A stretch of 59,548 nt of DNA from positions 1 to 59,548 of the IMG/VR virus record IMGVR_UViG_3300012926_000005; one strand, 5' to 3'. Numbering within the stretch: the first letter of the stretch is position 1; each line of letters begins with the position of its first letter. This DNA is from a virus (lineage: Duplodnaviria > Caudoviricetes). The notes under the pieces are model-generated. The model saw nothing but the letters and a program-made list of their open reading frames with translations, did no database searches and was not told the DNA's origin. Position numbers and translations under genes: made by a program. This document shows positions 1 to 59,548 of this stretch, piece after piece.

Positions 1-233
1 CGGTTTTGACTGCTGCCACGCTTCCGGCTGCTCCCATTGCCATTGCAATGCTTGGCACCCTAGGTACGGTTGCAGTTACGTCGTGGGCCAACCAAGCGTC
101 ATTCGGTCGGTACTTCGATGGTAGCGTTATCCTGATGCCGGGTGGTGCGTTGTCTATCCAGACTTCGGCGGCTTCGGGCACTAACGGCCTGCTGTGTGAG
201 TACATCTGGGAAGAAATTCCAATCACAGCTTAA
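1..233 (+). CDS. C-terminal part of a virion structural protein (5'-truncated)
   Basis: Frame open from the window edge (..VLTAATLPAAP..YIWEEIPITA*); composition matches the partial ORF at 59202. Confidence 0.75.
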   Translation, partial: VLTAATLPAAPIAIAMLGTLGTVAVTSWANQASFGRYFDGSVILMPGGALSIQTSAASGTNGLLCEYIWEEIPITA

Positions 234-251
234 CCATTCTGAATCTCCCTT

Positions 252-290
252 GACGGCCCTGTTAGCTTGACGGCGGCAGGGCCGTACTTT
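252..290 (+). terminator. Probable intrinsic terminator
   Basis: ACGGCCCTG...CAGGGCCGT stem followed by ACTTT. Confidence 0.5.
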
Positions 291-311
291 CAAGGTGTGA
301 TGGAGTAGGCC

Positions 312-386
312 ATGAAGAAGATGAAGGGCAAGTGCTACGGCGGTAAGATGGGCAAGAAGATGAAGGGTAAACCAGGGGGTAAGTAG
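312..386 (+). CDS. 24-aa Lys/Gly/Met-rich peptide MKKMKGKCYGGKMGKKMKGKPGGK
   Basis: GGAG RBS upstream; stop abuts the ATG at 388; manual translation. Confidence 0.7.
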   Translation: MKKMKGKCYGGKMGKKMKGKPGGK

Positions 387-387
387 T

Positions 388-1383
388 ATGTCGTGGAGCA
401 CGATGGCCCTAGAACTTTCGGGACAGACACCGTGCCCCTATTTGTTCTGCTTGACTCTGGTAAACCGAGCATGGAAGGACGTGCAGAGAGAGTATCTGTG
501 GTCATTCCTCTGGCTGGACTTCGCCATACCTACCCCTAGTCCCACGGCTACAGGGACGGTTACTACGGCCATCGGCAGCACTCAGGTAACAGGCGATGCG
601 GCAGCATCGGCAGCATGGGCCTTGATACCTCTGTCAACGCCTATCACTTCACAGCAGTTCCGGGTAGGCCAAGGAACTATCTACAACATCATCGCTGTAG
701 ACTTTACCGTTCCTACGGCGGCGGTTTTAACGCTTGACCGTATCTATGTCGATCCGCCTAACGGAGCGGGCCAGGGCTATCAGATTTACGGAGTGTACTA
801 TCATGCTCCGGTAAAAAACTTTGTCTGGTTTGATACTATCCGCGATCCTGTGACCGGGTACACAATAAAGACCACAACGACGCGGCAAGAAGCTGACGAC
901 GCTGATCCGCAAAGACTGATGTACACCTACACGGACTCAGCTTTGCCGTACAAGATCGACTTGACGGCGGGGAGCTTCTACGGCTTTCCCATGTACGAAC
1001 TTTGGCCAGCGCCGACGAACAATCTTACTCTGGTAGCAGAATGTTTTTTAGGTGACGTAGATTTTGATAACACCGTGCCAGGGTCGAGCGATACGGTAAC
1101 GCCTCCGCTGAGTGAAGACGTGGTAATGGAAAAGGCCAAAGAAAAAGCATACGAGTGGTGCGCGGCCAATCTGGATAAACTGAGTCCAGCGGCAAGACGC
1201 GCTGACTTCGCGCTTCTCATGGGACAAGCAAAAGCCGAGTTCAAGCGGCTGATTAACCAGTATATCTTAAAAGATGAAGCCTTCTCGAATCGCAGCCATA
1301 TACCCTACGCGGAGTCAAGAGATTATTTACCAGAACTGCCTTGGGTTTCTATGAGACAGGATATCGGGATATTTCCCGGATAA
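388..1383 (+). CDS. Putative head-tail adaptor / tail tubular protein
   Basis: N-terminal helical 'LVNRAWKDVQREYLWSFL', 'ELWPAPT' motif, helical C-terminus; follows the capsid module. Confidence 0.6.
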   Translation: MSWSTMALELSGQTPCPYLFCLTLVNRAWKDVQREYLWSFLWLDFAIPTPSPTATGTVTTAIGSTQVTGDAAASAAWALIPLSTPITSQQFRVGQGTIYNIIAVDFTVPTAAVLTLDRIYVDPPNGAGQGYQIYGVYYHAPVKNFVWFDTIRDPVTGYTIKTTTTRQEADDADPQRLMYTYTDSALPYKIDLTAGSFYGFPMYELWPAPTNNLTLVAECFLGDVDFDNTVPGSSDTVTPPLSEDVVMEKAKEKAYEWCAANLDKLSPAARRADFALLMGQAKAEFKRLINQYILKDEAFSNRSHIPYAESRDYLPELPWVSMRQDIGIFPG

Positions 1384-1384
1384 T

Positions 1385-2545
1385 ATGAAAAGACTACTTA
1401 CTATCGCTGTGCTTCTGATTCTGTCTAACGTTGGACACTCGCAGTCAAACGTAGGTTCTGGCAGTGCCAGCACTAATGCTGACGGCACTTCACGTGTGGC
1501 CGCAACGCCGACTAGCTTATTCTATGACGGCTTCGAGACTTCTTTTGACACGGGGGCGAAGTGGAATTCCCCTACCAGCGCGGGTGGTGGAGTGGGAGAA
1601 GCATTTGTATCAGGCGGCGGGGCGATCACGTTAGGTACGGGAACGACGATCAACGGTTACAGCTACGTTCAGAGCCAAGTGACCTACCAACCCGTTCCCC
1701 CTGGGTTTTTGGTGTTTGAAGACGCAATCAAAGTTGACACTACGATTCCGGCGAACACGGAAGCATTTTGGGGTTTTGGTACTTCTCCTGCTTCACCTAC
1801 GGCGGCTGTTCCTATCACGGAAGGCTGCGGATTTGAAATACAGTCTTCAGGTACGGCGGGTACGGCTAAGATGTTCGCTGTTTGCTTCGCTGGAAGTACG
1901 CGAAACAATATTCAGGATTTGTCAGCGGCGACGGGAAACAGTAAACAGCCGACAGACGGCAATACGCATGTTTATTTCGTTTACTTCCGTGGCGATAGGT
2001 ATTGGTTTGCGATTGACTCACCTACGAACATAGTGGCACAGCAATTCAATGGAGCTAACGGGCCGAACGTAAACACGCAGCCGTTAAAGATTCAAGCTGT
2101 AGCAGGAACGATTGCTCCTGTATCAAGCCTGACTATTACTGTGGCTTCTGTCTGGGTAGGAGACTCCGGCAGTAACGGAGTCTATTCAGCGGCTTCTGGG
2201 TCACAGGCATCGGCAATACAGACCATTCAGTCAACGGCCACAGAGTCAGGGCATATATTAAAAGGCTCTGCCGGTAATTTTTACGGAGTCGTAGTTACTT
2301 CTACGGTCAATGGCCTAGTGATGATTTTCAATTCTGCGACTGTACCGGGAGACGGAGCGGTGACGCCAATCTACTGTCTACGTCTTACTCCTGACTCTGG
2401 CGGATCAGGGACAGTGAGTATCAGCTTTCTTCCCGGCCCTCCGGCCTTGTTTACTACTGGAATTTCTGTAGCTATGTCCACAGGCACGAATTGTGCCTCT
2501 AAGACGGCGAGTGCAACGGCGTGGATTACGGGGCTGGTGAAATGA
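1385..2545 (+). CDS. Beta-rich virion/fibre-like protein with N-terminal signal peptide
   Basis: MKRLLTIAVLLILSNVGHS-Q; G/S/T-rich, lectin-like central region. Confidence 0.6.
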   Translation: MKRLLTIAVLLILSNVGHSQSNVGSGSASTNADGTSRVAATPTSLFYDGFETSFDTGAKWNSPTSAGGGVGEAFVSGGGAITLGTGTTINGYSYVQSQVTYQPVPPGFLVFEDAIKVDTTIPANTEAFWGFGTSPASPTAAVPITEGCGFEIQSSGTAGTAKMFAVCFAGSTRNNIQDLSAATGNSKQPTDGNTHVYFVYFRGDRYWFAIDSPTNIVAQQFNGANGPNVNTQPLKIQAVAGTIAPVSSLTITVASVWVGDSGSNGVYSAASGSQASAIQTIQSTATESGHILKGSAGNFYGVVVTSTVNGLVMIFNSATVPGDGAVTPIYCLRLTPDSGGSGTVSISFLPGPPALFTTGISVAMSTGTNCASKTASATAWITGLVK

Positions 2546-4335
2546 AGCATATTATTTGCATAGTGCTCCTATCAGGTCTGTGTCTGGGGCAAGCGGTAAC
2601 AGGGACATCGGGTAGCGGCTCGCCATCTGGCACTTCTAATGTCCAGCCGACGTTTGTTAGTAACAGCGCTGCGTCAGTGGTCGGTGCAGGTACGACGCTG
2701 ACTATTACAGCGCCAGCAACCATTACAAACGGCAATGCGCTAGTAATTTTCATGTCAATTTCTGGAGCCGCAAGCGAAACGTTTACTTTTCCTGCGGGAT
2801 TTTCCCAGATTGGTTCTACTCTTAGTTCTGTGGGCAGTGCGAAGATTCAAGTTGCCGCAGCCTGTAAAGTCGCCGCAAGTGAATCCGGAAACTACGTCGT
2901 TAGCTGGAATAACAACACCAATACGGCTGTGGGCTGGATGGTCAACTTGTCCGGTACAAGCTGCACGACGGACGGAGTAGGTACGGCTTCTGGTAATGCC
3001 TCTACGCTCACGGCAACGACTTTCACTCCGACAACGGCAAACGACATTTTTCTTGTCCTAAGTTCTCAGTCTTCTTCTGCTCTTAATTGGGTCAATGTGC
3101 CTGGGAACGTGGTTAAAATAGCGCAGTCCAGCGATTCGTTTTTGGGCTACTTGCCATGGGGTACTGGCGTTTCGCCAGCGGTAAAGATGGCTTATACTCT
3201 GTCTGGGTCGGCCAATGCCAATGACTCAGGTGTTTTTGTTATTGCTTTTCCAGCTACAACGACAGCAACGAATGCCCTGGTAGCCAATTCGTCTTCAGTC
3301 GCGCAAAGGGTCAACAGTATCAACGTGACCAACGGGATAGACGCTGGAGGAAGCATTAAAGGAAGTACTTTTTTAATACCTAATGGAGCTTCCTGCACAT
3401 CAACATCTTCTGGTCTTGATGGTATTTCTGCTGGCGGAAATATAGAGAAATTGCTTTGTATCAACAGTGCTGGTGCCTTGTCCTTAGATGCTGGTGGCGG
3501 ACTGACGTTTGTGAGCACGGCGGGCGGTGCGCGTGGCGGGCCATCGTTCTTGATTAGCAATGGAGCGCTAGCAGGGGTAAGTATCGATGCCAGTCAAGAT
3601 TTACCGATGGCAGATATAACTTCGCCGGGAAACGATTTGGTAGTTGGATGTAAAACTGGAGCACCAGCATCACTTATTAACTGCACTTCAGCATCTCAGT
3701 CCGGGAATATTTACGTGAACGTACAAACTGGACTTGCAGAGTTCTTTCAAGTAAATGACTCTACGGTTTTTGAGGTTGTAGGCGGCGGAACGATATTTAC
3801 TGAGGCTGCTGGGCCTACGAATGTTGCGTCTTCTGGTTCCTTTTGGGAAGATTCAACCGCGCATGAATGGAAGTCATCTACGGCGGGGTCATCTACGCCT
3901 GGTCTATTTGCAAGAGTTCAACCCGGAGTAATCCACCAAACTGCTCAAACAGCGGCAATATCTACAGCAACGCTCTGTGCTTCTTCAGCGGGGGCTTGTA
4001 ATGTTGCTGGAACCTATCATGTCAGTTTTGTCTTCTGGGAAGACGGTACCGCTTGCGCTACTCCGGGTACAGGTGGAGTAACTTTTTTGCTTACATGGAC
4101 GGATTTCAATACAACCTCGCACCCAGCAGTGTCGCTAGGGATGGATGATGCAAGTGCTATTAATGCAGTGTCACAAACTTTCCATTTCCAGACTTCTTTA
4201 GCCGCAGCTTGGGCATCCGGTGATTTTAATATTTCAACCAATGGTGCGATTATCCAGTATGCAACGGGCTATACGGCCTGCGGAGTCGGCACGGGGAGTT
4301 ATGGTTTAGATATTGCGGTTACGAGGGTGAGGTAG
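2542..4335 (+). CDS. Fibre/spike-like S/T/G/A-rich protein with signal peptide
   Basis: ATG at 2542 overlaps the previous stop (ATGA); MKHIICIVLLSGLCLG-Q. Confidence 0.6.
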   Translation: MKHIICIVLLSGLCLGQAVTGTSGSGSPSGTSNVQPTFVSNSAASVVGAGTTLTITAPATITNGNALVIFMSISGAASETFTFPAGFSQIGSTLSSVGSAKIQVAAACKVAASESGNYVVSWNNNTNTAVGWMVNLSGTSCTTDGVGTASGNASTLTATTFTPTTANDIFLVLSSQSSSALNWVNVPGNVVKIAQSSDSFLGYLPWGTGVSPAVKMAYTLSGSANANDSGVFVIAFPATTTATNALVANSSSVAQRVNSINVTNGIDAGGSIKGSTFLIPNGASCTSTSSGLDGISAGGNIEKLLCINSAGALSLDAGGGLTFVSTAGGARGGPSFLISNGALAGVSIDASQDLPMADITSPGNDLVVGCKTGAPASLINCTSASQSGNIYVNVQTGLAEFFQVNDSTVFEVVGGGTIFTEAAGPTNVASSGSFWEDSTAHEWKSSTAGSSTPGLFARVQPGVIHQTAQTAAISTATLCASSAGACNVAGTYHVSFVFWEDGTACATPGTGGVTFLLTWTDFNTTSHPAVSLGMDDASAINAVSQTFHFQTSLAAAWASGDFNISTNGAIIQYATGYTACGVGTGSYGLDIAVTRVR

Positions 4336-4349
4336 GTATAATTTAAGCC

Positions 4350-4784
4350 ATGAAAAATATATCCAAATCATTAGTTGGTTTTGTTGCTCTGATTATGGTT
4401 TGCATTCCGTTGGGGGCAAGTATCTACTTGTCTTCTAGCTATCAGGAAATATTTACGGTAGGCGAATTTTCGGAAAAAAACGATGTCGCCGCTATTGTCG
4501 GCAGTCAGTACAGCCATTCCGCTGGTAGCGTGACGTTCGTCATCCAAGTCGGCCATGCGGACAGCGGTCAATTCAAGCAAGGGTCACACAGCAAAGCGGA
4601 GCGTCTTGCTGTTGATTTAAATACTGGAGAATGGGCTAGTGCTTCAGGTAAACGCGGAAAAGCGGAAGGATCTGTGCTAGGCGACCTGAGACGGGCAGTA
4701 ATCAGTCAGAGAGACGCAGAGGAAGGATTCGTTATTTCTGTCCTATATCCGGGATCAAGGCTTGCAGGAAACGTTGCGAAATAG
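4350..4784 (+). CDS. Exported or membrane-anchored hypothetical protein
   Basis: Hydrophobic N-terminus; TATAAT at 4337-4342 lies 7 nt before the ATG. Confidence 0.6.
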   Translation: MKNISKSLVGFVALIMVCIPLGASIYLSSSYQEIFTVGEFSEKNDVAAIVGSQYSHSAGSVTFVIQVGHADSGQFKQGSHSKAERLAVDLNTGEWASASGKRGKAEGSVLGDLRRAVISQRDAEEGFVISVLYPGSRLAGNVAK

Positions 4785-4798
4785 GATATAATCTACCT

Positions 4799-5107
4799 AT
4801 GAAAAAACTACTCCAATCAATCTTTGGTTTGGCTCTACTGGCTACTGGTTTTGCCTGTGGGCGCTACAAGGCTCCCGTAGTCCACGCTCAAGGTCAGTTT
4901 CTTCAACAGTACGTCCTCGAAGTCAATACCCAGCGCGGCTTTAGCGGCGTCCGTTTTATGAAGAACAACGGAACTCAATTGAACCTTGACGACGGCACGT
5001 GGCTATCAGAGGCCGTTGTTAGTCCAGCAACCGGGTCTACGTTCACAAAGACAGAGGCTTTGCCGAACAGCACGGCGACCTTTACGGAGACATACTCGCA
5101 GCCATGA
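4799..5107 (+). CDS. Exported hypothetical protein (possible lipoprotein)
   Basis: MKKLLQSIFGLALLATGFA-C; TATAAT at 4787-4792 lies 6 nt before the ATG. Confidence 0.6.
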   Translation: MKKLLQSIFGLALLATGFACGRYKAPVVHAQGQFLQQYVLEVNTQRGFSGVRFMKNNGTQLNLDDGTWLSEAVVSPATGSTFTKTEALPNSTATFTETYSQP

Positions 5108-7119
5108 AGTCCAACGTTAGACTAATTGTGTTCCTGGTTATGGCCTGTGCATCCGCATGGGCCAATCAGGCATTTACGGGCAACTGCAACCAAGGAGGAA
5201 CTAAGGCCGTAGTTCAAGGAATTCAGTCAAGCAATAAGCTAGTCGGCAGTTATCCGGGGTGTGTAGTTACGGTTTTCATGCACGGGACTATTACGCTGGC
5301 GGCGATATTTGATGACAGCGGAACACCAATAGCCAATCCTCTCACGGCGTCACTGACTACGGGGCAATTTATCTTCACGGCTGCTAACTCTCGCTATGAT
5401 ATTCAACTTTCAGGAGGCGGGCTTCCTTCGGCGGTGACGATTACTGACGTTCTTTTTAACGACAATGCGTCGGCCAATCCATTTAGCTTCTGTACTGTGA
5501 CTTTCAGTGCAACGCCTACTTTTTCTTCGGCATCTTGCAATATCTTTCAAATGACCTTGACGGGCAATGTCGCGTCATCTATCTATTCGACGGCTACGAG
5601 CGGAGCACAAGCGATATTCATCCTCTGCCAGGACTCAAGCGGCGGGCATACGTTCACTTGGCCGACTACGATGATAGATACTCCGGCGATAAATCAAACT
5701 GCGAGTCAGTGTACTAATGTTTACTTTGTGGCCGATGCGACACCTAAATTTCATGCCGTAGGTGCTGCGGGTGACGGAAGCCATATCGTAGCAACGACAT
5801 TGAATAACGGCGCAGGTAGCGTAACTATTCCGTCCACTGGTTCAGCGGCAATCATTGCCGGAAGCAACGGCATTGTGCCTTCGACGTGCTCTACGAATAA
5901 CTACGTCAATCAGATCAACTCTTCTGGAGTACTAGTCTGCGGTACTCCAGTGACGGCGAATACAGGGACTACGCATCAGTTCTTCAGTTCCAACACTGCC
6001 GGAGGGGTATTTACGGGGACGCAGCCGACGCTATCGGACGTAGCCGCAGGTACGGCCAGTTCTGGAACGTATGACTTCTCTGGAGTGACGGTCTTTAAGA
6101 TTCGTGTAGCTGCTGGACTAACTACGGCGGCTAACGGTGAATGCGGATTTGATTCGACCAATGGGAACTATCACTGCTGGAACGGTGCGGATAACTTTGT
6201 CGGCATGTGGTCAGCTACTCCGACTACTACGGACTGTGTAAAAGCTACAGTCAGCGCCAATAAAGTATCTCTGACGGATAACGGAGGGCCGTGTGCAATT
6301 ACGGTAGCGGCAGTAGCCAGTAACTTCTTGACTAGCTACACTTCAACAACTGGACTGTTTACTAAAGCACAACCTGCCTTCACGGACATTTCTGGATCAG
6401 TAGCAGCCGCGCAATTACCTAACCCGTCATCTACGACTCTAGGCGGGGTCAAGTCGTTAGCTCTAGTAACCAATAAGTTCCTGACTGACATTACGACGGG
6501 CGGGCTTCCGGAAGCCGCACGGCCTGTAGTGGGAGACATCACGCCGGGAACAAATGGCCAGTGCATTAACACGACAGGCGGCGTAAGTGTATGGGGAGCC
6601 TGTGCAGGCACGGCGGGTGTGCAGACTACGGCTACGCCTAACACTGCGGGCGCTACGGTAGCTGGTAATACAACGGCATCTCAAGTTCTATTAGGGCAGT
6701 CGTTTGGTGCCGGGACGTTAAATACTCTAGGATCAACTTTCCGGCTAGAAGGCTACGGTACATATAATGCTGTTAACACAACGGAAACTGTAGCTATCAG
6801 CATTGTAAAGCTGGCAGGAGACGTAATAACAGGACTGTCGGTAGTGCCAGGAACTACGGGGTCGGATTTAAGTTGGCATATAATAGTCACCTGTACGACT
6901 ACGACGACCGGAGCAGCGGGAGTATTGACTTGTCCAACTTCCGGAGAGATAACCAGATCAGCGGGCGGAACTGTTACGGTAGTTCCTTATGCGGCGGCTA
7001 CTATAACAGGAGTAGACCTGACAGGAGCCAATACGTTTTCTATTGCCGCATCGTTTACGACGGCATCGGTCAGCAATTCGGCATCGCAAGCATATTTACT
7101 AGCGTTAAGGATTCAGTAA
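5104..7119 (+). CDS. Tail fibre/spike-like protein with signal peptide and internal repeats
   Basis: Signal peptide ending AWA; then a domain typical of podoviral fibre anchors (VTVF..GT..LA.IFDD..NP.TA..GQF.F.A..RYDI); three FL(T/S)..G....QP..D(I/V) repeats. Confidence 0.7.
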   Translation: MKSNVRLIVFLVMACASAWANQAFTGNCNQGGTKAVVQGIQSSNKLVGSYPGCVVTVFMHGTITLAAIFDDSGTPIANPLTASLTTGQFIFTAANSRYDIQLSGGGLPSAVTITDVLFNDNASANPFSFCTVTFSATPTFSSASCNIFQMTLTGNVASSIYSTATSGAQAIFILCQDSSGGHTFTWPTTMIDTPAINQTASQCTNVYFVADATPKFHAVGAAGDGSHIVATTLNNGAGSVTIPSTGSAAIIAGSNGIVPSTCSTNNYVNQINSSGVLVCGTPVTANTGTTHQFFSSNTAGGVFTGTQPTLSDVAAGTASSGTYDFSGVTVFKIRVAAGLTTAANGECGFDSTNGNYHCWNGADNFVGMWSATPTTTDCVKATVSANKVSLTDNGGPCAITVAAVASNFLTSYTSTTGLFTKAQPAFTDISGSVAAAQLPNPSSTTLGGVKSLALVTNKFLTDITTGGLPEAARPVVGDITPGTNGQCINTTGGVSVWGACAGTAGVQTTATPNTAGATVAGNTTASQVLLGQSFGAGTLNTLGSTFRLEGYGTYNAVNTTETVAISIVKLAGDVITGLSVVPGTTGSDLSWHIIVTCTTTTTGAAGVLTCPTSGEITRSAGGTVTVVPYAAATITGVDLTGANTFSIAASFTTASVSNSASQAYLLALRIQ

Positions 7120-7149
7120 GGTCGGGGGAGTAGCTGAAAGGGAAAGGGA

Positions 7150-7452
7150 ATGAAGCATGAATTTATTGATGCAGCACTTTCTGTCGTGGTTCTCTGTGCT
7201 GGCGGTTTTATTTGGCTTGGCAAGTTGCTTATACGGCGTCATCTGGCTAAGTGGGATGCTATTGAAGCAAAACTTGAAAAACTGGACGAGTGGTACACAG
7301 CCCAGCAAGCCATTGTCCGGCATCCCGTTAAGCTCAACGGCGCTACAACAGAAGGGCATGATGAAGACATCGACAGCGATACGGACATCCTTGATCCTGA
7401 TAGCCGTAAGCTCCATAGGCGGGTACGAAGTCGGCGTCCGCCATCGGAATGA
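7150..7452 (+). CDS. Single-TM protein with coiled coil (possible holin/antiholin)
   Basis: N-terminal hydrophobic helix, charged tail, purine-rich RBS. Confidence 0.5.
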   Translation: MKHEFIDAALSVVVLCAGGFIWLGKLLIRRHLAKWDAIEAKLEKLDEWYTAQQAIVRHPVKLNGATTEGHDEDIDSDTDILDPDSRKLHRRVRSRRPPSE

Positions 7453-7546
7453 CTACGATTCATGGCGTAATGGACTAGTCAGATGGCAGCAGTCTTACGC
7501 TTCATGGGAAGAGAAGTACTCACCCTATATAACTAGAGGAGAATAA
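7358..7546 (+). CDS. Small membrane protein overlapping the previous gene
   Basis: C-terminal part of ORF 7157..7546 from MMKTSTAIRTSLILIAVSSIGG; fills the gap to the next gene. Confidence 0.4.
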   Translation: MMKTSTAIRTSLILIAVSSIGGYEVGVRHRNDYDSWRNGLVRWQQSYASWEEKYSPYITRGE

Positions 7547-7548
7547 CT

Positions 7549-7653
7549 ATGTGTCAAGACCCTGCCCCAAGTCCCACACCGACGCCTACTCCAGTGCCGC
7601 CTCCCCCTCCACCCCCACCGCCTCCCCCTCCACCGTCTCCACTGGAGGAGTAG
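7549..7653 (+). CDS. 34-aa poly-proline peptide (13 consecutive Pro)
   Basis: AGAGGAG RBS; MCQDPAPSPTPTPTPV-P13-SPLEE*; all four Pro codons used. Confidence 0.6.
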   Translation: MCQDPAPSPTPTPTPVPPPPPPPPPPPPPSPLEE

Positions 7654-7667
7654 TCTAACGTTGGACA

Positions 7668-9050
7668 ATGGCATACAACTACATCACGTTTTTGCAGCTT
7701 CGGGGTCAATTAGCTAATAGGCTAAATGACCCTAGTTCTGTTTTCTGGCCTGACACGGAACTAAAGTTTTATATCCAAGATGCTATAGCCTTCTGGAATT
7801 GTCTCACGGGAGACAATAGAACGTCCTACCCTCTCGCTGTAAATCCGGCACAAACATGGTATGACATGCAAACCATTGTCGGCAGTCCAAGGCTTTCTAA
7901 GCTGACAGACCAAGACTGCCTACAGAGATTGACGGCAATGTTGCTTGAGTCTAATTCCGGAGGAAGCGCTAGAGGCGTACTGTCTACGATGCAGTTCACG
8001 ACTACTGTAGGTCAGGTAGCAGGTGCGGCTTACAATCTAGTCCAGTCTCTTCAGCGGAAGCGGGATGAATTCATGTTCCGCACTGGCTGTACGTCTACGG
8101 TCGAGACTTTAAGCGCTACTCCGAACGTTGCGGAAGTTGCTTTACCGCAGACCGTGATTCAGGCGAGAAGGGCTTATTGGCTACCGCAGGACGCTACGCT
8201 GTCTACGGCATTTCCGCTGCCTAAAAACGATGACTACGGGACGACGTGTTATAGCCCGTTTTCTGCTATCACTCCCGGCCCACCGCAAGTATTCTCTGCT
8301 GGCGTAGAGCCGCCATTAAACGTAACGATCACTCCTCCTCCGTTGACGGCGGGTCAGATAGAATTGCTGACGATTGAGTCACAGCAGTTACTACCGCCTA
8401 ATCCTAATGCGTCAAAGTCTCCGGTCTTGATTCCAGTAATAATGTTCATGCCCAATGACTTCACGCCTGGTCTAGTGTGGGGTGCATTGGCAGACTTATT
8501 GATGATTTCGATTGAAGGGCAAGACGTGGAGAGAGCACAATTCGCACGGCAGAGATACGAAGAGTACATTGCTCTGATGTCTAATTACCCGTTTGTCAAT
8601 ACGGCAAGGATCGGGGGTGTTCCAGCGATAGTTGATGCCGTGGAGACATTGGACACATACAGTCCTTCTTGGAGGACAGCGGGTACAAGTCCGCCGATAG
8701 TTGGAATATCAGGGCAGAATCTAATAGCTTTTCCCACGGCGACATTGCAGTCAGTACTATTGAATCTTACGGCCAGCGCGAATATCCCTGTGCTCGATGG
8801 CGACTTCATTCAGTTGGGCGATGAAATCATAGACGTAATTCTGGACGAAGCGGTAAGCGCGGCGATGTGGAAGTGTGGCGGGGCAGAAGCGGCAGCGGCG
8901 TTTAATCTTCATGGCAATATAATCAAGCTAGCCGCAAAACGCCGTGACAAGATTAGAGCTATGGCGATATTTGCAGATGTGCTATCATCTAGGCCACAAA
9001 GAGAAAACGAATTTGCGCCGATGGAGACAGTGAATGAAACAACTGATTGA
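7668..9050 (+). CDS. Putative tail adaptor/connector protein
   Basis: 'TFLQLRGQLANRLND...FWPDTELKFYIQDA' N-terminus typical of adaptor-like proteins; repeated helical units. Confidence 0.6.
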   Translation: MAYNYITFLQLRGQLANRLNDPSSVFWPDTELKFYIQDAIAFWNCLTGDNRTSYPLAVNPAQTWYDMQTIVGSPRLSKLTDQDCLQRLTAMLLESNSGGSARGVLSTMQFTTTVGQVAGAAYNLVQSLQRKRDEFMFRTGCTSTVETLSATPNVAEVALPQTVIQARRAYWLPQDATLSTAFPLPKNDDYGTTCYSPFSAITPGPPQVFSAGVEPPLNVTITPPPLTAGQIELLTIESQQLLPPNPNASKSPVLIPVIMFMPNDFTPGLVWGALADLLMISIEGQDVERAQFARQRYEEYIALMSNYPFVNTARIGGVPAIVDAVETLDTYSPSWRTAGTSPPIVGISGQNLIAFPTATLQSVLLNLTASANIPVLDGDFIQLGDEIIDVILDEAVSAAMWKCGGAEAAAAFNLHGNIIKLAAKRRDKIRAMAIFADVLSSRPQRENEFAPMETVNETTD

Positions 9051-9264
9051 AGACCACTTTCGGGAACTTCTGCTATGTAGCATGGCGCTAATCTTTGCCA
9101 TGATAGCGGTGTGGACGATTAAACATGACGCTACAGAGGCGTTTAAATGGTCGTCCGCAGCCGTTACGACGCTCCTTGGGGCGTTATTGATGCTTATGCG
9201 TGGCCCAAGTACAGAAGCCCCTCCTAAGGCGAAGTCCGACGTTGGACAAGAGGAAAAGAAGTAG
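9034..9264 (+). CDS. Two-TM small protein, holin candidate
   Basis: Two hydrophobic helices and a charged C-terminus. Confidence 0.45.
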   Translation: MKQLIEDHFRELLLCSMALIFAMIAVWTIKHDATEAFKWSSAAVTTLLGALLMLMRGPSTEAPPKAKSDVGQEEKK

Positions 9265-12200
9265 ATGGCGGATTACTCTCGCCCAGCTTCGGCAGAACGC
9301 TTTAAGTTCGGCGGGGTAAAAACAAATTCCTCTGCCGATAGTCTTCCTCCGCACAAATATAGCTTTGCTCAAAATGTCCGTGGCTACAGTGAATCGTCTA
9401 TCCAGTCTCGTCCGCAAATCGTTCAGCAAGTAGCCGTGCCGTTCGGCGGCAGTACGTCAGTTCTTGCTTTAGAGCCGGACATAGGTATCTACAAGCAAGG
9501 GTCGGCCATTCAGCAGTTTGCTAGTGGCGTGGTAGTAGATACGGGATACTCTTCAGGCCAGGGGTGCTCAATAAGACCTTTTCGTCCCAATGCTACTCCT
9601 AACGCATGGGATTATGTTTTTGATGACGCGCAAAACAAAAAAATCTACATAAACTCTGCTGGTACGCCGACAGTCCAAAAGGTAGGGATAGCCGAGCCGC
9701 AAAACCCTCCAGATGCTTGTCCGGATCACATGAACGTAGCTGGCGTAAATGTGGCGGCGTGGACTAATTCAGGGACGATGCTAGCACCAGCGGGGTTTAA
9801 TCGGACTACAGGAACGGTGTCAGCGTTCTTTGCTGATCCTGCTTCCGTGTCTCCTAGTCTAGCGACTAGGTACAGTATCGTGGTGGATAATCAGGTCTAC
9901 GCTATCGGGATGCTGGTGTCAGTAAATCTATCGAGCGGCGGGGCACTGCAAGCTGTAGTACAAGACGTGTTTCCTGCTATCAACCCGGCAGGTACATTGA
10001 CAGTGGCGTCTATTTTTTACGATTCTGGAGTAACAGGGACTTGTGTTGTAGTACCAGCACAGATGCCTATCAGTGGGTCAATTCCGTCAGATGTTCCGAG
10101 GGCGCAGGCTGAATCGGTTTTCAATGAAGACTTCATATCTTCGCTTCGCCGGGGTAGTATTATAACCATCGGTGCCGAGCAGGTCTTTGTCAGGACTGTA
10201 ACTAAAGGGCCGCAGGGAAATATCAGCATTCAGACATCTACAACTATAAACCATGTGGCCGGAGAAGTGATTACTGGTAACTTGGCTTTAGCTGTATCGT
10301 TTACGGAAAATCCGGCGTTGATCATAGGTCAGACGATCCAGTCGGTTGATTTCGTAGCTGGTATAGGGCCAGGGATAGGGATTGCTTTCAGTGCGCTGGC
10401 AACTAATCCGTTCACGGTAGCGCCGTTCTTGTCTGATCCTACGCTTCCGACTTCGCAGCAAGACGACTATATCCACATGTCGATCTTCATAGACGACCCA
10501 GCGAAGTTTGAAGAAGTAACAATCATCTTTGACGTTAATAACGGCGTGATGTCTTTTCAGGATAATTGTTATTACCGGACAGTGAGAATCAACGACGCGC
10601 AAGCCGGATTCTCGCAGACTCTATCCCAGATCGGTGCAGCACAGTTAGCTGAACAAAGGCTACTAATTGACCAACAAGCGGCGAGTGGTGGCGCTGGGAC
10701 GGTAAGAAGTTCGATTCAGTCAGCTACCGGAGTTAGGCAGTGGTCAGAGATAAAGTTTCCTATCAGTTCGCTGAACAGGATTGGTAATGACAAGACTCGG
10801 ACTCTAGCTAATACACAAGGCGTAGAGCTTTTATTTAGGGTCAATGGCGGTACTTCAGTAGCTTGGTCTAGTCTCTGGGTAGGAAATGGTCAAGACCCGG
10901 ACGTAGGGGATACGGGCAGTCCGATATTCTATCGGGTAAGACCGAGAAGCGCAGTTACAGGCGTTAAGGGAAATCCGAGTCCGGCGACTCGATACGGTGT
11001 AAATCCAAGAAGGCAGCAAGTGATAGTGTCTCTGCCATCGGCGGCTTACGATACGCAGATTGATACTTGGGACATTGAGAGAACTGGAGCGACGCTGACT
11101 GACTGGAGATATGTAGGTTCTACGCAGACGACGAATACGACCTACACGGACAAGCTATTTGATTCAGTTATTGAAAATAATTCGACCGATCAGTTTATGA
11201 ACCTAGAGCCGTTCCCATCTATTGGCCCTCCGATTACGGCTATATCGGCAACGATCATAGGCACGGTTATGACGGCGGTGTTTCCGCTGTCAACGGCTGC
11301 ATTAGGTTTGAGTTCAGTGGGTACGCTGTCTCAGCTTGGCAATCTTCTGCCGGGAAATCTGTTCAACGTTGGACAACAGGTATTCACGCTGCGTAAGCGG
11401 CCTACTGTAGTGTCTACGACGGCAACGACGCAGACATACCTATTCACGCTTGAGGAAAACGCAGGAACGCAGACTAATCCACTGGTTTTACTACAAGAGC
11501 CTACGTTAGCCGCGCAACCAACGAACAACGTGTGGGGGCCGGATGCGTTTGGCGTGTTCTTTTCGGTGAATGCGGGAACGGTCAATAACGGCGGTTCTTT
11601 GGGATTAAGGCCAGGACTGATTCAGTGGACAAATCCGAACAATCCTGACGGGGCTAGCGATGCGAACACGAAAGATATTTGTCCGCCTACGGAGCCTCTT
11701 ATAAATGGCGAACTACTTGGGCCTACGCCGTGCGTGGCGTCCTCTAAGCGCTGGTGGAGAGGGGCTAGGAATAGTGACGGTTCGTATTCATGGGGAAATG
11801 AAATCCCTGTAGGCGCGGGACTGGCCGCAGAGTTCGGAATCTGTTCAGATGGTGAAGCTGTCTACTTCGTAGCTAAAGACGGCATCTGTAAGCATTCTGG
11901 TGGGCCTAGGCAATCCCTGACAGACGAAGATTTGTATAACTTGTTTCCGCACGAAGGCATTTTTCCGACTGACGTTACGCCGTACTCAGGTAAGACGATC
12001 TTTGCGCCGGAGTACAAGTACGCAGCTAATATGCGGCTCGGTGTCATCAATGGATTCTTGTATTACGACTATCTTGACAGTACGCAGGCGCAGAGGACTT
12101 TAGTTTGTAACCTGAAGACTGGCGCATGGGTGCCGGATGACTACTCTAATATTTCCAGAGTGTCAATTCACGTTCCTTCTGGCGCGGCAGCGTCAAACTT

Positions 12201-13284
12201 TCTAATTCCTGCATCGGCTGTGCGCAATCAGCAGCTATTCATGGGTGCGGTTAATGGAGCGATCTATATAGAGCAATCCAGTCCTGCACCGTCAAGTGGA
12301 GAAACAATTTCCTGTGCCGTGATTACGCGGGAAGAGATGTTAGGCGACATCCGCGCAAACAAGATGTTTGGTGATGCTGCACTAGATACGCTGGCAGCGG
12401 GGAGTAGTATAACCGTGACGCCTGTATTCCTAGGGGCCTTGTTTGGCACTACAACGACTATTACTGGAGGACAGAGTTCGCGGCCTACATCGCCTCCGAC
12501 CGTTAACCTTCTAGGTGAACAGCTAAAGCGTAGCATGGGTCTGTCTTTGACATGGACAGATCAAGGTACTACGACGGTTCTGTATTCGTGGCAGCCGTCC
12601 TATTTAACGCAGCCGGAAGACATTTCTAATCGGTTTACCGATTGGGACAACTGCGGAACTGAGGACAGCAAATTCATTCAGGGATTTGAGATTGAGGCCG
12701 ACACGTTGAATGTGGCTAAGGGTTTAGTAGTAAGAAGCGCTGATAGTCTTTTGACTACGGCGTTCACTTCGCCAACGGGTACGAACACTATCACGGCCAA
12801 CGGCCAGCAAGTCATCGACTGTTCATTTAATAGTCCGTTCTCTTCGCATCTGGTTAGGATAGAGCCGCAAGACTCCAACGTTTGGAGGCTTTTCCGCGTA
12901 AAGTGGATTTACCAGCCGACTCCGGAATCCGCGTTAACGTGGGCTACGCAAGCTACGGCGTTTGGATTTGATGGCTACCTGCACATGAAAGAGATTCTTG
13001 CGGCATTTGCTTCCAACGCTGCGGTGACGTTGACGATTACCGCTTACGACGGTCTATCTCCAGCGGCGATTACTCTACCAAACTCAGGCGGGGCATATCA
13101 AAAAATACTTTTTCCGTGTACCCCTAACAAAGGCTTGTTGTATGGCTTTTCAGCTGTATCTAGTGCTCCCTTTCAGCTGTACCAAGCTGACTGCGAGCTT
13201 TTAGTTAAACAGTGGGGCAGCGACGGACAATACGTTAGATACCGTGGATTCGGCGGGCCGCACGGCCCTGGAGCGGTTATCTAG
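9265..13284 (+). CDS. Large tail nozzle / DNA-stabilisation-like structural protein
   Basis: 1339 aa, beta-rich; N-terminal 'FKFGGV...AQNVR' and propeller-like 'VYFVAKDGI' segments; lies before the ejection-like genes. Confidence 0.6.
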   Translation: MADYSRPASAERFKFGGVKTNSSADSLPPHKYSFAQNVRGYSESSIQSRPQIVQQVAVPFGGSTSVLALEPDIGIYKQGSAIQQFASGVVVDTGYSSGQGCSIRPFRPNATPNAWDYVFDDAQNKKIYINSAGTPTVQKVGIAEPQNPPDACPDHMNVAGVNVAAWTNSGTMLAPAGFNRTTGTVSAFFADPASVSPSLATRYSIVVDNQVYAIGMLVSVNLSSGGALQAVVQDVFPAINPAGTLTVASIFYDSGVTGTCVVVPAQMPISGSIPSDVPRAQAESVFNEDFISSLRRGSIITIGAEQVFVRTVTKGPQGNISIQTSTTINHVAGEVITGNLALAVSFTENPALIIGQTIQSVDFVAGIGPGIGIAFSALATNPFTVAPFLSDPTLPTSQQDDYIHMSIFIDDPAKFEEVTIIFDVNNGVMSFQDNCYYRTVRINDAQAGFSQTLSQIGAAQLAEQRLLIDQQAASGGAGTVRSSIQSATGVRQWSEIKFPISSLNRIGNDKTRTLANTQGVELLFRVNGGTSVAWSSLWVGNGQDPDVGDTGSPIFYRVRPRSAVTGVKGNPSPATRYGVNPRRQQVIVSLPSAAYDTQIDTWDIERTGATLTDWRYVGSTQTTNTTYTDKLFDSVIENNSTDQFMNLEPFPSIGPPITAISATIIGTVMTAVFPLSTAALGLSSVGTLSQLGNLLPGNLFNVGQQVFTLRKRPTVVSTTATTQTYLFTLEENAGTQTNPLVLLQEPTLAAQPTNNVWGPDAFGVFFSVNAGTVNNGGSLGLRPGLIQWTNPNNPDGASDANTKDICPPTEPLINGELLGPTPCVASSKRWWRGARNSDGSYSWGNEIPVGAGLAAEFGICSDGEAVYFVAKDGICKHSGGPRQSLTDEDLYNLFPHEGIFPTDVTPYSGKTIFAPEYKYAANMRLGVINGFLYYDYLDSTQAQRTLVCNLKTGAWVPDDYSNISRVSIHVPSGAAASNFLIPASAVRNQQLFMGAVNGAIYIEQSSPAPSSGETISCAVITREEMLGDIRANKMFGDAALDTLAAGSSITVTPVFLGALFGTTTTITGGQSSRPTSPPTVNLLGEQLKRSMGLSLTWTDQGTTTVLYSWQPSYLTQPEDISNRFTDWDNCGTEDSKFIQGFEIEADTLNVAKGLVVRSADSLLTTAFTSPTGTNTITANGQQVIDCSFNSPFSSHLVRIEPQDSNVWRLFRVKWIYQPTPESALTWATQATAFGFDGYLHMKEILAAFASNAAVTLTITAYDGLSPAAITLPNSGGAYQKILFPCTPNKGLLYGFSAVSSAPFQLYQADCELLVKQWGSDGQYVRYRGFGGPHGPGAVI

Positions 13285-13300
13285 TGGCGCATCTTGACGC

Positions 13301-13329
13301 TTGCCTATTAATAAGTATCCTCTTATAAT
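13301..13329 (+). promoter_or_regulatory. Sigma70-like promoter
   Basis: TTGCCT-N17-TATAAT in an AT-rich intergenic gap. Confidence 0.6.
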
Positions 13330-13364
13330 TCGCTTACCAAATAAAAATATAAAGAGGCAAGACC

Positions 13365-13838
13365 TTGAAGACTCTGCTTTTGTTCTTAGCTCTATCCCTG
13401 TCCGCCGTTGCACAAGAATGCTCCAGTCCGCAAACCACTAACTTCCAAGACGGAAGTGTAAGCATTTCCTACACGTGCCTCATTGTGCATCCGGGGCAAA
13501 ATTCACCGTTTACAGAGAGCGACACTCTTACCGCGCAAGTCGTAGGGCCAAGAGTATTTTCTTCAGTGGCCGTGTCGTATCAGTCAGGATACTTCATGTA
13601 CGGGCCGTCGAATGCTATGAGCCTGAATGTGACGTTGCCGGATATTACCAGACCCGGTGCAGCGCCGCAATTTAATATCACAGGATCAGGCCAGTACTCC
13701 CAGACGGCATCAGGGCCGTTTTCCTATCCGGCGCAGGATGTTTTCCGTATCAACCAAGTCATAGCGCTAACCGGATACATCGTCGCTGTGTGTTCGGCCT
13801 ATTGCGGATATTCGATTGTAATTACGCTAAATCCGTGA
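13365..13838 (+). CDS. Moron-like secreted protein
   Basis: Own promoter; GAGG RBS; signal peptide MKTLLLFLALSLSAVA-Q; downstream hairpin. Confidence 0.65.
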   Translation: MKTLLLFLALSLSAVAQECSSPQTTNFQDGSVSISYTCLIVHPGQNSPFTESDTLTAQVVGPRVFSSVAVSYQSGYFMYGPSNAMSLNVTLPDITRPGAAPQFNITGSGQYSQTASGPFSYPAQDVFRINQVIALTGYIVAVCSAYCGYSIVITLNP

Positions 13839-13866
13839 TAGGATGTGTTCATCGGCTTGCTTAAAG

Positions 13867-13900
13867 GGCGGCAGGGTAGCGCATGATCCTCTGCCGCTTT
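13867..13900 (+). terminator. Hairpin, possible terminator
   Basis: GCGGCAG...CTGCCGC followed by TTT. Confidence 0.4.
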
Positions 13901-13907
13901 GAAAAAC

Positions 13908-14207
13908 ATGGAAAAGCCTAAACCAGTCGAAAGAATCTACCCAGAGCAGCGCGGCCCTCTAGCCGACTTCCACGCCTGGGATGCTCACAAGAGAGCCTAC
14001 GATTTGATCTACGACCTTCACGACAAAGTAAACGCCATGAACCATGAAACCGCTACAAAAAAGTCTAACGTTGGACAGAAGGACATGCCAGCGGGCGGGC
14101 CGTCAAACACGAAGATTACAGGAATCCCTGTCGTTGGCACTCCTCCGGCCAACGGTCATACTATCCGATATAACTCTTCTACTGGAAAATTCGAGTTTGG
14201 GGTATAA
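13908..14207 (+). CDS. Hypothetical virion protein
   Basis: ORF; C-terminal 'GHTIRYNSSTGKFE' resembles a fibre-type repeat. Confidence 0.55.
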   Translation: MEKPKPVERIYPEQRGPLADFHAWDAHKRAYDLIYDLHDKVNAMNHETATKKSNVGQKDMPAGGPSNTKITGIPVVGTPPANGHTIRYNSSTGKFEFGV

Positions 14208-14265
14208 AATAGTTCTTTCCTTCCTGCAAAACCAGTGCTATCATAGCCAACGGAGATAAAATCTG

Positions 14266-14628
14266 ATGGCCTTTGGAAATATTTTCGGTAGCCTATATTT
14301 ACACGGCCTACTCGTCGTCGCTACCCCCGGCACTCCTGTATCTTTTTCACAAAACTTTCCGACTAACATCACTGGCATTGGTACGGTGCAGATGAATGCA
14401 AACCAGATCATTTTAAAGGCACCTTCCACTAATCAGGGTACGGTCTATCTTGTCTTCCGTGGCGGCAATAAAAATTTGCCTAACAGCGTCATTGTCGATC
14501 TAGTGCCGGGGCAAGCAATTACGCTAGGCACTTCTGCGGGCAATAGTCCTTACAGGCCGTTCGATTTGATGATTGACGCGGATGTGCCAAATGATGCTTG
14601 TCGTGCTACATCGGTGATAGCGGCTTGA
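14266..14628 (+). CDS. Small jelly-roll-like structural protein
   Basis: GGAG RBS; 'IILKAPSTNQGTVYL...LVPGQAIT' pattern. Confidence 0.55.
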   Translation: MAFGNIFGSLYLHGLLVVATPGTPVSFSQNFPTNITGIGTVQMNANQIILKAPSTNQGTVYLVFRGGNKNLPNSVIVDLVPGQAITLGTSAGNSPYRPFDLMIDADVPNDACRATSVIAA

Positions 14629-14984
14629 AGTACCTGAAGCTAGCTGGCCCTGCTTTGTATCCAGTACTGGACAAGATCGAAGAGGCAGGAGAGCCAAAGC
14701 CAAACCCACTGTTGTCAGTGGGTTTTGTGGCAGTAGACGACGACGGCAATGTAAAGGCACAGATTTTAGTGCATTCGGTTTGCATGGCGGAATATACGTT
14801 AGCCGAACCTGGATTTGGGCATTGCCTAGGGCCGCTGTTTCAGATGGCACATGAATTTGTTCAGAAAAGCGGAGTACCGCGAGTGCTAATGCACACGGAT
14901 TCAAAAGCGATGGAACGGATGCTTAAGCGGGTAAAGGCTAGGCCGTGGCCTGTTAAGATGTGGCAGCTATTGAGAGGGAAGTAA
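14625..14984 (+). CDS. Putative GNAT-fold protein
   Basis: About 120 aa; 'LFQMAHEFVQKSGVPRVLMHT..AMERMLKRV'; podoviral position between tail and ejection genes. Confidence 0.4.
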   Translation: MKYLKLAGPALYPVLDKIEEAGEPKPNPLLSVGFVAVDDDGNVKAQILVHSVCMAEYTLAEPGFGHCLGPLFQMAHEFVQKSGVPRVLMHTDSKAMERMLKRVKARPWPVKMWQLLRGK

Positions 14985-15703
14985 TGGCAACAATAGGTGG
15001 CAGACCGGAGCAGGCTATGTTGAGAGGTATTATCTCAACGATGGGTAAACGTTCCGGCAGGCTTGTTGCTTTATCTCCAGCGGGCAAGCAGGCCAGAGCG
15101 ATTATGTGGGTATGCCGTTGTGATTGCGGCCAGACAGTAATCGTTAAAAGCTCGTCAATCAACAGTGGGAGCACTTTGAGTTGCGGGTGTTTGCGTCGAG
15201 AGGCTACAAGGGCTGCAATTGTAACTCACGGCATGTACCGTAGTCGAGAATACCGTACATGGAAGCACATGATTCAGAGATGCACTAATCCAAATAAACC
15301 AGAATGGCCAAAGTACGGCGGTCGTGGTATCGCAGTTTGTGAACGTTGGTTAACTTCATTCGAGAACTTTTATGCAGACATGGGGCCACGTCCACATGAA
15401 TTCTCGTTAGACAGAGAGAACAACAACGGCAACTACGAGCCGCCCAACTGTCGCTGGGCAGATTTGTCAACGCAAGCGCGTAATTCAAGAAAGGTTCCGT
15501 CAGTTAACAGGTCTAGATTCAAGGGCGTGTATTTTTGCAACGGTGCATGGCAAGCGCAGATAAGACACCTTAGTCGCGGAATATATATCGGCTCTTTCCC
15601 CTCAGAGGAATTAGCTGCAAAAGCATACGACCAAAAGGCGGTTGAGTTACGCGGTAGCAGTGCCGTAACAAATCAGTCAATGGGGTTATTGTCATGTGTA
15701 TAG
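14984..15703 (+). CDS. HNH homing endonuclease with C-terminal AP2 domain
   Basis: W.C.CDCG, SCGC, YGGRGI.VCERW, SLDR.NNNGNYEP.NCRWA; AP2-like 'SRFKGV..WQAQI..YIGSF.SEE.AA.AYD'. Confidence 0.92.
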   Translation: MATIGGRPEQAMLRGIISTMGKRSGRLVALSPAGKQARAIMWVCRCDCGQTVIVKSSSINSGSTLSCGCLRREATRAAIVTHGMYRSREYRTWKHMIQRCTNPNKPEWPKYGGRGIAVCERWLTSFENFYADMGPRPHEFSLDRENNNGNYEPPNCRWADLSTQARNSRKVPSVNRSRFKGVYFCNGAWQAQIRHLSRGIYIGSFPSEELAAKAYDQKAVELRGSSAVTNQSMGLLSCV

Positions 15704-16293
15704 GCGGGAATTCGGCAAATACAGACCGCAAGGCGGAATTATCTAGCAGAGGCAAGCTACAAGACACTGCCGGGTTTCTGTCTAATCTTGGTTCTGAGCT
15801 ATCAGGCAAAGGCAAGAAAGATACTGAAGCAGGACTTGAGGACACAGGCAAAGCCAGTAAGTACTACTCTGACATTCTCTCCGGCGATCCGACAAAAGTT
15901 ATGGCCGCAGCCGCGCCGGAAATCAAGTCTATTACCGGACAGGCCGACCAGCAAAAGCAAGAAATAGCCAGAACGGGCGACAGGTCAGGCGGAACCAACG
16001 CAGCTACGCAGGACATAGGTACAAAAGTCAGGCAGCAAATATCTGACTTAATCGCCAAACAAAAGAGCGGAGCGGCGTCAGGACTTGAAAGAACAGGCGC
16101 ACAAGTGTCTAACGTTGGACAGTCGGAAACCGGGCAAGGCATAGGCGCTACGTCTTCGGCGGGTAGTGAGTATGAGGCTTTAATCTCGAATGCAATCAAG
16201 AGTCGGGAACTTTCGGCAAAGCTTCATCAGCAGGCAGTAGATGATTGGTCAAAGGCGATTGGCGATGTAATCAGTGCTGGCACGGGAGCGTAA
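15694..16293 (+). CDS. Putative ejection (DNA transfer/pilot) protein
   Basis: MCIGG start; G/A/S/Q-rich helical sequence; position. Confidence 0.6.
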   Translation: MCIGGNSANTDRKAELSSRGKLQDTAGFLSNLGSELSGKGKKDTEAGLEDTGKASKYYSDILSGDPTKVMAAAAPEIKSITGQADQQKQEIARTGDRSGGTNAATQDIGTKVRQQISDLIAKQKSGAASGLERTGAQVSNVGQSETGQGIGATSSAGSEYEALISNAIKSRELSAKLHQQAVDDWSKAIGDVISAGTGA

Positions 16294-18069
16294 ATGTCAG
16301 TAGGCAGATTTCTTTCCGGACTGTTCGATGAAACCAAAAAGAACGCGGAATCATCGCGCAAGAAAATGGATGAACAGCGCGAAGGCAAAAAGCGCATGTA
16401 CCAAGCTGTGCTCATGGATCACCGTTCCCCGGATGAAGGTGGGCCAACAAATGAGCAGAGAGACGAAGCGGCGAAAGAGATTGACAAGCTGGACGGAGCC
16501 AAAGGAAAAGACGGGCCGCATTCTCAGCTATCGGGAATTCTCAATATTGTTGGTAAGCTGAGAGGGAAAAAGCCAGAGCAAGCGGAAGCGAAGCCGCAAG
16601 GCAGTTTGCCGGATCAGGGATCGAGCGGTGGGCCGTTAACGGCGGGCGGTGCAAAAGATCAGCCTAAGCCGGGGCTTACGCCGCTGCAAGGTGGAGCCAA
16701 GCCGCAAGCCGACAAACAGGCACAGGGCGACCCTAACGTTTCTCCGACTAAAAAGAACATCGTCCAAAGAGGGCTGACGAAGCTGACTCAGGGTTTAGGG
16801 TTAGCTCCGGTGCCGAATACTATGACGCCGCTGAATGCTGGCGTATTTCATCCGCCGTCCGCAGAGGAAAGAGCAAAAGCCGGATTCCATACGAACGATA
16901 TGACGCAATACCGGAAAGACTTAAAAGAAGCTGTGCCAAGTATTTCCGATGAGCAGCTAGACAAGGCGGTAGAAACAAAGTTTGGTGCTATACCGAAGGC
17001 GACTAGCACAGGGCATACTTTCACCAAGAAAGGCTCTGTCACGGGCGATCAGGTTCCAGCAGAAGAAAAAGACATGCTAGGTAATCCGATTGACAAGGGT
17101 AAGAGCTACGATGTCCTAGAGAACGCGCAAGGTGAAAAGCAATACATTCCGTCTACGCCTAAGCCGGATACAGACATTACAAGAGAAGCAGAGCAGCCTG
17201 TATATAATCCAAAATCAGGTAAATTTGACCTATTTAAAGTCCGGTCGCATAGCCACAGTCATAAATCGGCTCCAGGTGAGTCCAAGGCAAAAAATGGAGG
17301 CAAGCCCCCGACCGACACGACGGGCAAGCCTGTAGGCCAGCCAGGAGCCGGGAAAGGGCCTTCTGGAGCCAGTTCTGGCAATCGGTCAATGGGCGACAAC
17401 ATCCCCATCAGGGCTTTTGGGCCACTGCAAAAGCAGTCCAACGCAATCAGTGAAGCACGTAACTCGTTAGTGGGTGATACGCCAGACAAAGTAGGCGGAC
17501 TTGCTGGAGACTTGCAGATTTTTCGGAATCCGGAATCTGTTAAAAGGGTCAGCGAGTACATCAAGTACGTGAATGCTCAGATGGAGCAAGAGTCCAAGGC
17601 GGTATCAGGTGGCGGGCCTGTAGCGGCGATAGAGTGGTATGCGGGACTTCCGGCGACAGTCAGCAATCTACAGGCAGAGCAGTTGCGTGATTATTCTAAG
17701 TCTCTGGACGGCGGGAAGGAAGACGGGCCGGAGCATAATTTCATTGCCAATTATTACCGACTACTAGGAACATGGGGCGGCATGAGGGCGGCAACGGGAG
17801 CTAGTTCAGCTAAGTGGGGATTCAAGAATCTGACTTCTGAAATGCCTACGCCTGGGCCTACTACTTCTTACTTAGAAGCTGTTACCCGCGTCAAGAACAT
17901 GGCGAATGAGTCGAACGTAGTGGCCAAGAATAACCCGATGGTACAGCCGATTGACGTAGACAAGTTAATGAAGTCCGTGCGTAGTAACGGTGCTGCTGGT
18001 GGATCGGCAATCGACAAAGAAGTAGAAGAGTTCTACAAGAAAAATCCCACACTCAAGCCGAAACAGTAA
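16294..18069 (+). CDS. Putative internal virion/ejection protein
   Basis: Low-complexity K/G/P-rich; follows the pilot-like gene. Confidence 0.55.
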   Translation: MSVGRFLSGLFDETKKNAESSRKKMDEQREGKKRMYQAVLMDHRSPDEGGPTNEQRDEAAKEIDKLDGAKGKDGPHSQLSGILNIVGKLRGKKPEQAEAKPQGSLPDQGSSGGPLTAGGAKDQPKPGLTPLQGGAKPQADKQAQGDPNVSPTKKNIVQRGLTKLTQGLGLAPVPNTMTPLNAGVFHPPSAEERAKAGFHTNDMTQYRKDLKEAVPSISDEQLDKAVETKFGAIPKATSTGHTFTKKGSVTGDQVPAEEKDMLGNPIDKGKSYDVLENAQGEKQYIPSTPKPDTDITREAEQPVYNPKSGKFDLFKVRSHSHSHKSAPGESKAKNGGKPPTDTTGKPVGQPGAGKGPSGASSGNRSMGDNIPIRAFGPLQKQSNAISEARNSLVGDTPDKVGGLAGDLQIFRNPESVKRVSEYIKYVNAQMEQESKAVSGGGPVAAIEWYAGLPATVSNLQAEQLRDYSKSLDGGKEDGPEHNFIANYYRLLGTWGGMRAATGASSAKWGFKNLTSEMPTPGPTTSYLEAVTRVKNMANESNVVAKNNPMVQPIDVDKLMKSVRSNGAAGGSAIDKEVEEFYKKNPTLKPKQ

Positions 18070-20315
18070 TGCAAGACCTAGCCTCTAATTCGGACTTTAC
18101 TAATCTCTCTCCAGAAGCCAAAAAGAAAGTGCTGTCTGGACTGCCGGGATTTCCGCAGTCCGCAGAAGCACAGACAAAAATCTACGAACAGTTTGGCATC
18201 AAGGAACCGGAGAAACCGAAAGAGCCGGAAGGCTTCTGGCATTCTCTAGGATCGGGATTCGGGGTAGACAAAGAGTCACGTGATTCCCGTGCTAAAGAAA
18301 TGACCGAGCATCCGGTTAAGAGTATGGGCTCTATGCCTAACCCATTATTGCCTATTATTCCCCTTAATCCCGTGCCAATGATTAAGTCAATGGGCAAGTC
18401 TTTTGGTAAGGCCCATGAATCAGAAATTCGTTCCGCAGAGAATTTTGCCAAGGGCGACATAAAGGGCGGGCTGGCGGAAAAAGCCGGAGCATTCGGCCAC
18501 ACGGTTTCAGCTGTAGCTCCGGGCGGGGAAACGATAGAGAAGTCAGGAGAGCAGTTTGGTGATAAAAACTGGAAAGGTGGACTAGGAACTGCACTCTCTG
18601 TTATCGGGCCGATACTTATAGGTGGCGCTATAAAGTCTAAGACCGGGCCGTTGAAACCACGTGCTCAATTGTCTAAACTAGTGAAAGCTACGGGCGAAAC
18701 ATCCGGCGACATGGCTGACAATCTCAATAAAGTCCAGAGCGACTTAAATGAGACGGTATCACAGAACGGTTTAGAGCATAAGACTCTAGGTACTACGGGC
18801 GATGTCCAGAAAGAGGCTACTGGATTTTATAAGACCGTAGTGGACACTAAGCAAAGAATTTCCAGCCAATATAACCTAGGTATTCAGAAGCTAGGCGGCA
18901 AAGAGTTCATGCCGACGCGGACGATTGCCAAGCTGAAAGAATTGCAAGACAAATTCCAGAAAACAGGCACTGCAGACGGCAAGGCGCAAGCGGCGGGAAT
19001 CAAGCGCATCATTGACACGGACTATTCTCATCCTAAGACCGCAGGAGCACTAGACGCAGACAGGTGGATGCAAAACGGTGTAGCGGAAGGCCAGTACAAC
19101 AAAGAGCTAACAAAGCAGATTTCCGGTACGGCTGCGGGACGTGACCCAGCGATAGCTAAAGTTATTGCCGATGGACTCAGAGACGATCTATACGAAGAGA
19201 TTTTAGGCAAAGAGCAACCGGGTACGAACTGGAGAGAAGTTAAATCAAAAGAAGGTGCTCTACTTGAGATTCAGTCGCGCCTAGGAAAGATCATTCCGGA
19301 CGTACATACCAAGCAGTTAGCCTTAGAGGGCGGCAGTAGAATGCCGTCAGCGTCGTTCTCGGTTCACGGCGGCGGTATTACTCCGAGAGTTCACATAGCC
19401 AGCAAGATGTTTCCGGGTAAGTTCGGGCCGGAGCCTACGGCGAACCGTGCAGTAGCGAAGGCATTCAGGGGAATAGAAGGCAAGACGCCGAAAAAGTCGC
19501 TGACACCGTTAAATCAGTCTAACGTTGGACAAAATCCTAAACCGCCGTCAGGCCCTAAAGGCGGTAATCCCCCTGGTGCTACGGGTAATTCAGGGTCTAA
19601 ACCGCCTCCGTCTACCCCTCCGGGTTCCACGGTCGGCAGTGCGGCAGCATCGGTAGCGGATACAAACAATTTTGCAGCGGCCAAAGCCAAACTAGGGCCG
19701 AATGCTTCCTTGAGTGAAATAGCACAAGAAGCGCAGAGGATGAAAACAGGCAATACGTCCGGCTCTGTGTCAGGAAAAGGTTCGCCTGACTTCAAGCACC
19801 AAGTATTTAATGGAGGCGATGAAATTACGACTAGCGACGGACGCACAGGGAAGGTGATTGCTACTCATGCAGACGGTAGAAGCTCTCTCTTGGTGGACTT
19901 TGGTAAAGGAAAAAAAGAGACTGTATGGCGAGAGAATATTACGTCCGTCAAGGGGCAGGGTGGCAGTACTGGACAGGCGTCTAAAAGTAAACACGCCATC
20001 ATGGAAAAACTTGAGGGAACGCCAGAAGAGTTAAAGAGAATGCGGGATCAGATGGAGGGCAGGAATAGGCATATTTTAGACAAGCTGGTAGAGGATACAA
20101 AGAACGATCCGCCGTTACAGCAAAATCAGCCTAAATTGACTTCTCTCAACGCCGAGCACCTGAAGGCTGGTAAGCCTGTGTCTGTCAAGGGTAAAAAAGG
20201 CTCCATCATAGGTAAGCATCCCGGTTCCGGAAAAATCACAGTCAAGATGGAAGATGGAAGTATCCAGCGTATAGACCCCTCGGAGTTAAATCCCAGACTT
20301 ACGCCGCTGAAATAG
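18069..20315 (+). CDS. Putative large ejection protein with two C-terminal SH3/KOW-like modules
   Basis: Last gene of the virion operon; Gly-rich hydrophobic stretch; two G(D/K).(I/V)...G..G.(V/I)I modules. Confidence 0.55.
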   Translation: MQDLASNSDFTNLSPEAKKKVLSGLPGFPQSAEAQTKIYEQFGIKEPEKPKEPEGFWHSLGSGFGVDKESRDSRAKEMTEHPVKSMGSMPNPLLPIIPLNPVPMIKSMGKSFGKAHESEIRSAENFAKGDIKGGLAEKAGAFGHTVSAVAPGGETIEKSGEQFGDKNWKGGLGTALSVIGPILIGGAIKSKTGPLKPRAQLSKLVKATGETSGDMADNLNKVQSDLNETVSQNGLEHKTLGTTGDVQKEATGFYKTVVDTKQRISSQYNLGIQKLGGKEFMPTRTIAKLKELQDKFQKTGTADGKAQAAGIKRIIDTDYSHPKTAGALDADRWMQNGVAEGQYNKELTKQISGTAAGRDPAIAKVIADGLRDDLYEEILGKEQPGTNWREVKSKEGALLEIQSRLGKIIPDVHTKQLALEGGSRMPSASFSVHGGGITPRVHIASKMFPGKFGPEPTANRAVAKAFRGIEGKTPKKSLTPLNQSNVGQNPKPPSGPKGGNPPGATGNSGSKPPPSTPPGSTVGSAAASVADTNNFAAAKAKLGPNASLSEIAQEAQRMKTGNTSGSVSGKGSPDFKHQVFNGGDEITTSDGRTGKVIATHADGRSSLLVDFGKGKKETVWRENITSVKGQGGSTGQASKSKHAIMEKLEGTPEELKRMRDQMEGRNRHILDKLVEDTKNDPPLQQNQPKLTSLNAEHLKAGKPVSVKGKKGSIIGKHPGSGKITVKMEDGSIQRIDPSELNPRLTPLK

Positions 20316-20318
20316 TTC

Positions 20319-20346
20319 TTGACAGTTTAATTCTTAGGTGCATAAT
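20319..20346 (+). promoter_or_regulatory. Sigma70-like promoter
   Basis: TTGACA-N16-CATAAT. Confidence 0.55.
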
Positions 20347-20419
20347 GGTGGAAAGTTAGGAAGGGCGCGGTTACGAGCCGCACCCTAACGGTTCGATGTA
20401 AGAGCCACTAACGAGGGTA

Positions 20420-20632
20420 GTGACCATGACACCATTTAGAAGTATAGCAGTTCTGCTTGTAATTACTAGTCTAGGCTGTTCTCGGCACCGTCCGGTAAAA
20501 ATCCACACTGAAAATCTTCTGCGGATTACCTACAATTCTACTGAGTGTGAGCGCTTGGTAGACGGACGAATCAAATGTAAAAATGTGATATTCACGGAGA
20601 AGTCTGTAAGCGTAACAGACTTGCAGAAGTGA
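20420..20632 (+). CDS. Small lipoprotein
   Basis: Hydrophobic stretch plus lipobox-like SLG-C. Confidence 0.55.
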   Translation: MTMTPFRSIAVLLVITSLGCSRHRPVKIHTENLLRITYNSTECERLVDGRIKCKNVIFTEKSVSVTDLQK

Positions 20633-20780
20633 GTAAGCAGGAAATCATCAGCGAGCTAGCTAGTATCTACTTGGCTGGTGATGGTAAGTTGTCGCTAAAG
20701 GAAGCCCGCACGAAGGCCGAGCAGAAGTTTGAGCAAGCGAAGGCGTATTACAAGAAGTGCGGCTACCTGACTGAATCTGC

Positions 20781-20809
20781 TTGACATTATTCATGTAGTT
20801 TGATAAATT
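20781..20809 (+). promoter_or_regulatory. Promoter TTGACA-N17-TAAATT (extended -10), probably leaderless
   Basis: ATG at 20817 is 7 nt after the -10; no SD. Confidence 0.75.
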
Positions 20810-20816
20810 AAAACTC

Positions 20817-21176
20817 ATGAAGCCAGCCGTCAAAACCTTTCCCGATGGTCGCGAAGTCTGCCAAGATAACGCTGCGGGGAAGCGGGAGTATAAGCGGCGT
20901 AGATTTCAGGCTTACGTCGAGCACGGTAAGAGATGCTGGCTATGCGGTCGGCACATGTGGGAAGCTGAGACGACGAGCGATCACGTAATACCACGGGGTA
21001 ACGGTGGTGGCTGGAGAGACGATAGGCAAGCGAACATCCGTCCTTGCTGTGAAAATTGCAACTTCAGGCGTGGTTCTCGTAGAATGTCCCAAGTGCCGTG
21101 TCCACAATGTACTTGGCCTAACACGGTTGGGCCTGTAGACCATGAATGTTTCCGATGTAATTATAGGTTTGTATGA
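20817..21176 (+). CDS. HNH endonuclease
   Basis: CWLCG...DHVIPRG.GG....N....C..CN. Confidence 0.9.
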   Translation: MKPAVKTFPDGREVCQDNAAGKREYKRRRFQAYVEHGKRCWLCGRHMWEAETTSDHVIPRGNGGGWRDDRQANIRPCCENCNFRRGSRRMSQVPCPQCTWPNTVGPVDHECFRCNYRFV

Positions 21177-22105
21177 TCTTCCCTGCTGAAGGCTTTTCTA
21201 AGTTCGAGCACTGTCCGAGGCTTCCGCAGCTAGAGCGGACGTTTCAACCTCCGCGTATCCCCGTTCGTGAGGCCGTGAAGCTATATCTGGAGTCTGGAAT
21301 ACGCTCTATAATGGCCAGCCAAAGCACAGAACCGACCGTAGAGGCGTTCCTGAGCGAAGCGGCAGCTACGGGCTATCTTTACCCTGAAGGCGAGTCCTAC
21401 ACGATTTGTCAGGATCACGCTTCATGGCTAGACGGAGCTTTGCGGTTGATAGCGGAAGAATTTCAGCCGATGGAGCAATTACCGCTTTACAAGATTGGAG
21501 AGCATCGTGTCAATGTCGAAGGATGGGACGACGTAGAGAGAGCGCACATTTTCAGGGCAACGCATGATCTTAGTGATCGTTCCTTGCGGTGGCCGGAGTT
21601 GGTTTTATCGGCAATGGATGGACGGGAAATCTGCATCCACGCCTACAAGATGTCAAGTGTTAGAAGTGGCAGACTGGCCAGTCCTCTCGTTATGGCCTAC
21701 CAGCATCCCAGCTTTCAGAACATCAATTACAGGCTTGCCAAGCTGGACGGAGATAAAGACTTCAAGAAAAGCTGGAAGCGTATCGGACGTTGGGAAATCC
21801 AGCCTAACCCCCTCTGGGAAGAGTGGCGAAGGGGAATAGAGAAAGACCGCTGTATAGACGCGATACGGGAAACGTATACGGTAAGTCCGACGTTAGACAC
21901 TGAGCAAAGAGATAGGCTGTTATTTGACGTAGAGCAGATGTGCTCTGCCCAAGAAAAGCCTTCTATTTTCCCCCGGTACAGGGAACGGTGTGGATCGTGT
22001 GTCATGAATGGTCTGTGTCACGGTGACGAGTACAGCCGTTCTCTGTACACTCCGGTCAATCAGGCCGAGCTAGAGCGCTATAAAAACAGACTGGAAAAAT
22101 TATGA
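21173..22105 (+). CDS. Cas4/AddB-like PD-(D/E)XK-fold protein, catalytic motif not evident
   Basis: N-terminal F..CPR and C-terminal CxxCxxxxxC cysteine staple. Confidence 0.5.
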   Translation: MIFPAEGFSKFEHCPRLPQLERTFQPPRIPVREAVKLYLESGIRSIMASQSTEPTVEAFLSEAAATGYLYPEGESYTICQDHASWLDGALRLIAEEFQPMEQLPLYKIGEHRVNVEGWDDVERAHIFRATHDLSDRSLRWPELVLSAMDGREICIHAYKMSSVRSGRLASPLVMAYQHPSFQNINYRLAKLDGDKDFKKSWKRIGRWEIQPNPLWEEWRRGIEKDRCIDAIRETYTVSPTLDTEQRDRLLFDVEQMCSAQEKPSIFPRYRERCGSCVMNGLCHGDEYSRSLYTPVNQAELERYKNRLEKL

Positions 22106-22368
22106 AGGAAATAGAAATAGGCATTGACGGCGAAAAGACTGCTAGAGTGGAGTGGATGTACCCCAATATCTACAAGGACGAGTCTCTAGACTATATAGAA
22201 ATTGGACTTTATCACGTTCGTGCAGCCGATGACATTCGGATTGAATTCGACGGCGAACGTAACGGCTACGTGATACGCATGGACAGAACGGTTGAGCGTG
22301 AAGGGCATTGCGAAACGATTGAGGAAAAGCAAGAGGTTGCATTTATTCCCGCGTGGAACCAAGAATAA
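22102..22368 (+). CDS. Hypothetical protein
   Basis: ORF with overlapping start/stop. Confidence 0.65.
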   Translation: MKEIEIGIDGEKTARVEWMYPNIYKDESLDYIEIGLYHVRAADDIRIEFDGERNGYVIRMDRTVEREGHCETIEEKQEVAFIPAWNQE

Positions 22369-22370
22369 GC

Positions 22371-22399
22371 TTGACATGTTTTATCAACTTTGATAAATT
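22371..22399 (+). promoter_or_regulatory. Promoter TTGACA-N17-TAAATT with palindrome TTTATCAA-CT-TTGATAAA
   Basis: ATG at 22406 is 6 nt after the -10. Confidence 0.75.
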
Positions 22400-22405
22400 A
22401 CTCAC

Positions 22406-22696
22406 ATGAAGTCAACACCCCATAGCTGGCAGACGCGGATGAATACCCGGACGGCGCGAATGAAGAAATTGATTGAAATGAACGCGCCGGATGTGATTGT
22501 CGCCGGGGAAGCTATCTTGATCCTCCGCGCACACCTGAAGACGGAAAGCAATCTGTCTTTGCTTGGTAAGCTGACACTACGGTTACTGCTTGAGTCGTTC
22601 TTGGTTTTGGTTCTGGACTTCAAGATCATCTGGTACAAGATTCATGGCTTGACGGAAGACGAAGCAATCGAAAAAGCATGTGAGACAAAGAAGTGA
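22406..22696 (+). CDS. Hypothetical protein
   Basis: ORF directly behind a promoter. Confidence 0.6.
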   Translation: MKSTPHSWQTRMNTRTARMKKLIEMNAPDVIVAGEAILILRAHLKTESNLSLLGKLTLRLLLESFLVLVLDFKIIWYKIHGLTEDEAIEKACETKK

Positions 22697-22887
22697 GCGA
22701 GCTTTGGTCATGCGCTAACTGTGACACGGTAGGCCCGTTAAGTCAGCATGGCCAGTGTATAGCCTGTGGATCAATCGCAGTCATGCCAATGGCTTCTATG
22801 CCGACAGAGCCAACGGCTAAGCCAAAGAAAAAGCGAGTCAGCAAGAAACAACGTGATCTAGCGGAGTTGGAAAAACTTTTCAAGTGA
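22693..22887 (+). CDS. Small zinc-ribbon protein
   Basis: CANC...CIACGS. Confidence 0.6.
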   Translation: MSELWSCANCDTVGPLSQHGQCIACGSIAVMPMASMPTEPTAKPKKKRVSKKQRDLAELEKLFK

Positions 22888-22896
22888 GGACACAGT

Positions 22897-23829
22897 ATGA
22901 GCAGCAACGCAGAAATCATTCAGGTAAACGAGTTTGAGACTTCAATCGTTCCTGTCAAGATCATCGAGCAGAGGCAGCAGGCTCTTTGGAAATTGATGGC
23001 AGAAGCGATGGAAAAGGGAGTTGACTACGGCAAGACGCCAGGGTGCGGAGATAAGCCTTCGTTGTTTAAACCTGGCTCTGAAAAAGTGCTGGCTATGTTT
23101 CAGTTAGCCGTTGACCCGATGGTGGAAGACCTCTGCCCTCTCGGTGGCGGGGCTTACGATGAGTTCCGGGTTAGAGTCCACGTGACAGTCAAGAACAATA
23201 GCCGTTTCGTCGGCAAGGGTGTGGGCGAGTGCTCAAGCTGGGAAGAAAAGTACAAATGGCGTAAGGCTGTCACAGACGGAGAGTACGATCACATGGCCGC
23301 CATTGACCCGTCGCTTGTTCGCGTCAAGTTCGGGAAGGACTGGCAGAGCAAGAAAGAATATCAGGTGAAACAAGTTCGCGTACCGACTGCGGACATTGCC
23401 AACACCGTAGTCAAGATGGGAAAAAAGAGAGCGCAGATTGACGCTACGCTTACCTCTACTGCGGCAAGTGCCATCTTCTCGCAAGACCTTGAGGATATGC
23501 CGCCAGAGATAGCCGAAGGTATTAACGAGTCTCAGGCACAGGACGGTGAGCAGAAGCAATCTATCAAGCGTCCAGAGCGCAAGGCAGAGACAAAGGCCGA
23601 AGCGCCCAAGGCTGAAGACAAGCCGCGTGACCCAGCGAACATCTCAGAGTCTCAAGGGAAGATGCTGTACGCGATCAGCCGTCAGCGTAAACTTTCAGAC
23701 GACGAACTGAAATCAGAAGTAAAGCGGGTTTGCGGCGTAGATCATTCACGGGAGATCAAGAAAGAAGATTTCCAGAAGATCATCGACGCGATAGACCCTG
23801 GATTCGCGCATCACGATCAGAAGAAATAG
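22897..23829 (+). CDS. Putative ssDNA-annealing / recombination protein
   Basis: DYG..PG..KPSL.KPG.EK, NT..KM..KRA..DA and FSQDLED motifs; near the exonuclease. Confidence 0.6.
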   Translation: MSSNAEIIQVNEFETSIVPVKIIEQRQQALWKLMAEAMEKGVDYGKTPGCGDKPSLFKPGSEKVLAMFQLAVDPMVEDLCPLGGGAYDEFRVRVHVTVKNNSRFVGKGVGECSSWEEKYKWRKAVTDGEYDHMAAIDPSLVRVKFGKDWQSKKEYQVKQVRVPTADIANTVVKMGKKRAQIDATLTSTAASAIFSQDLEDMPPEIAEGINESQAQDGEQKQSIKRPERKAETKAEAPKAEDKPRDPANISESQGKMLYAISRQRKLSDDELKSEVKRVCGVDHSREIKKEDFQKIIDAIDPGFAHHDQKK

Positions 23830-23831
23830 TA

Positions 23832-23996
23832 TTCGCCGTCGTCCTCCGGCGATGCGTGGGCGGCTTTTCGGCCATAGGGGCCGCCCACGGTTTTCAAGAT
23901 CAGCGTAAGGGCACTTGCGCTGTAGGGGAAGTGGGATGGTAGGAAATAAAAGGCCAGCACAGCTAAGTAATTCTGATACCTCACTTCCCCGGTACA
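23832..23996 (+). ncRNA. Candidate structured RNA (four consecutive stems)
   Basis: CGCCG/CGGCG, CGTGGGCGGC/GCCGCCCACG, CAGCGTAAG/CTTGCGCTG, GGGGAAGTGGG/CTCACTTCCCC. Confidence 0.4.
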
Positions 23997-24019
23997 GTCC
24001 AACGTTAGGCGATTTTTAT

Positions 24020-24250
24020 ATGACAATCAAACACTTATTAAAGTGGTTTATTTTAGGTGAAATGACTAAGCGGTGGCAGCATATTGTCATGTCCTCTGCT
24101 TGGTTGTCTATGTTCGCCTTAGCTCTCTTCAATCCTTTCGGAAGATACCATGAATCGCGTATATGGTGGATGGTGTTTTCTGCTTGGGCATTCGGGGTGC
24201 AGGGTACAAAATTCCTAGATTGGGATAAGCAGACCAAGCCGCAATCGTAG
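24020..24250 (+). CDS. Small two-TM membrane protein
   Basis: Trp-rich hydrophobic helices. Confidence 0.5.
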   Translation: MTIKHLLKWFILGEMTKRWQHIVMSSAWLSMFALALFNPFGRYHESRIWWMVFSAWAFGVQGTKFLDWDKQTKPQS

Positions 24251-24566
24251 ACTATGACAAAGCAACCACAATGCGACTGGACGGCACAAGACCTAAGCGA
24301 GAAGCGGGATACGGTGTACGTTCACTGTCAGTCACGGCTAAATCACGAAGGCCAGCACGTGCCGCCGAGAGAATGCAATAAACCGCAACCAAAACTAAGT
24401 ATCTGGTTTAGGAGGAAGTAGACATGAAGACCATATTAACCATTGAGAAAGCTCAAGCTGGAGGCTATGCTCTTAGGAGTGAAAATTTCCTAACACTTCA
24501 TCCAACGTTAGACGAAGCAATTACGGCTTTACGGGCTGTGTTTGAAGTTTCAGAAAGGAAACCACA

Positions 24567-24776
24567 ATGACAATGCACCCCGTTGAAAGCAGTATGATAG
24601 CGGCAGTGGGATGGGACAACGTAAGCGGCCTAGTGGTTCGCTTCAAAAGCGGTAATCAGGAATACCAGTATTCCGGTGTACCGGAGCATGTGTTTCAGGA
24701 GCTACGGTCTTCGGCCTCAATCGGGAAGTTTTTCAAGTCTTCCATTCAGGGGAAGTACGAGAGTGTGAAGCTATGA
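24567..24776 (+). CDS. KTSC domain protein
   Basis: V.SS.I.AVG.D...L.VRF.SG..Y.Y.GVP..VF..L..S.S.GKFF...I.G.Y. Confidence 0.92.
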   Translation: MTMHPVESSMIAAVGWDNVSGLVVRFKSGNQEYQYSGVPEHVFQELRSSASIGKFFKSSIQGKYESVKL

Positions 24777-24976
24777 AGCTGTTTATCTGGTACAGCCCCT
24801 ATCGCGTTAAATATGGAGAATCTTTGCTGTTTGCAATGGCGGAAAGCGCCGAGCAAGCAGAGATGGAAGCAATGAATAAAGTGGAGTTATATCGCCTACC
24901 CCTTGGATTCAAGTTGGGTAAGCCAAGCAAAGTTTATGATGTTGCGTGTGCAGAGTGGCACCATTGGGAAGAGTGA
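24773..24976 (+). CDS. Hypothetical protein
   Basis: ATGA-coupled ORF. Confidence 0.55.
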   Translation: MKLFIWYSPYRVKYGESLLFAMAESAEQAEMEAMNKVELYRLPLGFKLGKPSKVYDVACAEWHHWEE

Positions 24977-24977
24977 C

Positions 24978-25625
24978 ATGCCTGAAGTAGAGTTCCGCGA
25001 CACTGAAAACGGCGAACCCTGTCATAAGTACTACCGTGACGGTAAAGAGATTCCCGGCCTGTCTTACATTTTAGAGAGCAACGGTTTTTGCCGTTACGGA
25101 AAAGTCCGAAAAGACGTGATGGAAGCGGCGAGAGAGCGCGGGGATGCTGCCCACTATGCGACACGGCTCTTTGATGAAGACAATCCTAGCGGTGTCGGCA
25201 ATATAGACCAGTGGCAAGAGCAGTCCTTAAAAGATTCGCTTGACCCTTGGACACTTTCACGGCTTAAGGGCTGGGTGAAGTTTAGGATTGACTTTGATTT
25301 CAACCCGCTGATTATCGAAAAGCCGATGTGTCACGAATGGTCAGGCATGGTCTATGCGATGACTCCGGACAGATACGGTAATTCCAGCATGGGCCGTCTC
25401 GTCCCTGAGATTAAGTGTACCGCTGAGATTGAGCCGTCCTGTCAGATACAAACGGCTTTCCAGATTCAGCCGTTTAAGATGGAAACGGATTCAATTCGCC
25501 GCGTGGTCGTACAGCTTTTGGAAAACGATTACAAGATTCACGAATTCAAAGACCGTCAGGACGAGCGTCTAGCGTTCAACATTCTTGGTGCTACTTCATG
25601 GAAATGGGCCATGGGAATACGCTAG
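24978..25625 (+). CDS. PD-(D/E)XK exonuclease
   Basis: H.Y..DG..IPG.S.IL, ERG.A.H, IE, YA.TPDR, EIK, QTA motifs. Confidence 0.8.
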   Translation: MPEVEFRDTENGEPCHKYYRDGKEIPGLSYILESNGFCRYGKVRKDVMEAARERGDAAHYATRLFDEDNPSGVGNIDQWQEQSLKDSLDPWTLSRLKGWVKFRIDFDFNPLIIEKPMCHEWSGMVYAMTPDRYGNSSMGRLVPEIKCTAEIEPSCQIQTAFQIQPFKMETDSIRRVVVQLLENDYKIHEFKDRQDERLAFNILGATSWKWAMGIR

Positions 25626-25640
25626 TCCAATGTCAGACAC

Positions 25641-25982
25641 ATGGCAACACACGTATCACAATACGGGCAGACTAACCTTCGCGGCGTTCCGAAGGTCGTA
25701 ATTATCTGGTATCGACAGGTTTATCCGGACTACTGTTTCTATTGTGGTGTGGAACTGTGTCTAGGTAACAGAACAAAAGATCATGTTGTACCCCGCTGCA
25801 ATGGCGCGATAAGGCATAACAACCTTGTGCCGTGCTGCAACGTTTGTAACGGCTTTAAGGGTTGCCTTGCTGTGTCGCACTTCCGCACTCGTTCCGAGCA
25901 CGGCCCTCTCTTCTTCGGGGAAAAGAAGTATCTAGAGTCCCGTGCCTTCAAGAAAGCGCTTGACAAGTCCCTGCAAGTTTGA
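25641..25982 (+). CDS. HNH endonuclease
   Basis: CFYCG...TKDHVVPR..G....NLVPCC..CN..KG. Confidence 0.92.
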   Translation: MATHVSQYGQTNLRGVPKVVIIWYRQVYPDYCFYCGVELCLGNRTKDHVVPRCNGAIRHNNLVPCCNVCNGFKGCLAVSHFRTRSEHGPLFFGEKKYLESRAFKKALDKSLQV

Positions 25983-25988
25983 TAAATT
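25960..25988 (+). promoter_or_regulatory. Promoter TTGACA-N17-TAAATT
   Basis: Same TTTGATAAATT block as at 20.8, 22.4 and 33.6 kb. Confidence 0.75.
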
Positions 25989-26004
25989 GCAGTTGAGGAC
26001 GAAA

Positions 26005-26703
26005 ATGACACCTACCGAACAAATTCTTACCATAGAACTAAACCCCAAAGAACAAGCAATGGCGCGAGAGGTAACAGCGCTGGTTAATGCTCCGCTGATT
26101 CCGTCTATCCAGACGGCAGAGCAAGACGCAGAAGCGTTCGCGTTCCTATCACGGCTGAAGGCTCAAGAAAAGGCCGTACACGCGCTTTGGGACGATGACA
26201 TTGAGATGGCGAACAAGCTACACAGGTCGCTCACGGGCAAGCGTAAGAAGTTTCTGGATGCTATAACTAACGCCTTTAGGTTGGTGGACGGCAAGCGATC
26301 AGAATATCTTGAGCGACTTGAGCGCGAGAAGCAAGAGAAGGAACGGGTTGAGCGGGAGAAGGCCCAAGCGATTCAACAAGCCGAACTGCTGGCGGAAGCG
26401 GCTACGCTGGAAAAGACGGGCGACACGCTAGGGGCTGAGTGTGTTTTGGCGGAAGCGATGAATGCACCTGCACCCGTGGTTGTTGTAGCTTCAAGTGCTC
26501 CGGTGTACGACGGCGGCTACAATCGTGCGCTGCCGTGGCAGGTAGAAGTAATCGACCCGTCAAAGGTCAAGAAAGAGTACTGGTGTTTGGACGTGGATTC
26601 TATTGGTGCTCTTGTGCGGAAAAAGGGTAAGCTGGCTGAAAACATCATTGGCGCAGGAAGCGTCCGGATTTGGCAAGGGCGTAAGACCATCATCAAGGGC
26701 TAG
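26005..26703 (+). CDS. Coiled-coil phage protein of recombination modules
   Basis: GAGG RBS; long helical hairpin, C-terminal 'WQVEVIDPSKV..EY..D..I..LVR'. Confidence 0.6.
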   Translation: MTPTEQILTIELNPKEQAMAREVTALVNAPLIPSIQTAEQDAEAFAFLSRLKAQEKAVHALWDDDIEMANKLHRSLTGKRKKFLDAITNAFRLVDGKRSEYLERLEREKQEKERVEREKAQAIQQAELLAEAATLEKTGDTLGAECVLAEAMNAPAPVVVVASSAPVYDGGYNRALPWQVEVIDPSKVKKEYWCLDVDSIGALVRKKGKLAENIIGAGSVRIWQGRKTIIKG

Positions 26704-26762
26704 TAGTCGCTTATAGGTCAACCTGACGCTACGGCGGGGTATCCTAAAGAGGTAATCAGACC

Positions 26763-26870
26763 ATGAAAAACAAGACTATTCTCCCCTCTACGGCAATTTT
26801 TTACGGTGCTCTGATGGCCTGTAGCTTTTGGAGTATAGTGGCATTAATCTGGTGGTTCGTCCAACGTTAG
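26763..26870 (+). CDS. 35-aa membrane peptide
   Basis: GAGG RBS; MKNKTILPSTAIFYGALMACSFWSIVALIWWFVQR*; the 14-bp motif supplies its stop. Confidence 0.5.
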   Translation: MKNKTILPSTAIFYGALMACSFWSIVALIWWFVQR

Positions 26871-26874
26871 ACTT

Positions 26875-27072
26875 ATGGCTGACAGAAAAGAATATTTCCG
26901 TAAGCGCTATCTGGCAAGAAAGGCCGGAGAGTGGACGCCGATGAAACGAGGGCGGCGTGTAGGATTCAGGATGAAGCCGACGCCAGAGCAGATTGATTAC
27001 GAAATACGGTTAGCCGTGGCGATAGAAATATTTTTGTCTTTCACGGTTCACGGGCATAGGATACGAGGGTAG
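26875..27072 (+). CDS. Small basic protein (AT-hook-like KRGRR)
   Basis: ORF. Confidence 0.5.
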   Translation: MADRKEYFRKRYLARKAGEWTPMKRGRRVGFRMKPTPEQIDYEIRLAVAIEIFLSFTVHGHRIRG

Positions 27073-27093
27073 AGATCAGGGAGGGGAGAGTAG

Positions 27094-27297
27094 ATGGCAA
27101 AAGTTTATTTGGCGACACTGTTAGGAATCTGGATCGGAGTGGCAATTTCTATCGTGCTCGTGCGGCACGTGACAATCCCGCCGACACCTTGGATTATTGC
27201 GGGCAAATTTTGCGGATTGGCTGGATTGATTATGACTCCAGTAATGCTGTTTTTAGTGTGGCTTGCTCCGCAGACTTGGCCGAAGGTGACCCGATGA
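27094..27297 (+). CDS. Small two-TM protein
   Basis: Strong RBS; hydrophobic. Confidence 0.55.
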   Translation: MAKVYLATLLGIWIGVAISIVLVRHVTIPPTPWIIAGKFCGLAGLIMTPVMLFLVWLAPQTWPKVTR

Positions 27298-27490
27298 CTC
27301 CCGGCAACCCTGAGCAGGAGGCACGAGAGCAGTGGGCGCGTAATATCCATGCATTTATGGGAGGGGCATTCGTCGGGTTGCTATTAGTTGCGGCAGATAT
27401 AGCTTTCTGTATTTGGATTTCAATGTGAAAACGCGGGAGGGGCAGGAAAATGGCAACATGCGAAGGTTGGGATTGGGATGGAGGTTGGTA

Positions 27491-28948
27491 ATGGCAACAG
27501 TGCAGGAGATCAGAGCATTTGCGTTCATGTTGTATTTACTGGCGAATACAGAGAACCGCACGGAAGAGGAGAACATTCGGGCGATTGCGGCAAGGCTTAG
27601 TGAGTACTTGTCCTGCGGAGCCACAACGGAGCTCAGCGCAGCCGAGCCGCCAGCGGAGTGTAATAAATGCGGCATAAGAGTCAGGATATTTGAAGGCATG
27701 GAAGTGCATTCAGATACACTCAGCCCACTTTGCAGTAGTGGCGATTATCTCACTTCGACCGCAGCCCCGTCCGGTCGAGAGGCGCAGCCAGAACCCAGTG
27801 AAGAATGCGGCCATGAATGGGGGCGACCAGAGAATGATCGCCATCGATGCGGAGTTATTGGCGAACATTCGGAGCATATCTGCATGAGAAGCGGATGCGA
27901 AGCTGTCAAGAAAATAGCCGAGCCCGTAAAGGGCAGAGAGGAGATGCCAACTGCAACCGAGGCCAACACCAAAACCACCGCCCGGATATCAGCGACAGGG
28001 GCCAGTGAAGCAGCAGGGAAAGACGCTTTGCTGGCCTCGGCGCTTCAAAAGATTGCTGACAATTATGGCGGCTGCCACTGCGACCACGGCGATGCTAGTT
28101 GCTGTGAAAGAGTTGGAGAATTCTGTCCACACTGTATTGCTGAATTAGCACTTGCAGGACGTGCCGCTTCGCCCGCAGTGCTGGAGTCCAGTTCCGCGCA
28201 GGCAGCGCAAGGCGATAAGGGATGGGTAAGCGAACCGGACTGGCCAACAGAACCGCGCAATGCCAGCTACCGAGCAGGGTTGCGGGATGCGCAGAAAGCA
28301 TTCACAGAATGGAAGGGAAAAGTCATCAGCTATGAGTCTGTCCGACCCTCCGCGCCCCAGGTGGCAGGGCCGAGCCAGATTGCCGATGCGGTGATTGCCT
28401 ACTTGGAGCAGCATGGGCATGAGAGCCATACACGAGATGGGATTAGGGATGTTGTCGCGCAGTTATTCCGTGGCGCACCCGCAGCCAATGTCACCGGAGA
28501 GCAGTTCTTGGCCCGTCGTGGATTCGCGGATAGCCGCAATTATTCATCGACGCAATTAGGGCCATTGCTGGAAGAGTATGCCCGTGGCGGCGCACCCTCA
28601 GGACCGCACAAGGAGCAGAAATTGGACATTACGCCATTGGTGCAGAAGTGGTTTCCAGAAATTGATCCATTCCAAGCTAGAGCAGTTTCGCTTGCTATTG
28701 ACGTGAGTGCGGCATGTTCCGCAGAGCCGCAGCGGTGGCGGGACGTGAAGGTGGACGGTCTGCCGCGAATTGGCCAATGGTGCTGTATTTCCATCGGAGG
28801 GATCGTCCAGCATCAGTCTGCGCAATTCAGCATAGACGAAGGAATGTATTTTTGGGAATGGGCAGATGAGTCATCGGACTGCGCGCCTTTTGAAGTCGTA
28901 ACCCACTGGCAACCACTACCGAGCGCACCTAAATCGGAGAGTTTGTGA
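27491..28948 (+). CDS. Mosaic multi-domain protein with C-terminal DUF551-like domain
   Basis: Cys/His clusters joined by AAPS/AAP linkers; terminal W..V....P...VTHWQPLP..P. Confidence 0.7.
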   Translation: MATVQEIRAFAFMLYLLANTENRTEEENIRAIAARLSEYLSCGATTELSAAEPPAECNKCGIRVRIFEGMEVHSDTLSPLCSSGDYLTSTAAPSGREAQPEPSEECGHEWGRPENDRHRCGVIGEHSEHICMRSGCEAVKKIAEPVKGREEMPTATEANTKTTARISATGASEAAGKDALLASALQKIADNYGGCHCDHGDASCCERVGEFCPHCIAELALAGRAASPAVLESSSAQAAQGDKGWVSEPDWPTEPRNASYRAGLRDAQKAFTEWKGKVISYESVRPSAPQVAGPSQIADAVIAYLEQHGHESHTRDGIRDVVAQLFRGAPAANVTGEQFLARRGFADSRNYSSTQLGPLLEEYARGGAPSGPHKEQKLDITPLVQKWFPEIDPFQARAVSLAIDVSAACSAEPQRWRDVKVDGLPRIGQWCCISIGGIVQHQSAQFSIDEGMYFWEWADESSDCAPFEVVTHWQPLPSAPKSESL

Positions 28949-29273
28949 CTATTGAAGAAAGATTTTTAGACAAGGTTTCGCCCGAGCCGATGTCCGGTTG
29001 CTGGCTGTGGACAGGTGCGACCAATGGTGAAGGCTAATCCTATTCATTTTGGAGCCTGTGACGAATCGAGAGAATGTCATTCGGGGGATCGGGCCGACGG
29101 CTATTAATGCCAAGAAAACGCATTGCATACACGGTCATGAATTTGGCGAAGAGAGCGAATATTTCTGGAAAGATAGGAAGTATAGAGTTTGTCGTCCATG
29201 CGACAGGATCAAGGCCAAAATGAATTATCTGAAGCGTAAAGACCGAAGGAGAGGCCATGACAAAGCAGAATGA
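28945..29273 (+). pseudogene. HNH endonuclease remnant with internal deletion
   Basis: ERFLDKV.PEPMSGCWLWTGA..EG* joined to out-of-frame NP.H/LEPVT..EN..RG...KTHC.HGH; central HR..H.C..CV segment missing. Confidence 0.8.
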
Positions 29274-29448
29274 AGCTTTCTATCAGGGATTCGCCTGCGC
29301 GATTGCTACATTGGCGAGATATGGAAGTACTTCTCCCACGCACATCATGAATGCAAACGGCGTTACCTTGGATGATCTCAAAAAGCATGGCGTTGAAGAG
29401 TTCGACCTTGCTCCGATCCGCGCAGATTGGAGATTGACTCATGCCTAA
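29257..29448 (+). CDS. Hypothetical protein
   Basis: GGAG/GAGG RBS; ORF. Confidence 0.55.
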   Translation: MTKQNEAFYQGFACAIATLARYGSTSPTHIMNANGVTLDDLKKHGVEEFDLAPIRADWRLTHA

Positions 29449-29713
29449 AGAACCAGCCCCGCCGAGCCCCTATGAGCCACGGCTGAGACTACTACAAATG
29501 CAGATAATCGAGGCATATGAGGGAGGATCGTCAATTGACGTGCTGACCGTGCTGCGGAGCGAACTGAGTGGGCTGCTGGAAGTGGCAGCGGAGTCGTTGG
29601 AAGTGCATAAATTTACCCGTAAATTCCTGCTTGCGCTACCCGGTGCAAAAGAAGAATCAAGTTCTCCCATCATCGACAAACTGGCCCAGGAGCTAGCCAA
29701 ATGGAAAAGGTAA
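29441..29713 (+). CDS. Hypothetical protein
   Basis: Overlapping ORF in operon. Confidence 0.5.
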   Translation: MPKEPAPPSPYEPRLRLLQMQIIEAYEGGSSIDVLTVLRSELSGLLEVAAESLEVHKFTRKFLLALPGAKEESSSPIIDKLAQELAKWKR

Positions 29714-29925
29714 CGGACAAGAGCGGGCTTAAGGATTTCTCGGAATTCATTGGCAAAAATTTAGCCCAAATAAAGGCTTCCACATTCGCAGATGGCAGGC
29801 GGGCGGGACTGGAAGAGGCAGCGCGGCTCTGCGAGGATCATGATTGCTCACGCATAGCTAAAAAGGTACGCACCATAGCACAGCCGTCTAACGTTGGACT
29901 TGACAAGCCTGAAGGGTTAGGGTAG
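29701..29925 (+). CDS. Hypothetical protein
   Basis: 'GRRAGLEEAARLCE...IA..VR' phage helical motif. Confidence 0.55.
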   Translation: MEKVTDKSGLKDFSEFIGKNLAQIKASTFADGRRAGLEEAARLCEDHDCSRIAKKVRTIAQPSNVGLDKPEGLG

Positions 29926-29928
29926 GAT
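29900..29928 (+). promoter_or_regulatory. Promoter of the replication operon, abutting a 14-bp motif copy
   Basis: TTGACA-N17-TAGGAT; the motif occupies 29886-29899. Confidence 0.7.
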
Positions 29929-30006
29929 GTAATCTCTTTGGTGGTTGTCTTTGAGAGGGTCAGTGCCCTAACACTGACTCTCTGCCTTTTTAGGGAAAGG
30001 GTTGGC

Positions 30007-30924
30007 ATGGATATTGTAGTCAAGAACAAGCAAAACATCCCATTCTTTTGGTTACAGAACGAAGTTCTCACGGTTTTCGGCCCTAAAATTGGTGCATACG
30101 GATTAGCGGTTTACTGCATTCTCTCCTACCAGTCACAAAACTCCGGCGAAGCAAAAACATCTCTCAGGCAAATAGCTTTTACGCTTGGCATCTCTCCACA
30201 GACGGCTATGCGGTCACTAGAATGTCTGATTGAGAATAAGCTAATTGAGGTCATAAAAAAGAGCCGTTCTCAGGCAGAAGGGCCTAGTATCTATGGCATT
30301 TTGACCGTTCCTATAGGGAACGGTGGGGTAGTGACCGTTCCTGTGGGGAAGCGGTACCGTTCCCCTGTTAACACGGTACCGTTCCTCCAGAGTGACACTC
30401 TTAGTACTTATAGTAATAATAATCTTATAGATTCTTCTATCTCTTCTAAGGATTTTGTATTAGAACCTGAAGAAGTTATAAGCCCCAAACAAAAATCAAA
30501 AACAAAAGAAGGCATCGCCGACCCGCGCCACGGCGAAATCAGAAACGCAATCATGGATGTTTATATGGCGATGAACAAAGTCAGCCCAGGATGGAGCGGA
30601 CGTGAGGCGAAATGTCTAGCTAATTTTCTCAGAGAGCATCCAAGCTGGACGACGGGAAAAATTTTAGAGTGCATCCGGGATCGGTTCCGGTCAGACATAA
30701 ACACGGCGCAGGAGCCACGCTACTGGATTGAACGGCTAGCGGAATTCGCGGCAGGCCCACTAAACGCATACGGCAAACCAAAGAACGGGAGCAACGGAAA
30801 TGGAAATTCAAAAGAAGACGACAGACTTGCAAGAGCACGGGCAGCAATCAACGCAGGACTTCAACCGGGCCGTGGCGGAAATGTTGTACATGACCGTCCA
30901 GCTTTACCGGATCGAACTGACTGA
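30007..30924 (+). CDS. Replication initiator (N-terminal winged HTH, lambda O-like organisation)
   Basis: 'AVYCIL...SLRQIA..LGIS..T..RSL..L.E.KLI' HTH; internal iterons; followed by loader and DnaB. Confidence 0.85.
   Translation: MDIVVKNKQNIPFFWLQNEVLTVFGPKIGAYGLAVYCILSYQSQNSGEAKTSLRQIAFTLGISPQTAMRSLECLIENKLIEVIKKSRSQAEGPSIYGILTVPIGNGGVVTVPVGKRYRSPVNTVPFLQSDTLSTYSNNNLIDSSISSKDFVLEPEEVISPKQKSKTKEGIADPRHGEIRNAIMDVYMAMNKVSPGWSGREAKCLANFLREHPSWTTGKILECIRDRFRSDINTAQEPRYWIERLAEFAAGPLNAYGKPKNGSNGNGNSKEDDRLARARAAINAGLQPGRGGNVVHDRPALPDRTD
30304..30480. repeat. Replication origin: ACCGTTCC iterons plus AT-rich tract
   Basis: ACCGTTCC at 30304, 30334, 30356, 30378; inverted GGAACGGT at 30317; AT-rich 30400-30480. 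Confidence 0.8.
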
Positions 30925-31528
30925 GCAAGTAGCGGCGTTCTGGCAAGAGGCGTTGCAACAGTTGACGCCGGATGAAGTTCGCCAGGGCTTCCTGAAGTAC
31001 ACGCAGTCCGACCGTTGCCAATTCCCACCGAAACCCGGCGACATAATCGAAAAGTCCGGATGGGTCAAGCCGTTCGTGGATATGCGTGATCAAGAGGCAG
31101 CACGGGAAAAGGCGTATCTGGAAAGGCACTGGCAAGGAGATACTGACCCGCATCTATTGTGTGAATGTGGGCATCCGCTGCATCGGCATGGCGTGTTCAC
31201 GGCAAACACTTGCTTAGGGATGCCCGTTGACTTGACGCTCATAGGTTCGTGCGGTTGCAGAAAATTTACGCCTCAACCTGTCGCTAGTCCGCAAAATCCT
31301 ACCATCGGCTCCCAGGTAGACGGAACGCTACACCCTGGCACGGAATACTTTAAATCAGAGCCTATCAGTCCAACGTCAGACAACCCGCACGGCTTTCCGA
31401 TGCCGAAAGACGGAAAATTATTGCCGCATAAATTTATGTTTAATAGCCTAGCACCGGGAAGATGCTCAATGTGTCTTCTGTCTGAAAATGATGTTTGCCA
31501 CGGCATTATTCCTGTAGGCCGAAAATAA
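30800..31528 (+). CDS. Putative helicase loader/inhibitor with C-terminal Cys/His motifs
   Basis: 'W.EAL......V..G........FPPKPGDI' motif; lies between initiator and DnaB. Confidence 0.65.
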   Translation: MEIQKKTTDLQEHGQQSTQDFNRAVAEMLYMTVQLYRIELTEQVAAFWQEALQQLTPDEVRQGFLKYTQSDRCQFPPKPGDIIEKSGWVKPFVDMRDQEAAREKAYLERHWQGDTDPHLLCECGHPLHRHGVFTANTCLGMPVDLTLIGSCGCRKFTPQPVASPQNPTIGSQVDGTLHPGTEYFKSEPISPTSDNPHGFPMPKDGKLLPHKFMFNSLAPGRCSMCLLSENDVCHGIIPVGRK

Positions 31529-32863
31529 GTGAAGAGTCCAACGTTAGACCAGCAATCTCCGCACTCACCGGACGCCGAACGAGCGATACTAGGAGCAGTG
31601 CTACTTGATAATTCCTGCTGGTATCAAACCGACAAAATGGCGGATGTAGATTTCTACTTGCCGTCACATCAGAGAATTTATAGCACTATGGCTGAATTGG
31701 CCGACGCAGGTATAGCAATAGATTTTGTCACTTTGACGGAAGCAATTGGAGCGAGGGACAAACGCGAGTCTAGAGGTAGTGGGATGTGTGAGTCAGTAGG
31801 TGGAGTTGCCTACATCACGTCTTTGACAGACGGACTACCACGGGTAAAAAACATTGAACAGTACGTAAATATAGTTCTGGACAAGTCCAAGCGCCGTCAA
31901 CTTCTACTGGAACTTAGTTCTGCTATTGAGAGGATTCGCGGCGACCACGGGCCGATAGCAGAAGAAATAGCGCAAACCGATGCGCGGCTGATGGAGTTAG
32001 GGTCAAATACCAAATCAGACCCGAAACACATCAGAGAAATTTTAGAGGAAGCCGACGCGCAGCTACATGCCGACATGGTAGAGGCGGGAGAAAGAAAGGC
32101 AATTGGCTTTACCACGGCCAACGACTCTTTGGACGATATGACCGGGGGTTATCATCGACGGGAAGTTACGGAAATCGGCGGCGAAACTTCAGATGGTAAG
32201 TCTGTTCTCATGCGTCAGGGGATCATAGCCAATGCCTGCATGGGAGTCAGGCAGCTAGCGTTTAGCCGAGAGGTCAGCAGGCAGCGCCTAGCGCTGGACT
32301 TCAAGGCGTTCATGTCGCAGACGAACCCTAAGCACGTTTCGGACGGTCGGAAAATGGACATGTTTGAGCGTGAACGATTCAAAGATGTAAACAAGATTAT
32401 TGGCCGCTGGCCATTATGGATAGACGACTCTCGTAGTTTGCATGTCGATGACTTGGTACATAAGGCGAGAAAATTTATCCGGCAGAACCGGGTAGAGATG
32501 ATTTGGGTTGACTACATACAGCTAGTCGCGGGTACAGGAGCTAACGCGACTCTCCAGATGGAAAATGTCTGTAAAGGCATCTGGGACTTAGCAGACGGCG
32601 AAGGCGTAGCAATGGTAGTGCTGAGTCAACTAAATCGGTTCCCAGGTGAAAAAAAACAACGGCCCAGACTTCGGCGGTCAAAAGACTCCAGCAAGATCGA
32701 GCAAGACGCGCACACTGTAATATTCGTTTACCAGCCAGAAGACGACGATGGGCGGCGGATTCCGCAAAAGGCTGAGTTGGTAGTAGCTAAACAGCGCCAC
32801 GGCCCCACGGGGATCATAGGGGTAAAGTTCAATACTGAGACACTTATTTTTGAGGAGAGATGA
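31529..32863 (+). CDS. dnaB: Replicative DNA helicase, DnaB family
   Basis: PHS.DAERAILGAVLLDN, FY..HQRIY, G....GKS, VDYIQL, LSQLNR, IEQDA, KQRHGPTG. Confidence 0.96.
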   Translation: MKSPTLDQQSPHSPDAERAILGAVLLDNSCWYQTDKMADVDFYLPSHQRIYSTMAELADAGIAIDFVTLTEAIGARDKRESRGSGMCESVGGVAYITSLTDGLPRVKNIEQYVNIVLDKSKRRQLLLELSSAIERIRGDHGPIAEEIAQTDARLMELGSNTKSDPKHIREILEEADAQLHADMVEAGERKAIGFTTANDSLDDMTGGYHRREVTEIGGETSDGKSVLMRQGIIANACMGVRQLAFSREVSRQRLALDFKAFMSQTNPKHVSDGRKMDMFERERFKDVNKIIGRWPLWIDDSRSLHVDDLVHKARKFIRQNRVEMIWVDYIQLVAGTGANATLQMENVCKGIWDLADGEGVAMVVLSQLNRFPGEKKQRPRLRRSKDSSKIEQDAHTVIFVYQPEDDDGRRIPQKAELVVAKQRHGPTGIIGVKFNTETLIFEER

Positions 32864-33621
32864 GACTACGAGGCTGCTACGACAATCTAGCACGGGTATT
32901 CGATCAGGCCGACGACATAGACCTGACGGCGGGTCGGGAATGTTTCAGTTCGTATCATGTCATGATGCAGGAAATGTCTTCTGTGTTCGGCTATCCGATT
33001 GAATCAGTCACGGCGGCATTTGTCAGCCTGAGTCCTAACACTGACTACCTGAAAAACCTGCGAAGCGTTGTAACGCTTCTACAGGGCCATAGGCGAGGTC
33101 TACCAGTCGAGGGGCTGACGGTGAGCACCTATGGGCACTGCAAGCTTAGGGCGTGGCAGTATATCAACGGTCTAGACTTTCTCTCGGTCACAAAAGGCCC
33201 AAAGATCACGGCATTCTATAAAAGCATTATCAATCCAGAAGACCCTATCCCTGTAGTGGTAGACGGTCACATGGTAAGCGCTTGGTGCTATCGGCGCATG
33301 AACATGAAAACCGTAGCGTCGAACATGTTTGATTATGGTGCCGTGGCTGAAGACATACGAGCGCTAGCGGGATACAGAGGTTTAATCCCGTGCCAGGCTC
33401 AAGGCGTTCTGTGGTTCACGTGGAAACGTATAAATCAAGTTGTATACAAGAGCAATCTGGATATTTACGGCGATCACTGGCAACTTAAGCGCGGGCTGGA
33501 TGATATAAAGCCATATCCAGACAGAAATATTTTACCGATACAGCAAGAATCCTTCTCTTTTCCCTTGACAACTCAACTGACCTTTGATAAATTGACAATG
33601 CAAGCAGTAGTCCAACGTTAG
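32860..33621 (+). CDS. Conserved phage protein with putative helical DNA-glycosylase-like fold (DUF7178-like)
   Basis: LSP...N, GPKI.AFY..I, VVVDGHM, QAQ..LW motifs. Confidence 0.55.
   Translation: MRLRGCYDNLARVFDQADDIDLTAGRECFSSYHVMMQEMSSVFGYPIESVTAAFVSLSPNTDYLKNLRSVVTLLQGHRRGLPVEGLTVSTYGHCKLRAWQYINGLDFLSVTKGPKITAFYKSIINPEDPIPVVVDGHMVSAWCYRRMNMKTVASNMFDYGAVAEDIRALAGYRGLIPCQAQGVLWFTWKRINQVVYKSNLDIYGDHWQLKRGLDDIKPYPDRNILPIQQESFSFPLTTQLTFDKLTMQAVVQR
33565..33593 (+). promoter_or_regulatory. Promoter TTGACA-N17-TAAATT with a 14-bp motif copy in the leader
   Basis: Motif at 33610-33623 lies between the -10 and the GGAG RBS. Confidence 0.75.
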
Positions 33622-33652
33622 ACCAATTTACTAAAAGAAACGGAGTGATGCC

Positions 33653-34594
33653 ATGTCAGTGAAGGTGAAAAGCAAGTCAAAAGGCAATTTAAGCAAGAGC
33701 GACAGTATTAAAGCCGCGAGAACCGGGGCAGAACCGGGGCAGACGATTGACAAGAAGGCCCAAGCCAAGCTGGACAAAGCGGCCAAGGCAGCGGAAAAAC
33801 AAGCAGCCAAAGACGCAAAGGAAGCAGAGAAGGCGGCAAAGCAGGCGGAAAAAGACGCGCAGAAAGCGGAAATAATCAAGGCCAAAGACCCGTTGATGAT
33901 GAATGGCAAAGTCATGACGGAAGAAGTCAAGCGCGAGTTTGCTATCGCGGAAGACAAGCGATTCCGGAGTCTGGAGTCAAGCTACAGACATACGCAAGTA
34001 GAGATGATGGTCATTCTCCGCGAATTCCAAGCCGCCGACCTGTGGCAGTACGTTGACAACGCTAAAGGCAAGAAGTTCACCAGCTTTGACAAGTGGCTGC
34101 GTGAGGCCGCGCCTGTGTCACGGGCCAGCGCCTATGCCAGCTTGAAGGCTGGGGAAAAGCTGTTGCCGTACATCCCCAAGGAAGAACTGGAAGGCATGAG
34201 CGTCCGGAATATCAACATTCTAAGCAAAGTCCCACGTGTGAAGTTCGAGAAAGTCGATTCGCCTATCAGAAAGGCGGCACAGGGCAGCGAGAAAGACTTG
34301 CGCGATGCGGTGAGCAAACATGCGCCGGAAGCTCATGTTGAGCACAATCAGAAGTTCACGGTTGAAGGCACGGCAGCGCCGATCATCCGAGATGCACTGG
34401 AAGCGGTAAAGCTCCTGTGCGAAGTCTTTGAAGATGGCGAAGCTCTGGAGATTCTAGCAAGTGATTGGCTGCAAAGTACGTCTCAGGACGAGCGGTTTGC
34501 CGGGATGACCAACATGGGAGCGTTTGAGGCCCTAAAGAAGCAGCTTGAATCCGAAGTGGACGAACAGGGCGGTTTGGTAGGAGAGGTAGCTTAG
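33653..34594 (+). CDS. Putative DNA-binding protein with Lys/Ala-rich N-terminus
   Basis: AKAAEKQAAKDAKEAEKAAK repeats; 'LW.....FTSFDKWL.....SRASAY' HTH-like (DUF3102-type) segment. Confidence 0.6.
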   Translation: MSVKVKSKSKGNLSKSDSIKAARTGAEPGQTIDKKAQAKLDKAAKAAEKQAAKDAKEAEKAAKQAEKDAQKAEIIKAKDPLMMNGKVMTEEVKREFAIAEDKRFRSLESSYRHTQVEMMVILREFQAADLWQYVDNAKGKKFTSFDKWLREAAPVSRASAYASLKAGEKLLPYIPKEELEGMSVRNINILSKVPRVKFEKVDSPIRKAAQGSEKDLRDAVSKHAPEAHVEHNQKFTVEGTAAPIIRDALEAVKLLCEVFEDGEALEILASDWLQSTSQDERFAGMTNMGAFEALKKQLESEVDEQGGLVGEVA

Positions 34595-34630
34595 GCCATG
34601 GGCTACCGTGTGGGTTTCTGAGGAAAAACA

Positions 34631-34978
34631 ATGCCAAAGAAGCCCACAAGATCACACGATGGGTACGGCTGGTATCTGACGAAAAAAGGCTACCCCCGGT
34701 TCTTTAAAAATGGCCGTATGAAACACGCATACGTTCACAGGTACGAAGCGGCTAAGATGCTAGGCAGGCCGCTAACGAAAGACGAACAAGTCAATCACGG
34801 ACGGGGCGGGAAGCAAGATTTCAGTTGGGGCAATCTGACGATCCTGGGAATCAGAGAGCATTCGTGGTATTCGGCCAAGCAAGCCTTCTGGATGAAAGTT
34901 TTAGACGTTAAGGCTGAGAAAGAGTTTTACGCAACGATTACGCAGTTAGAGGCAGAAGGGGTAAGGACAGGACTGTGA
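34631..34978 (+). CDS. HNH endonuclease (HNH_3-like)
   Basis: KGY...YVHR..A..MLGR.L...EQV.H....K.D....NL......H. Confidence 0.8.
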   Translation: MPKKPTRSHDGYGWYLTKKGYPRFFKNGRMKHAYVHRYEAAKMLGRPLTKDEQVNHGRGGKQDFSWGNLTILGIREHSWYSAKQAFWMKVLDVKAEKEFYATITQLEAEGVRTGL

Positions 34979-35120
34979 TTGAAAAGTTTGCTATTTGGTG
35001 GGAGCGCATTCAGGAGATAGCGCCGTGGGCATGGCGCACCGATCCGTACCTAGAAGGCATGACGGAAGAACAGTTCAATTGGCTTCGCTCACTCGATGAA
35101 CCGCCAACGGAAATACAACA

Positions 35121-35528
35121 ATGGACTTCAGCGACATAATCGAAGCGGCTCACGATCATGTACAACAACGCCGCAAGAGGTTGGGATTAGTGCCGTGGGA
35201 CTTCAGCAAGCCCCGCATGACCCTAGTGGAGAGAATGGCCTACAATGCCAAGGACGAAGAAGACCGCCGAGTGCAAAGAGAAAATGGCGTGTATGCTGTG
35301 CGGGACGTTCTGCGGGAGCTGGGAAGAGTGCGTAAGTACGCAAAGAGGAAGAAAAAGGATCAAGCCGGGTGCGGTGATGTACGACACGGCGAAAATGTCC
35401 AGCCCGGAGCACTGCCAAAAAGTCGCAAATACAATAAGCACTATCAGGCAGCAGTATCCGCACTTAACTCATCGAGAAGCAATACTCTTGAAAGTTCTGA
35501 GAGAAGTGTACTGGCGGTCAGACACTAG
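35121..35528 (+). CDS. Hypothetical protein
   Basis: ORF; overlaps alternative frame 35245..35595. Confidence 0.4.
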   Translation: MDFSDIIEAAHDHVQQRRKRLGLVPWDFSKPRMTLVERMAYNAKDEEDRRVQRENGVYAVRDVLRELGRVRKYAKRKKKDQAGCGDVRHGENVQPGALPKSRKYNKHYQAAVSALNSSRSNTLESSERSVLAVRH

Positions 35529-35765
35529 CGGTGGCGGGCCAGGGCCGCAGTATTTAGCTAAGTTGAATATCAAGTACGGAGGAAGTCATCATTAAGCAAT
35601 CTGAGTGCGGTATAAACGAAGCTCTACAGATTGCCGTCAACGCCCTGAGGGGCTCTATACCGTCGGCTACGCGAGAGCAAAAAGAAAAAGCTGCTGAACG
35701 TCTACTGAGAGAACTTAACATGAGGCGGAAGATTTACAGAGACGCCAAAAGGAAGCAGAGGGAAA

Positions 35766-35969
35766 ATGGCAAAGCGTGAAATAGCAAGCGTGGTTGTGAC
35801 ATTCGACCCTAACACGGGCAACATTGGCGTGGCTCCGGATGCGTGTACTCAAGCGGAAGTTCTGGCAATCTTAGAGGCTGCAAAGCAGATTGTAGTGCAG
35901 CAAGTATTCTCGCAGGCCAGAAGCGCGGGAACTATTTTAGACTCGAAAGGGATGATACCGGGGAACTGA
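35766..35969 (+). CDS. Hypothetical protein
   Basis: GAGG RBS; ORF. Confidence 0.6.
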   Translation: MAKREIASVVVTFDPNTGNIGVAPDACTQAEVLAILEAAKQIVVQQVFSQARSAGTILDSKGMIPGN

Positions 35970-35970
35970 C

Positions 35971-36414
35971 ATGGAAACCAACACAGCCCGGTCAAAGCAC
36001 TACCTAGAAAAGCAGGGGTGGAAGTGTTGGACAGTTGAGCAGATGGTCAGGATACCGCCGAGACTAGGTATGCCTGCCAAGATGTTCAAGCGGGATGCGT
36101 TTAACTTTGGAGATTTGCTTTGCTTTAAGCCTATCTGCTTAGGCGTCTACGCCACAGAGAAAGGCATAGCATTAGTACAGACCACATCTCGGTCAAACCA
36201 GTCCGAGCGAATTAAGAAAATCCATGAGATACCAGAGGCCGAGGGATGGCTACGATCTGGGGGCCGCATTTTCGTACACGGATGGGCGAAGCGTGGGCCG
36301 CGTGGAGGCCGTAAGGTCTGGGAAGTACAGGTAACAGAACTAGGTACAGAGGACGAAAAGAAGATCACGGCGGAAGAGGCTCCGCTGTTCATAGGTGCAG
36401 ACGATGACTTCTAG
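35971..36414 (+). CDS. Putative Holliday-junction resolvase (Hjc-like PD-(D/E)XK)
   Basis: YLEKQGW...VE, D.F.FGDLL, LVQTTS motifs. Confidence 0.65.
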   Translation: METNTARSKHYLEKQGWKCWTVEQMVRIPPRLGMPAKMFKRDAFNFGDLLCFKPICLGVYATEKGIALVQTTSRSNQSERIKKIHEIPEAEGWLRSGGRIFVHGWAKRGPRGGRKVWEVQVTELGTEDEKKITAEEAPLFIGADDDF

Positions 36415-36679
36415 GCCGCGCATTACCCGCGAAGGGAACCGTTGGAGAGTTGTAGGATGGGCAAATAATTTCACCGTGAGAAGTTTTGCCCATGCCTGTT
36501 TCTGTGCCAAGTATTGTCTGAAAGAGCCTAAGAAAATAGGGGCCGCATGGTCACCGAAAGAGCAGCCGGGAAGTGTTGAGTGAAGTTCGTTTTGGCAAGT
36601 TTACTACGCCAATATCCGCGAGTTGCGTCCGGAGCCTGAGCGGACTTCACTGAGCTGTTCTGCGGAATAGGGAGGAGAT

Positions 36680-36877
36680 ATGAGCTATAAAGACGAGCGT
36701 TGGTTTCGAGATGGAGAGTGTGATGAATTGTGCTCTGGTGATTCGCCAGAACGGGCCAAAGCCCGCCAATTCATACGCGACATTCTGTGGGAGAAACCGG
36801 GGAATAAGCCGAGACTAGATCGAGAAAACCTTATGGTCGATGATTTACTTTCCCAATTTACAACAAGGAGAAATTAA
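36680..36877 (+). CDS. Hypothetical protein
   Basis: GGAGGAG RBS. Confidence 0.55.
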   Translation: MSYKDERWFRDGECDELCSGDSPERAKARQFIRDILWEKPGNKPRLDRENLMVDDLLSQFTTRRN

Positions 36878-37347
36878 ATACAGCCGGGGGGGCGATGTGA
36901 GCAACACAGAAAAATTACGGAGAATACTTAAACGCGGGCGCGAATATAGCGAGATGGCGCGTATTTCCAGAAACCAAGATTTACAAGGAATGGCTGATTA
37001 TCAAAGCGGCGTTAAGTTCGGTCTATTTCTAGCAGCACAAAATATTGCGAACGGGCGCGGCTGTGACCCAGCCCACGCAGAGGAGGCGGTAAATGTTTGC
37101 GAGGGATGATGACTTCTAATTTAGATAGATGGATTTATTTGCTAGACCCAAGTAAAAATAAGCCAACATTGGTTTACTCTGATCAGTTATTTAGTGTGCT
37201 GGATGCGATAAAAAACTACATCGATTGCAAATCTAATTCATGCATTTCTAAGCCGCACATTACTATGGGCAGAGGACCACAGTGTCCTGGTTGCGGAGGA
37301 GACAGTAAAAAATGTGGTCACAGTAGGTCGCATCGCGGCGGAAGTCG

Positions 37348-38031
37348 ATGACCACCAAAATCCTAACGCAGTGCATCCGAGTAGGGGCGATATTCGCGCT
37401 AGTGTGTGTGGGGCTGATGGCGCTTAGTCTCAAGAAGTCAGCCGATGCGCTCACACAGGCAGAAATCGTAGCCAGCGCAGAGCTACGAGAGGCCCATAGT
37501 CTAACGTTGGATGTTCACTATAAGCTAGTCGAGCCAGGGGGATTGCTAGACATCTCCAAGGCTACGATGCTGCACATAGACCGTGCATCAGGGGAGGCTG
37601 CGATAGCCAGCAGGCAGCAGAGGGTCTACTGGGATCAGCTAGGGGCAAGGTCGGTAACGACACTAGCGGCAGCGCAGCACTCGATTGAGACGCTAGACCG
37701 GACGATTGCCAGTATAGGCCAGGACGTACACGGGACAACGCAGGCGGTTGACGGGGTATTAGTCAAGACCGGGGAGTCGGTTGACTCAGTGAATGCCGAT
37801 GTCAGAGCATTAAACGTGATCATCGCTGACCCTGATATAACCGCGTCGATCAAGTCGCTAGCGGAATCAAGTAAACACGTCGAGTTAACTACAGAAAGCG
37901 TGTCACATATCGCGGCGACCATTGACGGACAGGTCAAAAAATTAGCGAACCCTACGAAGGGCGAAAAGGCATTGGGCTGGCTTATGACGGTTTTAAGAGG
38001 GGCTAGCTACACATCTTGGTTATTCAAATAA
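37348..38031 (+). CDS. Membrane-anchored coiled-coil protein
   Basis: N-terminal TM helix; long heptad-like region; amphipathic C-terminus. Confidence 0.6.
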   Translation: MTTKILTQCIRVGAIFALVCVGLMALSLKKSADALTQAEIVASAELREAHSLTLDVHYKLVEPGGLLDISKATMLHIDRASGEAAIASRQQRVYWDQLGARSVTTLAAAQHSIETLDRTIASIGQDVHGTTQAVDGVLVKTGESVDSVNADVRALNVIIADPDITASIKSLAESSKHVELTTESVSHIAATIDGQVKKLANPTKGEKALGWLMTVLRGASYTSWLFK

Positions 38032-38050
38032 AAAGGGAGATACAAAAGGC

Positions 38051-38443
38051 ATGGGCAATTTCTTTAAGGCAATCGGGCATTTTTTTTCATCGCACTTCGG
38101 CCAAGCGCCGTCAGTGCTGCAAAAGGCAGGCTCAATTCTGAGCTACATCGCGCCACTATTGAAGCTGATCTTCGCGCAGGTAGACCCCGGAGACTCGGTT
38201 TTAGTGGCTAACACCATTGCAGAAGTCCAAACCAGCATGGCGACAGCAGCGGCTTTGATTGCAGAGTCACACAGCACAACGGACATAACCGCAAAGGCCA
38301 GAGTTGCAACGGCGCTGAGTGCTGTGGCTAACCACCTTAACGAACTATTGACGGCGGGCCACGTGAAGAACGATTCAATCAAGGCCAGCGTGACGGCGGG
38401 CGTTGAAGAGTTGCAGGCAGTGGTTAAGCAGTTGACTGCCTAG
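38051..38443 (+). CDS. Amphipathic helical protein
   Basis: GGGAG RBS; MGNFFKAIGHFF. Confidence 0.65.
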   Translation: MGNFFKAIGHFFSSHFGQAPSVLQKAGSILSYIAPLLKLIFAQVDPGDSVLVANTIAEVQTSMATAAALIAESHSTTDITAKARVATALSAVANHLNELLTAGHVKNDSIKASVTAGVEELQAVVKQLTA

Positions 38444-38474
38444 AAAGGAGAACCGGAAAAATCGCCAGAGCATG

Positions 38475-38508
38475 AGAGGCAGAGTTTTTAAGCTCTGCCT
38501 CTTGTTTT
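38475..38508. terminator. Terminator at the convergence of rightward and leftward units
   Basis: AGAGGCAGAG-N8-CTCTGCCTCT-TGTTTT; followed immediately by a 14-bp motif copy. Confidence 0.8.
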
Positions 38509-38889
38509 GTCTAACGTTGGACTAGCTAATGCAGCGTACCCCATTACAACGGCCAGGGCGTACAGCTTGACAGGGTTGGGAAAGGTCAGTGCCGGTTATC
38601 TTGCAGTCGGTTCCGGGTTGCGGTGGAGGGGTCAATTTGCCGTGTAACAGCAGAGAGAAAAACAGCACAAAGTAAATCATGGATTCATCCTCAGAGAAAA
38701 ATTGGTTAAAGGGTTAGCAATGTCTGGCCGAAACTATCAGGGCCAGGGCGATAACAAGTAAGATCATTTTGACGCTAAAATCTGCCTTAAACAAGCTCAA
38801 TCCTTTCATTTAAAGTACTGCTAGCAGCGCTAGGTTGACTTATAGGGCGTCCGGGGTAGATTTTAATAGCCGTGTACCCCCGGAACGAT

Positions 38890-39123
38890 CTACGAGCAGG
38901 CCTGAGCTATCTCAGCGCTAGTTAGTGAGAACAGGTCATGGTCACCCATATCTGTTATGGCCATCTCGAAAGTATGTTCTAAGATGAACATAGCCATCAA
39001 GAGTTGATCGTCTCTGAGAGACGGGTATTGTTTACGGAAACGGCTGAGTACAGCAAAGTGGATATCGGCAATAGCTTTCAGTTCTGATACGGGCATAGTG
39101 TCCTCCACAATGCGCCCTGTCAC
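38890..39123 (-). CDS. Hypothetical protein
   Basis: ORF in the leftward operon. Confidence 0.5.
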   Translation of the reverse strand: MTGRIVEDTMPVSELKAIADIHFAVLSRFRKQYPSLRDDQLLMAMFILEHTFEMAITDMGDHDLFSLTSAEIAQACS

Positions 39124-39140
39124 GGCGCACTAGCAAAGCG

Positions 39141-40070
39141 CTAGGCCGCGTCTTCAAACTGAAACTTGCGAGTCGGTTTGTCAACCAAAAGGCCGTCAAT
39201 GGCTGAATTCAACTTCTCAAACTCAGTTCTTACGGAGTCCCTGAGCGGTTCCTGTACCTTTAGGGCGTCTTTGGTGACTCCGTTCATGGCAGATTTGGCA
39301 CGTTCGACCAACAGGGCTAGCTGTAAGTCTGAGCCGATGTTTTTGGAGTCGAATAGCTGGCAGAATTCCTTGACCTTTTCGACTGAAGACGTGTGCAGAA
39401 TCTTTTGCTTGCCGTCCGGCCCTGGTGTCAGCTTGTCAAGGAAGTGACCGAAGAACTGTTTAGCTTCTTCCCGTAAGCTGTAAACGACTTCCGTAGACAG
39501 AGACATGGCAGTCGCAGCGGCCTTTGCCTTTGCTTCTTCGTAGAATTCAGCAGAGACATTTTTCAGGGAGTCCGGGGTGACGAATTCTTTAAACTCCCAA
39601 TAGATGGAGAATTCGGCTTTGAGGGCTTCCTTTGAGACTTGGATGCCGTTAGGCCCTAAGCGAACGCCGGGGTAGTCTTTGGGGTCAAACTCTGCCTTCA
39701 AGTTGCGTTGGTCATTCAGGACGACAGCGGCGTAGGAATCGGCCAAGCGATCTACCAGGGCGTCACGGTCAGCCTGCCAGAGTTTCATGTACTCTTCTAT
39801 GTCCGGTACGGCCTTGTGGCCTACCAGATAGACGCCGGACTTGACAAGGCCGTTGGCTACAGAGTGAGCATACAGCCAGTGCCGTGCATGGCCGTCTCTG
39901 GACTTGATAGCGGCAAGCTGCGGAGACTTGAGAAGGGACTTTGATACGCCGATACGATCAGGATCAGCGTCAATTTCAATGTGGGAAGTGGGAACCTGCC
40001 GGGAAGTGCCGACAGATTTCAGGGACAGCATAAGGCAAACTGCATTTTTAGTTACGTCTACTTGTGGCAT
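39141..40070 (-). CDS. DUF3150-like helical protein
   Basis: G..R, SK.LL, GVYLV, F...DYP, F...NI..D..L..LV pattern; GAGG RBS. Confidence 0.55.
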   Translation of the reverse strand: MPQVDVTKNAVCLMLSLKSVGTSRQVPTSHIEIDADPDRIGVSKSLLKSPQLAAIKSRDGHARHWLYAHSVANGLVKSGVYLVGHKAVPDIEEYMKLWQADRDALVDRLADSYAAVVLNDQRNLKAEFDPKDYPGVRLGPNGIQVSKEALKAEFSIYWEFKEFVTPDSLKNVSAEFYEEAKAKAAATAMSLSTEVVYSLREEAKQFFGHFLDKLTPGPDGKQKILHTSSVEKVKEFCQLFDSKNIGSDLQLALLVERAKSAMNGVTKDALKVQEPLRDSVRTEFEKLNSAIDGLLVDKPTRKFQFEDAA

Positions 40071-40327
40071 GAAAATAACCTCTCTTCAAGAAATTTGATT
40101 TCAGCTTCTAAAGCTTGAGCACGGCTAGGGAATGGCCCTAGAACCGTGTCGTAGTCGATCATGGTGGCAGTCCATTCCATGCCGAAGGTCTGACAGGAGT
40201 TAGAGGGCTCAACGTTGCTTACGCGTCTAACGTTGGACAATCCGGACTCGATCAGGGGAATTAGGGCATCCGAATAGATGCCCGTAATTTTACCGTTGCC
40301 GATCAGTAGTTTGATTTGGCTGCTCAT
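40058..40327 (-). CDS. Small conserved partner of the AAA module
   Basis: 'IYSD......G...VRR.SNVEP....W.A......LGPF..R..AL.AE...L'. Confidence 0.65.
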   Translation of the reverse strand: MSSQIKLLIGNGKITGIYSDALIPLIESGLSNVRRVSNVEPSNSCQTFGMEWTATMIDYDTVLGPFPSRAQALEAEIKFLEERLFSCHK

Positions 40328-40472
40328 AGAATTCCCCTGTAAGTTCGTCGGCAATGGTTTTGCCTAGCTTAGACTCAAGTTCGGCGGTTGAATTGGCACA
40401 TCCGGAACCTTTTACGCCGGATACCTCAACAGTGACTTTGCCTTTGTTTATCGTGATGGTATGGGTTTCCAT
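40290..40472 (-). CDS. DUF2997-like protein
   Basis: ITI..G.V.VEV.GV.G..C...T..LE..LG......LT.EFY. Confidence 0.8.
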   Translation of the reverse strand: METHTITINKGKVTVEVSGVKGSGCANSTAELESKLGKTIADELTGEFYEQPNQTTDRQR

Positions 40473-40473
40473 G

Positions 40474-40866
40474 TTAGCGTGTGGCCGTGAGAACGATCTG
40501 GCCATCCTCCTGTACTGCGGTGGTCACATAGTAACCTTGTGACTGGTAGTGAGAGATGGCGACCTGAGTAGCGTAGGCATCTTGCAGCTTTAGGCCGTCT
40601 CTCCCAATACAGTCCTGCATTGCTTTGCCTTGTGAGCCGTAAAAATCCCACAAGAGGGTATAGCCGTCTTGTGACTGGACTACGCCGACTTCATAGGCAG
40701 AGGGGTTGCCAGCTACGCGGATAGCGTGTGAGCACTTGCCAAGGTGCCGACCGTACCACTGGTAAGTATGTTGGTCACGCACTAACTCTAACCCGAGCGA
40801 CTTGCAGGCTAGCTCTAGCGCGTCAAGGTCTTTCACGATCAATTCAATTGTGGCTACGTGGGACAT
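40474..40866 (-). CDS. DUF1257 / Ycf35-like protein
   Basis: MSH..TI....KDL.AL..A...LG, YEVG, Y.L.WD, L...YA, G.I.L. Confidence 0.8.
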   Translation of the reverse strand: MSHVATIELIVKDLDALELACKSLGLELVRDQHTYQWYGRHLGKCSHAIRVAGNPSAYEVGVVQSQDGYTLLWDFYGSQGKAMQDCIGRDGLKLQDAYATQVAISHYQSQGYYVTTAVQEDGQIVLTATR

Positions 40867-41111
40867 TACTTTTTTCTCCCGAAAAGACGAGCAATGCGAG
40901 AGGCCGCACGGCTGAAAATGTTGGCAGTCTGTTTTGAGGGCTTGGGAGCCACGGTCTTAGGTTGTGCCTTCATAGCCGCGCTAAGAAGCTCGCGAAGCGA
41001 CTTAGAGCGACTGAAGCGACCGCCAGGACGGTTTGACCGTGGGAAGTAGAGATTGACGGACGGAATACTGCAGGACTGCCGACTGTGGCGCAGTTTAGTT
41101 TTGCTTTGCAT
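40866..41111 (-). CDS. Small very basic protein
   Basis: Exactly fills the gap between the AAA stop and the DUF1257 start. Confidence 0.55.
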   Translation of the reverse strand: MQSKTKLRHSRQSCSIPSVNLYFPRSNRPGGRFSRSKSLRELLSAAMKAQPKTVAPKPSKQTANIFSRAASRIARLFGRKK

Positions 41112-42629
41112 TTAGTTTACCTCACTGAGATTGTAAGAACGTGCAACGTTGGACTTGGTTTCAGCCTGTATTTTATACAAGCCGGGTTCGGATGCGGAAA
41201 TGAATTTGCCTTCGGCCTGTTCGCGTAGCCGTGTGATAGTTTCACCAGCGGATACGGCAACCGGAACAACGTAGGTTGCAGCCTCTACCAGAGAACAGCG
41301 AAGGCGGAAAGCAAGGTCGCAGCATTGCTTGATTTCTGCGCCTGTCCATCCGGCATCTTTGGGCAGTTTGTCACCGTCCTTGATCTGGTATTTTTTGGCG
41401 TACAGATTCCAAATAGCTGTACGCTCTGTCTGGTTCGGAAGATCGTAAAAGAACGTGCCAAAGTTGAAGCGTCGGCGCAATTCTGGTTTCAGGGAGTCGA
41501 TGGAATTACAAGTGCCGACAAACAGCGTACGGCCTTGAGAGATAGCCTTGACGATTGCAAGGGCATGGCGAAGGTTTGCACCTGATTCGCCTACTAGGGA
41601 ACCTTTCATTCCCGAGAGGTCAAATTGAATCAGGGGAACGCCGAAGCTACCAGCAGCGGCTTTAGGGATGGCGGTTTTGCCCGCACCTGGGGGGCCTATG
41701 GATAGCATTCCGGTAGCTTGTTCGTCCTGCATCCAAGAAAGCAGTGTGCCGTGCATCTCTTGCGAGACTCCAGACAAATCGCCCTCTGTGCCTGCTAGGG
41801 CCTTTTCTATCTCGTCTAGCAGGACAATGCAGCGAAAAGGATTGTTACCTTCAAAAACCCGCGTCATGAAAGTAATGGCATTGGAGCATCCGCGAATGTC
41901 GGAAAACGTCTCAGAACCACGCCAGACGGACAGGCCAGGGGTTTGTTCTATTTGTGTCCGTTTCCTGTCCCACAAGCCCGCCACGTCAAGCCCTGACGGG
42001 CTTATAGACATGGCTACAGACTGTTCAGTCGGGAACGCAGCTAGCCCGCACGTGGCGTCAATGGCTTGAGAGATAACCGCGTCCGTCAATTCAGGCATCG
42101 ACTTGATTTGTTTTTTGGCTTCTGAGTAGACGCCAGTGATGATCGTCTTCAGTTCGTCCAACGTTGGCAGGGGTTCATCTAAGACCATGAAATCATGTTT
42201 CAGTTCTGCCGGGAGTTTGATGTCATGACAGAGAAAAACCAGAGTGCAGCCCTTGGACTTAAAAACGTCTCGAAGATTCCAAGCTGCTTGAATGAACGGC
42301 GCATCAAAAAACTTATGTGCGTTCATCACGAAAAGAATGGTCAAGTCAGGTAGCTTGATTGCTTCCCCAAGTGCCTGCACTGGATTGCGTACGGTTGACG
42401 GATTTTGACCGTAGGCCGTGCAAGCTGATTTGCTGGCTTGTGAATTGGTAAGGGCTTGAATACCGCGTACACAGTCCCAGGACAATGCAGGCACATCTAA
42501 GTCCTGCACTTTGGAGCACTGCGCCAAAATTGCGGCAATGGTAGCTTGGGGATCAGCGGTTTTGACGGCGACTAACGGGACACTGCGTTCCCGTGCCGAC
42601 TTGAATAACTGCATGAAGGTTTTAGCCAT
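41112..42629 (-). CDS. Ycf46-like AAA+ ATPase with internally swapped Walker B/Walker A blocks
   Basis: Inactive N-terminal AAA-like domain; IVLLDEIEKA, then GPPGAGKT, SLVGES, TCN, LKPELRRRF, FFYDLP, GWTGAEI; AGGAG RBS. Confidence 0.9.
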   Translation of the reverse strand: MAKTFMQLFKSARERSVPLVAVKTADPQATIAAILAQCSKVQDLDVPALSWDCVRGIQALTNSQASKSACTAYGQNPSTVRNPVQALGEAIKLPDLTILFVMNAHKFFDAPFIQAAWNLRDVFKSKGCTLVFLCHDIKLPAELKHDFMVLDEPLPTLDELKTIITGVYSEAKKQIKSMPELTDAVISQAIDATCGLAAFPTEQSVAMSISPSGLDVAGLWDRKRTQIEQTPGLSVWRGSETFSDIRGCSNAITFMTRVFEGNNPFRCIVLLDEIEKALAGTEGDLSGVSQEMHGTLLSWMQDEQATGMLSIGPPGAGKTAIPKAAAGSFGVPLIQFDLSGMKGSLVGESGANLRHALAIVKAISQGRTLFVGTCNSIDSLKPELRRRFNFGTFFYDLPNQTERTAIWNLYAKKYQIKDGDKLPKDAGWTGAEIKQCCDLAFRLRCSLVEAATYVVPVAVSAGETITRLREQAEGKFISASEPGLYKIQAETKSNVARSYNLSEVN

Positions 42630-42760
42630 AGAATCTCCTGAAAGTTGTCCAACGTTAGACTACTGTGCAAGTCTGAGAAGCAACGGCAAAACGCCGTAAG
42701 CCGCGAGTAAAGCAAGTGTCCAGACGGCGATAGAAGCAAGGGAAGAGACGAAACGGCGCA

Positions 42761-43033
42761 TTAGTTAACCTCTCTGGAAATCTCACCTAAAAACAGGGCT
42801 GTAGCTTCATAGGTCATAATGATTGGTTCGCCATCGCCTTCGCCTATGAGAGCGAGGAGACAGGACGCATGGAAGTTTGCGGCCACGATGCAAACGGACT
42901 CAGGCAGGTAGGCAAAGCGAAACAGCGGAATTTCACGTTTCGCCGTGGCAAGCGTAGGTAGAGCGGCAATGGGATCAGTGTTAAGCATGGGGAGTCCTAC
43001 GTCTGTACTCATCCATGATTGCGCGATAGACAA
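42761..43033 (-). CDS. Hypothetical protein
   Basis: ORF in the leftward operon; start uncertain. Confidence 0.4.
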   Translation of the reverse strand: MSIAQSWMSTDVGLPMLNTDPIAALPTLATAKREIPLFRFAYLPESVCIVAANFHASCLLALIGEGDGEPIIMTYEATALFLGEISREVN

Positions 43034-43160
43034 AGTTACGTGTGCCTACGTACCAGCGCCAGTTTTCAGCAATGTCTAGCTCTAGCAGTTCGATAGCTCG
43101 CTTGACTGTCAGGTAAGGCATGGTGTCCTCAATTACGGCCAATAGCCGTGTGAAATGATG

Positions 43161-43517
43161 TTACTGATTACAGGTACAAATCTCTCTAGGGGAACGGTCG
43201 TTTAGCTCGATACAGGACGCTGTGTGCATACTGCCGTAGTGCTGACAAGGTGCATGGCCGATGAACGGATCACCAACTAGTACATACAAGGCAGAGGCGT
43301 AAGCGAAGGGTTCTAGGAGTTTGCCGTTACCGATTTGTCGTATAACAAGAGGCAGTCCAGAGCGTTCAATGGCATGAGATAAGAGCAAGAGGCCACCATG
43401 GAATTCAATGTAAGGGATTTCACCGCGCATTACTATCTGTCCGTAGCGGTGAGTAACAGGAATGAGGGAAACGCCTTTCGCCGTGTGTGAAACAGGTGTT
43501 GACTTTGATTGTGTCAT
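43161..43517 (-). CDS. Hypothetical protein
   Basis: AGGAG RBS before MTQSK. Confidence 0.5.
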   Translation of the reverse strand: MTQSKSTPVSHTAKGVSLIPVTHRYGQIVMRGEIPYIEFHGGLLLLSHAIERSGLPLVIRQIGNGKLLEPFAYASALYVLVGDPFIGHAPCQHYGSMHTASCIELNDRSPREICTCNQ

Positions 43518-43936
43518 AAGGACTCCTGAGAGTAGAGATGGCAAGAGGCTAAGTGATGCTGCCCTTTAGTGGATTGTGCTTTAGGTGTTATTGCATGACA
43601 AGTGCAAGTTTGGACTGAGGGGTTAGAGGAAGAGAGGGGAAGGGTTTGCAGGGAAGCAACGTAGTGAGCATTCATGCTCTTAGCTTTAGAGTGAGCGTGA
43701 GCCTTACCATTGCAGTTAAAATCTGCATTTGTATCGCGGTCATAGACAAACCAACGGCCTTTCTCGCGTATTGCAATGTAGCGCGTGATATGACTTACAG
43801 CGTGTTCGCCTACTACAAATATGCTGTTATGCCGAAAACGGCACTGTGAGCACTTGTGTCTTCCCTGTGGATTGTGCTTAGGCTCTGTGGGCTGAGAGGA
43901 GTTACTTCCCTGCCCGTGCTTAACTTGTTCTGCCAT
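43514..43936 (-). CDS. First gene of the leftward operon, C2H2-like zinc finger
   Basis: GAGGTG RBS; CSQC...H...H. Confidence 0.6.
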   Translation of the reverse strand: MAEQVKHGQGSNSSQPTEPKHNPQGRHKCSQCRFRHNSIFVVGEHAVSHITRYIAIREKGRWFVYDRDTNADFNCNGKAHAHSKAKSMNAHYVASLQTLPLSSSNPSVQTCTCHAITPKAQSTKGQHHLASCHLYSQESL

Positions 43937-43954
43937 GAATCACCTCAGGAGAAG

Positions 43955-43982
43955 AGAATAGCAGATTGATAAATGCAGTCAA
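43955..43982 (-). promoter_or_regulatory. Leftward promoter with TTGATAAAT box in the spacer
   Basis: Minus strand TTGACT-N16-TATTCT. Confidence 0.65.
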
Positions 43983-44098
43983 GCATAAAACGAGTTCTGA
44001 GCATAGAAAAGATACTTAGAAAAGATTACACAGTGAGACGACACCGGAGTGAGCGCAGCGAGCGGAGGTCTGGTAGGATAGCTGAGAGGTTAAGGGTT

Positions 44099-44506
44099 AT
44101 GGGAGAGGGGCTAAGAGAGGTTTGGGTATGTCAGATATGCGGCTATGAATGGCTGAAGAGTCGACAGAGGCATAGCGGCGAACGGCCTAAGCGGTGCGCT
44201 TCGGGGAAGTGTCGGAGTTCGTTATGGGACAGGGCGCGACGGTCTAACGTTGGACGGCCTGACAGGAGTGTGGTTAAGGCTAAGGGGCATCTGCCTACTC
44301 TCACGGCTAACGGAGAGCATAGCGGGCTTTGTAGCTGTCTGGTGTGCCTGTGGGCGATAGCAGGGTCACAGGGGGCCACGAAAGGGAGGACAGGGGTAAC
44401 GAAAGGCAGAGGGGGCCAGGAGGAGGGGGTATCTGTTCGCCCGTCTGTTTCGCCCGTCTCTTCTCATGTCGCTTCCGGTGTCGTGTCCGACAGGTTGTCC
44501 GTGTAG
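44099..44506 (+). CDS. Zinc-ribbon protein
   Basis: W.CQICGYEW...PKRC...CRS..WD; H...C.C..C. Confidence 0.7.
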   Translation: MGEGLREVWVCQICGYEWLKSRQRHSGERPKRCASGKCRSSLWDRARRSNVGRPDRSVVKAKGHLPTLTANGEHSGLCSCLVCLWAIAGSQGATKGRTGVTKGRGGQEEGVSVRPSVSPVSSHVASGVVSDRLSV

Positions 44507-44784
44507 GGGTGAGCGGCGGGAGGGGGATAATACTTTGCTACCGAGAAAATTTTGCTGTTATTTCTTTTTTCAGTGTTGGAGTTCTTTGCAGATTGGACTC
44601 CATATTCACTTAATGCAGCGGAACATTGAAATTCATGTGCCATTTGGTTTTTTGAGAATAGGGTGGTACTTGGACTGTGAAGATGAGAGAAACGAGATTT
44701 ACGGTAAGAGTTACGGTTGGGACGATGGCATTTGGGAGTGGGGCGTAAGTACGGAGGACTACCAGGGGGAAGAAGAAGCTGAGC

Positions 44785-44812
44785 TTGACAATTGATAAAT
44801 CCATGTTATAGT
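44785..44812 (+). promoter_or_regulatory. Promoter with TTGATAAAT box, probably leaderless
   Basis: TTGACA-N16-TATAGT with extended TG; ATG at 44820. Confidence 0.7.
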
Positions 44813-44819
44813 ACTTGAC

Positions 44820-45149
44820 ATGATTAAGTCCGCAGTAGTTATTGCGAAGTTGCTAGGAACTGAGGGATTCACGGATCACCTTGGAAACCAGATCGAGAAG
44901 TATTGGAAGAATCAAGCAGGATTGACGGATAGGCAGAAACGGCAGCTAGTGCAACTGGATAAAGCAATATCGGAAATCAGCCACAAGTTAGACGTGAAGG
45001 AACGGCTGGCGTTTGGGAGGTTTATCGGTTTGCATAAGAAGATGAGCTTTGACGCTGGGTTAAGGATTGGTCTTACGACTCATGCAGTCAAGAACGACAA
45101 GGAAACTGAAGGTGTGACAGGTACTCAGTTCTTAACGGCTAAAAAATAA
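44820..45149 (+). CDS. Hypothetical helical protein
   Basis: ORF behind a promoter. Confidence 0.65.
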   Translation: MIKSAVVIAKLLGTEGFTDHLGNQIEKYWKNQAGLTDRQKRQLVQLDKAISEISHKLDVKERLAFGRFIGLHKKMSFDAGLRIGLTTHAVKNDKETEGVTGTQFLTAKK

Positions 45150-45321
45150 AACTGGCGGCGGGGCGGGAATGGCATTCAGCAACGTGAAGATGGACGATCC
45201 GAACGAGTTTTGGGATGCGTTTGCGTGGCCGCAGCCGTAGGAGCGACCTAAGTCAGAATCACTCATGGTTCAGGGTCAGCGTATCGGCTTCAATGGATCG
45301 GAAGTGGGACGGGAGCAACCT

Positions 45322-45636
45322 ATGAGGATTGTGCAGCATTCGTTCACGGTACAACTAGCGCAGGCGTTCCCGGATTTCCGTTTAGAGCAGGCCGTAAATG
45401 CCTCTGGGTCTTCTTTGTACTGCGTGTGTAGGAACTGTGCTGGAGAGGTCGCGCTATCGCCATCCGTATTCGCTAGCGTTTCATCGGAGAGGGCGGCAGA
45501 ATATGTTTCGTCTAACTTGGTGAGACACAGGCAGATGTGCAAGACTCCCGGTCAGATTGCACTCGAAGTTCAGCAACGGCAAACGGTGGTGCCGGAAGTA
45601 AAGCAGTTCGCCAGAAAATACACGGTAACGGAGTAA
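45322..45636 (+). CDS. Hypothetical protein with CxxC/H-C motif
   Basis: GGGAG RBS before the ATG at 45322. Confidence 0.55.
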   Translation: MRIVQHSFTVQLAQAFPDFRLEQAVNASGSSLYCVCRNCAGEVALSPSVFASVSSERAAEYVSSNLVRHRQMCKTPGQIALEVQQRQTVVPEVKQFARKYTVTE

Positions 45637-45639
45637 GGC

Positions 45640-46392
45640 ATGGACGCAGATGTAAAGCAAATCATAGACGCAGCCGACAAGCTAGACGTTAAGCTGTCGC
45701 AGACTTTGGCTGACGTGACGGCAGGAAGACTGACGGCAACGGTTTTTCGGGATTTGGAAAAATTGCCGTTGGCTAAAGTTAAGACGCCGTTGTTGTGGTT
45801 GCAGGACGGTAATGTCGGTAACAGTGGGGGAGCCAGCCCGAAACCCCACGGCAGTTTTTCTTTCGCTAACTCCGGCGATGTCACGATATTTCCCGCAGGA
45901 GCGTTTGACAATTATTTCTTCCTTATGACGTTTCCCTTGCCGCAGGCGATTCCTGGTAACTTTGTGTTGGCTTTTGACAACTTCTCTGTGGTTCCGGAGT
46001 CGGCGGGTTTGTGTCAGGCATTGGAAGCGCAGATTGAAGTCAGGGACGGAATCAATGTTTACAATATGGCGTGGCAAGCAGATCAGTCAAGTAAGACCAT
46101 GCGGCTATTTAACCATGTGGCGCAGAAGTGGGTAGAAGTGCCGAGTATTCCGTTTCCGGACTTGTCAAAGCCTGTGCGATGGTCGGCGGAATTCCGGATT
46201 GACCGGGTAGCCAGCACGACAACCCATGATGTGTTGTGGCTGAATGGTGTCAGGTATCCGGTAGGGGTAACGCAACCAGCAACGCCAATAGTGACTCCGA
46301 TAGAAATGAGCGTAGCTTTCCAGTTGGACGCTAATGCCGCTGGGTCTAATTATACGGCGGAAATTTCCGGCATGAAGGTAGCATGGCTGTAA
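45640..46392 (+). CDS. Beta-sandwich (ConA/lyase-like) protein
   Basis: Alternating beta pattern, QALE and FQLD motifs; no signal peptide. Confidence 0.5.
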   Translation: MDADVKQIIDAADKLDVKLSQTLADVTAGRLTATVFRDLEKLPLAKVKTPLLWLQDGNVGNSGGASPKPHGSFSFANSGDVTIFPAGAFDNYFFLMTFPLPQAIPGNFVLAFDNFSVVPESAGLCQALEAQIEVRDGINVYNMAWQADQSSKTMRLFNHVAQKWVEVPSIPFPDLSKPVRWSAEFRIDRVASTTTHDVLWLNGVRYPVGVTQPATPIVTPIEMSVAFQLDANAAGSNYTAEISGMKVAWL

Positions 46393-46598
46393 GAGTTGAG
46401 GTCGTGTCAGCAGATGGAGTCTTGACGATTCCTGTAAATGCTGACGAGTACAACGTTAGACGTGAGCACGGGATGTTGTTACGTCATGGTATCGCTGTGT
46501 ATGGCAAGTCGATCATAAAACAAAAGTATGGTAGTTTTACCTGCTATCAGCAAGGATTGACTGTGGCCGAAGATTTTGACTATCAAGACCCAGCTTGA
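46383..46598 (+). CDS. Hypothetical protein
   Basis: Overlapping ORF. Confidence 0.45.
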   Translation: MAVRVEVVSADGVLTIPVNADEYNVRREHGMLLRHGIAVYGKSIIKQKYGSFTCYQQGLTVAEDFDYQDPA

Positions 46599-46622
46599 CA
46601 TCTTTATCAAACCGTGTATACT
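46595..46622 (+). promoter_or_regulatory. Promoter with inverted box TTTATCAAA, probably leaderless
   Basis: TTGACA-N16-TATACT; ATG at 46629. Confidence 0.7.
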
Positions 46623-46746
46623 CAGGCAATGAGTTTCGAGCAGCAGTTCACGGGGATGGTAGACGACTTACATAACCATGAACGTTTTGCCGTGCGACTG
46701 GCACTGATTCAATCGGGTACGATGCAGAGATGGACGGAGGAAGCCA

Positions 46747-47127
46747 ATGCAGTTAAGTTCCGCAATCGTTTTAGGCGATACACTCAAAAGGTCAACCTCA
46801 ACCAACTGGTTGCAAAAACGATGGGGCGGCTGGTGGGGTTGCGCCATCGGCGGGGCGTTGCTGGCGATGGGCCTAGGTGAGCAGTTCTTAGCCGAGATAA
46901 CGCACACGGGCATGAGTCCGCTGGATTGTCCGTCCGTAGAAAAGGCTTTGCCGTGGCTGACGCAGCCGATACTCGATGAAATTACCCGGCTATACCATGA
47001 AGTCATTCAGGGTCGAATCACGATTGAAACCGTGGCGGCGTATGTGCAGACGGTGGAGCCGCAGACGATTTCAGTAGAAATTGGCGAATATCAGTTCGGT
47101 TTCTCAGGTATAAAGACTTACGCATGA
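46747..47127 (+). CDS. Conserved hypothetical phage protein
   Basis: GGAGG RBS; M.LS.AI.LG, GCAIGGA, terminal E.VA.YV..VEP. Confidence 0.65.
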   Translation: MQLSSAIVLGDTLKRSTSTNWLQKRWGGWWGCAIGGALLAMGLGEQFLAEITHTGMSPLDCPSVEKALPWLTQPILDEITRLYHEVIQGRITIETVAAYVQTVEPQTISVEIGEYQFGFSGIKTYA

Positions 47128-47429
47128 AGAAGGCAAACAAATGGAATGGGAAAACAGCGCCGACGATCTCACGGAAGACGAATGGCAAAGATTCCAATGG
47201 GGCCGAGTCCGCAGCGCTAGTTCTTCTGCGGCAAGACTTCGCTCTGCATTGTCGCAGACTGAGAACGGGCATGGGGTTGACGCAAGCGGAGTTTGGTAAG
47301 TTGCTGGGCTACGGTAAGACCAACGGCTATGTTGCGGTAAGTCGGCTGGAGCGGGGAGAACATAAGCCACAGCAAGAGTATTTAGTCCGGTTCATGGAAA
47401 TTCAGATCAAGTACGACAATCGAGTTTAG
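47124..47429 (+). CDS. XRE-family HTH transcriptional regulator
   Basis: RRLR..MGLTQAEFGKLLG......VSRLERGEHKP. Confidence 0.88.
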   Translation: MKKANKWNGKTAPTISRKTNGKDSNGAESAALVLLRQDFALHCRRLRTGMGLTQAEFGKLLGYGKTNGYVAVSRLERGEHKPQQEYLVRFMEIQIKYDNRV

Positions 47430-47453
47430 TCCAACGTTAGACAGGAGAAAATT

Positions 47454-47885
47454 TTGGCCTACGGCATTCCCAAGATCACCAGCAAGGAACTAAAGCAGCA
47501 GATACTTGACTGCATTTCGGCGGTTCTGGAAAGAGACGCCAACCTGTCCGGAAACAATCTAGCCTTCTACGGCGCGGACATTGATTTCAAGATGGATTTG
47601 ACGCTGGTGTCACGGGGCGAACAGCGCGTAGGAGTGTTCGCCACGGCCACAGTAGGCGATTCTAGCCCTCCGCAGAAGCCAGAGGGGTCAGTGAAGCCTA
47701 CGGTTCCAGAAGCCCCACAGAAGGCAACTGTTAAGGTTTCAGGCCGACGCCAGACAGGGAGGAAACATGTCGCTCACAAGAACCCTAGCAGTACTGACAA
47801 GAGCCTGGAGTCAAAGCCGGGGGCAGCACAAGCGGACAAACGAACTGTTGTTACGCTTAGTCCGGGCACAGGAGAAATTAGCTAA
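47454..47885 (+). CDS. Hypothetical protein
   Basis: AGGAG RBS, TTG start. Confidence 0.6.
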   Translation: MAYGIPKITSKELKQQILDCISAVLERDANLSGNNLAFYGADIDFKMDLTLVSRGEQRVGVFATATVGDSSPPQKPEGSVKPTVPEAPQKATVKVSGRRQTGRKHVAHKNPSSTDKSLESKPGAAQADKRTVVTLSPGTGEIS

Positions 47886-47984
47886 TATTCCTGACCCGGA
47901 CATAAAGCAAGAGCAATTCAAGTTAACGAGTATTGACCGTCAGGCAGACGAACCGGACGACGACGAATCAGAGGGGTTGGAGTT

Positions 47985-48416
47985 TTGATTACAAATATCC
48001 TGAGTCAATTAAAACGGGATGAGGGCTTGAGCCTCAAGCCCTATCGGGATAGTCGCGGCATTATTACGGTGGGTTACGGCCACAACTTAGAAGTTAACCG
48101 CGAGAGCGCCAGAGAAATCACAGAAGAACGCGCTAACCAGTTTCTCCAGTCTGACCTAGAGGAAGTTACGCGGCGAATCCATATGAAAATAGATTGGGCC
48201 GACAGGCTAGATACTGTCCGGTTTGGCGTCCTGCAAAACTTGGGTTTTAATGTCGGTGTTGGTGCGCTGCTAGGTTTCAAGAAAACTCTGGGCTATATCG
48301 AGAACGGCGACTATAACAGCGCAGCCGATGAAATGCTTGATTCAGATTGGGCCAAGCAAGTAGGCGACCGGGCGGTACGGCTGGCAGAACAAATGCGCTC
48401 CGGCCAATGGGTCTAA
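47985..48416 (+). CDS. Endolysin, T4-like lysozyme (GH24)
   Basis: LKRDEG...PYRD..G..TVGYGHNL; FN.G...L.F; AADEMLDS.WAKQVG.RA.RL. Confidence 0.95.
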   Translation: MITNILSQLKRDEGLSLKPYRDSRGIITVGYGHNLEVNRESAREITEERANQFLQSDLEEVTRRIHMKIDWADRLDTVRFGVLQNLGFNVGVGALLGFKKTLGYIENGDYNSAADEMLDSDWAKQVGDRAVRLAEQMRSGQWV

Positions 48417-48425
48417 CGTTGGACT

Positions 48426-49022
48426 ATGCCCACAATCCCCCAAAAGATGATGGCTTGCCGCAAGCTGGGCCTAACTGACAGTTTCGAGCCGACTGCAAAA
48501 ATATCCCACATCTTCGAGAAGATAAGCCTAGGCGAAGTAATTTCTTGTCTGCGGACTTCACAGGACGAAAACGCGATGATGATATGCGCGATGTTCGATA
48601 GGCTTAATGCTTCACAGGCAAAAGCTATTGACATAGACTATTTGGCGGCAGCGGCCCACTGCAAAGACGTGTACAAAATCGCGGGATTAATCACGGAGAC
48701 TTACACGCGAGTCAAGGGGATGGAAACGGCGATGAGGGCCGCGCAAGAGTCGCCGGGGATTATGAAGTCGGTGACACGTCATGCTAAGGGCAAAGACGGC
48801 TTTCATCATGCCAAATTGGTTTTGCAGACGACAGGAGTAGCGCCGACGCCGAAGAATAACACTAACGTTTTCATTGGCAACAAGATCGACAATAGTAAGC
48901 ACCAAACGAACGTTGTGGCTACGCACTCTCAGACCGTCGATGAAGTTGGTGATATTCTCTCCAAATTGACAGTTCCTAAGGCTCTCGATGTTCCACCGTC
49001 AAGTCATAGCACGGAAGACTGA
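48426..49022 (+). CDS. Putative terminase small subunit
   Basis: Immediately upstream of and overlapping TerL; helical with a C-terminal N/T-rich strand. Confidence 0.55.
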   Translation: MPTIPQKMMACRKLGLTDSFEPTAKISHIFEKISLGEVISCLRTSQDENAMMICAMFDRLNASQAKAIDIDYLAAAAHCKDVYKIAGLITETYTRVKGMETAMRAAQESPGIMKSVTRHAKGKDGFHHAKLVLQTTGVAPTPKNNTNVFIGNKIDNSKHQTNVVATHSQTVDEVGDILSKLTVPKALDVPPSSHSTED

Positions 49023-51213
49023 GGCTATCGAGAAAGCCAAGAATATCAAGCTGCGGGAAAACTCCGTAGAGGAGTGCATTACTCTTTACGATCACTTCAA
49101 GTCAATGGAAGTGATGGAGTCTAAACATCCGGTTTACTGCCGTAAGGGCGAATCTCCTAAAGACTTCAAGTTTACAGAGCAGGAATCAGCATGGATCAGA
49201 AATGAAATGCTGATGTGTGCTTGTTCGTTCCCGTATTGGTTCTTTCGCTACTTCTTTGTAAAATCAACAATCAAGAAAGACGGTAAGGTAGTCAGTGAAA
49301 ACATTCGCCGTCCAGACGTGTGGATAGCGCAGTTAATCTACTTGGAAATTCTGGCCGAGCTAGACTTGCGCGGTCTACCGATTTTGCTACTGGCGTTGAA
49401 AGCAAGACAACTCGGGATTTCGACGGTCACAGAAGCAATTATTCAGTGGATGGCCATATTCACTAAAGGTTCGCACTGCGTAGTAGCTTCGTCCGAAACA
49501 GAGAAGTCGGAAGAAATGGCCAACATGATTTGGCTGGGGCTTGACATGATGCCCTTGTGGATGAAGCCAGTTCTGACAAGAGAGGACAGGAAGATTGGGC
49601 CGGAGTTCGGGCTAATTCACTCAGACATTGTTTTGCAGCACGGCTCTCAGATGAAGGGTATTGCCACCGGATCGACGCCGATAGCTGCGCACCTGTCGGA
49701 AGTCGCCTATTACCCGAATCCGATTGAAACAATCGAACGTTCTTTGATTCGCGCCATGCACGAAAACCCAAGGACGTTTTTAGTTCTGGAGTCCACGGCA
49801 CGGAAAAAAGATGATTGGTTTCATAAAACTTGGGTCAAGAACCGAAAGGGCGAACAAGAGGGATACAATCGTTTTACGTGTATGTTCCTTCCCTGGTATG
49901 TCGGCAGAGACATATATCCGACTCCAGACTTCCTTTTAAGCCATCCTATACCCCAAGGGTGGCGACCCATGAAAGAGACGCTTAAACAGGCGCTAGATGC
50001 CAAGCTATACGTGTCTACGACGCCTCTGCTTAAGAAGCACATGCCCGACAATTGGGAAATGCCGATTGAGCAGATGTGGTTTTGGGAATTCAATTACCAC
50101 GAGGCGATGGAAGGCGGCGACGAAACTCTGAAGGCGTTCATGTCAGAGCTTGCGGCGGATGAAAGGTCTTGTTTCCAGTCTAAGCGTTGGTCAGTATTCG
50201 CTCAAGGTGTGCTAGATAAACTAGAGGCAGAAATCAGCGACAAGTACCAAGACTATGCCATGATCGGTGACGGCATAGATGAGCGGTTTGCGCTGAAAGA
50301 CTTTCAGTCACATTCGCACAAACGGATAGACATTGAGTGGGCCACGATTGACGGGAAAAACCTGTACTGGAAATTAATTCCGCTGAAAGAGACGCCGCGA
50401 GACGAGAAGCTAGATTTCTACTTGAGAGTATGGGAGAAACCTAAACCGGGGTATAAATATACAATCGGAATAGACATTGCTTCCGGCCAGGGGCAGAACC
50501 GGACAGTATATTTTGTCAACCGCATCGGCAAAGAAGGGGAGCCAGACCGGGAAGTAGCTTTACTGTGTTCGGCGTGGATAGCTTCACCGGAGAGTCCAGC
50601 GTTTGCTAACCTTCTGGGAATCTGGTATGGGCAGTACATGGGCGCTATGAGTCCGTATGTCGCGGAAGCACAGTTATCGCCGGAAGTTCAGAAAGCCGTA
50701 GGAGACTTTATCTCTTTCCAGCTTTCCAAGCTAGGCTACACAAACTTCTACTACATGCAGCGCTTTGATATTCGCAGGCATCCCGGCCAGAAGGGAACAC
50801 GACGCGGCTGGGCAACAATGGGATGGTCACGGCAGATGATGATGGAAGCCTTTGAGCACGCGATCAAGGCCGGATGGATCGAAGTCAATTCGCAAGAGCT
50901 AATAGACGAACTTGGGAGCCTAGAGTCTGACGTTACTGAGGGCGATAAGACGTTCTACGATCACTCTTCCGAAGGAACCGACGATGTATACATGGCGGGC
51001 GGAATTGCGTACTTTACTTCTCACGACAATCAGACTATTATGGAGCGGATGAAGGGCGCTGCCGCACCAAAAAAGAGAAAACGCGACGAAGATGCCCCTA
51101 AGCCAGAGAGAGAATCGGGCATTTCGCAATTGAGTCGCAAGTTTATGTTTGAAGACACGATGAACAAAGATTTTGCCGGAGAGGTAGAGGGGGGCGGCGG
51201 GCATGTCTACTAG
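48988..51213 (+). CDS. terL: Terminase large subunit
   Basis: LKARQLGIST (Walker A), HLSEVAY (Walker B), LESTA (coupling), IGIDIA.G and DDVYMA (RNase H-like nuclease). Confidence 0.95.
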   Translation: MFHRQVIARKTEAIEKAKNIKLRENSVEECITLYDHFKSMEVMESKHPVYCRKGESPKDFKFTEQESAWIRNEMLMCACSFPYWFFRYFFVKSTIKKDGKVVSENIRRPDVWIAQLIYLEILAELDLRGLPILLLALKARQLGISTVTEAIIQWMAIFTKGSHCVVASSETEKSEEMANMIWLGLDMMPLWMKPVLTREDRKIGPEFGLIHSDIVLQHGSQMKGIATGSTPIAAHLSEVAYYPNPIETIERSLIRAMHENPRTFLVLESTARKKDDWFHKTWVKNRKGEQEGYNRFTCMFLPWYVGRDIYPTPDFLLSHPIPQGWRPMKETLKQALDAKLYVSTTPLLKKHMPDNWEMPIEQMWFWEFNYHEAMEGGDETLKAFMSELAADERSCFQSKRWSVFAQGVLDKLEAEISDKYQDYAMIGDGIDERFALKDFQSHSHKRIDIEWATIDGKNLYWKLIPLKETPRDEKLDFYLRVWEKPKPGYKYTIGIDIASGQGQNRTVYFVNRIGKEGEPDREVALLCSAWIASPESPAFANLLGIWYGQYMGAMSPYVAEAQLSPEVQKAVGDFISFQLSKLGYTNFYYMQRFDIRRHPGQKGTRRGWATMGWSRQMMMEAFEHAIKAGWIEVNSQELIDELGSLESDVTEGDKTFYDHSSEGTDDVYMAGGIAYFTSHDNQTIMERMKGAAAPKKRKRDEDAPKPERESGISQLSRKFMFEDTMNKDFAGEVEGGGGHVY

Positions 51214-51718
51214 CGTGGACTGGAATAAAGACGGTAGCTGCTGGATTGAGATAGCACCGGGACGCAAGAAGCTATTCGGCAAAAAACACCCTGCTACACT
51301 CGCTGCAAAAAATCGTCTAACGTTGGACTACATTCGAGAGGCCAAAAATAATAAGACCCGTGGCGGGCGTGGTGTGACGGTGTACTATCGGGATGAGAGC
51401 GGGAAAATCTGCCTTCCGCCGTCTCCGGATTTAGCGCCGAAAGGATACGTGATTCACGAAGCCAGCGGGCCGATAGCGCAAGACAAACTTTGCCGTGAAA
51501 TGGAAAGAGATTTAAGGGCTGACTACGGCAATGACTACATGACAGCTTACATGGACTCTGAGCAAGGCAATCCCCGTGACGTACTGGCAAGGACTCATGC
51601 CATGTCTAATTTGGAGCGGGACTTAATTGGTGCTATGCTGGAGGACTTGGACAAAGAAGAGTCTAAACGGCAGAGAGTTAACTGCAATACGTACTTTCCT
51701 GAGCGGGAGAGAATGTAA
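51203..51718 (+). CDS. Hypothetical protein
   Basis: Coupled ORF between TerL and portal. Confidence 0.65.
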   Translation: MSTSVDWNKDGSCWIEIAPGRKKLFGKKHPATLAAKNRLTLDYIREAKNNKTRGGRGVTVYYRDESGKICLPPSPDLAPKGYVIHEASGPIAQDKLCREMERDLRADYGNDYMTAYMDSEQGNPRDVLARTHAMSNLERDLIGAMLEDLDKEESKRQRVNCNTYFPERERM

Positions 51719-52080
51719 TGGGACAAGTGAGTAAAACGCTAAGAAGGATAGAAGGCGGATATGCCCACTGGTGTCCGGGCTGTCAAGAGATGCACAAACT
51801 TCCCGACTCTTGGACTTTTGACGGTAATGTCAATAGTCCTTCTTTTTCGCCGAGCTTCAAGCATGAAGGGATAAAAAGGGTATTCGTAGATGGTAAATGG
51901 AGTGGAGAATGGGTCAGGGATTCAAGCGGCAACACCGTCCCGTTTATATGTCACTACATTCTTACTTCCGGAGTGCTTAATTTTTGTGGCGATAGCACTC
52001 ATAGCGTTGCCGGGGAAGCTGTACCAGTACCAGAGCTACCTGACGGCCTAACTGATGGACAGGCAGAGGAAATGCTGTGA
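51718..52080 (+). CDS. DUF6527-like Cys/His protein
   Basis: CPGC..H, W.F.G....P.FSPS, CHY....G...FC.DS.H. Confidence 0.7.
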   Translation: MGQVSKTLRRIEGGYAHWCPGCQEMHKLPDSWTFDGNVNSPSFSPSFKHEGIKRVFVDGKWSGEWVRDSSGNTVPFICHYILTSGVLNFCGDSTHSVAGEAVPVPELPDGLTDGQAEEML

Positions 52081-54179
52081 GCGACAAAGACAAGCGCCGT
52101 AGCTGGCAAGTCCCGAAATATCCGTGTACCGACAAGAAAGAGCTACGGCAGTTCTTGAAGCAGAACGTTGAAGATGGCATCGGCTACCTAGAGGCTTCGC
52201 CGGGGTACTGCCAGCTGCAAGAGTCAATAAGGATTCTCTCAGGTAAGGCCGACGATAAGCTAGCCAACGAGCAAGACAAGAAAAACTACTCCAAGACTCA
52301 AACCAACCGACTCAAAAGAAATATCCGCGAGATGGTCAACTCTCTGGCGGAAATCCGCTACAATCCCGGATTCCATTCTAGTTCTAAAGACACGTTTGAC
52401 CTTGCTGAAGTGCTGAACAAGTATGGCGAGTACTGGTACAACAAAGAGTTCATTGACCTTCAGGTAAAGAAAGCTATTCAGTGGGCGGCGATCAGTCCGT
52501 GCGGATGGTTGGAGATTTGTTATCGGGAGATACCGGGAACACGGGGAGAGCGCCGGGTTGACCTGATACCTATGGGCTGGTTTGACGTAGTAATGACAGG
52601 AGTGCCGGACGACGGCGATCACCAGCAAGCCTACACGGTTACTACTATTAAAGATTTGCCGATGTATCAGGCCCATGCCCTGTTTCCAGAGTTCCAGAAA
52701 TGGCTTGCACCGGACAGGGAATCGCCGCGTGGATGGGTAGAGCGGATCAAGCAAAAAGCCAAAGAAGTAGTCAACGACGTTTTCGATACAACGCCAGATA
52801 CGACTACGGCCAAGAATCCGACGTGCAGGATTTACTATCAATACATCATTGACTTGTCTATCAATCGCACAAAATCAGCGATGAAGATGGGTTACGAGAA
52901 AAAGAAAAACCCAGAGACAGGGATAGAGGAAGAAGTAGAAACGCCGTGGAGCTACATCGTGCCGTTTGTGGGGCAGATGATACCTACAGGATTAGTTGAC
53001 AGGCCGATGCGTGTAGCCGAGCCAAGAGACTGCCGCATCTTCCCTGGTAGGCGGTTAATTATCGGTACAGAAAGACAGAACGGGCCGCACGAGGGCATTA
53101 TGTACGACGGGCCAATGTGGGACTGGCACGGCAAGGCTCCGCTGATTAAGTTCTGTGCGGATGAATGGGTGTTTGGTGAATTTTCGATGGTACATGATGT
53201 TGTGCCGATCCATGAGGCCATCAACGAGATTGACCGTATAAGCCATCAGACGCTAAGAAACAGGTTTAACCCCACAATGGGGTACAACAACCGCGCTATT
53301 GACCGGGGAAAGGCCAAGGCGGTTGATTTAAGAGTGCAGGGCGACCGGATCGGGTTTAACGGACAAGAGGCAGCGGATATTTCAAAGGCTATGGGGCCGT
53401 TGGTTCCGGCAAGTTTTAACGTCATTGAACCGTGGGTAGAAGCATTCAGGAAATACCTAGACGACGCCGAAGATTACCAGATGGGCGTCCGCAACTTTGA
53501 GGCTCTAGCCAAGATCAAGACGGCGGGAGCATCGGACGAAACCCAGAAGCTACTAGACGCAGCGGGGCCGATTGTAAAAGGCATTTCCCGTGACATGGAA
53601 CGGTCAATGCGCGACTTGGCCGACATGTTTAAATACATGGTCATTCAGTACATCGACACGCCAAAACTCATGGCAGTGTTGGGGCCGGATAGTATTACGC
53701 CAGTCAACTACGACTATGAACCGGGAAACCTGATTCCAGCGCACTTGCCAGGAGAAAATAAGTCAGGCAAAAGTATCTTCACAAAGATGGACAGAGCACA
53801 TTGGGCCGCGCAACACGCCGAGTTCATCATACTTCCTGGCCACTTGCATCAGATCACGCAAATGTCGCACAAGCTAATGATTATGCAAGCAGCCAAAATG
53901 GGCTTGCCTATTAGTTGGTGGACACTTAACGAGCGTCTAAGTCTGGGATTGAATCTAGGCCCAAGGCCAGGAAACACGGACATAGAAGCATGGTTTGCAC
54001 AGCAAAAAATGATGCTGGAATTTAAGGCTTCTCTGAGTGCCGAAGCGCAAGCGCTGCAAGGCGATGAACCGCCACACGCGGGCGGCGATAAAAAACAAGG
54101 CGGCAGGCCAAATACCGACCAAAAAGAACCTAAGCAAGCTATGAAGGGTGACGGACGCCCATTAACAAAAACTAGCTAA
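52077..54179 (+). CDS. Portal protein
   Basis: 700 aa between TerL and scaffold/capsid; C-terminal GGRP tail. Confidence 0.8.
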   Translation: MSDKDKRRSWQVPKYPCTDKKELRQFLKQNVEDGIGYLEASPGYCQLQESIRILSGKADDKLANEQDKKNYSKTQTNRLKRNIREMVNSLAEIRYNPGFHSSSKDTFDLAEVLNKYGEYWYNKEFIDLQVKKAIQWAAISPCGWLEICYREIPGTRGERRVDLIPMGWFDVVMTGVPDDGDHQQAYTVTTIKDLPMYQAHALFPEFQKWLAPDRESPRGWVERIKQKAKEVVNDVFDTTPDTTTAKNPTCRIYYQYIIDLSINRTKSAMKMGYEKKKNPETGIEEEVETPWSYIVPFVGQMIPTGLVDRPMRVAEPRDCRIFPGRRLIIGTERQNGPHEGIMYDGPMWDWHGKAPLIKFCADEWVFGEFSMVHDVVPIHEAINEIDRISHQTLRNRFNPTMGYNNRAIDRGKAKAVDLRVQGDRIGFNGQEAADISKAMGPLVPASFNVIEPWVEAFRKYLDDAEDYQMGVRNFEALAKIKTAGASDETQKLLDAAGPIVKGISRDMERSMRDLADMFKYMVIQYIDTPKLMAVLGPDSITPVNYDYEPGNLIPAHLPGENKSGKSIFTKMDRAHWAAQHAEFIILPGHLHQITQMSHKLMIMQAAKMGLPISWWTLNERLSLGLNLGPRPGNTDIEAWFAQQKMMLEFKASLSAEAQALQGDEPPHAGGDKKQGGRPNTDQKEPKQAMKGDGRPLTKTS

Positions 54180-54457
54180 TGTCTAACGTTGGACATGTCG
54201 AAGCTGCCTATCAAGAAGCAATCGAAAATCCCTCACGTTGTCGCAAAAGAAACGGAACTACATCAAGAAGCAAGACGGGACTTATGGGAGCTTACCGCTG
54301 TTTGCCTAGAGGCAAATGGCGTTCCTCTATCAGGATAAATGGCAAGACGACAATTCTAAAGAACGCCGAAGGTAAGACCTATTTTCACTCCGCAGAAGAA
54401 GCAAACGCCGCGTACATTAAAGCCGCTACAGACGCCGGGATAATTCAAGTCACTTAA
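54179..54457 (+). CDS. Stand-alone AP2-like DNA-binding domain protein (possible HNH-AP2 remnant)
   Basis: SKTG..GAY....KWRSSIRINGK....YF.SAEEA.AAY..AA. Confidence 0.7.
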   Translation: MSNVGHVEAAYQEAIENPSRCRKRNGTTSRSKTGLMGAYRCLPRGKWRSSIRINGKTTILKNAEGKTYFHSAEEANAAYIKAATDAGIIQVT

Positions 54458-54533
54458 CTACTCCCTTGTTGTGCATACAACTGTATTCCAATGGCCTAAG
54501 CCTTGCTGTATATCTATAAGCGAGGTTAAAACA

Positions 54534-54611
54534 ATGTACGGTGAAAACCTGAATCACGTTGCGTTCAAGCGTGGCCGCAAAAAGGGTCACAAAAAGGGCG
54601 GGAAAAAGTAA
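54534..54611 (+). CDS. 25-aa basic peptide MYGENLNHVAFKRGRKKGHKKGGKK
   Basis: GAGGT RBS; manual translation. Confidence 0.65.
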   Translation: MYGENLNHVAFKRGRKKGHKKGGKK

Positions 54612-54666
54612 GCAACTCCTCACCGGGAACGAGCGCGTAATGGTGCTCTCCTAAGAGGATCAGCCG

Positions 54667-54695
54667 GGAGGAGGTAGAAATACCTCCTTTCCTTT
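54667..54695 (+). terminator. Hairpin, possible terminator or attenuator
   Basis: AGGAGGTA-GAAA-TACCTCCT followed by TTCCTTT. Confidence 0.55.
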
Positions 54696-54707
54696 AAAAA
54701 GGAAAAC

Positions 54708-54806
54708 ATGAAGCGGCCAGGAGCAAAAGCGGGAACGAAGCCAGTCCTGAAGAAAATGGGCAAAAAGGGCGGCAGGGTAAAAATCAGCTACATGTCAGGG
54801 AAATGA
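54708..54806 (+). CDS. 32-aa basic peptide MKRPGAKAGTKPVLKKMGKKGGRVKISYMSGK
   Basis: AAGGA RBS; manual translation. Confidence 0.6.
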   Translation: MKRPGAKAGTKPVLKKMGKKGGRVKISYMSGK

Positions 54807-54812
54807 TTACCA

Positions 54813-55064
54813 ATGTCAACACCGGGAATGTCACAACCGCAGGAACAAGGTTCACCTGGGCAGGGACAGCCACCATCGGGACAGCAGCAAGACCCGTTGC
54901 AGGATTTCCGGCAGTTGGCACAGCAAGTTCAGCAGTTAGCGCAGAAGTATCCGGAAGCGGCGGAAGGTTCGGCAACGATCCTGAAAACAATCAAAGACAT
55001 GATGACAAGGGTCGCCGGAAATCCGCAGAGAACACAAGAAAAGCAAGCCCCACCAGCAAGCTAG
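54813..55064 (+). CDS. Gln/Pro-rich small protein
   Basis: ORF before the scaffold gene. Confidence 0.6.
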   Translation: MSTPGMSQPQEQGSPGQGQPPSGQQQDPLQDFRQLAQQVQQLAQKYPEAAEGSATILKTIKDMMTRVAGNPQRTQEKQAPPAS

Positions 55065-55075
55065 GAGAAGAGTAA

Positions 55076-55870
55076 ATGGCATTCGACACCAAGGCAGCAC
55101 TGGCAAAGATCACTGACCCGGAAAAACGCGCAAAACTTGAAGCGGCGTTAGCTGAAGCGGACGGGTTTATTGCCGAAGTCGAAACGCTGGCCTCCAGCCT
55201 GGAAACCGAGCGCACAGCACGGACGGTCTGGGAAAAAGAAAAGACCGAGATGACAAAGAATTGGGAGACTGCCTCAAAGGAATATGAGGAAGTTTTCAAC
55301 CTCTGGTCTTCGACGGACGCCGAAAAGAAAGAAGCAGCCAAGAAACTTGACGAAGCCAACAAGTTATTGCTTGAAACAAAGGCAAAACTAGCCGAGAACA
55401 TCAAGACCGCGCCTGCGATTGACACCAGCAAATTTCAAACGGTTGAAGATGCGGTAAAGTTTGAAGCGGGCCGGACGGCGTACTTCGCTAAAGTCCTGAA
55501 AGTACAGCGCGAACACGCAAAGTTGTTCCCTGACGTTGAGCTTGACCCAGAAAAGTTGGTTCAAGAGTCTTTGGCGGCAAAGAAGCCGCTGGAAGACTAC
55601 TGGCGTGAGACGTTCAAGGTCGATGAAAAGCGGGCAGCGAATGCCAAGGCGACCGCAGACAAGCACGACAAGGAACTTGAGGACAAGGGCTACCAGCGGG
55701 CTATCGCAGAAATGCGCAACCCGTCCCTTCGGACGCTGGAGAGTTCAGAGGAGCCTTTCTACACTCCCAAGGACGGCGACAAGGTAAAGAATCCGTGGGA
55801 CTTGGAAAAAGAGGGTATCGTTCCTGCGGATGAAGCCGCACTCTTGAAAGAATTGACGACGATTCAGTAA
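55076..55870 (+). CDS. Putative scaffolding protein
   Basis: E/K/A-rich coiled coil directly upstream of the capsid gene. Confidence 0.7.
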   Translation: MAFDTKAALAKITDPEKRAKLEAALAEADGFIAEVETLASSLETERTARTVWEKEKTEMTKNWETASKEYEEVFNLWSSTDAEKKEAAKKLDEANKLLLETKAKLAENIKTAPAIDTSKFQTVEDAVKFEAGRTAYFAKVLKVQREHAKLFPDVELDPEKLVQESLAAKKPLEDYWRETFKVDEKRAANAKATADKHDKELEDKGYQRAIAEMRNPSLRTLESSEEPFYTPKDGDKVKNPWDLEKEGIVPADEAALLKELTTIQ

Positions 55871-55894
55871 ACAAGATTCAGTAGGAGACAAGCA

Positions 55895-57088
55895 ATGTCT
55901 TTGTTCGATCAAGTAAGCGTAAGCACTCTTCCAGCCTATACAAAGGGCTTGGTCAGCCGGACATTGTTTACGGCTACGGCGTTGCTGAGAACGCTCCGCA
56001 GCAATAAAAGCATTTACAAGCCGTGGCAGGGCGGGAGCTTCATGCTGAACCCGTTCGAGAATCAGCCGCTTCCGGCTGGGCCGTACTCTCCGGGTACTGA
56101 CACTTTCACGCTTGAGGAACGGCAGACGTTTGACGGCATGATTTTCCAGCCGAAAGCGTATAACGCTCAAGTGGTCATCAACGCGGCTATCACAGACCTG
56201 TACAACACACGGGGGCCGAGCCAGATTGTTGATGTGCTGAAAGAAAAGTACGGCAATGGCTCAAACTCGTTGGATTCTCAGGTAGCGGCAGACCTGTATA
56301 TTCATGGCCAGGGATCGTCTTCGACTGTGGCCAGCAACCGTATCAAGGCGGTCAACGGATTCGCGGAAGCCCTGAACGACGGCTTTACCCCGGCGTGGAA
56401 TGGTGACGTGTTCACGCTCTACGGCAGTCAGACGCGCAACAATGCGTCCAACGGCACTGTACTGAATAGCGTTCCGTTCTGGGGCGGCAATCCGGACGGA
56501 ACATCAGCTCCTATCAGCCTTCAGATTTTGAACCAACTGTACTGGAACTGTAAACAGGGCAAGGGCGAAGGTAAGTTGATCGGCGGTCATCCGGACATGG
56601 GATTCGCTTCTGACTTCCTCTGTGGGCGCATCGCTGGATTGGTTTATCCGATGCAGCGGGCCGACGTGGATGTAGAGCACGTTGGGGTAGGCATGAAGGG
56701 TATCAAGGTCAACGGTGCGATCATCTTCCCTGACTCCTACTCGCCGGGTACGCAAAATGCGCGGTACATCCAAGATCAGAGCGTGTTGAGCCGGATAACC
56801 ACGGGCACGATTACTAATCCTGTTTCTGTCGATTCAAACACGACACTGAGCAATTTCCCGTCACGGTCAGGCGGCGTCACGACTCTGACGGTCGGTGAAG
56901 TGTTTACATGGTGGAGAACTGACACATGGCGTTTCAGCTATCCCAAGACGGGAATCTACGCATTCAAGAATTCCGGCTTGCAGATGGCGATTGACGGCGA
57001 CATGAAGGCGGATGTGATTCGTGCGGCGATGGTGTTCTGTACGCTGGTGCCGTCGAGTAACCAACAGGCATTTGGCTTTTCAGGCTAG
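55895..57088 (+). CDS. Major capsid protein
   Basis: 397 aa; AGGAG RBS; position after scaffold; HK97-like pattern (GG.F...P, G..G...NGA.I.PD). Confidence 0.8.
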   Translation: MSLFDQVSVSTLPAYTKGLVSRTLFTATALLRTLRSNKSIYKPWQGGSFMLNPFENQPLPAGPYSPGTDTFTLEERQTFDGMIFQPKAYNAQVVINAAITDLYNTRGPSQIVDVLKEKYGNGSNSLDSQVAADLYIHGQGSSSTVASNRIKAVNGFAEALNDGFTPAWNGDVFTLYGSQTRNNASNGTVLNSVPFWGGNPDGTSAPISLQILNQLYWNCKQGKGEGKLIGGHPDMGFASDFLCGRIAGLVYPMQRADVDVEHVGVGMKGIKVNGAIIFPDSYSPGTQNARYIQDQSVLSRITTGTITNPVSVDSNTTLSNFPSRSGGVTTLTVGEVFTWWRTDTWRFSYPKTGIYAFKNSGLQMAIDGDMKADVIRAAMVFCTLVPSSNQQAFGFSG

Positions 57089-57119
57089 TAGTCTAACGTT
57101 AGACACGGAGAGTTTAGAA

Positions 57120-57767
57120 ATGTTCAATTTTACCGACAAGTCGCTTTACAACATCGCCGTGGCAAATGGTGGACTGAATAACATCAACGTGTCCAACCTG
57201 GGCCAAATCAGCACGATTGTTACAGGCATCGGCGGCGGCACAATTAGCTACGGCAGCTTGGACGACGTAGGCAAGCGTTGCTGGGTCGAAGCGGCCAATA
57301 TCGGACTGGTGACAGTCACGGCCAACGGTACGCTATTTGGTGGTCTGTATCAGCTTGTCCAAGTGGACTCTACGGCGCTGGCGTCTAACGTGGCCGTGGG
57401 GCGTGTGGCCTATATCAAGAATACGGCAGCGGGCAACGCGGCCTATCAGGTTACAGACGAATCAGTGGCTACGGCCAATACAGAAGTGGCCGGAATTTTC
57501 CTGAACACCGTCACACCGGGTAACTTCTGCGCTATCTGTATCGGCGGAAAAGTCAATGTCAAGCTGAAGGCGACAATCTCCAACGGCGCAGCGGCAGAAG
57601 GCGACAGCCTATTCAGTGGCGGCGGCTCTGGGTCAGTCGATGACTTGACTACTGCGGTGACTTGGGGAACTAACTTGCTGGGCAAGTTTCTTGGGACTGC
57701 TTTGGCCGTTCCGGTCAACAACACAACCATTGCGATGCAGATTCGCGGAGTCTTGGGGATTTACTAA
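57120..57767 (+). CDS. Putative capsid decoration/cement protein
   Basis: Follows the MCP; 'YQLVQ', 'AGIF...VT.GNF..I..GG'. Confidence 0.6.
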   Translation: MFNFTDKSLYNIAVANGGLNNINVSNLGQISTIVTGIGGGTISYGSLDDVGKRCWVEAANIGLVTVTANGTLFGGLYQLVQVDSTALASNVAVGRVAYIKNTAAGNAAYQVTDESVATANTEVAGIFLNTVTPGNFCAICIGGKVNVKLKATISNGAAAEGDSLFSGGGSGSVDDLTTAVTWGTNLLGKFLGTALAVPVNNTTIAMQIRGVLGIY

Positions 57768-58093
57768 TGGCCTTTCCTGATCCTACAGTAATGCCAGCAA
57801 CGGGTATCGGCAACAAGAGCATGACTATTGTGTCGCTCCACGGCCCTACATCTTACCTAACGGGCGGCGTGATTGTTGGAGCGGCAACGTTCTTGTTGCA
57901 AAAGCTGGACTTTGTTGAGCCGATGGAACTAAGTACAGACGCTTTGTCGTTTGTCCGCATTGTATCTACGCCCGTGGCTGGTGGAGCGGCTACGGTAAAA
58001 GTTCTGTGGTTGGTGGCGGCTACGGGATTAGAAGTCGGGAATGGCACGAACTTGAGCGCCAAAAGAATCACGTGTCTTGCGCTGGGTAATTAG
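57767..58093 (+). CDS. Small structural protein
   Basis: 'SY.TGG', 'EV.NGTNLS......A.G' pattern of minor head proteins. Confidence 0.6.
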   Translation: MAFPDPTVMPATGIGNKSMTIVSLHGPTSYLTGGVIVGAATFLLQKLDFVEPMELSTDALSFVRIVSTPVAGGAATVKVLWLVAATGLEVGNGTNLSAKRITCLALGN

Positions 58094-58101
58094 GAGAGAA
58101 A

Positions 58102-59163
58102 ATGGCAGTTCAAACGGCAAATCTCGCTTCACTGAACGCGCAATTATCTGTCTCCGTAGATGTGGCGACACTTCCAAGTGTCGGCAGCGTGGGCGTCCAG
58201 ATTTCAGGAAATTTTACCGGCACAATTTCCTTCTTTGGTAGTATCGACGGCAGTAATCTATTCGCCGTGGCTGCGGTGCCGATTACGGCAGCAGGTGGAG
58301 CGGCTGTAGCGTCTACGACTTCAGGTGGCCAGTGGGCAATTACTGTCAACGGATTCAATCTTGTCATCATTAAGATGTCTTCTTACTCTGCTGGAACTGC
58401 GGTAGTTTCTACAGACGTAACGGTGGCTCCGGTAGGCGTTCCGGCGTTCCTTTCGGCCTTGTCTCAAGGTGACAACAACGGTGGGCCTCCGCTAGCTTCA
58501 GGTTTGCCGTCGCTGTCCCTATTTGGATCGGACAATGACAAGAATTTTCAAGGATCAGACAACGCTCAAATTATCTGTACTGCCGTAGCAGGGCAGGCGT
58601 TTATCACGTTCCTTGACAATCCTTGGATTCAAGGTCTGACGATTGGACAGGCAATTCTCTTGTCGGCTGCGCCTAACAGTGCGGCCATAGAGGAAGTGAT
58701 AGTAGGCACGAATAACACCCCGTCCACTGGTACAGGAACGTTCGTAGTCAATCTATTGAACGCGGTAGTCAATAACGGCTCAAACTACGGAACGTTTGAT
58801 GTCTTTGGCGTGGATGGGCCGACGACTATCGGTATTAATTCTTCAGCGCCGGGATTGTCAGTACCAGGGCAGACGGTAACAGGGGTGAAGGGGGCGCTAC
58901 AGTTGCTTTACAACCCCTCTGCGTCCGACTCTAAACGTCCTATTGTGCCGACGATCATGTCGAAGGGTAACCCGGGTGTTATGGCGGTACAAAATGTACC
59001 GGACGCCGTCGGGGCCAATGATCTTACGTTTATCAGGCAGTTATTGGAAAAACTCGTAACATTGCAGAGTCTCAATAACTTCCTTCTGGCACAATTGAAA
59101 GATGGCGGAACAATGGAAGTTCCTGCGGGGATATTCCCAGAGTCAAACGGCCAAATCAACTAA
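58102..59163 (+). CDS. Structural protein with N-terminal jelly-roll-like domain
   Basis: VQISG.F.GTI.F.GS.DG.N; AGGAG RBS. Confidence 0.6.
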   Translation: MAVQTANLASLNAQLSVSVDVATLPSVGSVGVQISGNFTGTISFFGSIDGSNLFAVAAVPITAAGGAAVASTTSGGQWAITVNGFNLVIIKMSSYSAGTAVVSTDVTVAPVGVPAFLSALSQGDNNGGPPLASGLPSLSLFGSDNDKNFQGSDNAQIICTAVAGQAFITFLDNPWIQGLTIGQAILLSAAPNSAAIEEVIVGTNNTPSTGTGTFVVNLLNAVVNNGSNYGTFDVFGVDGPTTIGINSSAPGLSVPGQTVTGVKGALQLLYNPSASDSKRPIVPTIMSKGNPGVMAVQNVPDAVGANDLTFIRQLLEKLVTLQSLNNFLLAQLKDGGTMEVPAGIFPESNGQIN

Positions 59164-59201
59164 AGTTTTGTAGTTAAAAAAAGGGAGACAGGAGAAACAT
59201 T

Positions 59202-59548
59202 ATGTTAGCAGAAGTTAAAAATCTTACCACTGGTGCGGTTAGCACGGCCAGAGGTTCGTTTGATACCAGTGTTGTCACGCAGGACGCTCACGCTCGTTAT
59301 CAGGAAGCTGTCATGCGCGGCAACGTTTTCATGGTCGCCAGCCAGTCCGGCGTTACGTCGCAGGCCGGGCTGTCACTCACCACGCCAGTGCTCACGCTTT
59401 TCAATCCGAAGGGCAATAACAAGGCTGCGGTTCTGCTTTGGGCAGGCGCGGTTGAAATCATTGCCACGGCTACGACTCACGTAGTTTGGCTGGCGGCAAA
59501 CAACAACGTTGCTGCGGCTGCGGTCACAGGCACGGCGTCAACGGTGAC
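59202..59548 (+). CDS. N-terminal part of a structural protein (3'-truncated)
   Basis: AGGAG RBS; open to the window end: MLAEVKNLTTG...HARYQEAVMRGNVF...LTLFNPKG... Confidence 0.8.
   Translation, partial: MLAEVKNLTTGAVSTARGSFDTSVVTQDAHARYQEAVMRGNVFMVASQSGVTSQAGLSLTTPVLTLFNPKGNNKAAVLLWAGAVEIIATATTHVVWLAANNNVAAAAVTGTASTV

Follow-up and report, generated by a model that had tools for sequence, protein, structure and literature searches.

A genome-wide array of a 14-base near-palindrome in a phage lineage, with a candidate phage-encoded binding protein

Results

A near-palindrome recurs throughout a phage genome

The DNA analysed here (59,548 nucleotides, hereafter the window) is a whole record of a soil phage that is ~94% complete. 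Distributed among its genes, which include those for a DnaB-like helicase, an AAA ATPase, an endolysin and the major head protein, are copies of the 14-base near-palindrome GTCYAACGTTRGAC (Table 1). There are 19 exact copies, the first at 1423-1436 and the last at 57091-57104, along with nine that carry one mismatch and two that carry two, which agrees in both number and position with the initial annotation. In 100 dinucleotide-preserving shuffles the exact sequence never appeared, and matches with up to two mismatches averaged 0.46 with a maximum of three, compared to 30 in the window. Twelve of the exact copies have the form T..G, six are its reverse complement (C..A), and a single copy, at 57091, is the symmetric form T..A. 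This count bears out the earlier observation that 18 of 19 are asymmetric.

Table 1. Copies of the near-palindrome and candidate binding proteins in the window (G001 is a related phage)
Feature	Position	Strand	Form	Context
Site	1423..1436		exact, T..G	38 nt inside ORF 1385-2545, frame 2
Site	5109..5122		exact, C..A	5 nt past ATG of ORF 5104-7119
Site	7653..7666		exact, T..G	intergenic; GGAGGAG stretch on one side, ATG 7668 on the other
Site	9234..9247		1 mismatch	17 nt ahead of ATG 9265; AAGAGGA stretch right after the site
Site	11361..11374		1 mismatch	middle of gene 9265-13284 (virion protein, 1339 aa)
Site	14063..14076		exact, T..G	ORF 13899-14207; place and orientation matched in G001
Site	16107..16120		exact, T..G	ORF 15694-16293
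Site	19517..19530		exact, T..G	ORF 18069-20315
Site	21885..21898		1 mismatch, C..A	ORF 21173-22105; G001 counterpart exact, place matched
Site	23997..24010		1 mismatch, C..A	ORF 23915-24250
Site	24500..24513		1 mismatch, C..A	
Weak site	25625..25638		2 mismatches	on stop of ORF 24903-25625; ATG 25641 2 nt on
Site	26859..26872		exact, C..A	intergenic, ATG 26875 2 nt on; G001 counterpart region also has a site, downstream of exonuclease gene
Site	29886..29899		exact, T..G	abuts first hexamer of promoter-like site 29900-29928
Site	31368..31381		1 mismatch, C..A	
Site	31536..31549		exact, C..A	codons 3-7 of DnaB-like helicase gene 31529-32863
Site	33610..33623		exact, C..A	stop of ORF 32860-33621; 17 nt past promoter-like site 33565-33593, 30 nt ahead of gene 33653; layout matched in G001
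Site	37499..37512		1 mismatch, T..G	ORF 37348-38031
Site	38509..38522		exact, T..G	intergenic, right behind terminator-like hairpin 38472-38505
Site	40225..40238		exact	minus-strand ORF 40058-40354, in window-only block
Site	41141..41154		1 mismatch	3' end of AAA ATPase gene 41112-42629 (minus strand)
Weak site	42156..42169		2 mismatches	within AAA ATPase gene 41112-42629
Site	42647..42660		exact	intergenic, 18 nt upstream of minus-strand ATPase gene start (42629)
Site	44242..44255		exact, T..G	ORF 43973-44506
Site	46448..46461		1 mismatch, C..A	ORF 46383-46598
Site	47429..47442		exact, C..A	first base is last stop-codon base of Xre-type regulator gene 47124..47429; then AGGAG and next gene; G001 same in place and orientation
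Site	48411..48424		exact, T..G	holds TAA stop of endolysin gene 47985-48416; ATG 48426 1 nt on
Site	51315..51328		exact, T..G	ORF 51203-51718; G001 same in place and orientation
Site	54181..54194		exact, T..G	start of small HNH gene 54179-54457
Site	57091..57104		exact, symmetric T..A	2 nt past stop of major head protein gene 55895-57088; place matched in G001
Sigma-70-like promoter	33565..33593	+		TTGACA, 17 nt, TAAATT with TG; precedes site 33610 and gene 33653
Top candidate binder	33653..34594	+		313 aa; Lys/Ala-rich N-terminal tail, helical core, predicted homodimer
Second candidate binder	47124..47429	+		101-aa Xre-type helix-turn-helix protein (Pfam HTH_3 / HTH_31)

With genes called as longest ORFs, 13 coding copies are read in frame 2 (S-N-V-G or S-N-V-R type) and six in frame 1 (P/L-T-L-D type); one copy is near the N-terminus of DnaB. 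No coding copy uses frame 0, which includes TAA or TAG and which gives two genes, with ends at 33621 and 48416, their stop codon. When synonymous codons were shuffled within genes (200 times), exact copies averaged 6.6 (maximum 9) instead of 19, and copies with at most one mismatch averaged 9.7 (maximum 13) instead of 28, so the enrichment stands against a codon-preserving control. The survivors are copies located outside the shuffled codons, indicating that protein sequence and codon usage do not explain the coding copies.

An assembly artefact is ruled out. Logan contigs of sequencing run X1, possibly the source sample, show no differences from window positions 26001-46000, and two further IMG/VR records from other samples also bear the GTCYAACGTTRGAC array.

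The array is conserved in distant relatives

The related phage G001 shares only 27-79% protein identity with the window, and its DNA can be aligned over only ~9.6 kb. It nevertheless carries 24 exact copies of GTCYAACGTTRGAC and 28 with at most one mismatch. Eight pairs of sites are syntenic between the two genomes, and within these pairs the motif is identical at 107 of 112 positions, in contrast to 320 of 960 (33%) in the ungapped flanks of 60 nt on either side. The other sites lie elsewhere in G001, yet there are 28 in each genome, so turnover has preserved both the number and the density of sites. The asymmetric forms again predominate in G001, although less strongly (17 of 24 exact copies).

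More distantly, the cultured Tunturiibacter phages Tunturi_1 and Tunturi_2, whose terminase is 49% identical over 98%, have 12 sites each (up to two mismatches) of a sister palindrome, GTCCAATATTGGAC, for which the reversed control gave none. The sites in Tunturi_1 are fewer and unevenly spread. No palindrome was found in G003, a relative whose early module is different and in which nothing but the structural module is shared.

Among likely hosts, the sequence is not a chromosomal motif. Of the 301 Acidobacteriota genomes sampled, three hold a single copy of GTCYAACGTTRGAC each, and two of these three had entered the sample through the motif scan itself. The reversed control matched 10 genomes, so the motif is at chance level in this sample. 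The array is a trait of the phage lineage.

Matches outside these phages suggest an alternative, in which the sites derive from a host repeat, or in which the phage recruits or titrates a protein of the host that reads them. Saprospiria (Bacteroidota) account for ~27 of 80 loci among the genome-scan matches listed, and five of their genomes hold 77, 28, 23, 17, and 17 copies, compared to none for the reversed control and ~0.1 expected. There, GTCYAACGTTRGAC lies in the terminal inverted repeat of small transposable elements, and thus the sites could be read by a transposase or a repeat-binding protein of the host. These copies also share the T..G asymmetry. However, the 14-mer is just one variant of the element end: one Saprospiria genome has 182 ends and only 23 exact 14-mers genome-wide, and because the centre base of its element varies, there is no conserved palindrome. 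In addition, 8 nt on the outer side of the element end are conserved and 8 bp of target are duplicated; the phage copies show neither feature. None of these genomes encodes a homologue of the candidate binding protein 33653 described below. Furthermore, the closest cultured phages infect Acidobacteriota, and Shine-Dalgarno-like sequences precede 48% of the phage genes compared to 14% as background, a usage that is atypical for Bacteroidota. On balance, we consider an origin or reader of this type improbable.

The sites are evenly spaced, unoriented and act as whole palindromes

The whole chromosome carries ~1 site per 2.1 kb. The coefficient of variation of their spacing is 0.46 in the window and 0.48 in G001, versus ~0.95 for random placement, and none of 5000 random site sets was as even as that observed. 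The largest gaps between sites are 3889 nt in the window and 5066 nt in G001, and copies with one mismatch fill gaps between exact ones. Conservation in distant relatives, the even spacing, and the sister motif in the Tunturi phages support the earlier proposal that selection acts on the DNA rather than on the protein, and this purifying selection is strong.

The selected unit is the full palindrome. The window has 58 GTCYAAC half-sites, 38 of which are within exact copies, and the remainder is near the ~14.5 expected by chance, with no half-site enrichment outside full palindromes. Enrichment of only the whole palindrome fits a dimer on duplex DNA. The orientation of sites bears no relation to transcription (12 versus 6 in the sense direction) and does not cluster (runs test P values of 0.27 and 0.98).

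Gene junctions are favoured in both the window and G001, and 13 of 28 sites are within 50 nt of a start codon where 3.8 are expected. This distribution, together with several sites that are flanked by a Shine-Dalgarno-like stretch and an ATG or lie closely upstream of an ATG, would suit an RNA hairpin that steers translation initiation, processing, or stability. The relative G003 also has a different 8-mer that is often located between GAGG and ATG. However, the predicted hairpin is weak in the T..G sense (-2.6 kcal/mol) and nearly without stability in the C..A sense (-0.1 kcal/mol), the unstructured sense is carried by one third of copies (12 versus 6), more than half of the 28 sites are deep within genes, and an Rfam search returned no match. 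The preference for junctions could equally result from the lower coding cost there and from the stop codon offered by frame 0. A function in RNA is thus very unlikely.

A further alternative is that a site-specific enzyme acts on the sites, either a phage nickase that would create localized single-strand interruptions like those of T5-like phages or an enzyme that would modify the central CG or the flanks. The window encodes three HNH endonucleases (14960-15703, 34631-34978, and 54179-54457), an enzyme acting differently on the two strands would fit a strictly conserved 14-mer whose asymmetric form is preferred, and the regular intervals would be consistent with a part in packaging or ejection. 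However, the HNH genes do not track the motif. Those at 54179 and 34631 have no G001 counterpart, and the 14960 type has a different location in G001 and is absent from Tunturi_2, where the 12 palindromes are retained. No methyltransferase was found among the scanned window proteins. Systems that nick one strand are expected to show strand bias or polarity, and the sites show neither. The nick sites of T5-like phages and some Pseudomonas podoviruses resemble the array as short conserved sequences repeated along a phage genome, but they are few, confined to one strand, and irregularly placed, whereas the window has 28 evenly spaced sites. We therefore regard an enzyme target as unlikely.

Candidate DNA-binding proteins

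The initial annotation had put forward four possible binding proteins. Two find little encouragement: the HNH protein at 54179, for the reason given above, and the ORF around 44099, for which searches gave nothing. The product of the gene at 33653 is the best supported, and the Xre-type protein at 47124 stays a candidate.

Homologues of 33653 are found in the window, G001, Tunturi_1, and Tunturi_2 and are missing from G003, and a search of 50,697 phage records revealed no others. This phyletic case draws on one genome free of palindromes and three independent lineages that bear them, and a small helix-turn-helix gene is likewise present at a matching position in all of these. The arrangement of promoter, site, Shine-Dalgarno sequence, and ATG at the gene is kept in G001, though the flanks are just 38% identical. 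In Tunturi_1 the homologue has no upstream site.

The protein is predicted to form a homodimer (ipSAE 0.66 versus 0.00 for the best control; partner pLDDT at least 80), and prediction runs agreed in at least 74% of contacts. Of 30 known homodimers, 20 reached this mark, as did one of 23 single chains; these counts are only a rough guide for 33653 because a custom alignment was used. In the predicted dimer a helix-turn-helix-like segment, at about residues 140-172, stays free, and the N-terminal tails of eight of nine homologues consist of 24-29% Lys and Arg. The family matched nothing in Pfam or PHROG, the Pfam HTH_ParB and DUF3102 models had no match in the window even at E≤10, and Foldseek gave no PDB match at E≤0.001 and a best BFVD match, to uncharacterised proteins, at E 1.2e-3. 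Consequently, the suggestion that 33653 binds DNA comes from weak leads, namely Atlas ParB-HTH/DUF3102 clusters at 0.85-0.86 and Foldseek hits at E 0.06-0.5 to DUF3102, partitioning, and ParB-like proteins.

Discussion

A phage-linked, site-specific system that acts genome-wide, the core of the earlier proposal, is supported by conservation in G001, the even spacing, the Tunturi sister motif, and the chance-level occurrence in Acidobacteriota. The accompanying list of actions (coating, silencing, organising, protecting, or nicking) was too broad to be tested as a whole. We infer that the 14-mers are bound by a protein, and we consider it somewhat better than an even chance that they serve, as double-stranded DNA, to dock a sequence-specific homodimer encoded by the phage, likeliest the 33653-34594 product. 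Sites would be maintained such that no site-free stretch exceeds ~4-5 kb. From these nucleation sites the protein, with its basic Lys/Ala-rich tail, a helical core predicted to dimerise and a free helix-turn-helix-like segment, might coat, bridge, organise, or silence the phage chromosome, or might instead set the transcription programme. The palindrome between the 33653 promoter and its ribosome-binding site suggests autoregulation. A symmetric dimer does not account for the preference for the asymmetric T..G/C..A form, and this reading gives no reason for the occurrence of GTCYAACGTTRGAC in transposon ends of unrelated bacteria.

The initial annotation had compared the array to stoperators, at which an immunity repressor blocks elongation throughout a lysogen. 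In cluster A mycobacteriophages, as described, an L5 gp71-type repressor encoded by the phage reads more than 20 copies in a ~50-60 kb genome, many in short intergenic spaces (PMC9283540), and the ~28 sites over ~60 kb with enrichment in such spaces are similar. However, the analogy breaks down on two defining traits. A monomer binds each stoperator, an asymmetric 13-mer, and stoperator orientation follows transcription and is required for function; the window unit is a near-palindrome with random orientation. Most window copies are also intragenic, with significantly even spacing. Stoperators serve lysogenic immunity, and a scan of the 20 window ORFs of at least 300 aa revealed neither an integrase nor a partition gene, nor was any prophage relative found in 185,579 species genomes. 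Tunturi 1 and 2 have no annotated integrase or recombinase, and lytic cycles were observed for the Tunturi viruses (PMC11924767). Silencing of the stoperator type is thus highly doubtful.

Other regulators also act from well over ten dispersed sites in a phage genome, as with the C1 operators of phage P1 and the conserved inverted repeats of Streptomyces phage phiC31. These phages are temperate and their regulator sites are located at promoters, whereas in the window just two of the 10 strong promoter-like sites adjoin a palindrome.

The ParB-parS, Noc, SlmA, and MatP systems use short palindromes (12-16 bp) dispersed across a replicon, with a dimeric helix-turn-helix reader that organises the DNA or acts at a distance. 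Likewise, the KorB operators of plasmid RK2 are described as short palindromes with a dimeric helix-turn-helix reader of this kind (PMC11790492). The window shares with these sets the scattering of short palindromes over the replicon, and differs in that no ParB-type CTPase or ParB helix-turn-helix domain was detected and no ParA partner was seen. Their carriers are plasmids or chromosomes, whereas the array described here belongs to an apparently lytic podovirus-like phage and is both evenly spaced and far denser.

Copy number and selection on the DNA

The palindrome GTCYAACGTTRGAC has 19 exact matches in the window and none in 100 dinucleotide-preserving shuffles. When up to two mismatches are permitted, the number of matches is 30 compared to a shuffle mean of 0.46. 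The exact copies comprise 12 of the T..G form, six of its reverse complement C..A, and one of the symmetric T..A form, which agrees with the tally of the initial annotation. Reading frames of the coding copies were assigned with our own longest-ORF gene calls, and in the window 13 copies lie in frame 2, six in frame 1, and none in frame 0, the frame in which the motif always holds a TAA or TAG. The genes ending at 33621 and 48416 take their real stop codon from this frame of the motif. After shuffling of synonymous codons within genes (200 repetitions), the mean count is 6.6 for exact copies (19 before) and 9.7 for those with at most one mismatch (28 before), with the survivors being the copies outside the shuffled codons. 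Because coding copies are lost in this way, selection acts on the DNA and not on the proteins, as had been proposed from the first inspection of the window.

Conservation and turnover in related phages

The exact 14-mer is found in 85 stretches among 2.9 million viral contigs, and only two other records carry several copies. The first, the IMG/VR relative G001, is a complete genome of 59,682 bases with 24 exact copies and four with one mismatch. The second, G002, is a 13-kb fragment from another sample that is 99.5% identical to G001 and carries seven exact copies and one with a single mismatch. Only about 9.6 kb of G001 can be aligned with the window as DNA (64-77% identity), and the proteins of the two genomes are 27-79% identical and encoded in the same gene order. 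Eight pairs of sites are syntenic, with the same orientation in five, an asymmetric copy matched with a symmetric T..A copy in two more, and opposite orientation in one (44242/46754). Within these pairs, 107 of 112 motif positions are identical, compared to 320 of 960 in the ungapped 60-nt flanks on each side. The remaining sites are placed differently in the window and G001. Each genome nonetheless has a total of 28 sites with at most one mismatch, and these equal totals despite differing positions indicate that the array is maintained through turnover of individual sites.

A sister palindrome, GTCCAATATTGGAC, is present in Tunturi_1 and Tunturi_2, the Tunturiibacter phages that are the nearest in culture; it has the arms of the window motif and the centre TA instead of CG. 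With up to two mismatches, there are 12 sites per Tunturi genome and none for the reversed control. The arm pattern GTCYAANNTTRGAC was also counted in five genomes, both exactly and with at most one mismatch.

Matches to the arm pattern GTCYAANNTTRGAC in five phage genomes
Genome	Exact	At most one mismatch
Window	19	30
G001	24	28
Tunturi_1	5	11
Tunturi_2	6	10
G003	0	0

Another IMG/VR relative, G003 (57,363 bases), has only the structural and packaging module in common with the window. The palindrome is absent from this genome, in which a search with up to three mismatches gives three matches versus five for the reversed control. As separate observations, G003 contains GTGGAGAGTGGA-type repeats, with up to 19 copies of the 12-mer, and an over-represented non-palindromic 8-mer, AGTTACCG (loci L095-L097; 46 copies versus about 2 expected). 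Several of these 8-mers are arranged as GAGG-CGGTAACT-1 to 3 nt-ATG. The 8-mer has no coding-strand bias, and its orientation flips at about 32.4 kb, with 22 minus and three plus copies below this point and 14 plus and seven minus copies above it.

IMG/VR queries with the terminase, the portal, and the protein encoded at 33653-34594 revealed no relatives beyond G001, G002, and G003, and the first 25 kb of the window had no megablast match among phage records. A metagenome scan for relatives gave one 20-kb contig (L101) and one 3-kb piece. The exact Tunturi palindrome is present in IMG/VR, among the matches listed, as single chance-like occurrences. The sole repeat of L101 is a tandem array with a 12-nt unit (CCGCGCAGCAKC type), located at the contig end (positions 1-100). 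Fragments that are 80-99% identical to window positions 26001-46000 are also present in a soil metagenome run from another study (X2). There, differences and insertions lie directly beside sites 31536, 44242, and 29886, and none of the 40 differences listed, beyond which 430 further ones exist, falls inside a site.

Arrangement and form of the sites

The sites are evenly spaced. For sites with at most one mismatch, the gaps have a coefficient of variation of 0.46 in the window, and of 0.48 in G001, compared to about 0.95 for random placement, an evenness that no set among 5000 random ones matched. The largest gaps are 3889 nt in the window and 5066 nt in G001. Copies with one mismatch are probably functional, since including them makes the array more even still. 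There is also an excess of sites at gene junctions: of the 28 window sites, 13 are no more than 50 nt from a start codon, where 3.8 would be expected, and eight are intergenic over at least half of their length, where 2.3 would be expected; in G001, 12 of 28 are intergenic (3.2 expected). The majority of sites nonetheless lie inside genes according to our own gene calls.

Half-sites number 58 in total, with 38 inside exact copies and about 14.5 expected by chance, and beyond the full copies they show no enrichment. Asymmetric copies predominate, accounting for 18 of 19 exact copies in the window and, in G001, for 17 of 24, whereas independent half-sites would give at most about half. Site orientation is independent of the direction of transcription (12 T..G and six C..A in sense), and neither clustering nor genome-wide polarity is seen. 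An RNA hairpin formed by the motif would be marginal, with energies of -2.6 and -0.1 kcal/mol for the two senses, and an Rfam search gave no match. In the window, only sites 29886 and 33610 adjoin sigma-70-like promoters, and in the reverse-complemented G001 sequence only 25213 and 35744 do. Because these are so few, a role of the sites as general operators is rejected. As a whole, this anatomy of the array points to a duplex DNA site that is recognised in its entirety by a protein of two-fold, or nearly two-fold, symmetry.

Genome, lifestyle, and likely host

At 59,548 bases, the window spans an entire IMG/VR virus record, which is classed as linear and estimated to be 94% complete. Gene identities were assigned by PHROG and Pfam scans.

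Features of the window
Feature	Position	Strand	Basis
HNH endonuclease	14960-15703		PHROG/Pfam
Strong promoter-like sites	20781-20809, 22371-22399, 25960-25988, 33565-33593
Exonuclease	25942-26703		PHROG/Pfam
Replication-initiator-like protein	29938-30924		PHROG/Pfam
DnaB-like helicase	31529-32863		PHROG/Pfam
Leading candidate binder (313 aa)	33653-34594	+
HNH endonuclease	34631-34978		PHROG/Pfam
Terminator-like hairpin	38472-38505
Minus-strand gene block	38522-43936	-
DUF1257 protein	40474-40866
AAA ATPase	41112-42629	-	PHROG/Pfam
Xre-type helix-turn-helix protein (101 aa)	47124-47429	+	PHROG/Pfam
Endolysin	47985-48416		PHROG/Pfam
Large terminase	48988-51213		PHROG/Pfam
Portal	52077-54179		PHROG/Pfam
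HNH endonuclease	54179-54457		PHROG/Pfam

The terminase of the window is 49.4% identical over 98% of its length to that of the Tunturi phages, which also have the portal, the major head protein (58%), and tail genes in common with it. According to the paper describing them (PMC11924767), Tunturi_1 and Tunturi_2 are podovirus-like phages from Arctic soil that infect Acidobacteriota and carry no annotated integrase or recombinase, and lytic cycles were observed for the Tunturi isolates. No integrase was detected by PHROG/Pfam scans among the 20 window ORFs of at least 300 residues, a portal profile search revealed no prophage relatives in species genomes, and a tRNA scan of the window found no tRNA. 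Sequencing runs containing the window sequence are soil metagenomes, and a Shine-Dalgarno-like sequence precedes 48% of window genes versus 14% in the background. Based on the Acidobacteriota-infecting nearest phages, the soil runs, and the Shine-Dalgarno-like sequences, the host is likely a member of the Acidobacteriota.

Several other features of the genome deserve description. The early region contains strong promoter-like sites at four positions, nearly identical to one another (TTGACA, 17 nt, TG-n-TAAATT), which are probably early promoters read by the host RNA polymerase; the G001 counterpart ends in TAACAT. The plus-strand early genes end at a terminator-like hairpin with a 15-bp stem, whose T-run leads directly into site 38509. 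For the minus-strand block that follows, which includes the AAA ATPase and DUF1257 genes, neither G001 and G003 nor the Tunturi phages have a counterpart. Five palindrome copies are present in this block, so newly acquired DNA also holds sites. Finally, 6-bp palindromes are extremely avoided across the whole window and likewise in G001. In the window, 15 of the 64 have zero copies where a Markov model expects 4-24 (GGATCC, CTCGAG, GACGTC, CGATCG, GGGCCC, and TTCGAA are examples), and 21 have at most one. The commonest is AACGTT (45 copies), which is the core of the motif. This avoidance suggests unmodified DNA under heavy restriction pressure.

The motif in bacterial genomes

Single copies of the motif occur in three of 301 sampled Acidobacteriota genomes. 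Two of these three had entered the sample only as hits of a motif scan, and the reversed control occurs in 10 genomes. Given this rarity, a host protein is unlikely to be the reader if the host belongs to the Acidobacteriota. The idea that a host factor reads the sites, to which we assign low odds, is kept alive by the occurrence of the 14-mer in Saprospiria (Bacteroidota), which contribute about 27 loci among the 80 matches listed by a genome scan. Five Saprospiria genomes have 17-77 copies each versus none for the control. In these organisms, the 14-mer forms the inner part of the inverted ends of miniature transposable elements (loci L223-L240; genomes G004, G006, and G008). The elements are 90-160 bp long, have several unrelated inner sequences, and are flanked by 8-bp target duplications, and their ends of about 22 nt consist of GGSTAYCC followed by the 14-mer or variants. 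In G006, there are 182 element ends and only 23 exact 14-mers genome-wide, with variation at the centre base. No autonomous partner of these elements was found.

The phage copies are rejected as elements of this type, since they have only the 14 nt in common. Specifically, the phage copies lack the outer 8-nt GGSTAYCC, a repeated internal sequence, an inverted partner end, and an 8-bp target duplication. Those Saprospiria genomes contain no homologue of the 33653-34594 protein. A REP/RAYT origin of the bacterial copies is not supported, as the Y1 transposase gene is not flanked by the motif. At Y1 transposase loci in five Saprospiria genomes (12 of 16 matches), the motif is absent within about 1.5 kb, in a search that allowed three mismatches and gave one chance-like match. 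No Y1 transposase gene was seen in the phage. The Saprospiria parallel is probably coincidental.

Candidate binding proteins

A number of window proteins have counterparts in G001 and none in G003. Of these, only the product of gene 33653-34594 has homologues in both Tunturi phages, namely gp51 of Tunturi_1 (E 2e-13) and gp50 of Tunturi_2, and these were the only homologues in 50,697 phage records. The protein has a Lys/Ala-rich N-terminal tail, with Lys plus Arg at 24-29% in eight of nine homologues, and a conserved helical core. An AlphaFold2 model has a mean pLDDT of 74, with the core at 80-90. Homodimer prediction with residues 88-306 gave 0.66, compared to 0.00 for the best of three controls, with at least 74% of contacts agreeing between runs and a partner pLDDT of at least 80. 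The mark applied is reached by 20 of 30 known homodimers and one of 23 single chains, counts that hold roughly here because our own alignment was used. The model supports, short of proof, pairing of this protein as a homodimer. Helices 93-134 and 242-298 form the predicted interface, from which a helix-turn-helix-like segment (residues ~140-172) is mostly free; a putative recognition helix lies at residues ~157-170. A strong promoter-like site of its own precedes the gene, with a palindrome 17 nt downstream and then a ribosome-binding site, and the layout in G001 is the same.

No match to this protein was found in Pfam (for all eight homologues), in PHROG, or by sequence in the PDB, and Foldseek searches of the PDB and BFVD gave nothing significant. 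Fold and feature searches gave weak hints of ParB or DUF3102 likeness. The Pfam profiles HTH_ParB and DUF3102 had no hit at E<=10 in a six-frame translation of the window.

The Xre-type protein encoded at 47124-47429 remains a rival candidate binder. It is conserved in G001, a palindrome is located at its stop codon in both genomes, and small helix-turn-helix genes occupy matching positions in Tunturi_1 and, weakly, in G003. The HNH endonucleases were also considered. The 14960-type occupies a different location in G001 and occurs in Tunturi_1, but Tunturi_2 lacks it while retaining the palindromes; with this scattered distribution it behaves like a mobile homing gene. The HNH gene at 54179 is absent from G001. 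A PDB search with the protein encoded at 22897-23829 gave nothing, and the ORF at 43973-44506 scored at chance level in Atlas.

Proposed function and comparison with known systems

The array is a real, conserved, and lineage-specific set of palindromic DNA sites. We infer that these most likely serve as docking sites for a phage-encoded dimeric protein that acts genome-wide, with 33653-34594 as the leading candidate gene. A bolder proposal, which we consider rather improbable, is that these phages build their own minimal chromatin. A sequence-specific dimer, whose basic tail resembles that of histone H1, would nucleate at palindromes every ~2 kb and from there coat or bridge the 60-kb chromosome of a lytic phage along its whole length. 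This protein would be a genome-wide organiser, shield, or silencer that works in the manner of ParB/KorB or of a nucleoid protein but has an unrelated fold, and selection would act on the spacing of sites and not on their position.

Genome-wide arrays of a single protein-binding site are known from temperate mycobacteriophages and plasmids. No such array has been reported for an apparently lytic phage, nor has statistically even spacing that is kept through site turnover. What stands out here is that two diverged genomes have each kept the even spacing independently, together with the apparently lytic lifestyle. A literature search found no paper containing any of the three 14-mers, and 'palindrom' and 'motif' are absent from the Tunturi phage paper (PMC11924767). 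Because Tunturi_1 and Tunturi_2 are cultured with an Acidobacteriota host and carry both the sister motif and the candidate gene, the docking-site reading is directly testable. The answer would reveal how the chromosome is controlled or packaged in a little-known group of soil phages, and might uncover a new DNA-binding fold for which the 14-bp target is defined.

Dispersed site sets of similar working include those of ParB, Noc, SlmA, and MatP. The localized nicks of T5-like phages occur at sites on one strand, whereas both orientations are mixed along the genome here. Dispersed operator sets include the stoperators of cluster A mycobacteriophages (PMC9283540) and the KorB operators on RK2 (PMC11790492).

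The stoperator analogy raised in the initial annotation fails with regard to the asymmetric monomer site, the transcription-tied orientation, and lysogeny. A stoperator is an asymmetric 13-mer read by a monomer, whereas the site here is a 14-bp near-palindrome whose half-sites are unenriched. Stoperator orientation follows transcription, but the copies here are mixed in sense (12 T..G versus six C..A) and unclustered. Stoperator phages are temperate and have an immunity repressor, whereas the window has no integrase in its scanned ORFs and no prophage relatives, and its cultured relatives are lytic (PMC11924767). Stoperators lie in promoters and short intergenic spaces; the array is enriched at junctions, with most of its sites inside genes by our own gene calls.

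ParB/KorB systems resemble the array in having several palindromic sites of 13-16 bp per replicon. However, they rely on a ParB-family protein with an N-terminal CTPase domain and a ParB helix-turn-helix, which the HTH_ParB and DUF3102 profiles did not detect in the window, and PHROG/Pfam scans found no ParA-type ATPase among 70 window ORFs. The array works most like the dispersed operator sets, yet it belongs to none of them.

Follow-up and report, generated by a model that had tools for sequence, protein, structure and literature searches.

Results

Organization of the locus and order of the ATPase motifs

The window analysed here, a 59,548-nucleotide stretch that is the metagenome-derived record IMGVR_UViG_3300012926_000005 of a soil phage, carries on its minus strand the gene of a predicted AAA+ ATPase, P0001, and, downstream of it, genes of smaller proteins. 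The ATG of P0001 at 42629 lies 6 nt downstream of an AGGAG sequence. The features are as follows.

41112..42629, minus strand: whole P0001 gene, a single open frame of 505 aa, stop included
41946..42629, minus strand: N-terminal non-catalytic alpha/beta domain, residues 1-228 (colinear with canonical Ycf46-like N-domains, hhalign probability 100; AlphaFold2 secondary structure)
41844..41945, minus strand: linker and helix alpha0, residues 229-262, helix at 249-260 (AlphaFold2 DSSP; alpha0-alpha1 couplings)
41715..41843, minus strand: block C, residues 263-305, with beta3/Walker B, the pore-loop-2 region and alpha3 (homology to canonical Walker B blocks, couplings, DSSP)
41532..41714, minus strand: block B, residues 306-366, with beta1/Walker A (K318), alpha1, beta2, pore loop 1 and alpha2 (profiles, DSSP)
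41436..41531, minus strand: block D, residues 367-398, with beta4/sensor 1 (N375), alpha4 with R385-R387, and beta5 (p97/Cdc48 matches)
41115..41435, minus strand: C-terminal helical lid with GWTGAEI, residues 399-505 (p97/Cdc48 matches, DSSP)
40474..40866, minus strand: DUF1257 protein, 130 aa (Pfam PF06868, E 4.7e-07)
40290..40505, minus strand: DUF2997 protein, 71 aa (Pfam PF11211, E 1.4e-13)
40058..40354, minus strand: 98-aa protein without known family (no Pfam or PHROG match)
39141..40070, minus strand: DUF3150-like protein, 309 aa (ESM Atlas; match to NCBI-annotated DUF3150)

Read from the N-terminus, the P0001 motif series is FSDIRG (alpha0, residues 242-247), the Walker B stretch CIVLLDEIEK (267-276, with IVLLDE at 268-273), the alpha3 stretch GTLLSWMQD (294-302), Walker A GPPGAGKT (312-319), pore loop 1 SLVGES (344-349), sensor 1 FVGTCN (370-375) and the Arg-finger stretch PELRRRF (382-388). 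Block C, with the catalytic pair D272/E273, is therefore encoded 5′ of the P-loop, and pore loop 1 (L345-V346-G347) belongs to block B. No further hhhhDE motif was found 3′ of the P-loop in the translation, and only about 4 residues lie between the end of alpha2 and the sensor-1 strand. A preliminary description, made from the sequence alone, had claimed that Walker B precedes Walker A within one intact frame; the translation and the motif positions bear this out, and the nucleotide ranges it gave are correct (41828-41811 encodes I268-E273 and 41696-41673 encodes G312-T319).

Comparison with AAA proteins of canonical order

Close relatives with the canonical order of motifs include gp65 of Aeromonas phage HJ05 (P0273) and WDT73634.1 of the Ca. 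Manganitrophus plasmid CP114554 (P0405, referred to below as the Manganitrophus protein). Such relatives are named “SpoVK/Ycf46/Vps4 family AAA+-type ATPase” by JGI. The Pfam AAA profile (PF00004) matches canonical HJ05 gp65 in a single stretch (residues 294-421 to profile positions 1-129) and P0001 in three broken ones; a weak AAA_2 match puts residues 266-281 of P0001 onto the Walker B part of that profile. Likewise, canonical HJ05 gp65 matches phrog_8638 in one stretch (6-532 to 16-552, E 5.5e-138), P0009 in two and P0001 in four (E 5.4e-43). It is because of the permuted block order that Pfam and PHROGs see the family only in fragments.

Classical AAA proteins gave the same picture. In phmmer alignments, residues 304-361 and 366-439 of P0001 correspond to p97 38-95 and 140-218, and the p97 Walker B and alpha3 block (96-139) falls where P0001 has about 4 residues. 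When Cdc48 was compared with the permuted-family profile, its segments 255-307, 310-355 and 355-435 paired with profile positions 297-349, 253-298 and 357-431, respectively, and the D2 domain of Cdc48 gave the same out-of-order pattern. Out-of-order local matches to canonical AAA profiles, as seen here with the Cdc48 chain, are what the preliminary description had predicted.

Alignment of the permuted family to its canonical relatives by hhalign yielded a colinear solution (probability 100), reproduced by a second hhalign run, that spans query positions 2-486, the whole N-domain included, and leaves the Walker B block of either partner unaligned; a further alignment pairs the permuted and canonical Walker B blocks with each other (probability 97.6, E 4e-12). 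Colinear blastp against HJ05 gp65 leaves a 39-residue gap exactly at the Walker B block of the latter. Aligned directly with that block, residues 260-305 of P0001 score 74 (shuffled sequences, 27±4.2, with 0/2000 reaching 74), and residues 263-305 score 93 with the Walker B block of the Manganitrophus protein (shuffled, 26.6±4.3; 0/2000). After an index-only swap of the two blocks, local alignment to HJ05 gp65 scores 289 instead of 188, and that to the Manganitrophus protein 585 instead of 431; the individual blocks are then 30, 37, 41 and 40% identical to the latter protein. Motif order and block homology thus exceed chance. Comparison with the canonical-order relatives (HJ05 gp65, the Manganitrophus protein and Cdc48/p97) identifies the exchanged pair as beta1-alpha1-beta2-alpha2 and beta3-alpha3; profile matches, hhalign and the homologues together support the earlier proposal that two internal beta-alpha blocks have traded places with all catalytic motifs kept.

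The permuted order in homologues and a check of the assembly

The permuted order is shared by all 121 sequences of one homologue alignment and, as judged from alignment columns, by 411/411 distinct homologues, so that the search for proteins of the same order proposed in the preliminary description had a clear outcome. Sources of the 411 sequences are numerous contigs, MAGs and the genome of a single cultured phage, Tunturiibacter phage Tunturi_3, whose member is gp103. A regular-expression check of the same set returned 344 sequences in order, 64 unmatched and 3 “after”; it proved unreliable (the one “after” case inspected, P0074, was due to a spurious Walker A match), and the column check was used instead. 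Database names of family members are “hypothetical protein” or plain “AAA family ATPase”.

E273, K318, G347, N375 and R387, and also G315, are kept in 411/411 sequences; position 272 has D in 406 sequences and E in the other 5, and at position 319 the residue is S (373 sequences) or T (38). The remaining Arg-finger residues R386 and R385 are present in 384/411 and 335/411, and V346 and L345 of pore loop 1 in 386/411 and 337/411. Columns G430, A431 and E432 of the GWTGAEI lid motif are kept in 402, 369 and 382 of the 411, and the lengths of the three junctions are constant in 383, 405 and 388.

A search of the whole library, whose entries are representatives of clusters at 50% identity, retrieved 7254 matches at E<=1e-3, of which 1196 reach E<=1e-30. 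Among the best 150 of these matches, 137 align in one stretch and 13 in two, the latter including intein-bearing and otherwise longer members. Inteins occur in family members at K318|S, T373|C and Q435|C. Evolutionary intermediates were looked for, and members of at least 532 aa contained no core insertions besides inteins. A search for longer forms gave 7 matches: 3 members with inteins and 4 weakly matching eukaryotic AAA proteins, with no fusion among them. ESM Atlas assigns the aligned part to Pfam family PF30482, and a scan of defence systems and named families returned only partial IetA/IteA matches, located on the P-loop block.

For a gene known from a metagenome-derived record, one has to ask whether a chimeric contig, a local rearrangement or faulty gene calling misplaced the Walker B segment. 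A separate Logan assembly contains a 13033-base contig that covers positions 40800-42900 with 0 differences and no joints, although the one sequencing run in which the full stretch is present may itself be that of the source sample and is thus not an independent one. Other sequencing runs (X2-X4) hold just short pieces of relatives, and no RNA sequencing run is listed as holding the gene. The third codon positions account for 33 of the 39 listed in-gene differences in contigs of the relatives. The misassembly against which the preliminary description had cautioned was not found, and with the open frame, the ribosome-binding site and the recurrence of the order in all 411 distinct sequences from contigs, MAGs and a cultured phage, an artefact has practically no chance of being the explanation.

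Coevolution and structure prediction

Mean-field DCA was performed on the 411 sequences (Meff 257-304). Of the top 200 couplings, block C shares 23 with block B, 10 with block D, 8 with the lid and 3 with the N-domain; at a Meff of about 300, some of these top-ranked pairs are false positives, and the method is blind to whether a contact lies within a chain or between protomers. The strongest strand pairs are beta3-beta4 (2.04), beta1-beta5 (2.01) and beta1-beta4 (1.12). DCA thereby recovers the adjacencies 5-1, 1-4 and 4-3 of the spatial sheet order 5-1-4-3-2 as the top three pairs, and the best beta3-beta2 score (0.64) is on par with those of non-adjacent pairs. The top coupling of the core-region analysis, C267-S364, connects the start of beta3 with the end of alpha2, which are covalent neighbours in canonical AAA proteins. 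Pore-loop-2 residues are coupled to pore loop 1, and alpha0 is coupled to alpha1 (e.g., C248-G317 and I245-A320).

The AlphaFold2 monomer model of P0001 has a pLDDT of 92.8 and a pTM of 0.86, with 96/86/75/95 per ten residues in block C. DSSP assigns alpha0 to 249-260, followed by the Walker B strand at 267-271, a helix at 287-302, the P-loop strand at 306-311, a helix at 320-329, a strand at 333-336, a helix at 346-364, a strand at 368-374, a helix at 382-387 and a strand at 391-394. By DSSP and by profile matches, P0001 departs from the canonical chain order beta1-alpha1-beta2-alpha2-beta3-alpha3-beta4-alpha4-beta5. The ESM Atlas model has TM scores of 0.74-0.81 to canonical “ycf46” clusters. 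The sheet order rests on coevolution, and AlphaFold2 uses alignments of the same family.

These data bear on the question of whether DEIEK belongs to the N-domain or to a separate subdomain, in which case the core would be devoid of a Walker B motif and the protein would be a pseudo-ATPase or a mere nucleotide binder. Degenerate first domains are known among two-ring AAA proteins, strands and helices follow one another in an AAA-like manner in the N-terminal domain of the AlphaFold2 model, and the best single Pfam stretch covers only residues 308-362. However, the N-domain is complete and colinear with the canonical N-domain without block C, and its hhalign probability against the AAA module is 0.6-34%, below significance; the idea that it is a degenerate AAA domain, prompted by a suggestive alignment, is left as a lead. 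Block C has 33 of the top 200 couplings with blocks B and D and just 3 with the 225-residue N-domain, and beta3-beta4 is the strongest strand pair. Were the Walker B strand located elsewhere, the spacing of about 4 residues between alpha2 and beta4 would leave the core without its central strand, and D272 and E273 are retained in 406 and 411 of the 411 sequences. The couplings thus place the Walker B strand next to beta4 within the C-terminal core and not in the N-terminal domain; the second objection foreseen in the preliminary description, a DEIEK of another domain, found no support, and we consider it very improbable.

Another arrangement to be weighed is a domain swap, in which beta3-alpha3 of one protomer would complete the sheet of its neighbour and make the oligomer obligately intertwined. 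AAA+ proteins oligomerize and have their active sites at the interfaces, and coevolution does not separate intra-chain from inter-chain contacts. The loops flanking block C are, however, short and fixed in length (256-267 comprises 12 residues in 383/411 sequences and 299-309 comprises 11 in 405/411), which makes an excursion of the chain to another protomer unlikely. AlphaFold2 folds P0001 as a monomer with the scores given above, and, judging from the established AAA+ topology, the strand starts that the new loops would reach adjoin in the canonical fold. We infer that beta3 inserts in cis and regard the swap as improbable.

Gene neighbourhood

The genes downstream of P0001 recur next to other permuted ATPases. 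Single-linkage clustering of neighbouring ORFs chained overlapping frames into one large cluster, and only its clean clusters were used. The DUF3150-like gene is the steadiest neighbour in viral loci (74/80; MAG loci, 62/80), DUF1257 is found near the ATPase in 60/80 viral and 62/80 MAG loci, DUF2997 in 44/80 and 66/80, and the 98-aa protein, which is part of only some modules, in 36/80 and 5/80. The 309-aa protein resembles DUF3150 clusters of ESM Atlas (feature score 0.97, TM 0.80-0.85) and matches an NCBI-annotated DUF3150 protein at E 1e-11. The DUF1257/DUF2997/DUF3150 module is frequent in phages that infect soil bacteria, Acidobacteriota and Armatimonadota among them.

Canonical ATPases have similar company: DUF1257 occurs in 53/80 and DUF2997 in 57/80 canonical viral loci, HJ05 gp65 is likewise trailed by DUF1257 and DUF2997 genes, and the module of the Manganitrophus plasmid comprises DUF1257, DUF2997 and DUF3150. 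A DUF3150-like neighbour was seen in 0/80 canonical viral loci versus 74/80 permuted ones, a comparison that is soft since flanks of 3 kb and 4 kb, respectively, were used. Apparent AAA-DUF1257 fusions in three high-GC loci were dismissed: the long ORFs are frame artefacts, and DUF1257 has its own Met. Searches for solved relatives of the DUF1257 and 309-aa proteins gave none at E<=1 beyond chance-level rows. Between 38000 and 44600, Rfam had no match; a tRNA gene scan found none, and promoter- and terminator-like sites do not exceed those of shuffled sequence.

Discussion

The reading that we favour, with a probability of about 0.85, is that P0001 is a two-domain Ycf46-like classical AAA+ ATPase in which two adjacent segments of the catalytic core are exchanged. 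The canonical succession of alpha0, beta1 (P-loop), alpha1, beta2, pore loop 1, alpha2, beta3 (Walker B), alpha3, beta4 (sensor 1), alpha4 (Arg fingers) and beta5 is here replaced by alpha0, beta3 (Walker B), alpha3, beta1 (P-loop), alpha1, beta2, pore loop 1, alpha2, beta4, alpha4 and beta5. Taken over the whole domain, the permutation is non-circular; it can equally be described as a circular permutation of the internal segment from beta1 to alpha3. In three dimensions, the chain most likely adopts the usual AAA+ fold, its sheet ordered 5-1-4-3-2. Three new connections would be needed (alpha0 to beta3, alpha3 to beta1 and alpha2 to beta4), and since each ends one or two strand positions from the original target, short loops would suffice.

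The conserved catalytic residues and the inteins at those sites make it reasonable to infer ATP hydrolysis and ring assembly. ATP would be bound by K318/T319, D272/E273 would hold Mg2+ and activate water, and N375 would sense the gamma-phosphate; R385-R387 would act in trans within the ring, whose L-V-G pore loops would pull the substrate. Our best guess is that the protein serves as a substrate-remodelling motor of the phage early/replication region, with the small DUF proteins as either its helpers or its targets.

The permutation looks like a single event in a phage/mobile-element lineage of Ycf46-like ATPases. In trees built from the N-domain only, one branch with support 100 splits 40 permuted from 40 canonical sequences, and also 25 from 25, with the canonical side narrowly sampled because the trees drew on top hits of two queries. 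The likeliest route would be that the internal segment was duplicated and the outer halves were then lost.

AAA+ ATPases belong to the most thoroughly studied molecular machines, and, as far as the literature searched goes, a single, invariant chain topology is assumed for their core. No published account of a permutation of the P0001 type was found in that literature. The permuted family is apparently undescribed and a real new topological variant of AAA+ ATPases. We think it fairly probable that it is the first recognized natural segment-exchange permutation of the AAA+/ASCE P-loop core, fixed once and spread through a very large soil-phage and prophage family that has stayed catalytically active. 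That a large family shares the order suggests that the fold tolerates an internal reshuffle of its chain, and nature would here have tested how far the AAA+ fold depends on chain connectivity. If the permuted family has indeed arisen and stayed active in this way, it does not matter for folding or catalysis which of the P-loop strand and the Walker B strand emerges first from the ribosome, and the canonical and permuted forms would make a natural matched pair for studying folding-order dependence, because both serve the same DUF1257/DUF2997/DUF3150 module. The system is tractable, with a cultured phage and host (Tunturiibacter psychrotolerans) for Tunturi_3 gp103 and canonical counterparts with the same partner genes for side-by-side biochemistry. 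The family also illustrates that homology tools dependent on order can hide permuted variants.

The closest known systems are the Ycf46-like phage and plasmid ATPases of phrog_8638. Their N-domain (about 230 aa), alpha0, core blocks and lid are all homologous to those of P0001, and the DUF1257 and DUF2997 partners are common to canonical and permuted loci; they differ in that the Walker A block precedes the Walker B block and that profiles match them in a single stretch. Cyanobacterial Ycf46 is related at the level of structure (ESM Atlas search, TM 0.78 over 428 aligned residues, in a mostly cyanobacterial cluster). The Ycf46 proteins of cyanobacteria and plastids have an AAA_lid_3 and go by the names of ordinary AAA proteins. 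A passage of PMC4284462 describes DUF2997 and DUF1257 (ycf35) as a gene pair in cyanobacteria, and passages of PMC13683863 tie the role of Ycf46 to stress, CO2 use and KaiC binding, a context unrelated to phages.

P97/VCP/Cdc48, NSF, Rix7 and the Rpt subunits have in common with P0001 Walker A, pore loop 1 with its hydrophobic-hydrophobic-Gly motif, the Walker B motif hhhhDE, the sensor 1 Asn, the arginines of the second region of homology and the GxxGAE/D lid motif. The permuted-family profile matches solved structures of this classical clade with E values down to 4.7e-23, and the profile search found no colinear match to them; instead, the solved chains match in three pieces, which follow the order B, C, D in the chain and C, B, D in the family profile. 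Circularly permuted GTPases of the YlqF/RsgA type are P-loop NTPases that kept their fold with an altered order of motifs. They are circular permutations and belong to the kinase-GTPase division, whereas in the P0001 family, which is of the ASCE division, neighbouring internal segments are exchanged and the chain ends of the domain are unchanged.

Motif order in the predicted ATPase

The ORF at 41112..42629 (minus strand) is a single open frame of 505 aa, with AGGAG followed 6 nt later by the ATG. The motifs of its product are ordered as follows.

residues 242-247, FSDIRG
residues 267-276, CIVLLDEIEK (Walker B)
residues 294-302, GTLLSWMQD
residues 312-319, GPPGAGKT (Walker A, P-loop)
residues 344-349, SLVGES
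residues 370-375, FVGTCN (sensor 1)
residues 382-388, PELRRRF

The nucleotide ranges assigned to Walker B and Walker A in the preliminary description translate into I268-E273 and G312-T319, respectively. No second hhhhDE motif is present downstream of the P-loop of this protein. Pfam AAA matches it in three broken stretches, the best of which places residues 308-362 on profile positions 1-55, and residues 266-281 match, weakly, the Walker B region of AAA_2.

A separate assembly (Logan) of a sequencing run from what may be the window's own sample contains one 13033-base contig across 40800-42900, with no difference and no joint relative to the window; the misassembly that was raised as a possible source of the unusual order was thus not seen. 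Among pieces of relatives in other runs, 33 of the 39 listed in-gene differences fall on third codon positions.

Conservation of the permuted order

Of 8000 proteins scored in a word-index search, 1231 had E<=1e-3; the top 120 are 449-601 aa long and 48-94% identical to the query. Walker B lies ahead of Walker A in all 121 sequences of the family alignment A2, as judged by regex and, for three sequences that the regex misread, by eye (same order). With cut-offs of 1e-3, 1e-10 and 1e-30 on E, a search of the whole library gave 7254, 3566 and 1196 homology matches, respectively; the permuted order itself was established for 411 aligned sequences. The best 150 of the 7254 align in one stretch (137) or in two (13, including intein-bearing and otherwise longer members).

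The 411 distinct sequences (430-620 aa) combine the A2 set, these best 150 and genes from 160 loci. Their order was judged by alignment columns; a looser regex performed poorly (344 fit, 64 unmatched, 3 with Walker B "after"), and the one "after" case inspected proved to be a spurious motif match. E273, K318, G315, G347, N375 and R387 occupy their columns in 411/411 and D272 in 406/411, and the three new junctions have constant length in 383, 405 and 388 of the 411. Homologues sharing the block order, which had been proposed as a check, therefore exist, with their catalytic columns kept. We conclude that the permutation is real and ancient within its family.

Correspondence with canonical AAA proteins

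For the comparison we refer to block C (residues 263-305, Walker B and alpha3), block B (306-366, P-loop to alpha2) and block D (367-400, sensor 1 to beta5). Aligned with p97, residues 304-361 fall on p97 38-95 and residues 366-439 on p97 140-218, the p97 segment 96-139 (Walker B and alpha3) being passed over. A family profile built from 121 members and searched against solved structures paired Cdc48 (6chs) chain 255-307, 310-355 and 355-435 with profile positions 297-349, 253-298 and 357-431, and the second AAA domain of 6chs gave the identical pattern. Canonical AAA domains thus align out of order with the family, as had been anticipated.

Aeromonas phage HJ05 gp65 (P0273), a Ycf46-like relative, carries its motifs in the usual order (DIGG, GPPGTGKS, SLVGSSE, LVDEVDK, LTFMQE, VTAN, PELLRKGR) and matches Pfam AAA in one stretch. 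A colinear blastp alignment of the two proteins leaves a 39-residue gap exactly at the HJ05 Walker B block, on which residues 260-305 alone align with a score of 74 (shuffles 27+-4.2, 0/2000). A plasmid protein of Ca. Manganitrophus (P0405), also of canonical order, is closer to the window protein than HJ05 gp65 (28% identity across 93% of the query). Block 263-305 scores 93 against it (shuffles 26.6+-4.3, 0/2000). A swap of the two blocks by index alone raised the local score against P0405 from 431 to 585, with per-block identities of 30, 37, 41 and 40%.

Profile-profile comparison of the permuted and canonical families gave a colinear alignment (prob 100, E 1e-45), reproduced by a separate hhalign run, with both Walker B blocks unpaired, and a second alignment pairing Walker B block with Walker B block (prob 97.6, E 4e-12). 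The claim that two internal blocks were exchanged with their motifs intact agrees with this separate pairing. The observation that Walker B precedes Walker A is confirmed, and its interpretation as swapped blocks is supported.

Placement of the moved block in the fold

The upstream DEIEK could alternatively belong to another domain. Mean-field direct-coupling analysis of the 411 sequences (Meff 257 for residues 225-425, 304 for 1-490) bears on this point.

Couplings of block C among the top 200 at separation >=6
with block B (306-366): 23
with block D (367-400): 10
with the lid: 8
with the N-domain (225 residues): 3

With only 3 of 200 couplings directed to the N-domain, an origin of DEIEK in another domain was not seen. 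The strongest coupling of the core-region analysis, C267-S364, joins the beginning of the Walker B strand to the end of alpha2, two points that follow each other along the chain in canonical proteins. The Walker B strand is linked to that of sensor 1 by V269-F370, L271-F370, V269-T368, I268-T368 and I274-G372, and couplings of E291, S289 and M292 with S339, K342 and G350 place the pore-loop-2 region beside pore loop 1.

The sheet of AAA+ domains is ordered 5-1-4-3-2. The top strand pairs by coupling, beta3-beta4 (2.04), beta1-beta5 (2.01) and beta1-beta4 (1.12), are three of its four adjacencies, and beta3-beta2 scores 0.64, much like non-adjacent pairs; from coevolution and the known topology, the sheet order here is probably the same. 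AlphaFold2 run on A2 gave a mean pLDDT of 92.8 and a pTM of 0.86, with helix 249-260, strand 267-271, helix 287-302, strand 306-311, helix 320-329, strand 333-336, helix 346-364, strand 368-374, helix 382-387 and strand 391-394; confidence along block C, per ten residues, is 96/86/75/95. The ESM Atlas model (pTM 0.68) has a TM of 0.74-0.81 to clusters named ycf46. The permutation is very probably compatible with a normal AAA+ fold and activity.

The N-domain (41946-42629, minus strand, residues 1-228) is itself modelled by AlphaFold2 as an AAA-like succession of strands (19-23, 48-52, 98-102, 129-134, 148-151) and helices, with a helical part after, and has motifs resembling a degenerate Walker B, sensor 1 and beta5. 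Its hhalign comparison with the AAA module was not significant (prob 0.6-34%).

Genome setting, module and hosts

CheckV rates the window 94% complete (IMG/VR virus record). The ATPase gene is part of a minus-strand cassette, the remainder of the genome reading on the plus strand.

39141-43936, minus, cassette, the sole long minus-strand block in 1-59548
39141-40070, minus, 309-aa protein, DUF3150-like
40290-40505, minus, DUF2997
40474-40866, minus, DUF1257
40866-41111, minus, basic ORF of 81 aa, separating the ATPase gene from DUF1257
48988-51213, plus, large terminase (PHROG match)

The terminase is the only one of the ten largest plus-strand ORFs with a PHROG match at E<=1e-5, and no tRNA genes were found in 1-59548. 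The phage is a member of a poorly sampled lineage. For the 81-aa ORF neither a family match nor a relative in the 80 viral and 80 MAG loci was found, and it may not be a gene. DUF1257, DUF2997, a 98-aa protein and the 309-aa protein all lie downstream of the ATPase on the same strand, and the partner genes of permuted loci nearly always share one strand.

Loci with each partner gene
80 permuted viral loci (4 kb flanks): DUF1257 60, DUF2997 44, 309-aa 74, 98-aa 36
80 permuted MAG loci (16 under 7 kb): DUF1257 62, DUF2997 66, 309-aa 62, 98-aa 5
80 canonical viral loci (3 kb flanks): DUF1257 53, DUF2997 57, 309-aa 0, 98-aa 9

Downstream of the canonical ATPase on the Manganitrophus plasmid come genes with the annotations DUF1257, DUF2997 and DUF3150. 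The one cultured phage with a permuted member is Tunturiibacter phage Tunturi_3, where gp103 is the ATPase (37% identity), gp102 DUF1257 and gp101 DUF2997. Its gp96 (locus L082, 8690-9649; 30% identity to the 309-aa protein, E 5e-40) is annotated "HNH endonuclease", a name for which no supporting Pfam match was found.

A protein of the radical-SAM type (about 200 aa; Fer4_12, E 9e-24) adjoins the module in 66/160 permuted loci (for example L127 3315-3920, L103, L136 and L140), Sipho_Gp157 occurs in 27 and an SNF2-like helicase in 25; none of the three is encoded in the window cassette.

MAG matches come mostly from Acidobacteriota, and also from Armatimonadota (nearest to the window protein, 52-53%), Nitrospirota and Myxococcota. 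Several MAGs have the permuted ATPase three or four times over, each copy on another contig (loci L084-L163), and some copies lie within contigs of 2-3.6 Mb, which suggests that prophages or mobile elements integrated repeatedly in Acidobacteriota.

Proposed working and origin

The P-loop Lys, Walker B Asp-Glu, sensor-1 Asn, three arginines after alpha4, the L-V-G pore loop and the GWTGAEI lid motif are all found. All classical AAA active-site and pore parts are present and under selection. Inteins typically insert at sites that the host cannot lose, and some members (P0122, P0254, P0215, P0234, P0393 and P0394, all outside the window) carry them precisely at the sites given below.

P-loop, K318|S, 339 aa
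sensor 1, T373|C374, about 400 aa
lid, Q435|C436, 247 aa

The inserts begin with C and end with HN, and precomputed Pfam assignments for these members include Intein_splicing and homing-endonuclease domains.

The protein would assemble into a ring and use ATP to thread or remodel its substrate. The strand at which each new loop ends would be one or two positions away from the old target, and since the loops reach nearby strands and are short and fixed, the rewiring was probably geometrically cheap. Segment duplication followed by loss may have been the route; no intermediates with relic segments were found among the longer family members searched. Trees of N-domain columns alone, for random samples from 411 permuted and 119 canonical sequences, split the two forms by one branch with support 100, both in FastTree (40 vs 40) and in a quick IQ-TREE run (25 vs 25), which fits one origin of the permuted form, the canonical side being sampled narrowly.

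Comparison with known families

PHROGs hold the canonical family only: phrog_8638 matches HJ05 gp65 in one stretch (5.5e-138) and permuted members in fragments only. NCBIfam and PADLOC give no more than partial P-loop matches to the window protein, and permuted members are named "hypothetical protein" or "AAA family ATPase" in databases. ESM Atlas assigns Pfam PF30482 to the aligned part of the window protein (P0001) and of ycf46-like clusters.

No report of Walker B ahead of Walker A, or of a permuted or rewired P-loop ATPase, was found in a literature search with subscription journals and about 1.7 million PMC articles outside its reach. By title and abstract, none of the AAA+ permutation papers, PMC7824862 and PMC10853773 included, concerns this core, and the listed matches for non-circular permutation with P-loop are unrelated. 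Listed matches for Ycf46 are mostly plastid genomes; those for DUF1257/DUF2997 include PMC4284462. Neither "ATPase" nor "AAA" occurs in the main text of the Tunturi paper (PMC11924767). The block order appears to be new for AAA+ ATPases, themselves a known kind of protein, with a certain chance that others have already noted it.
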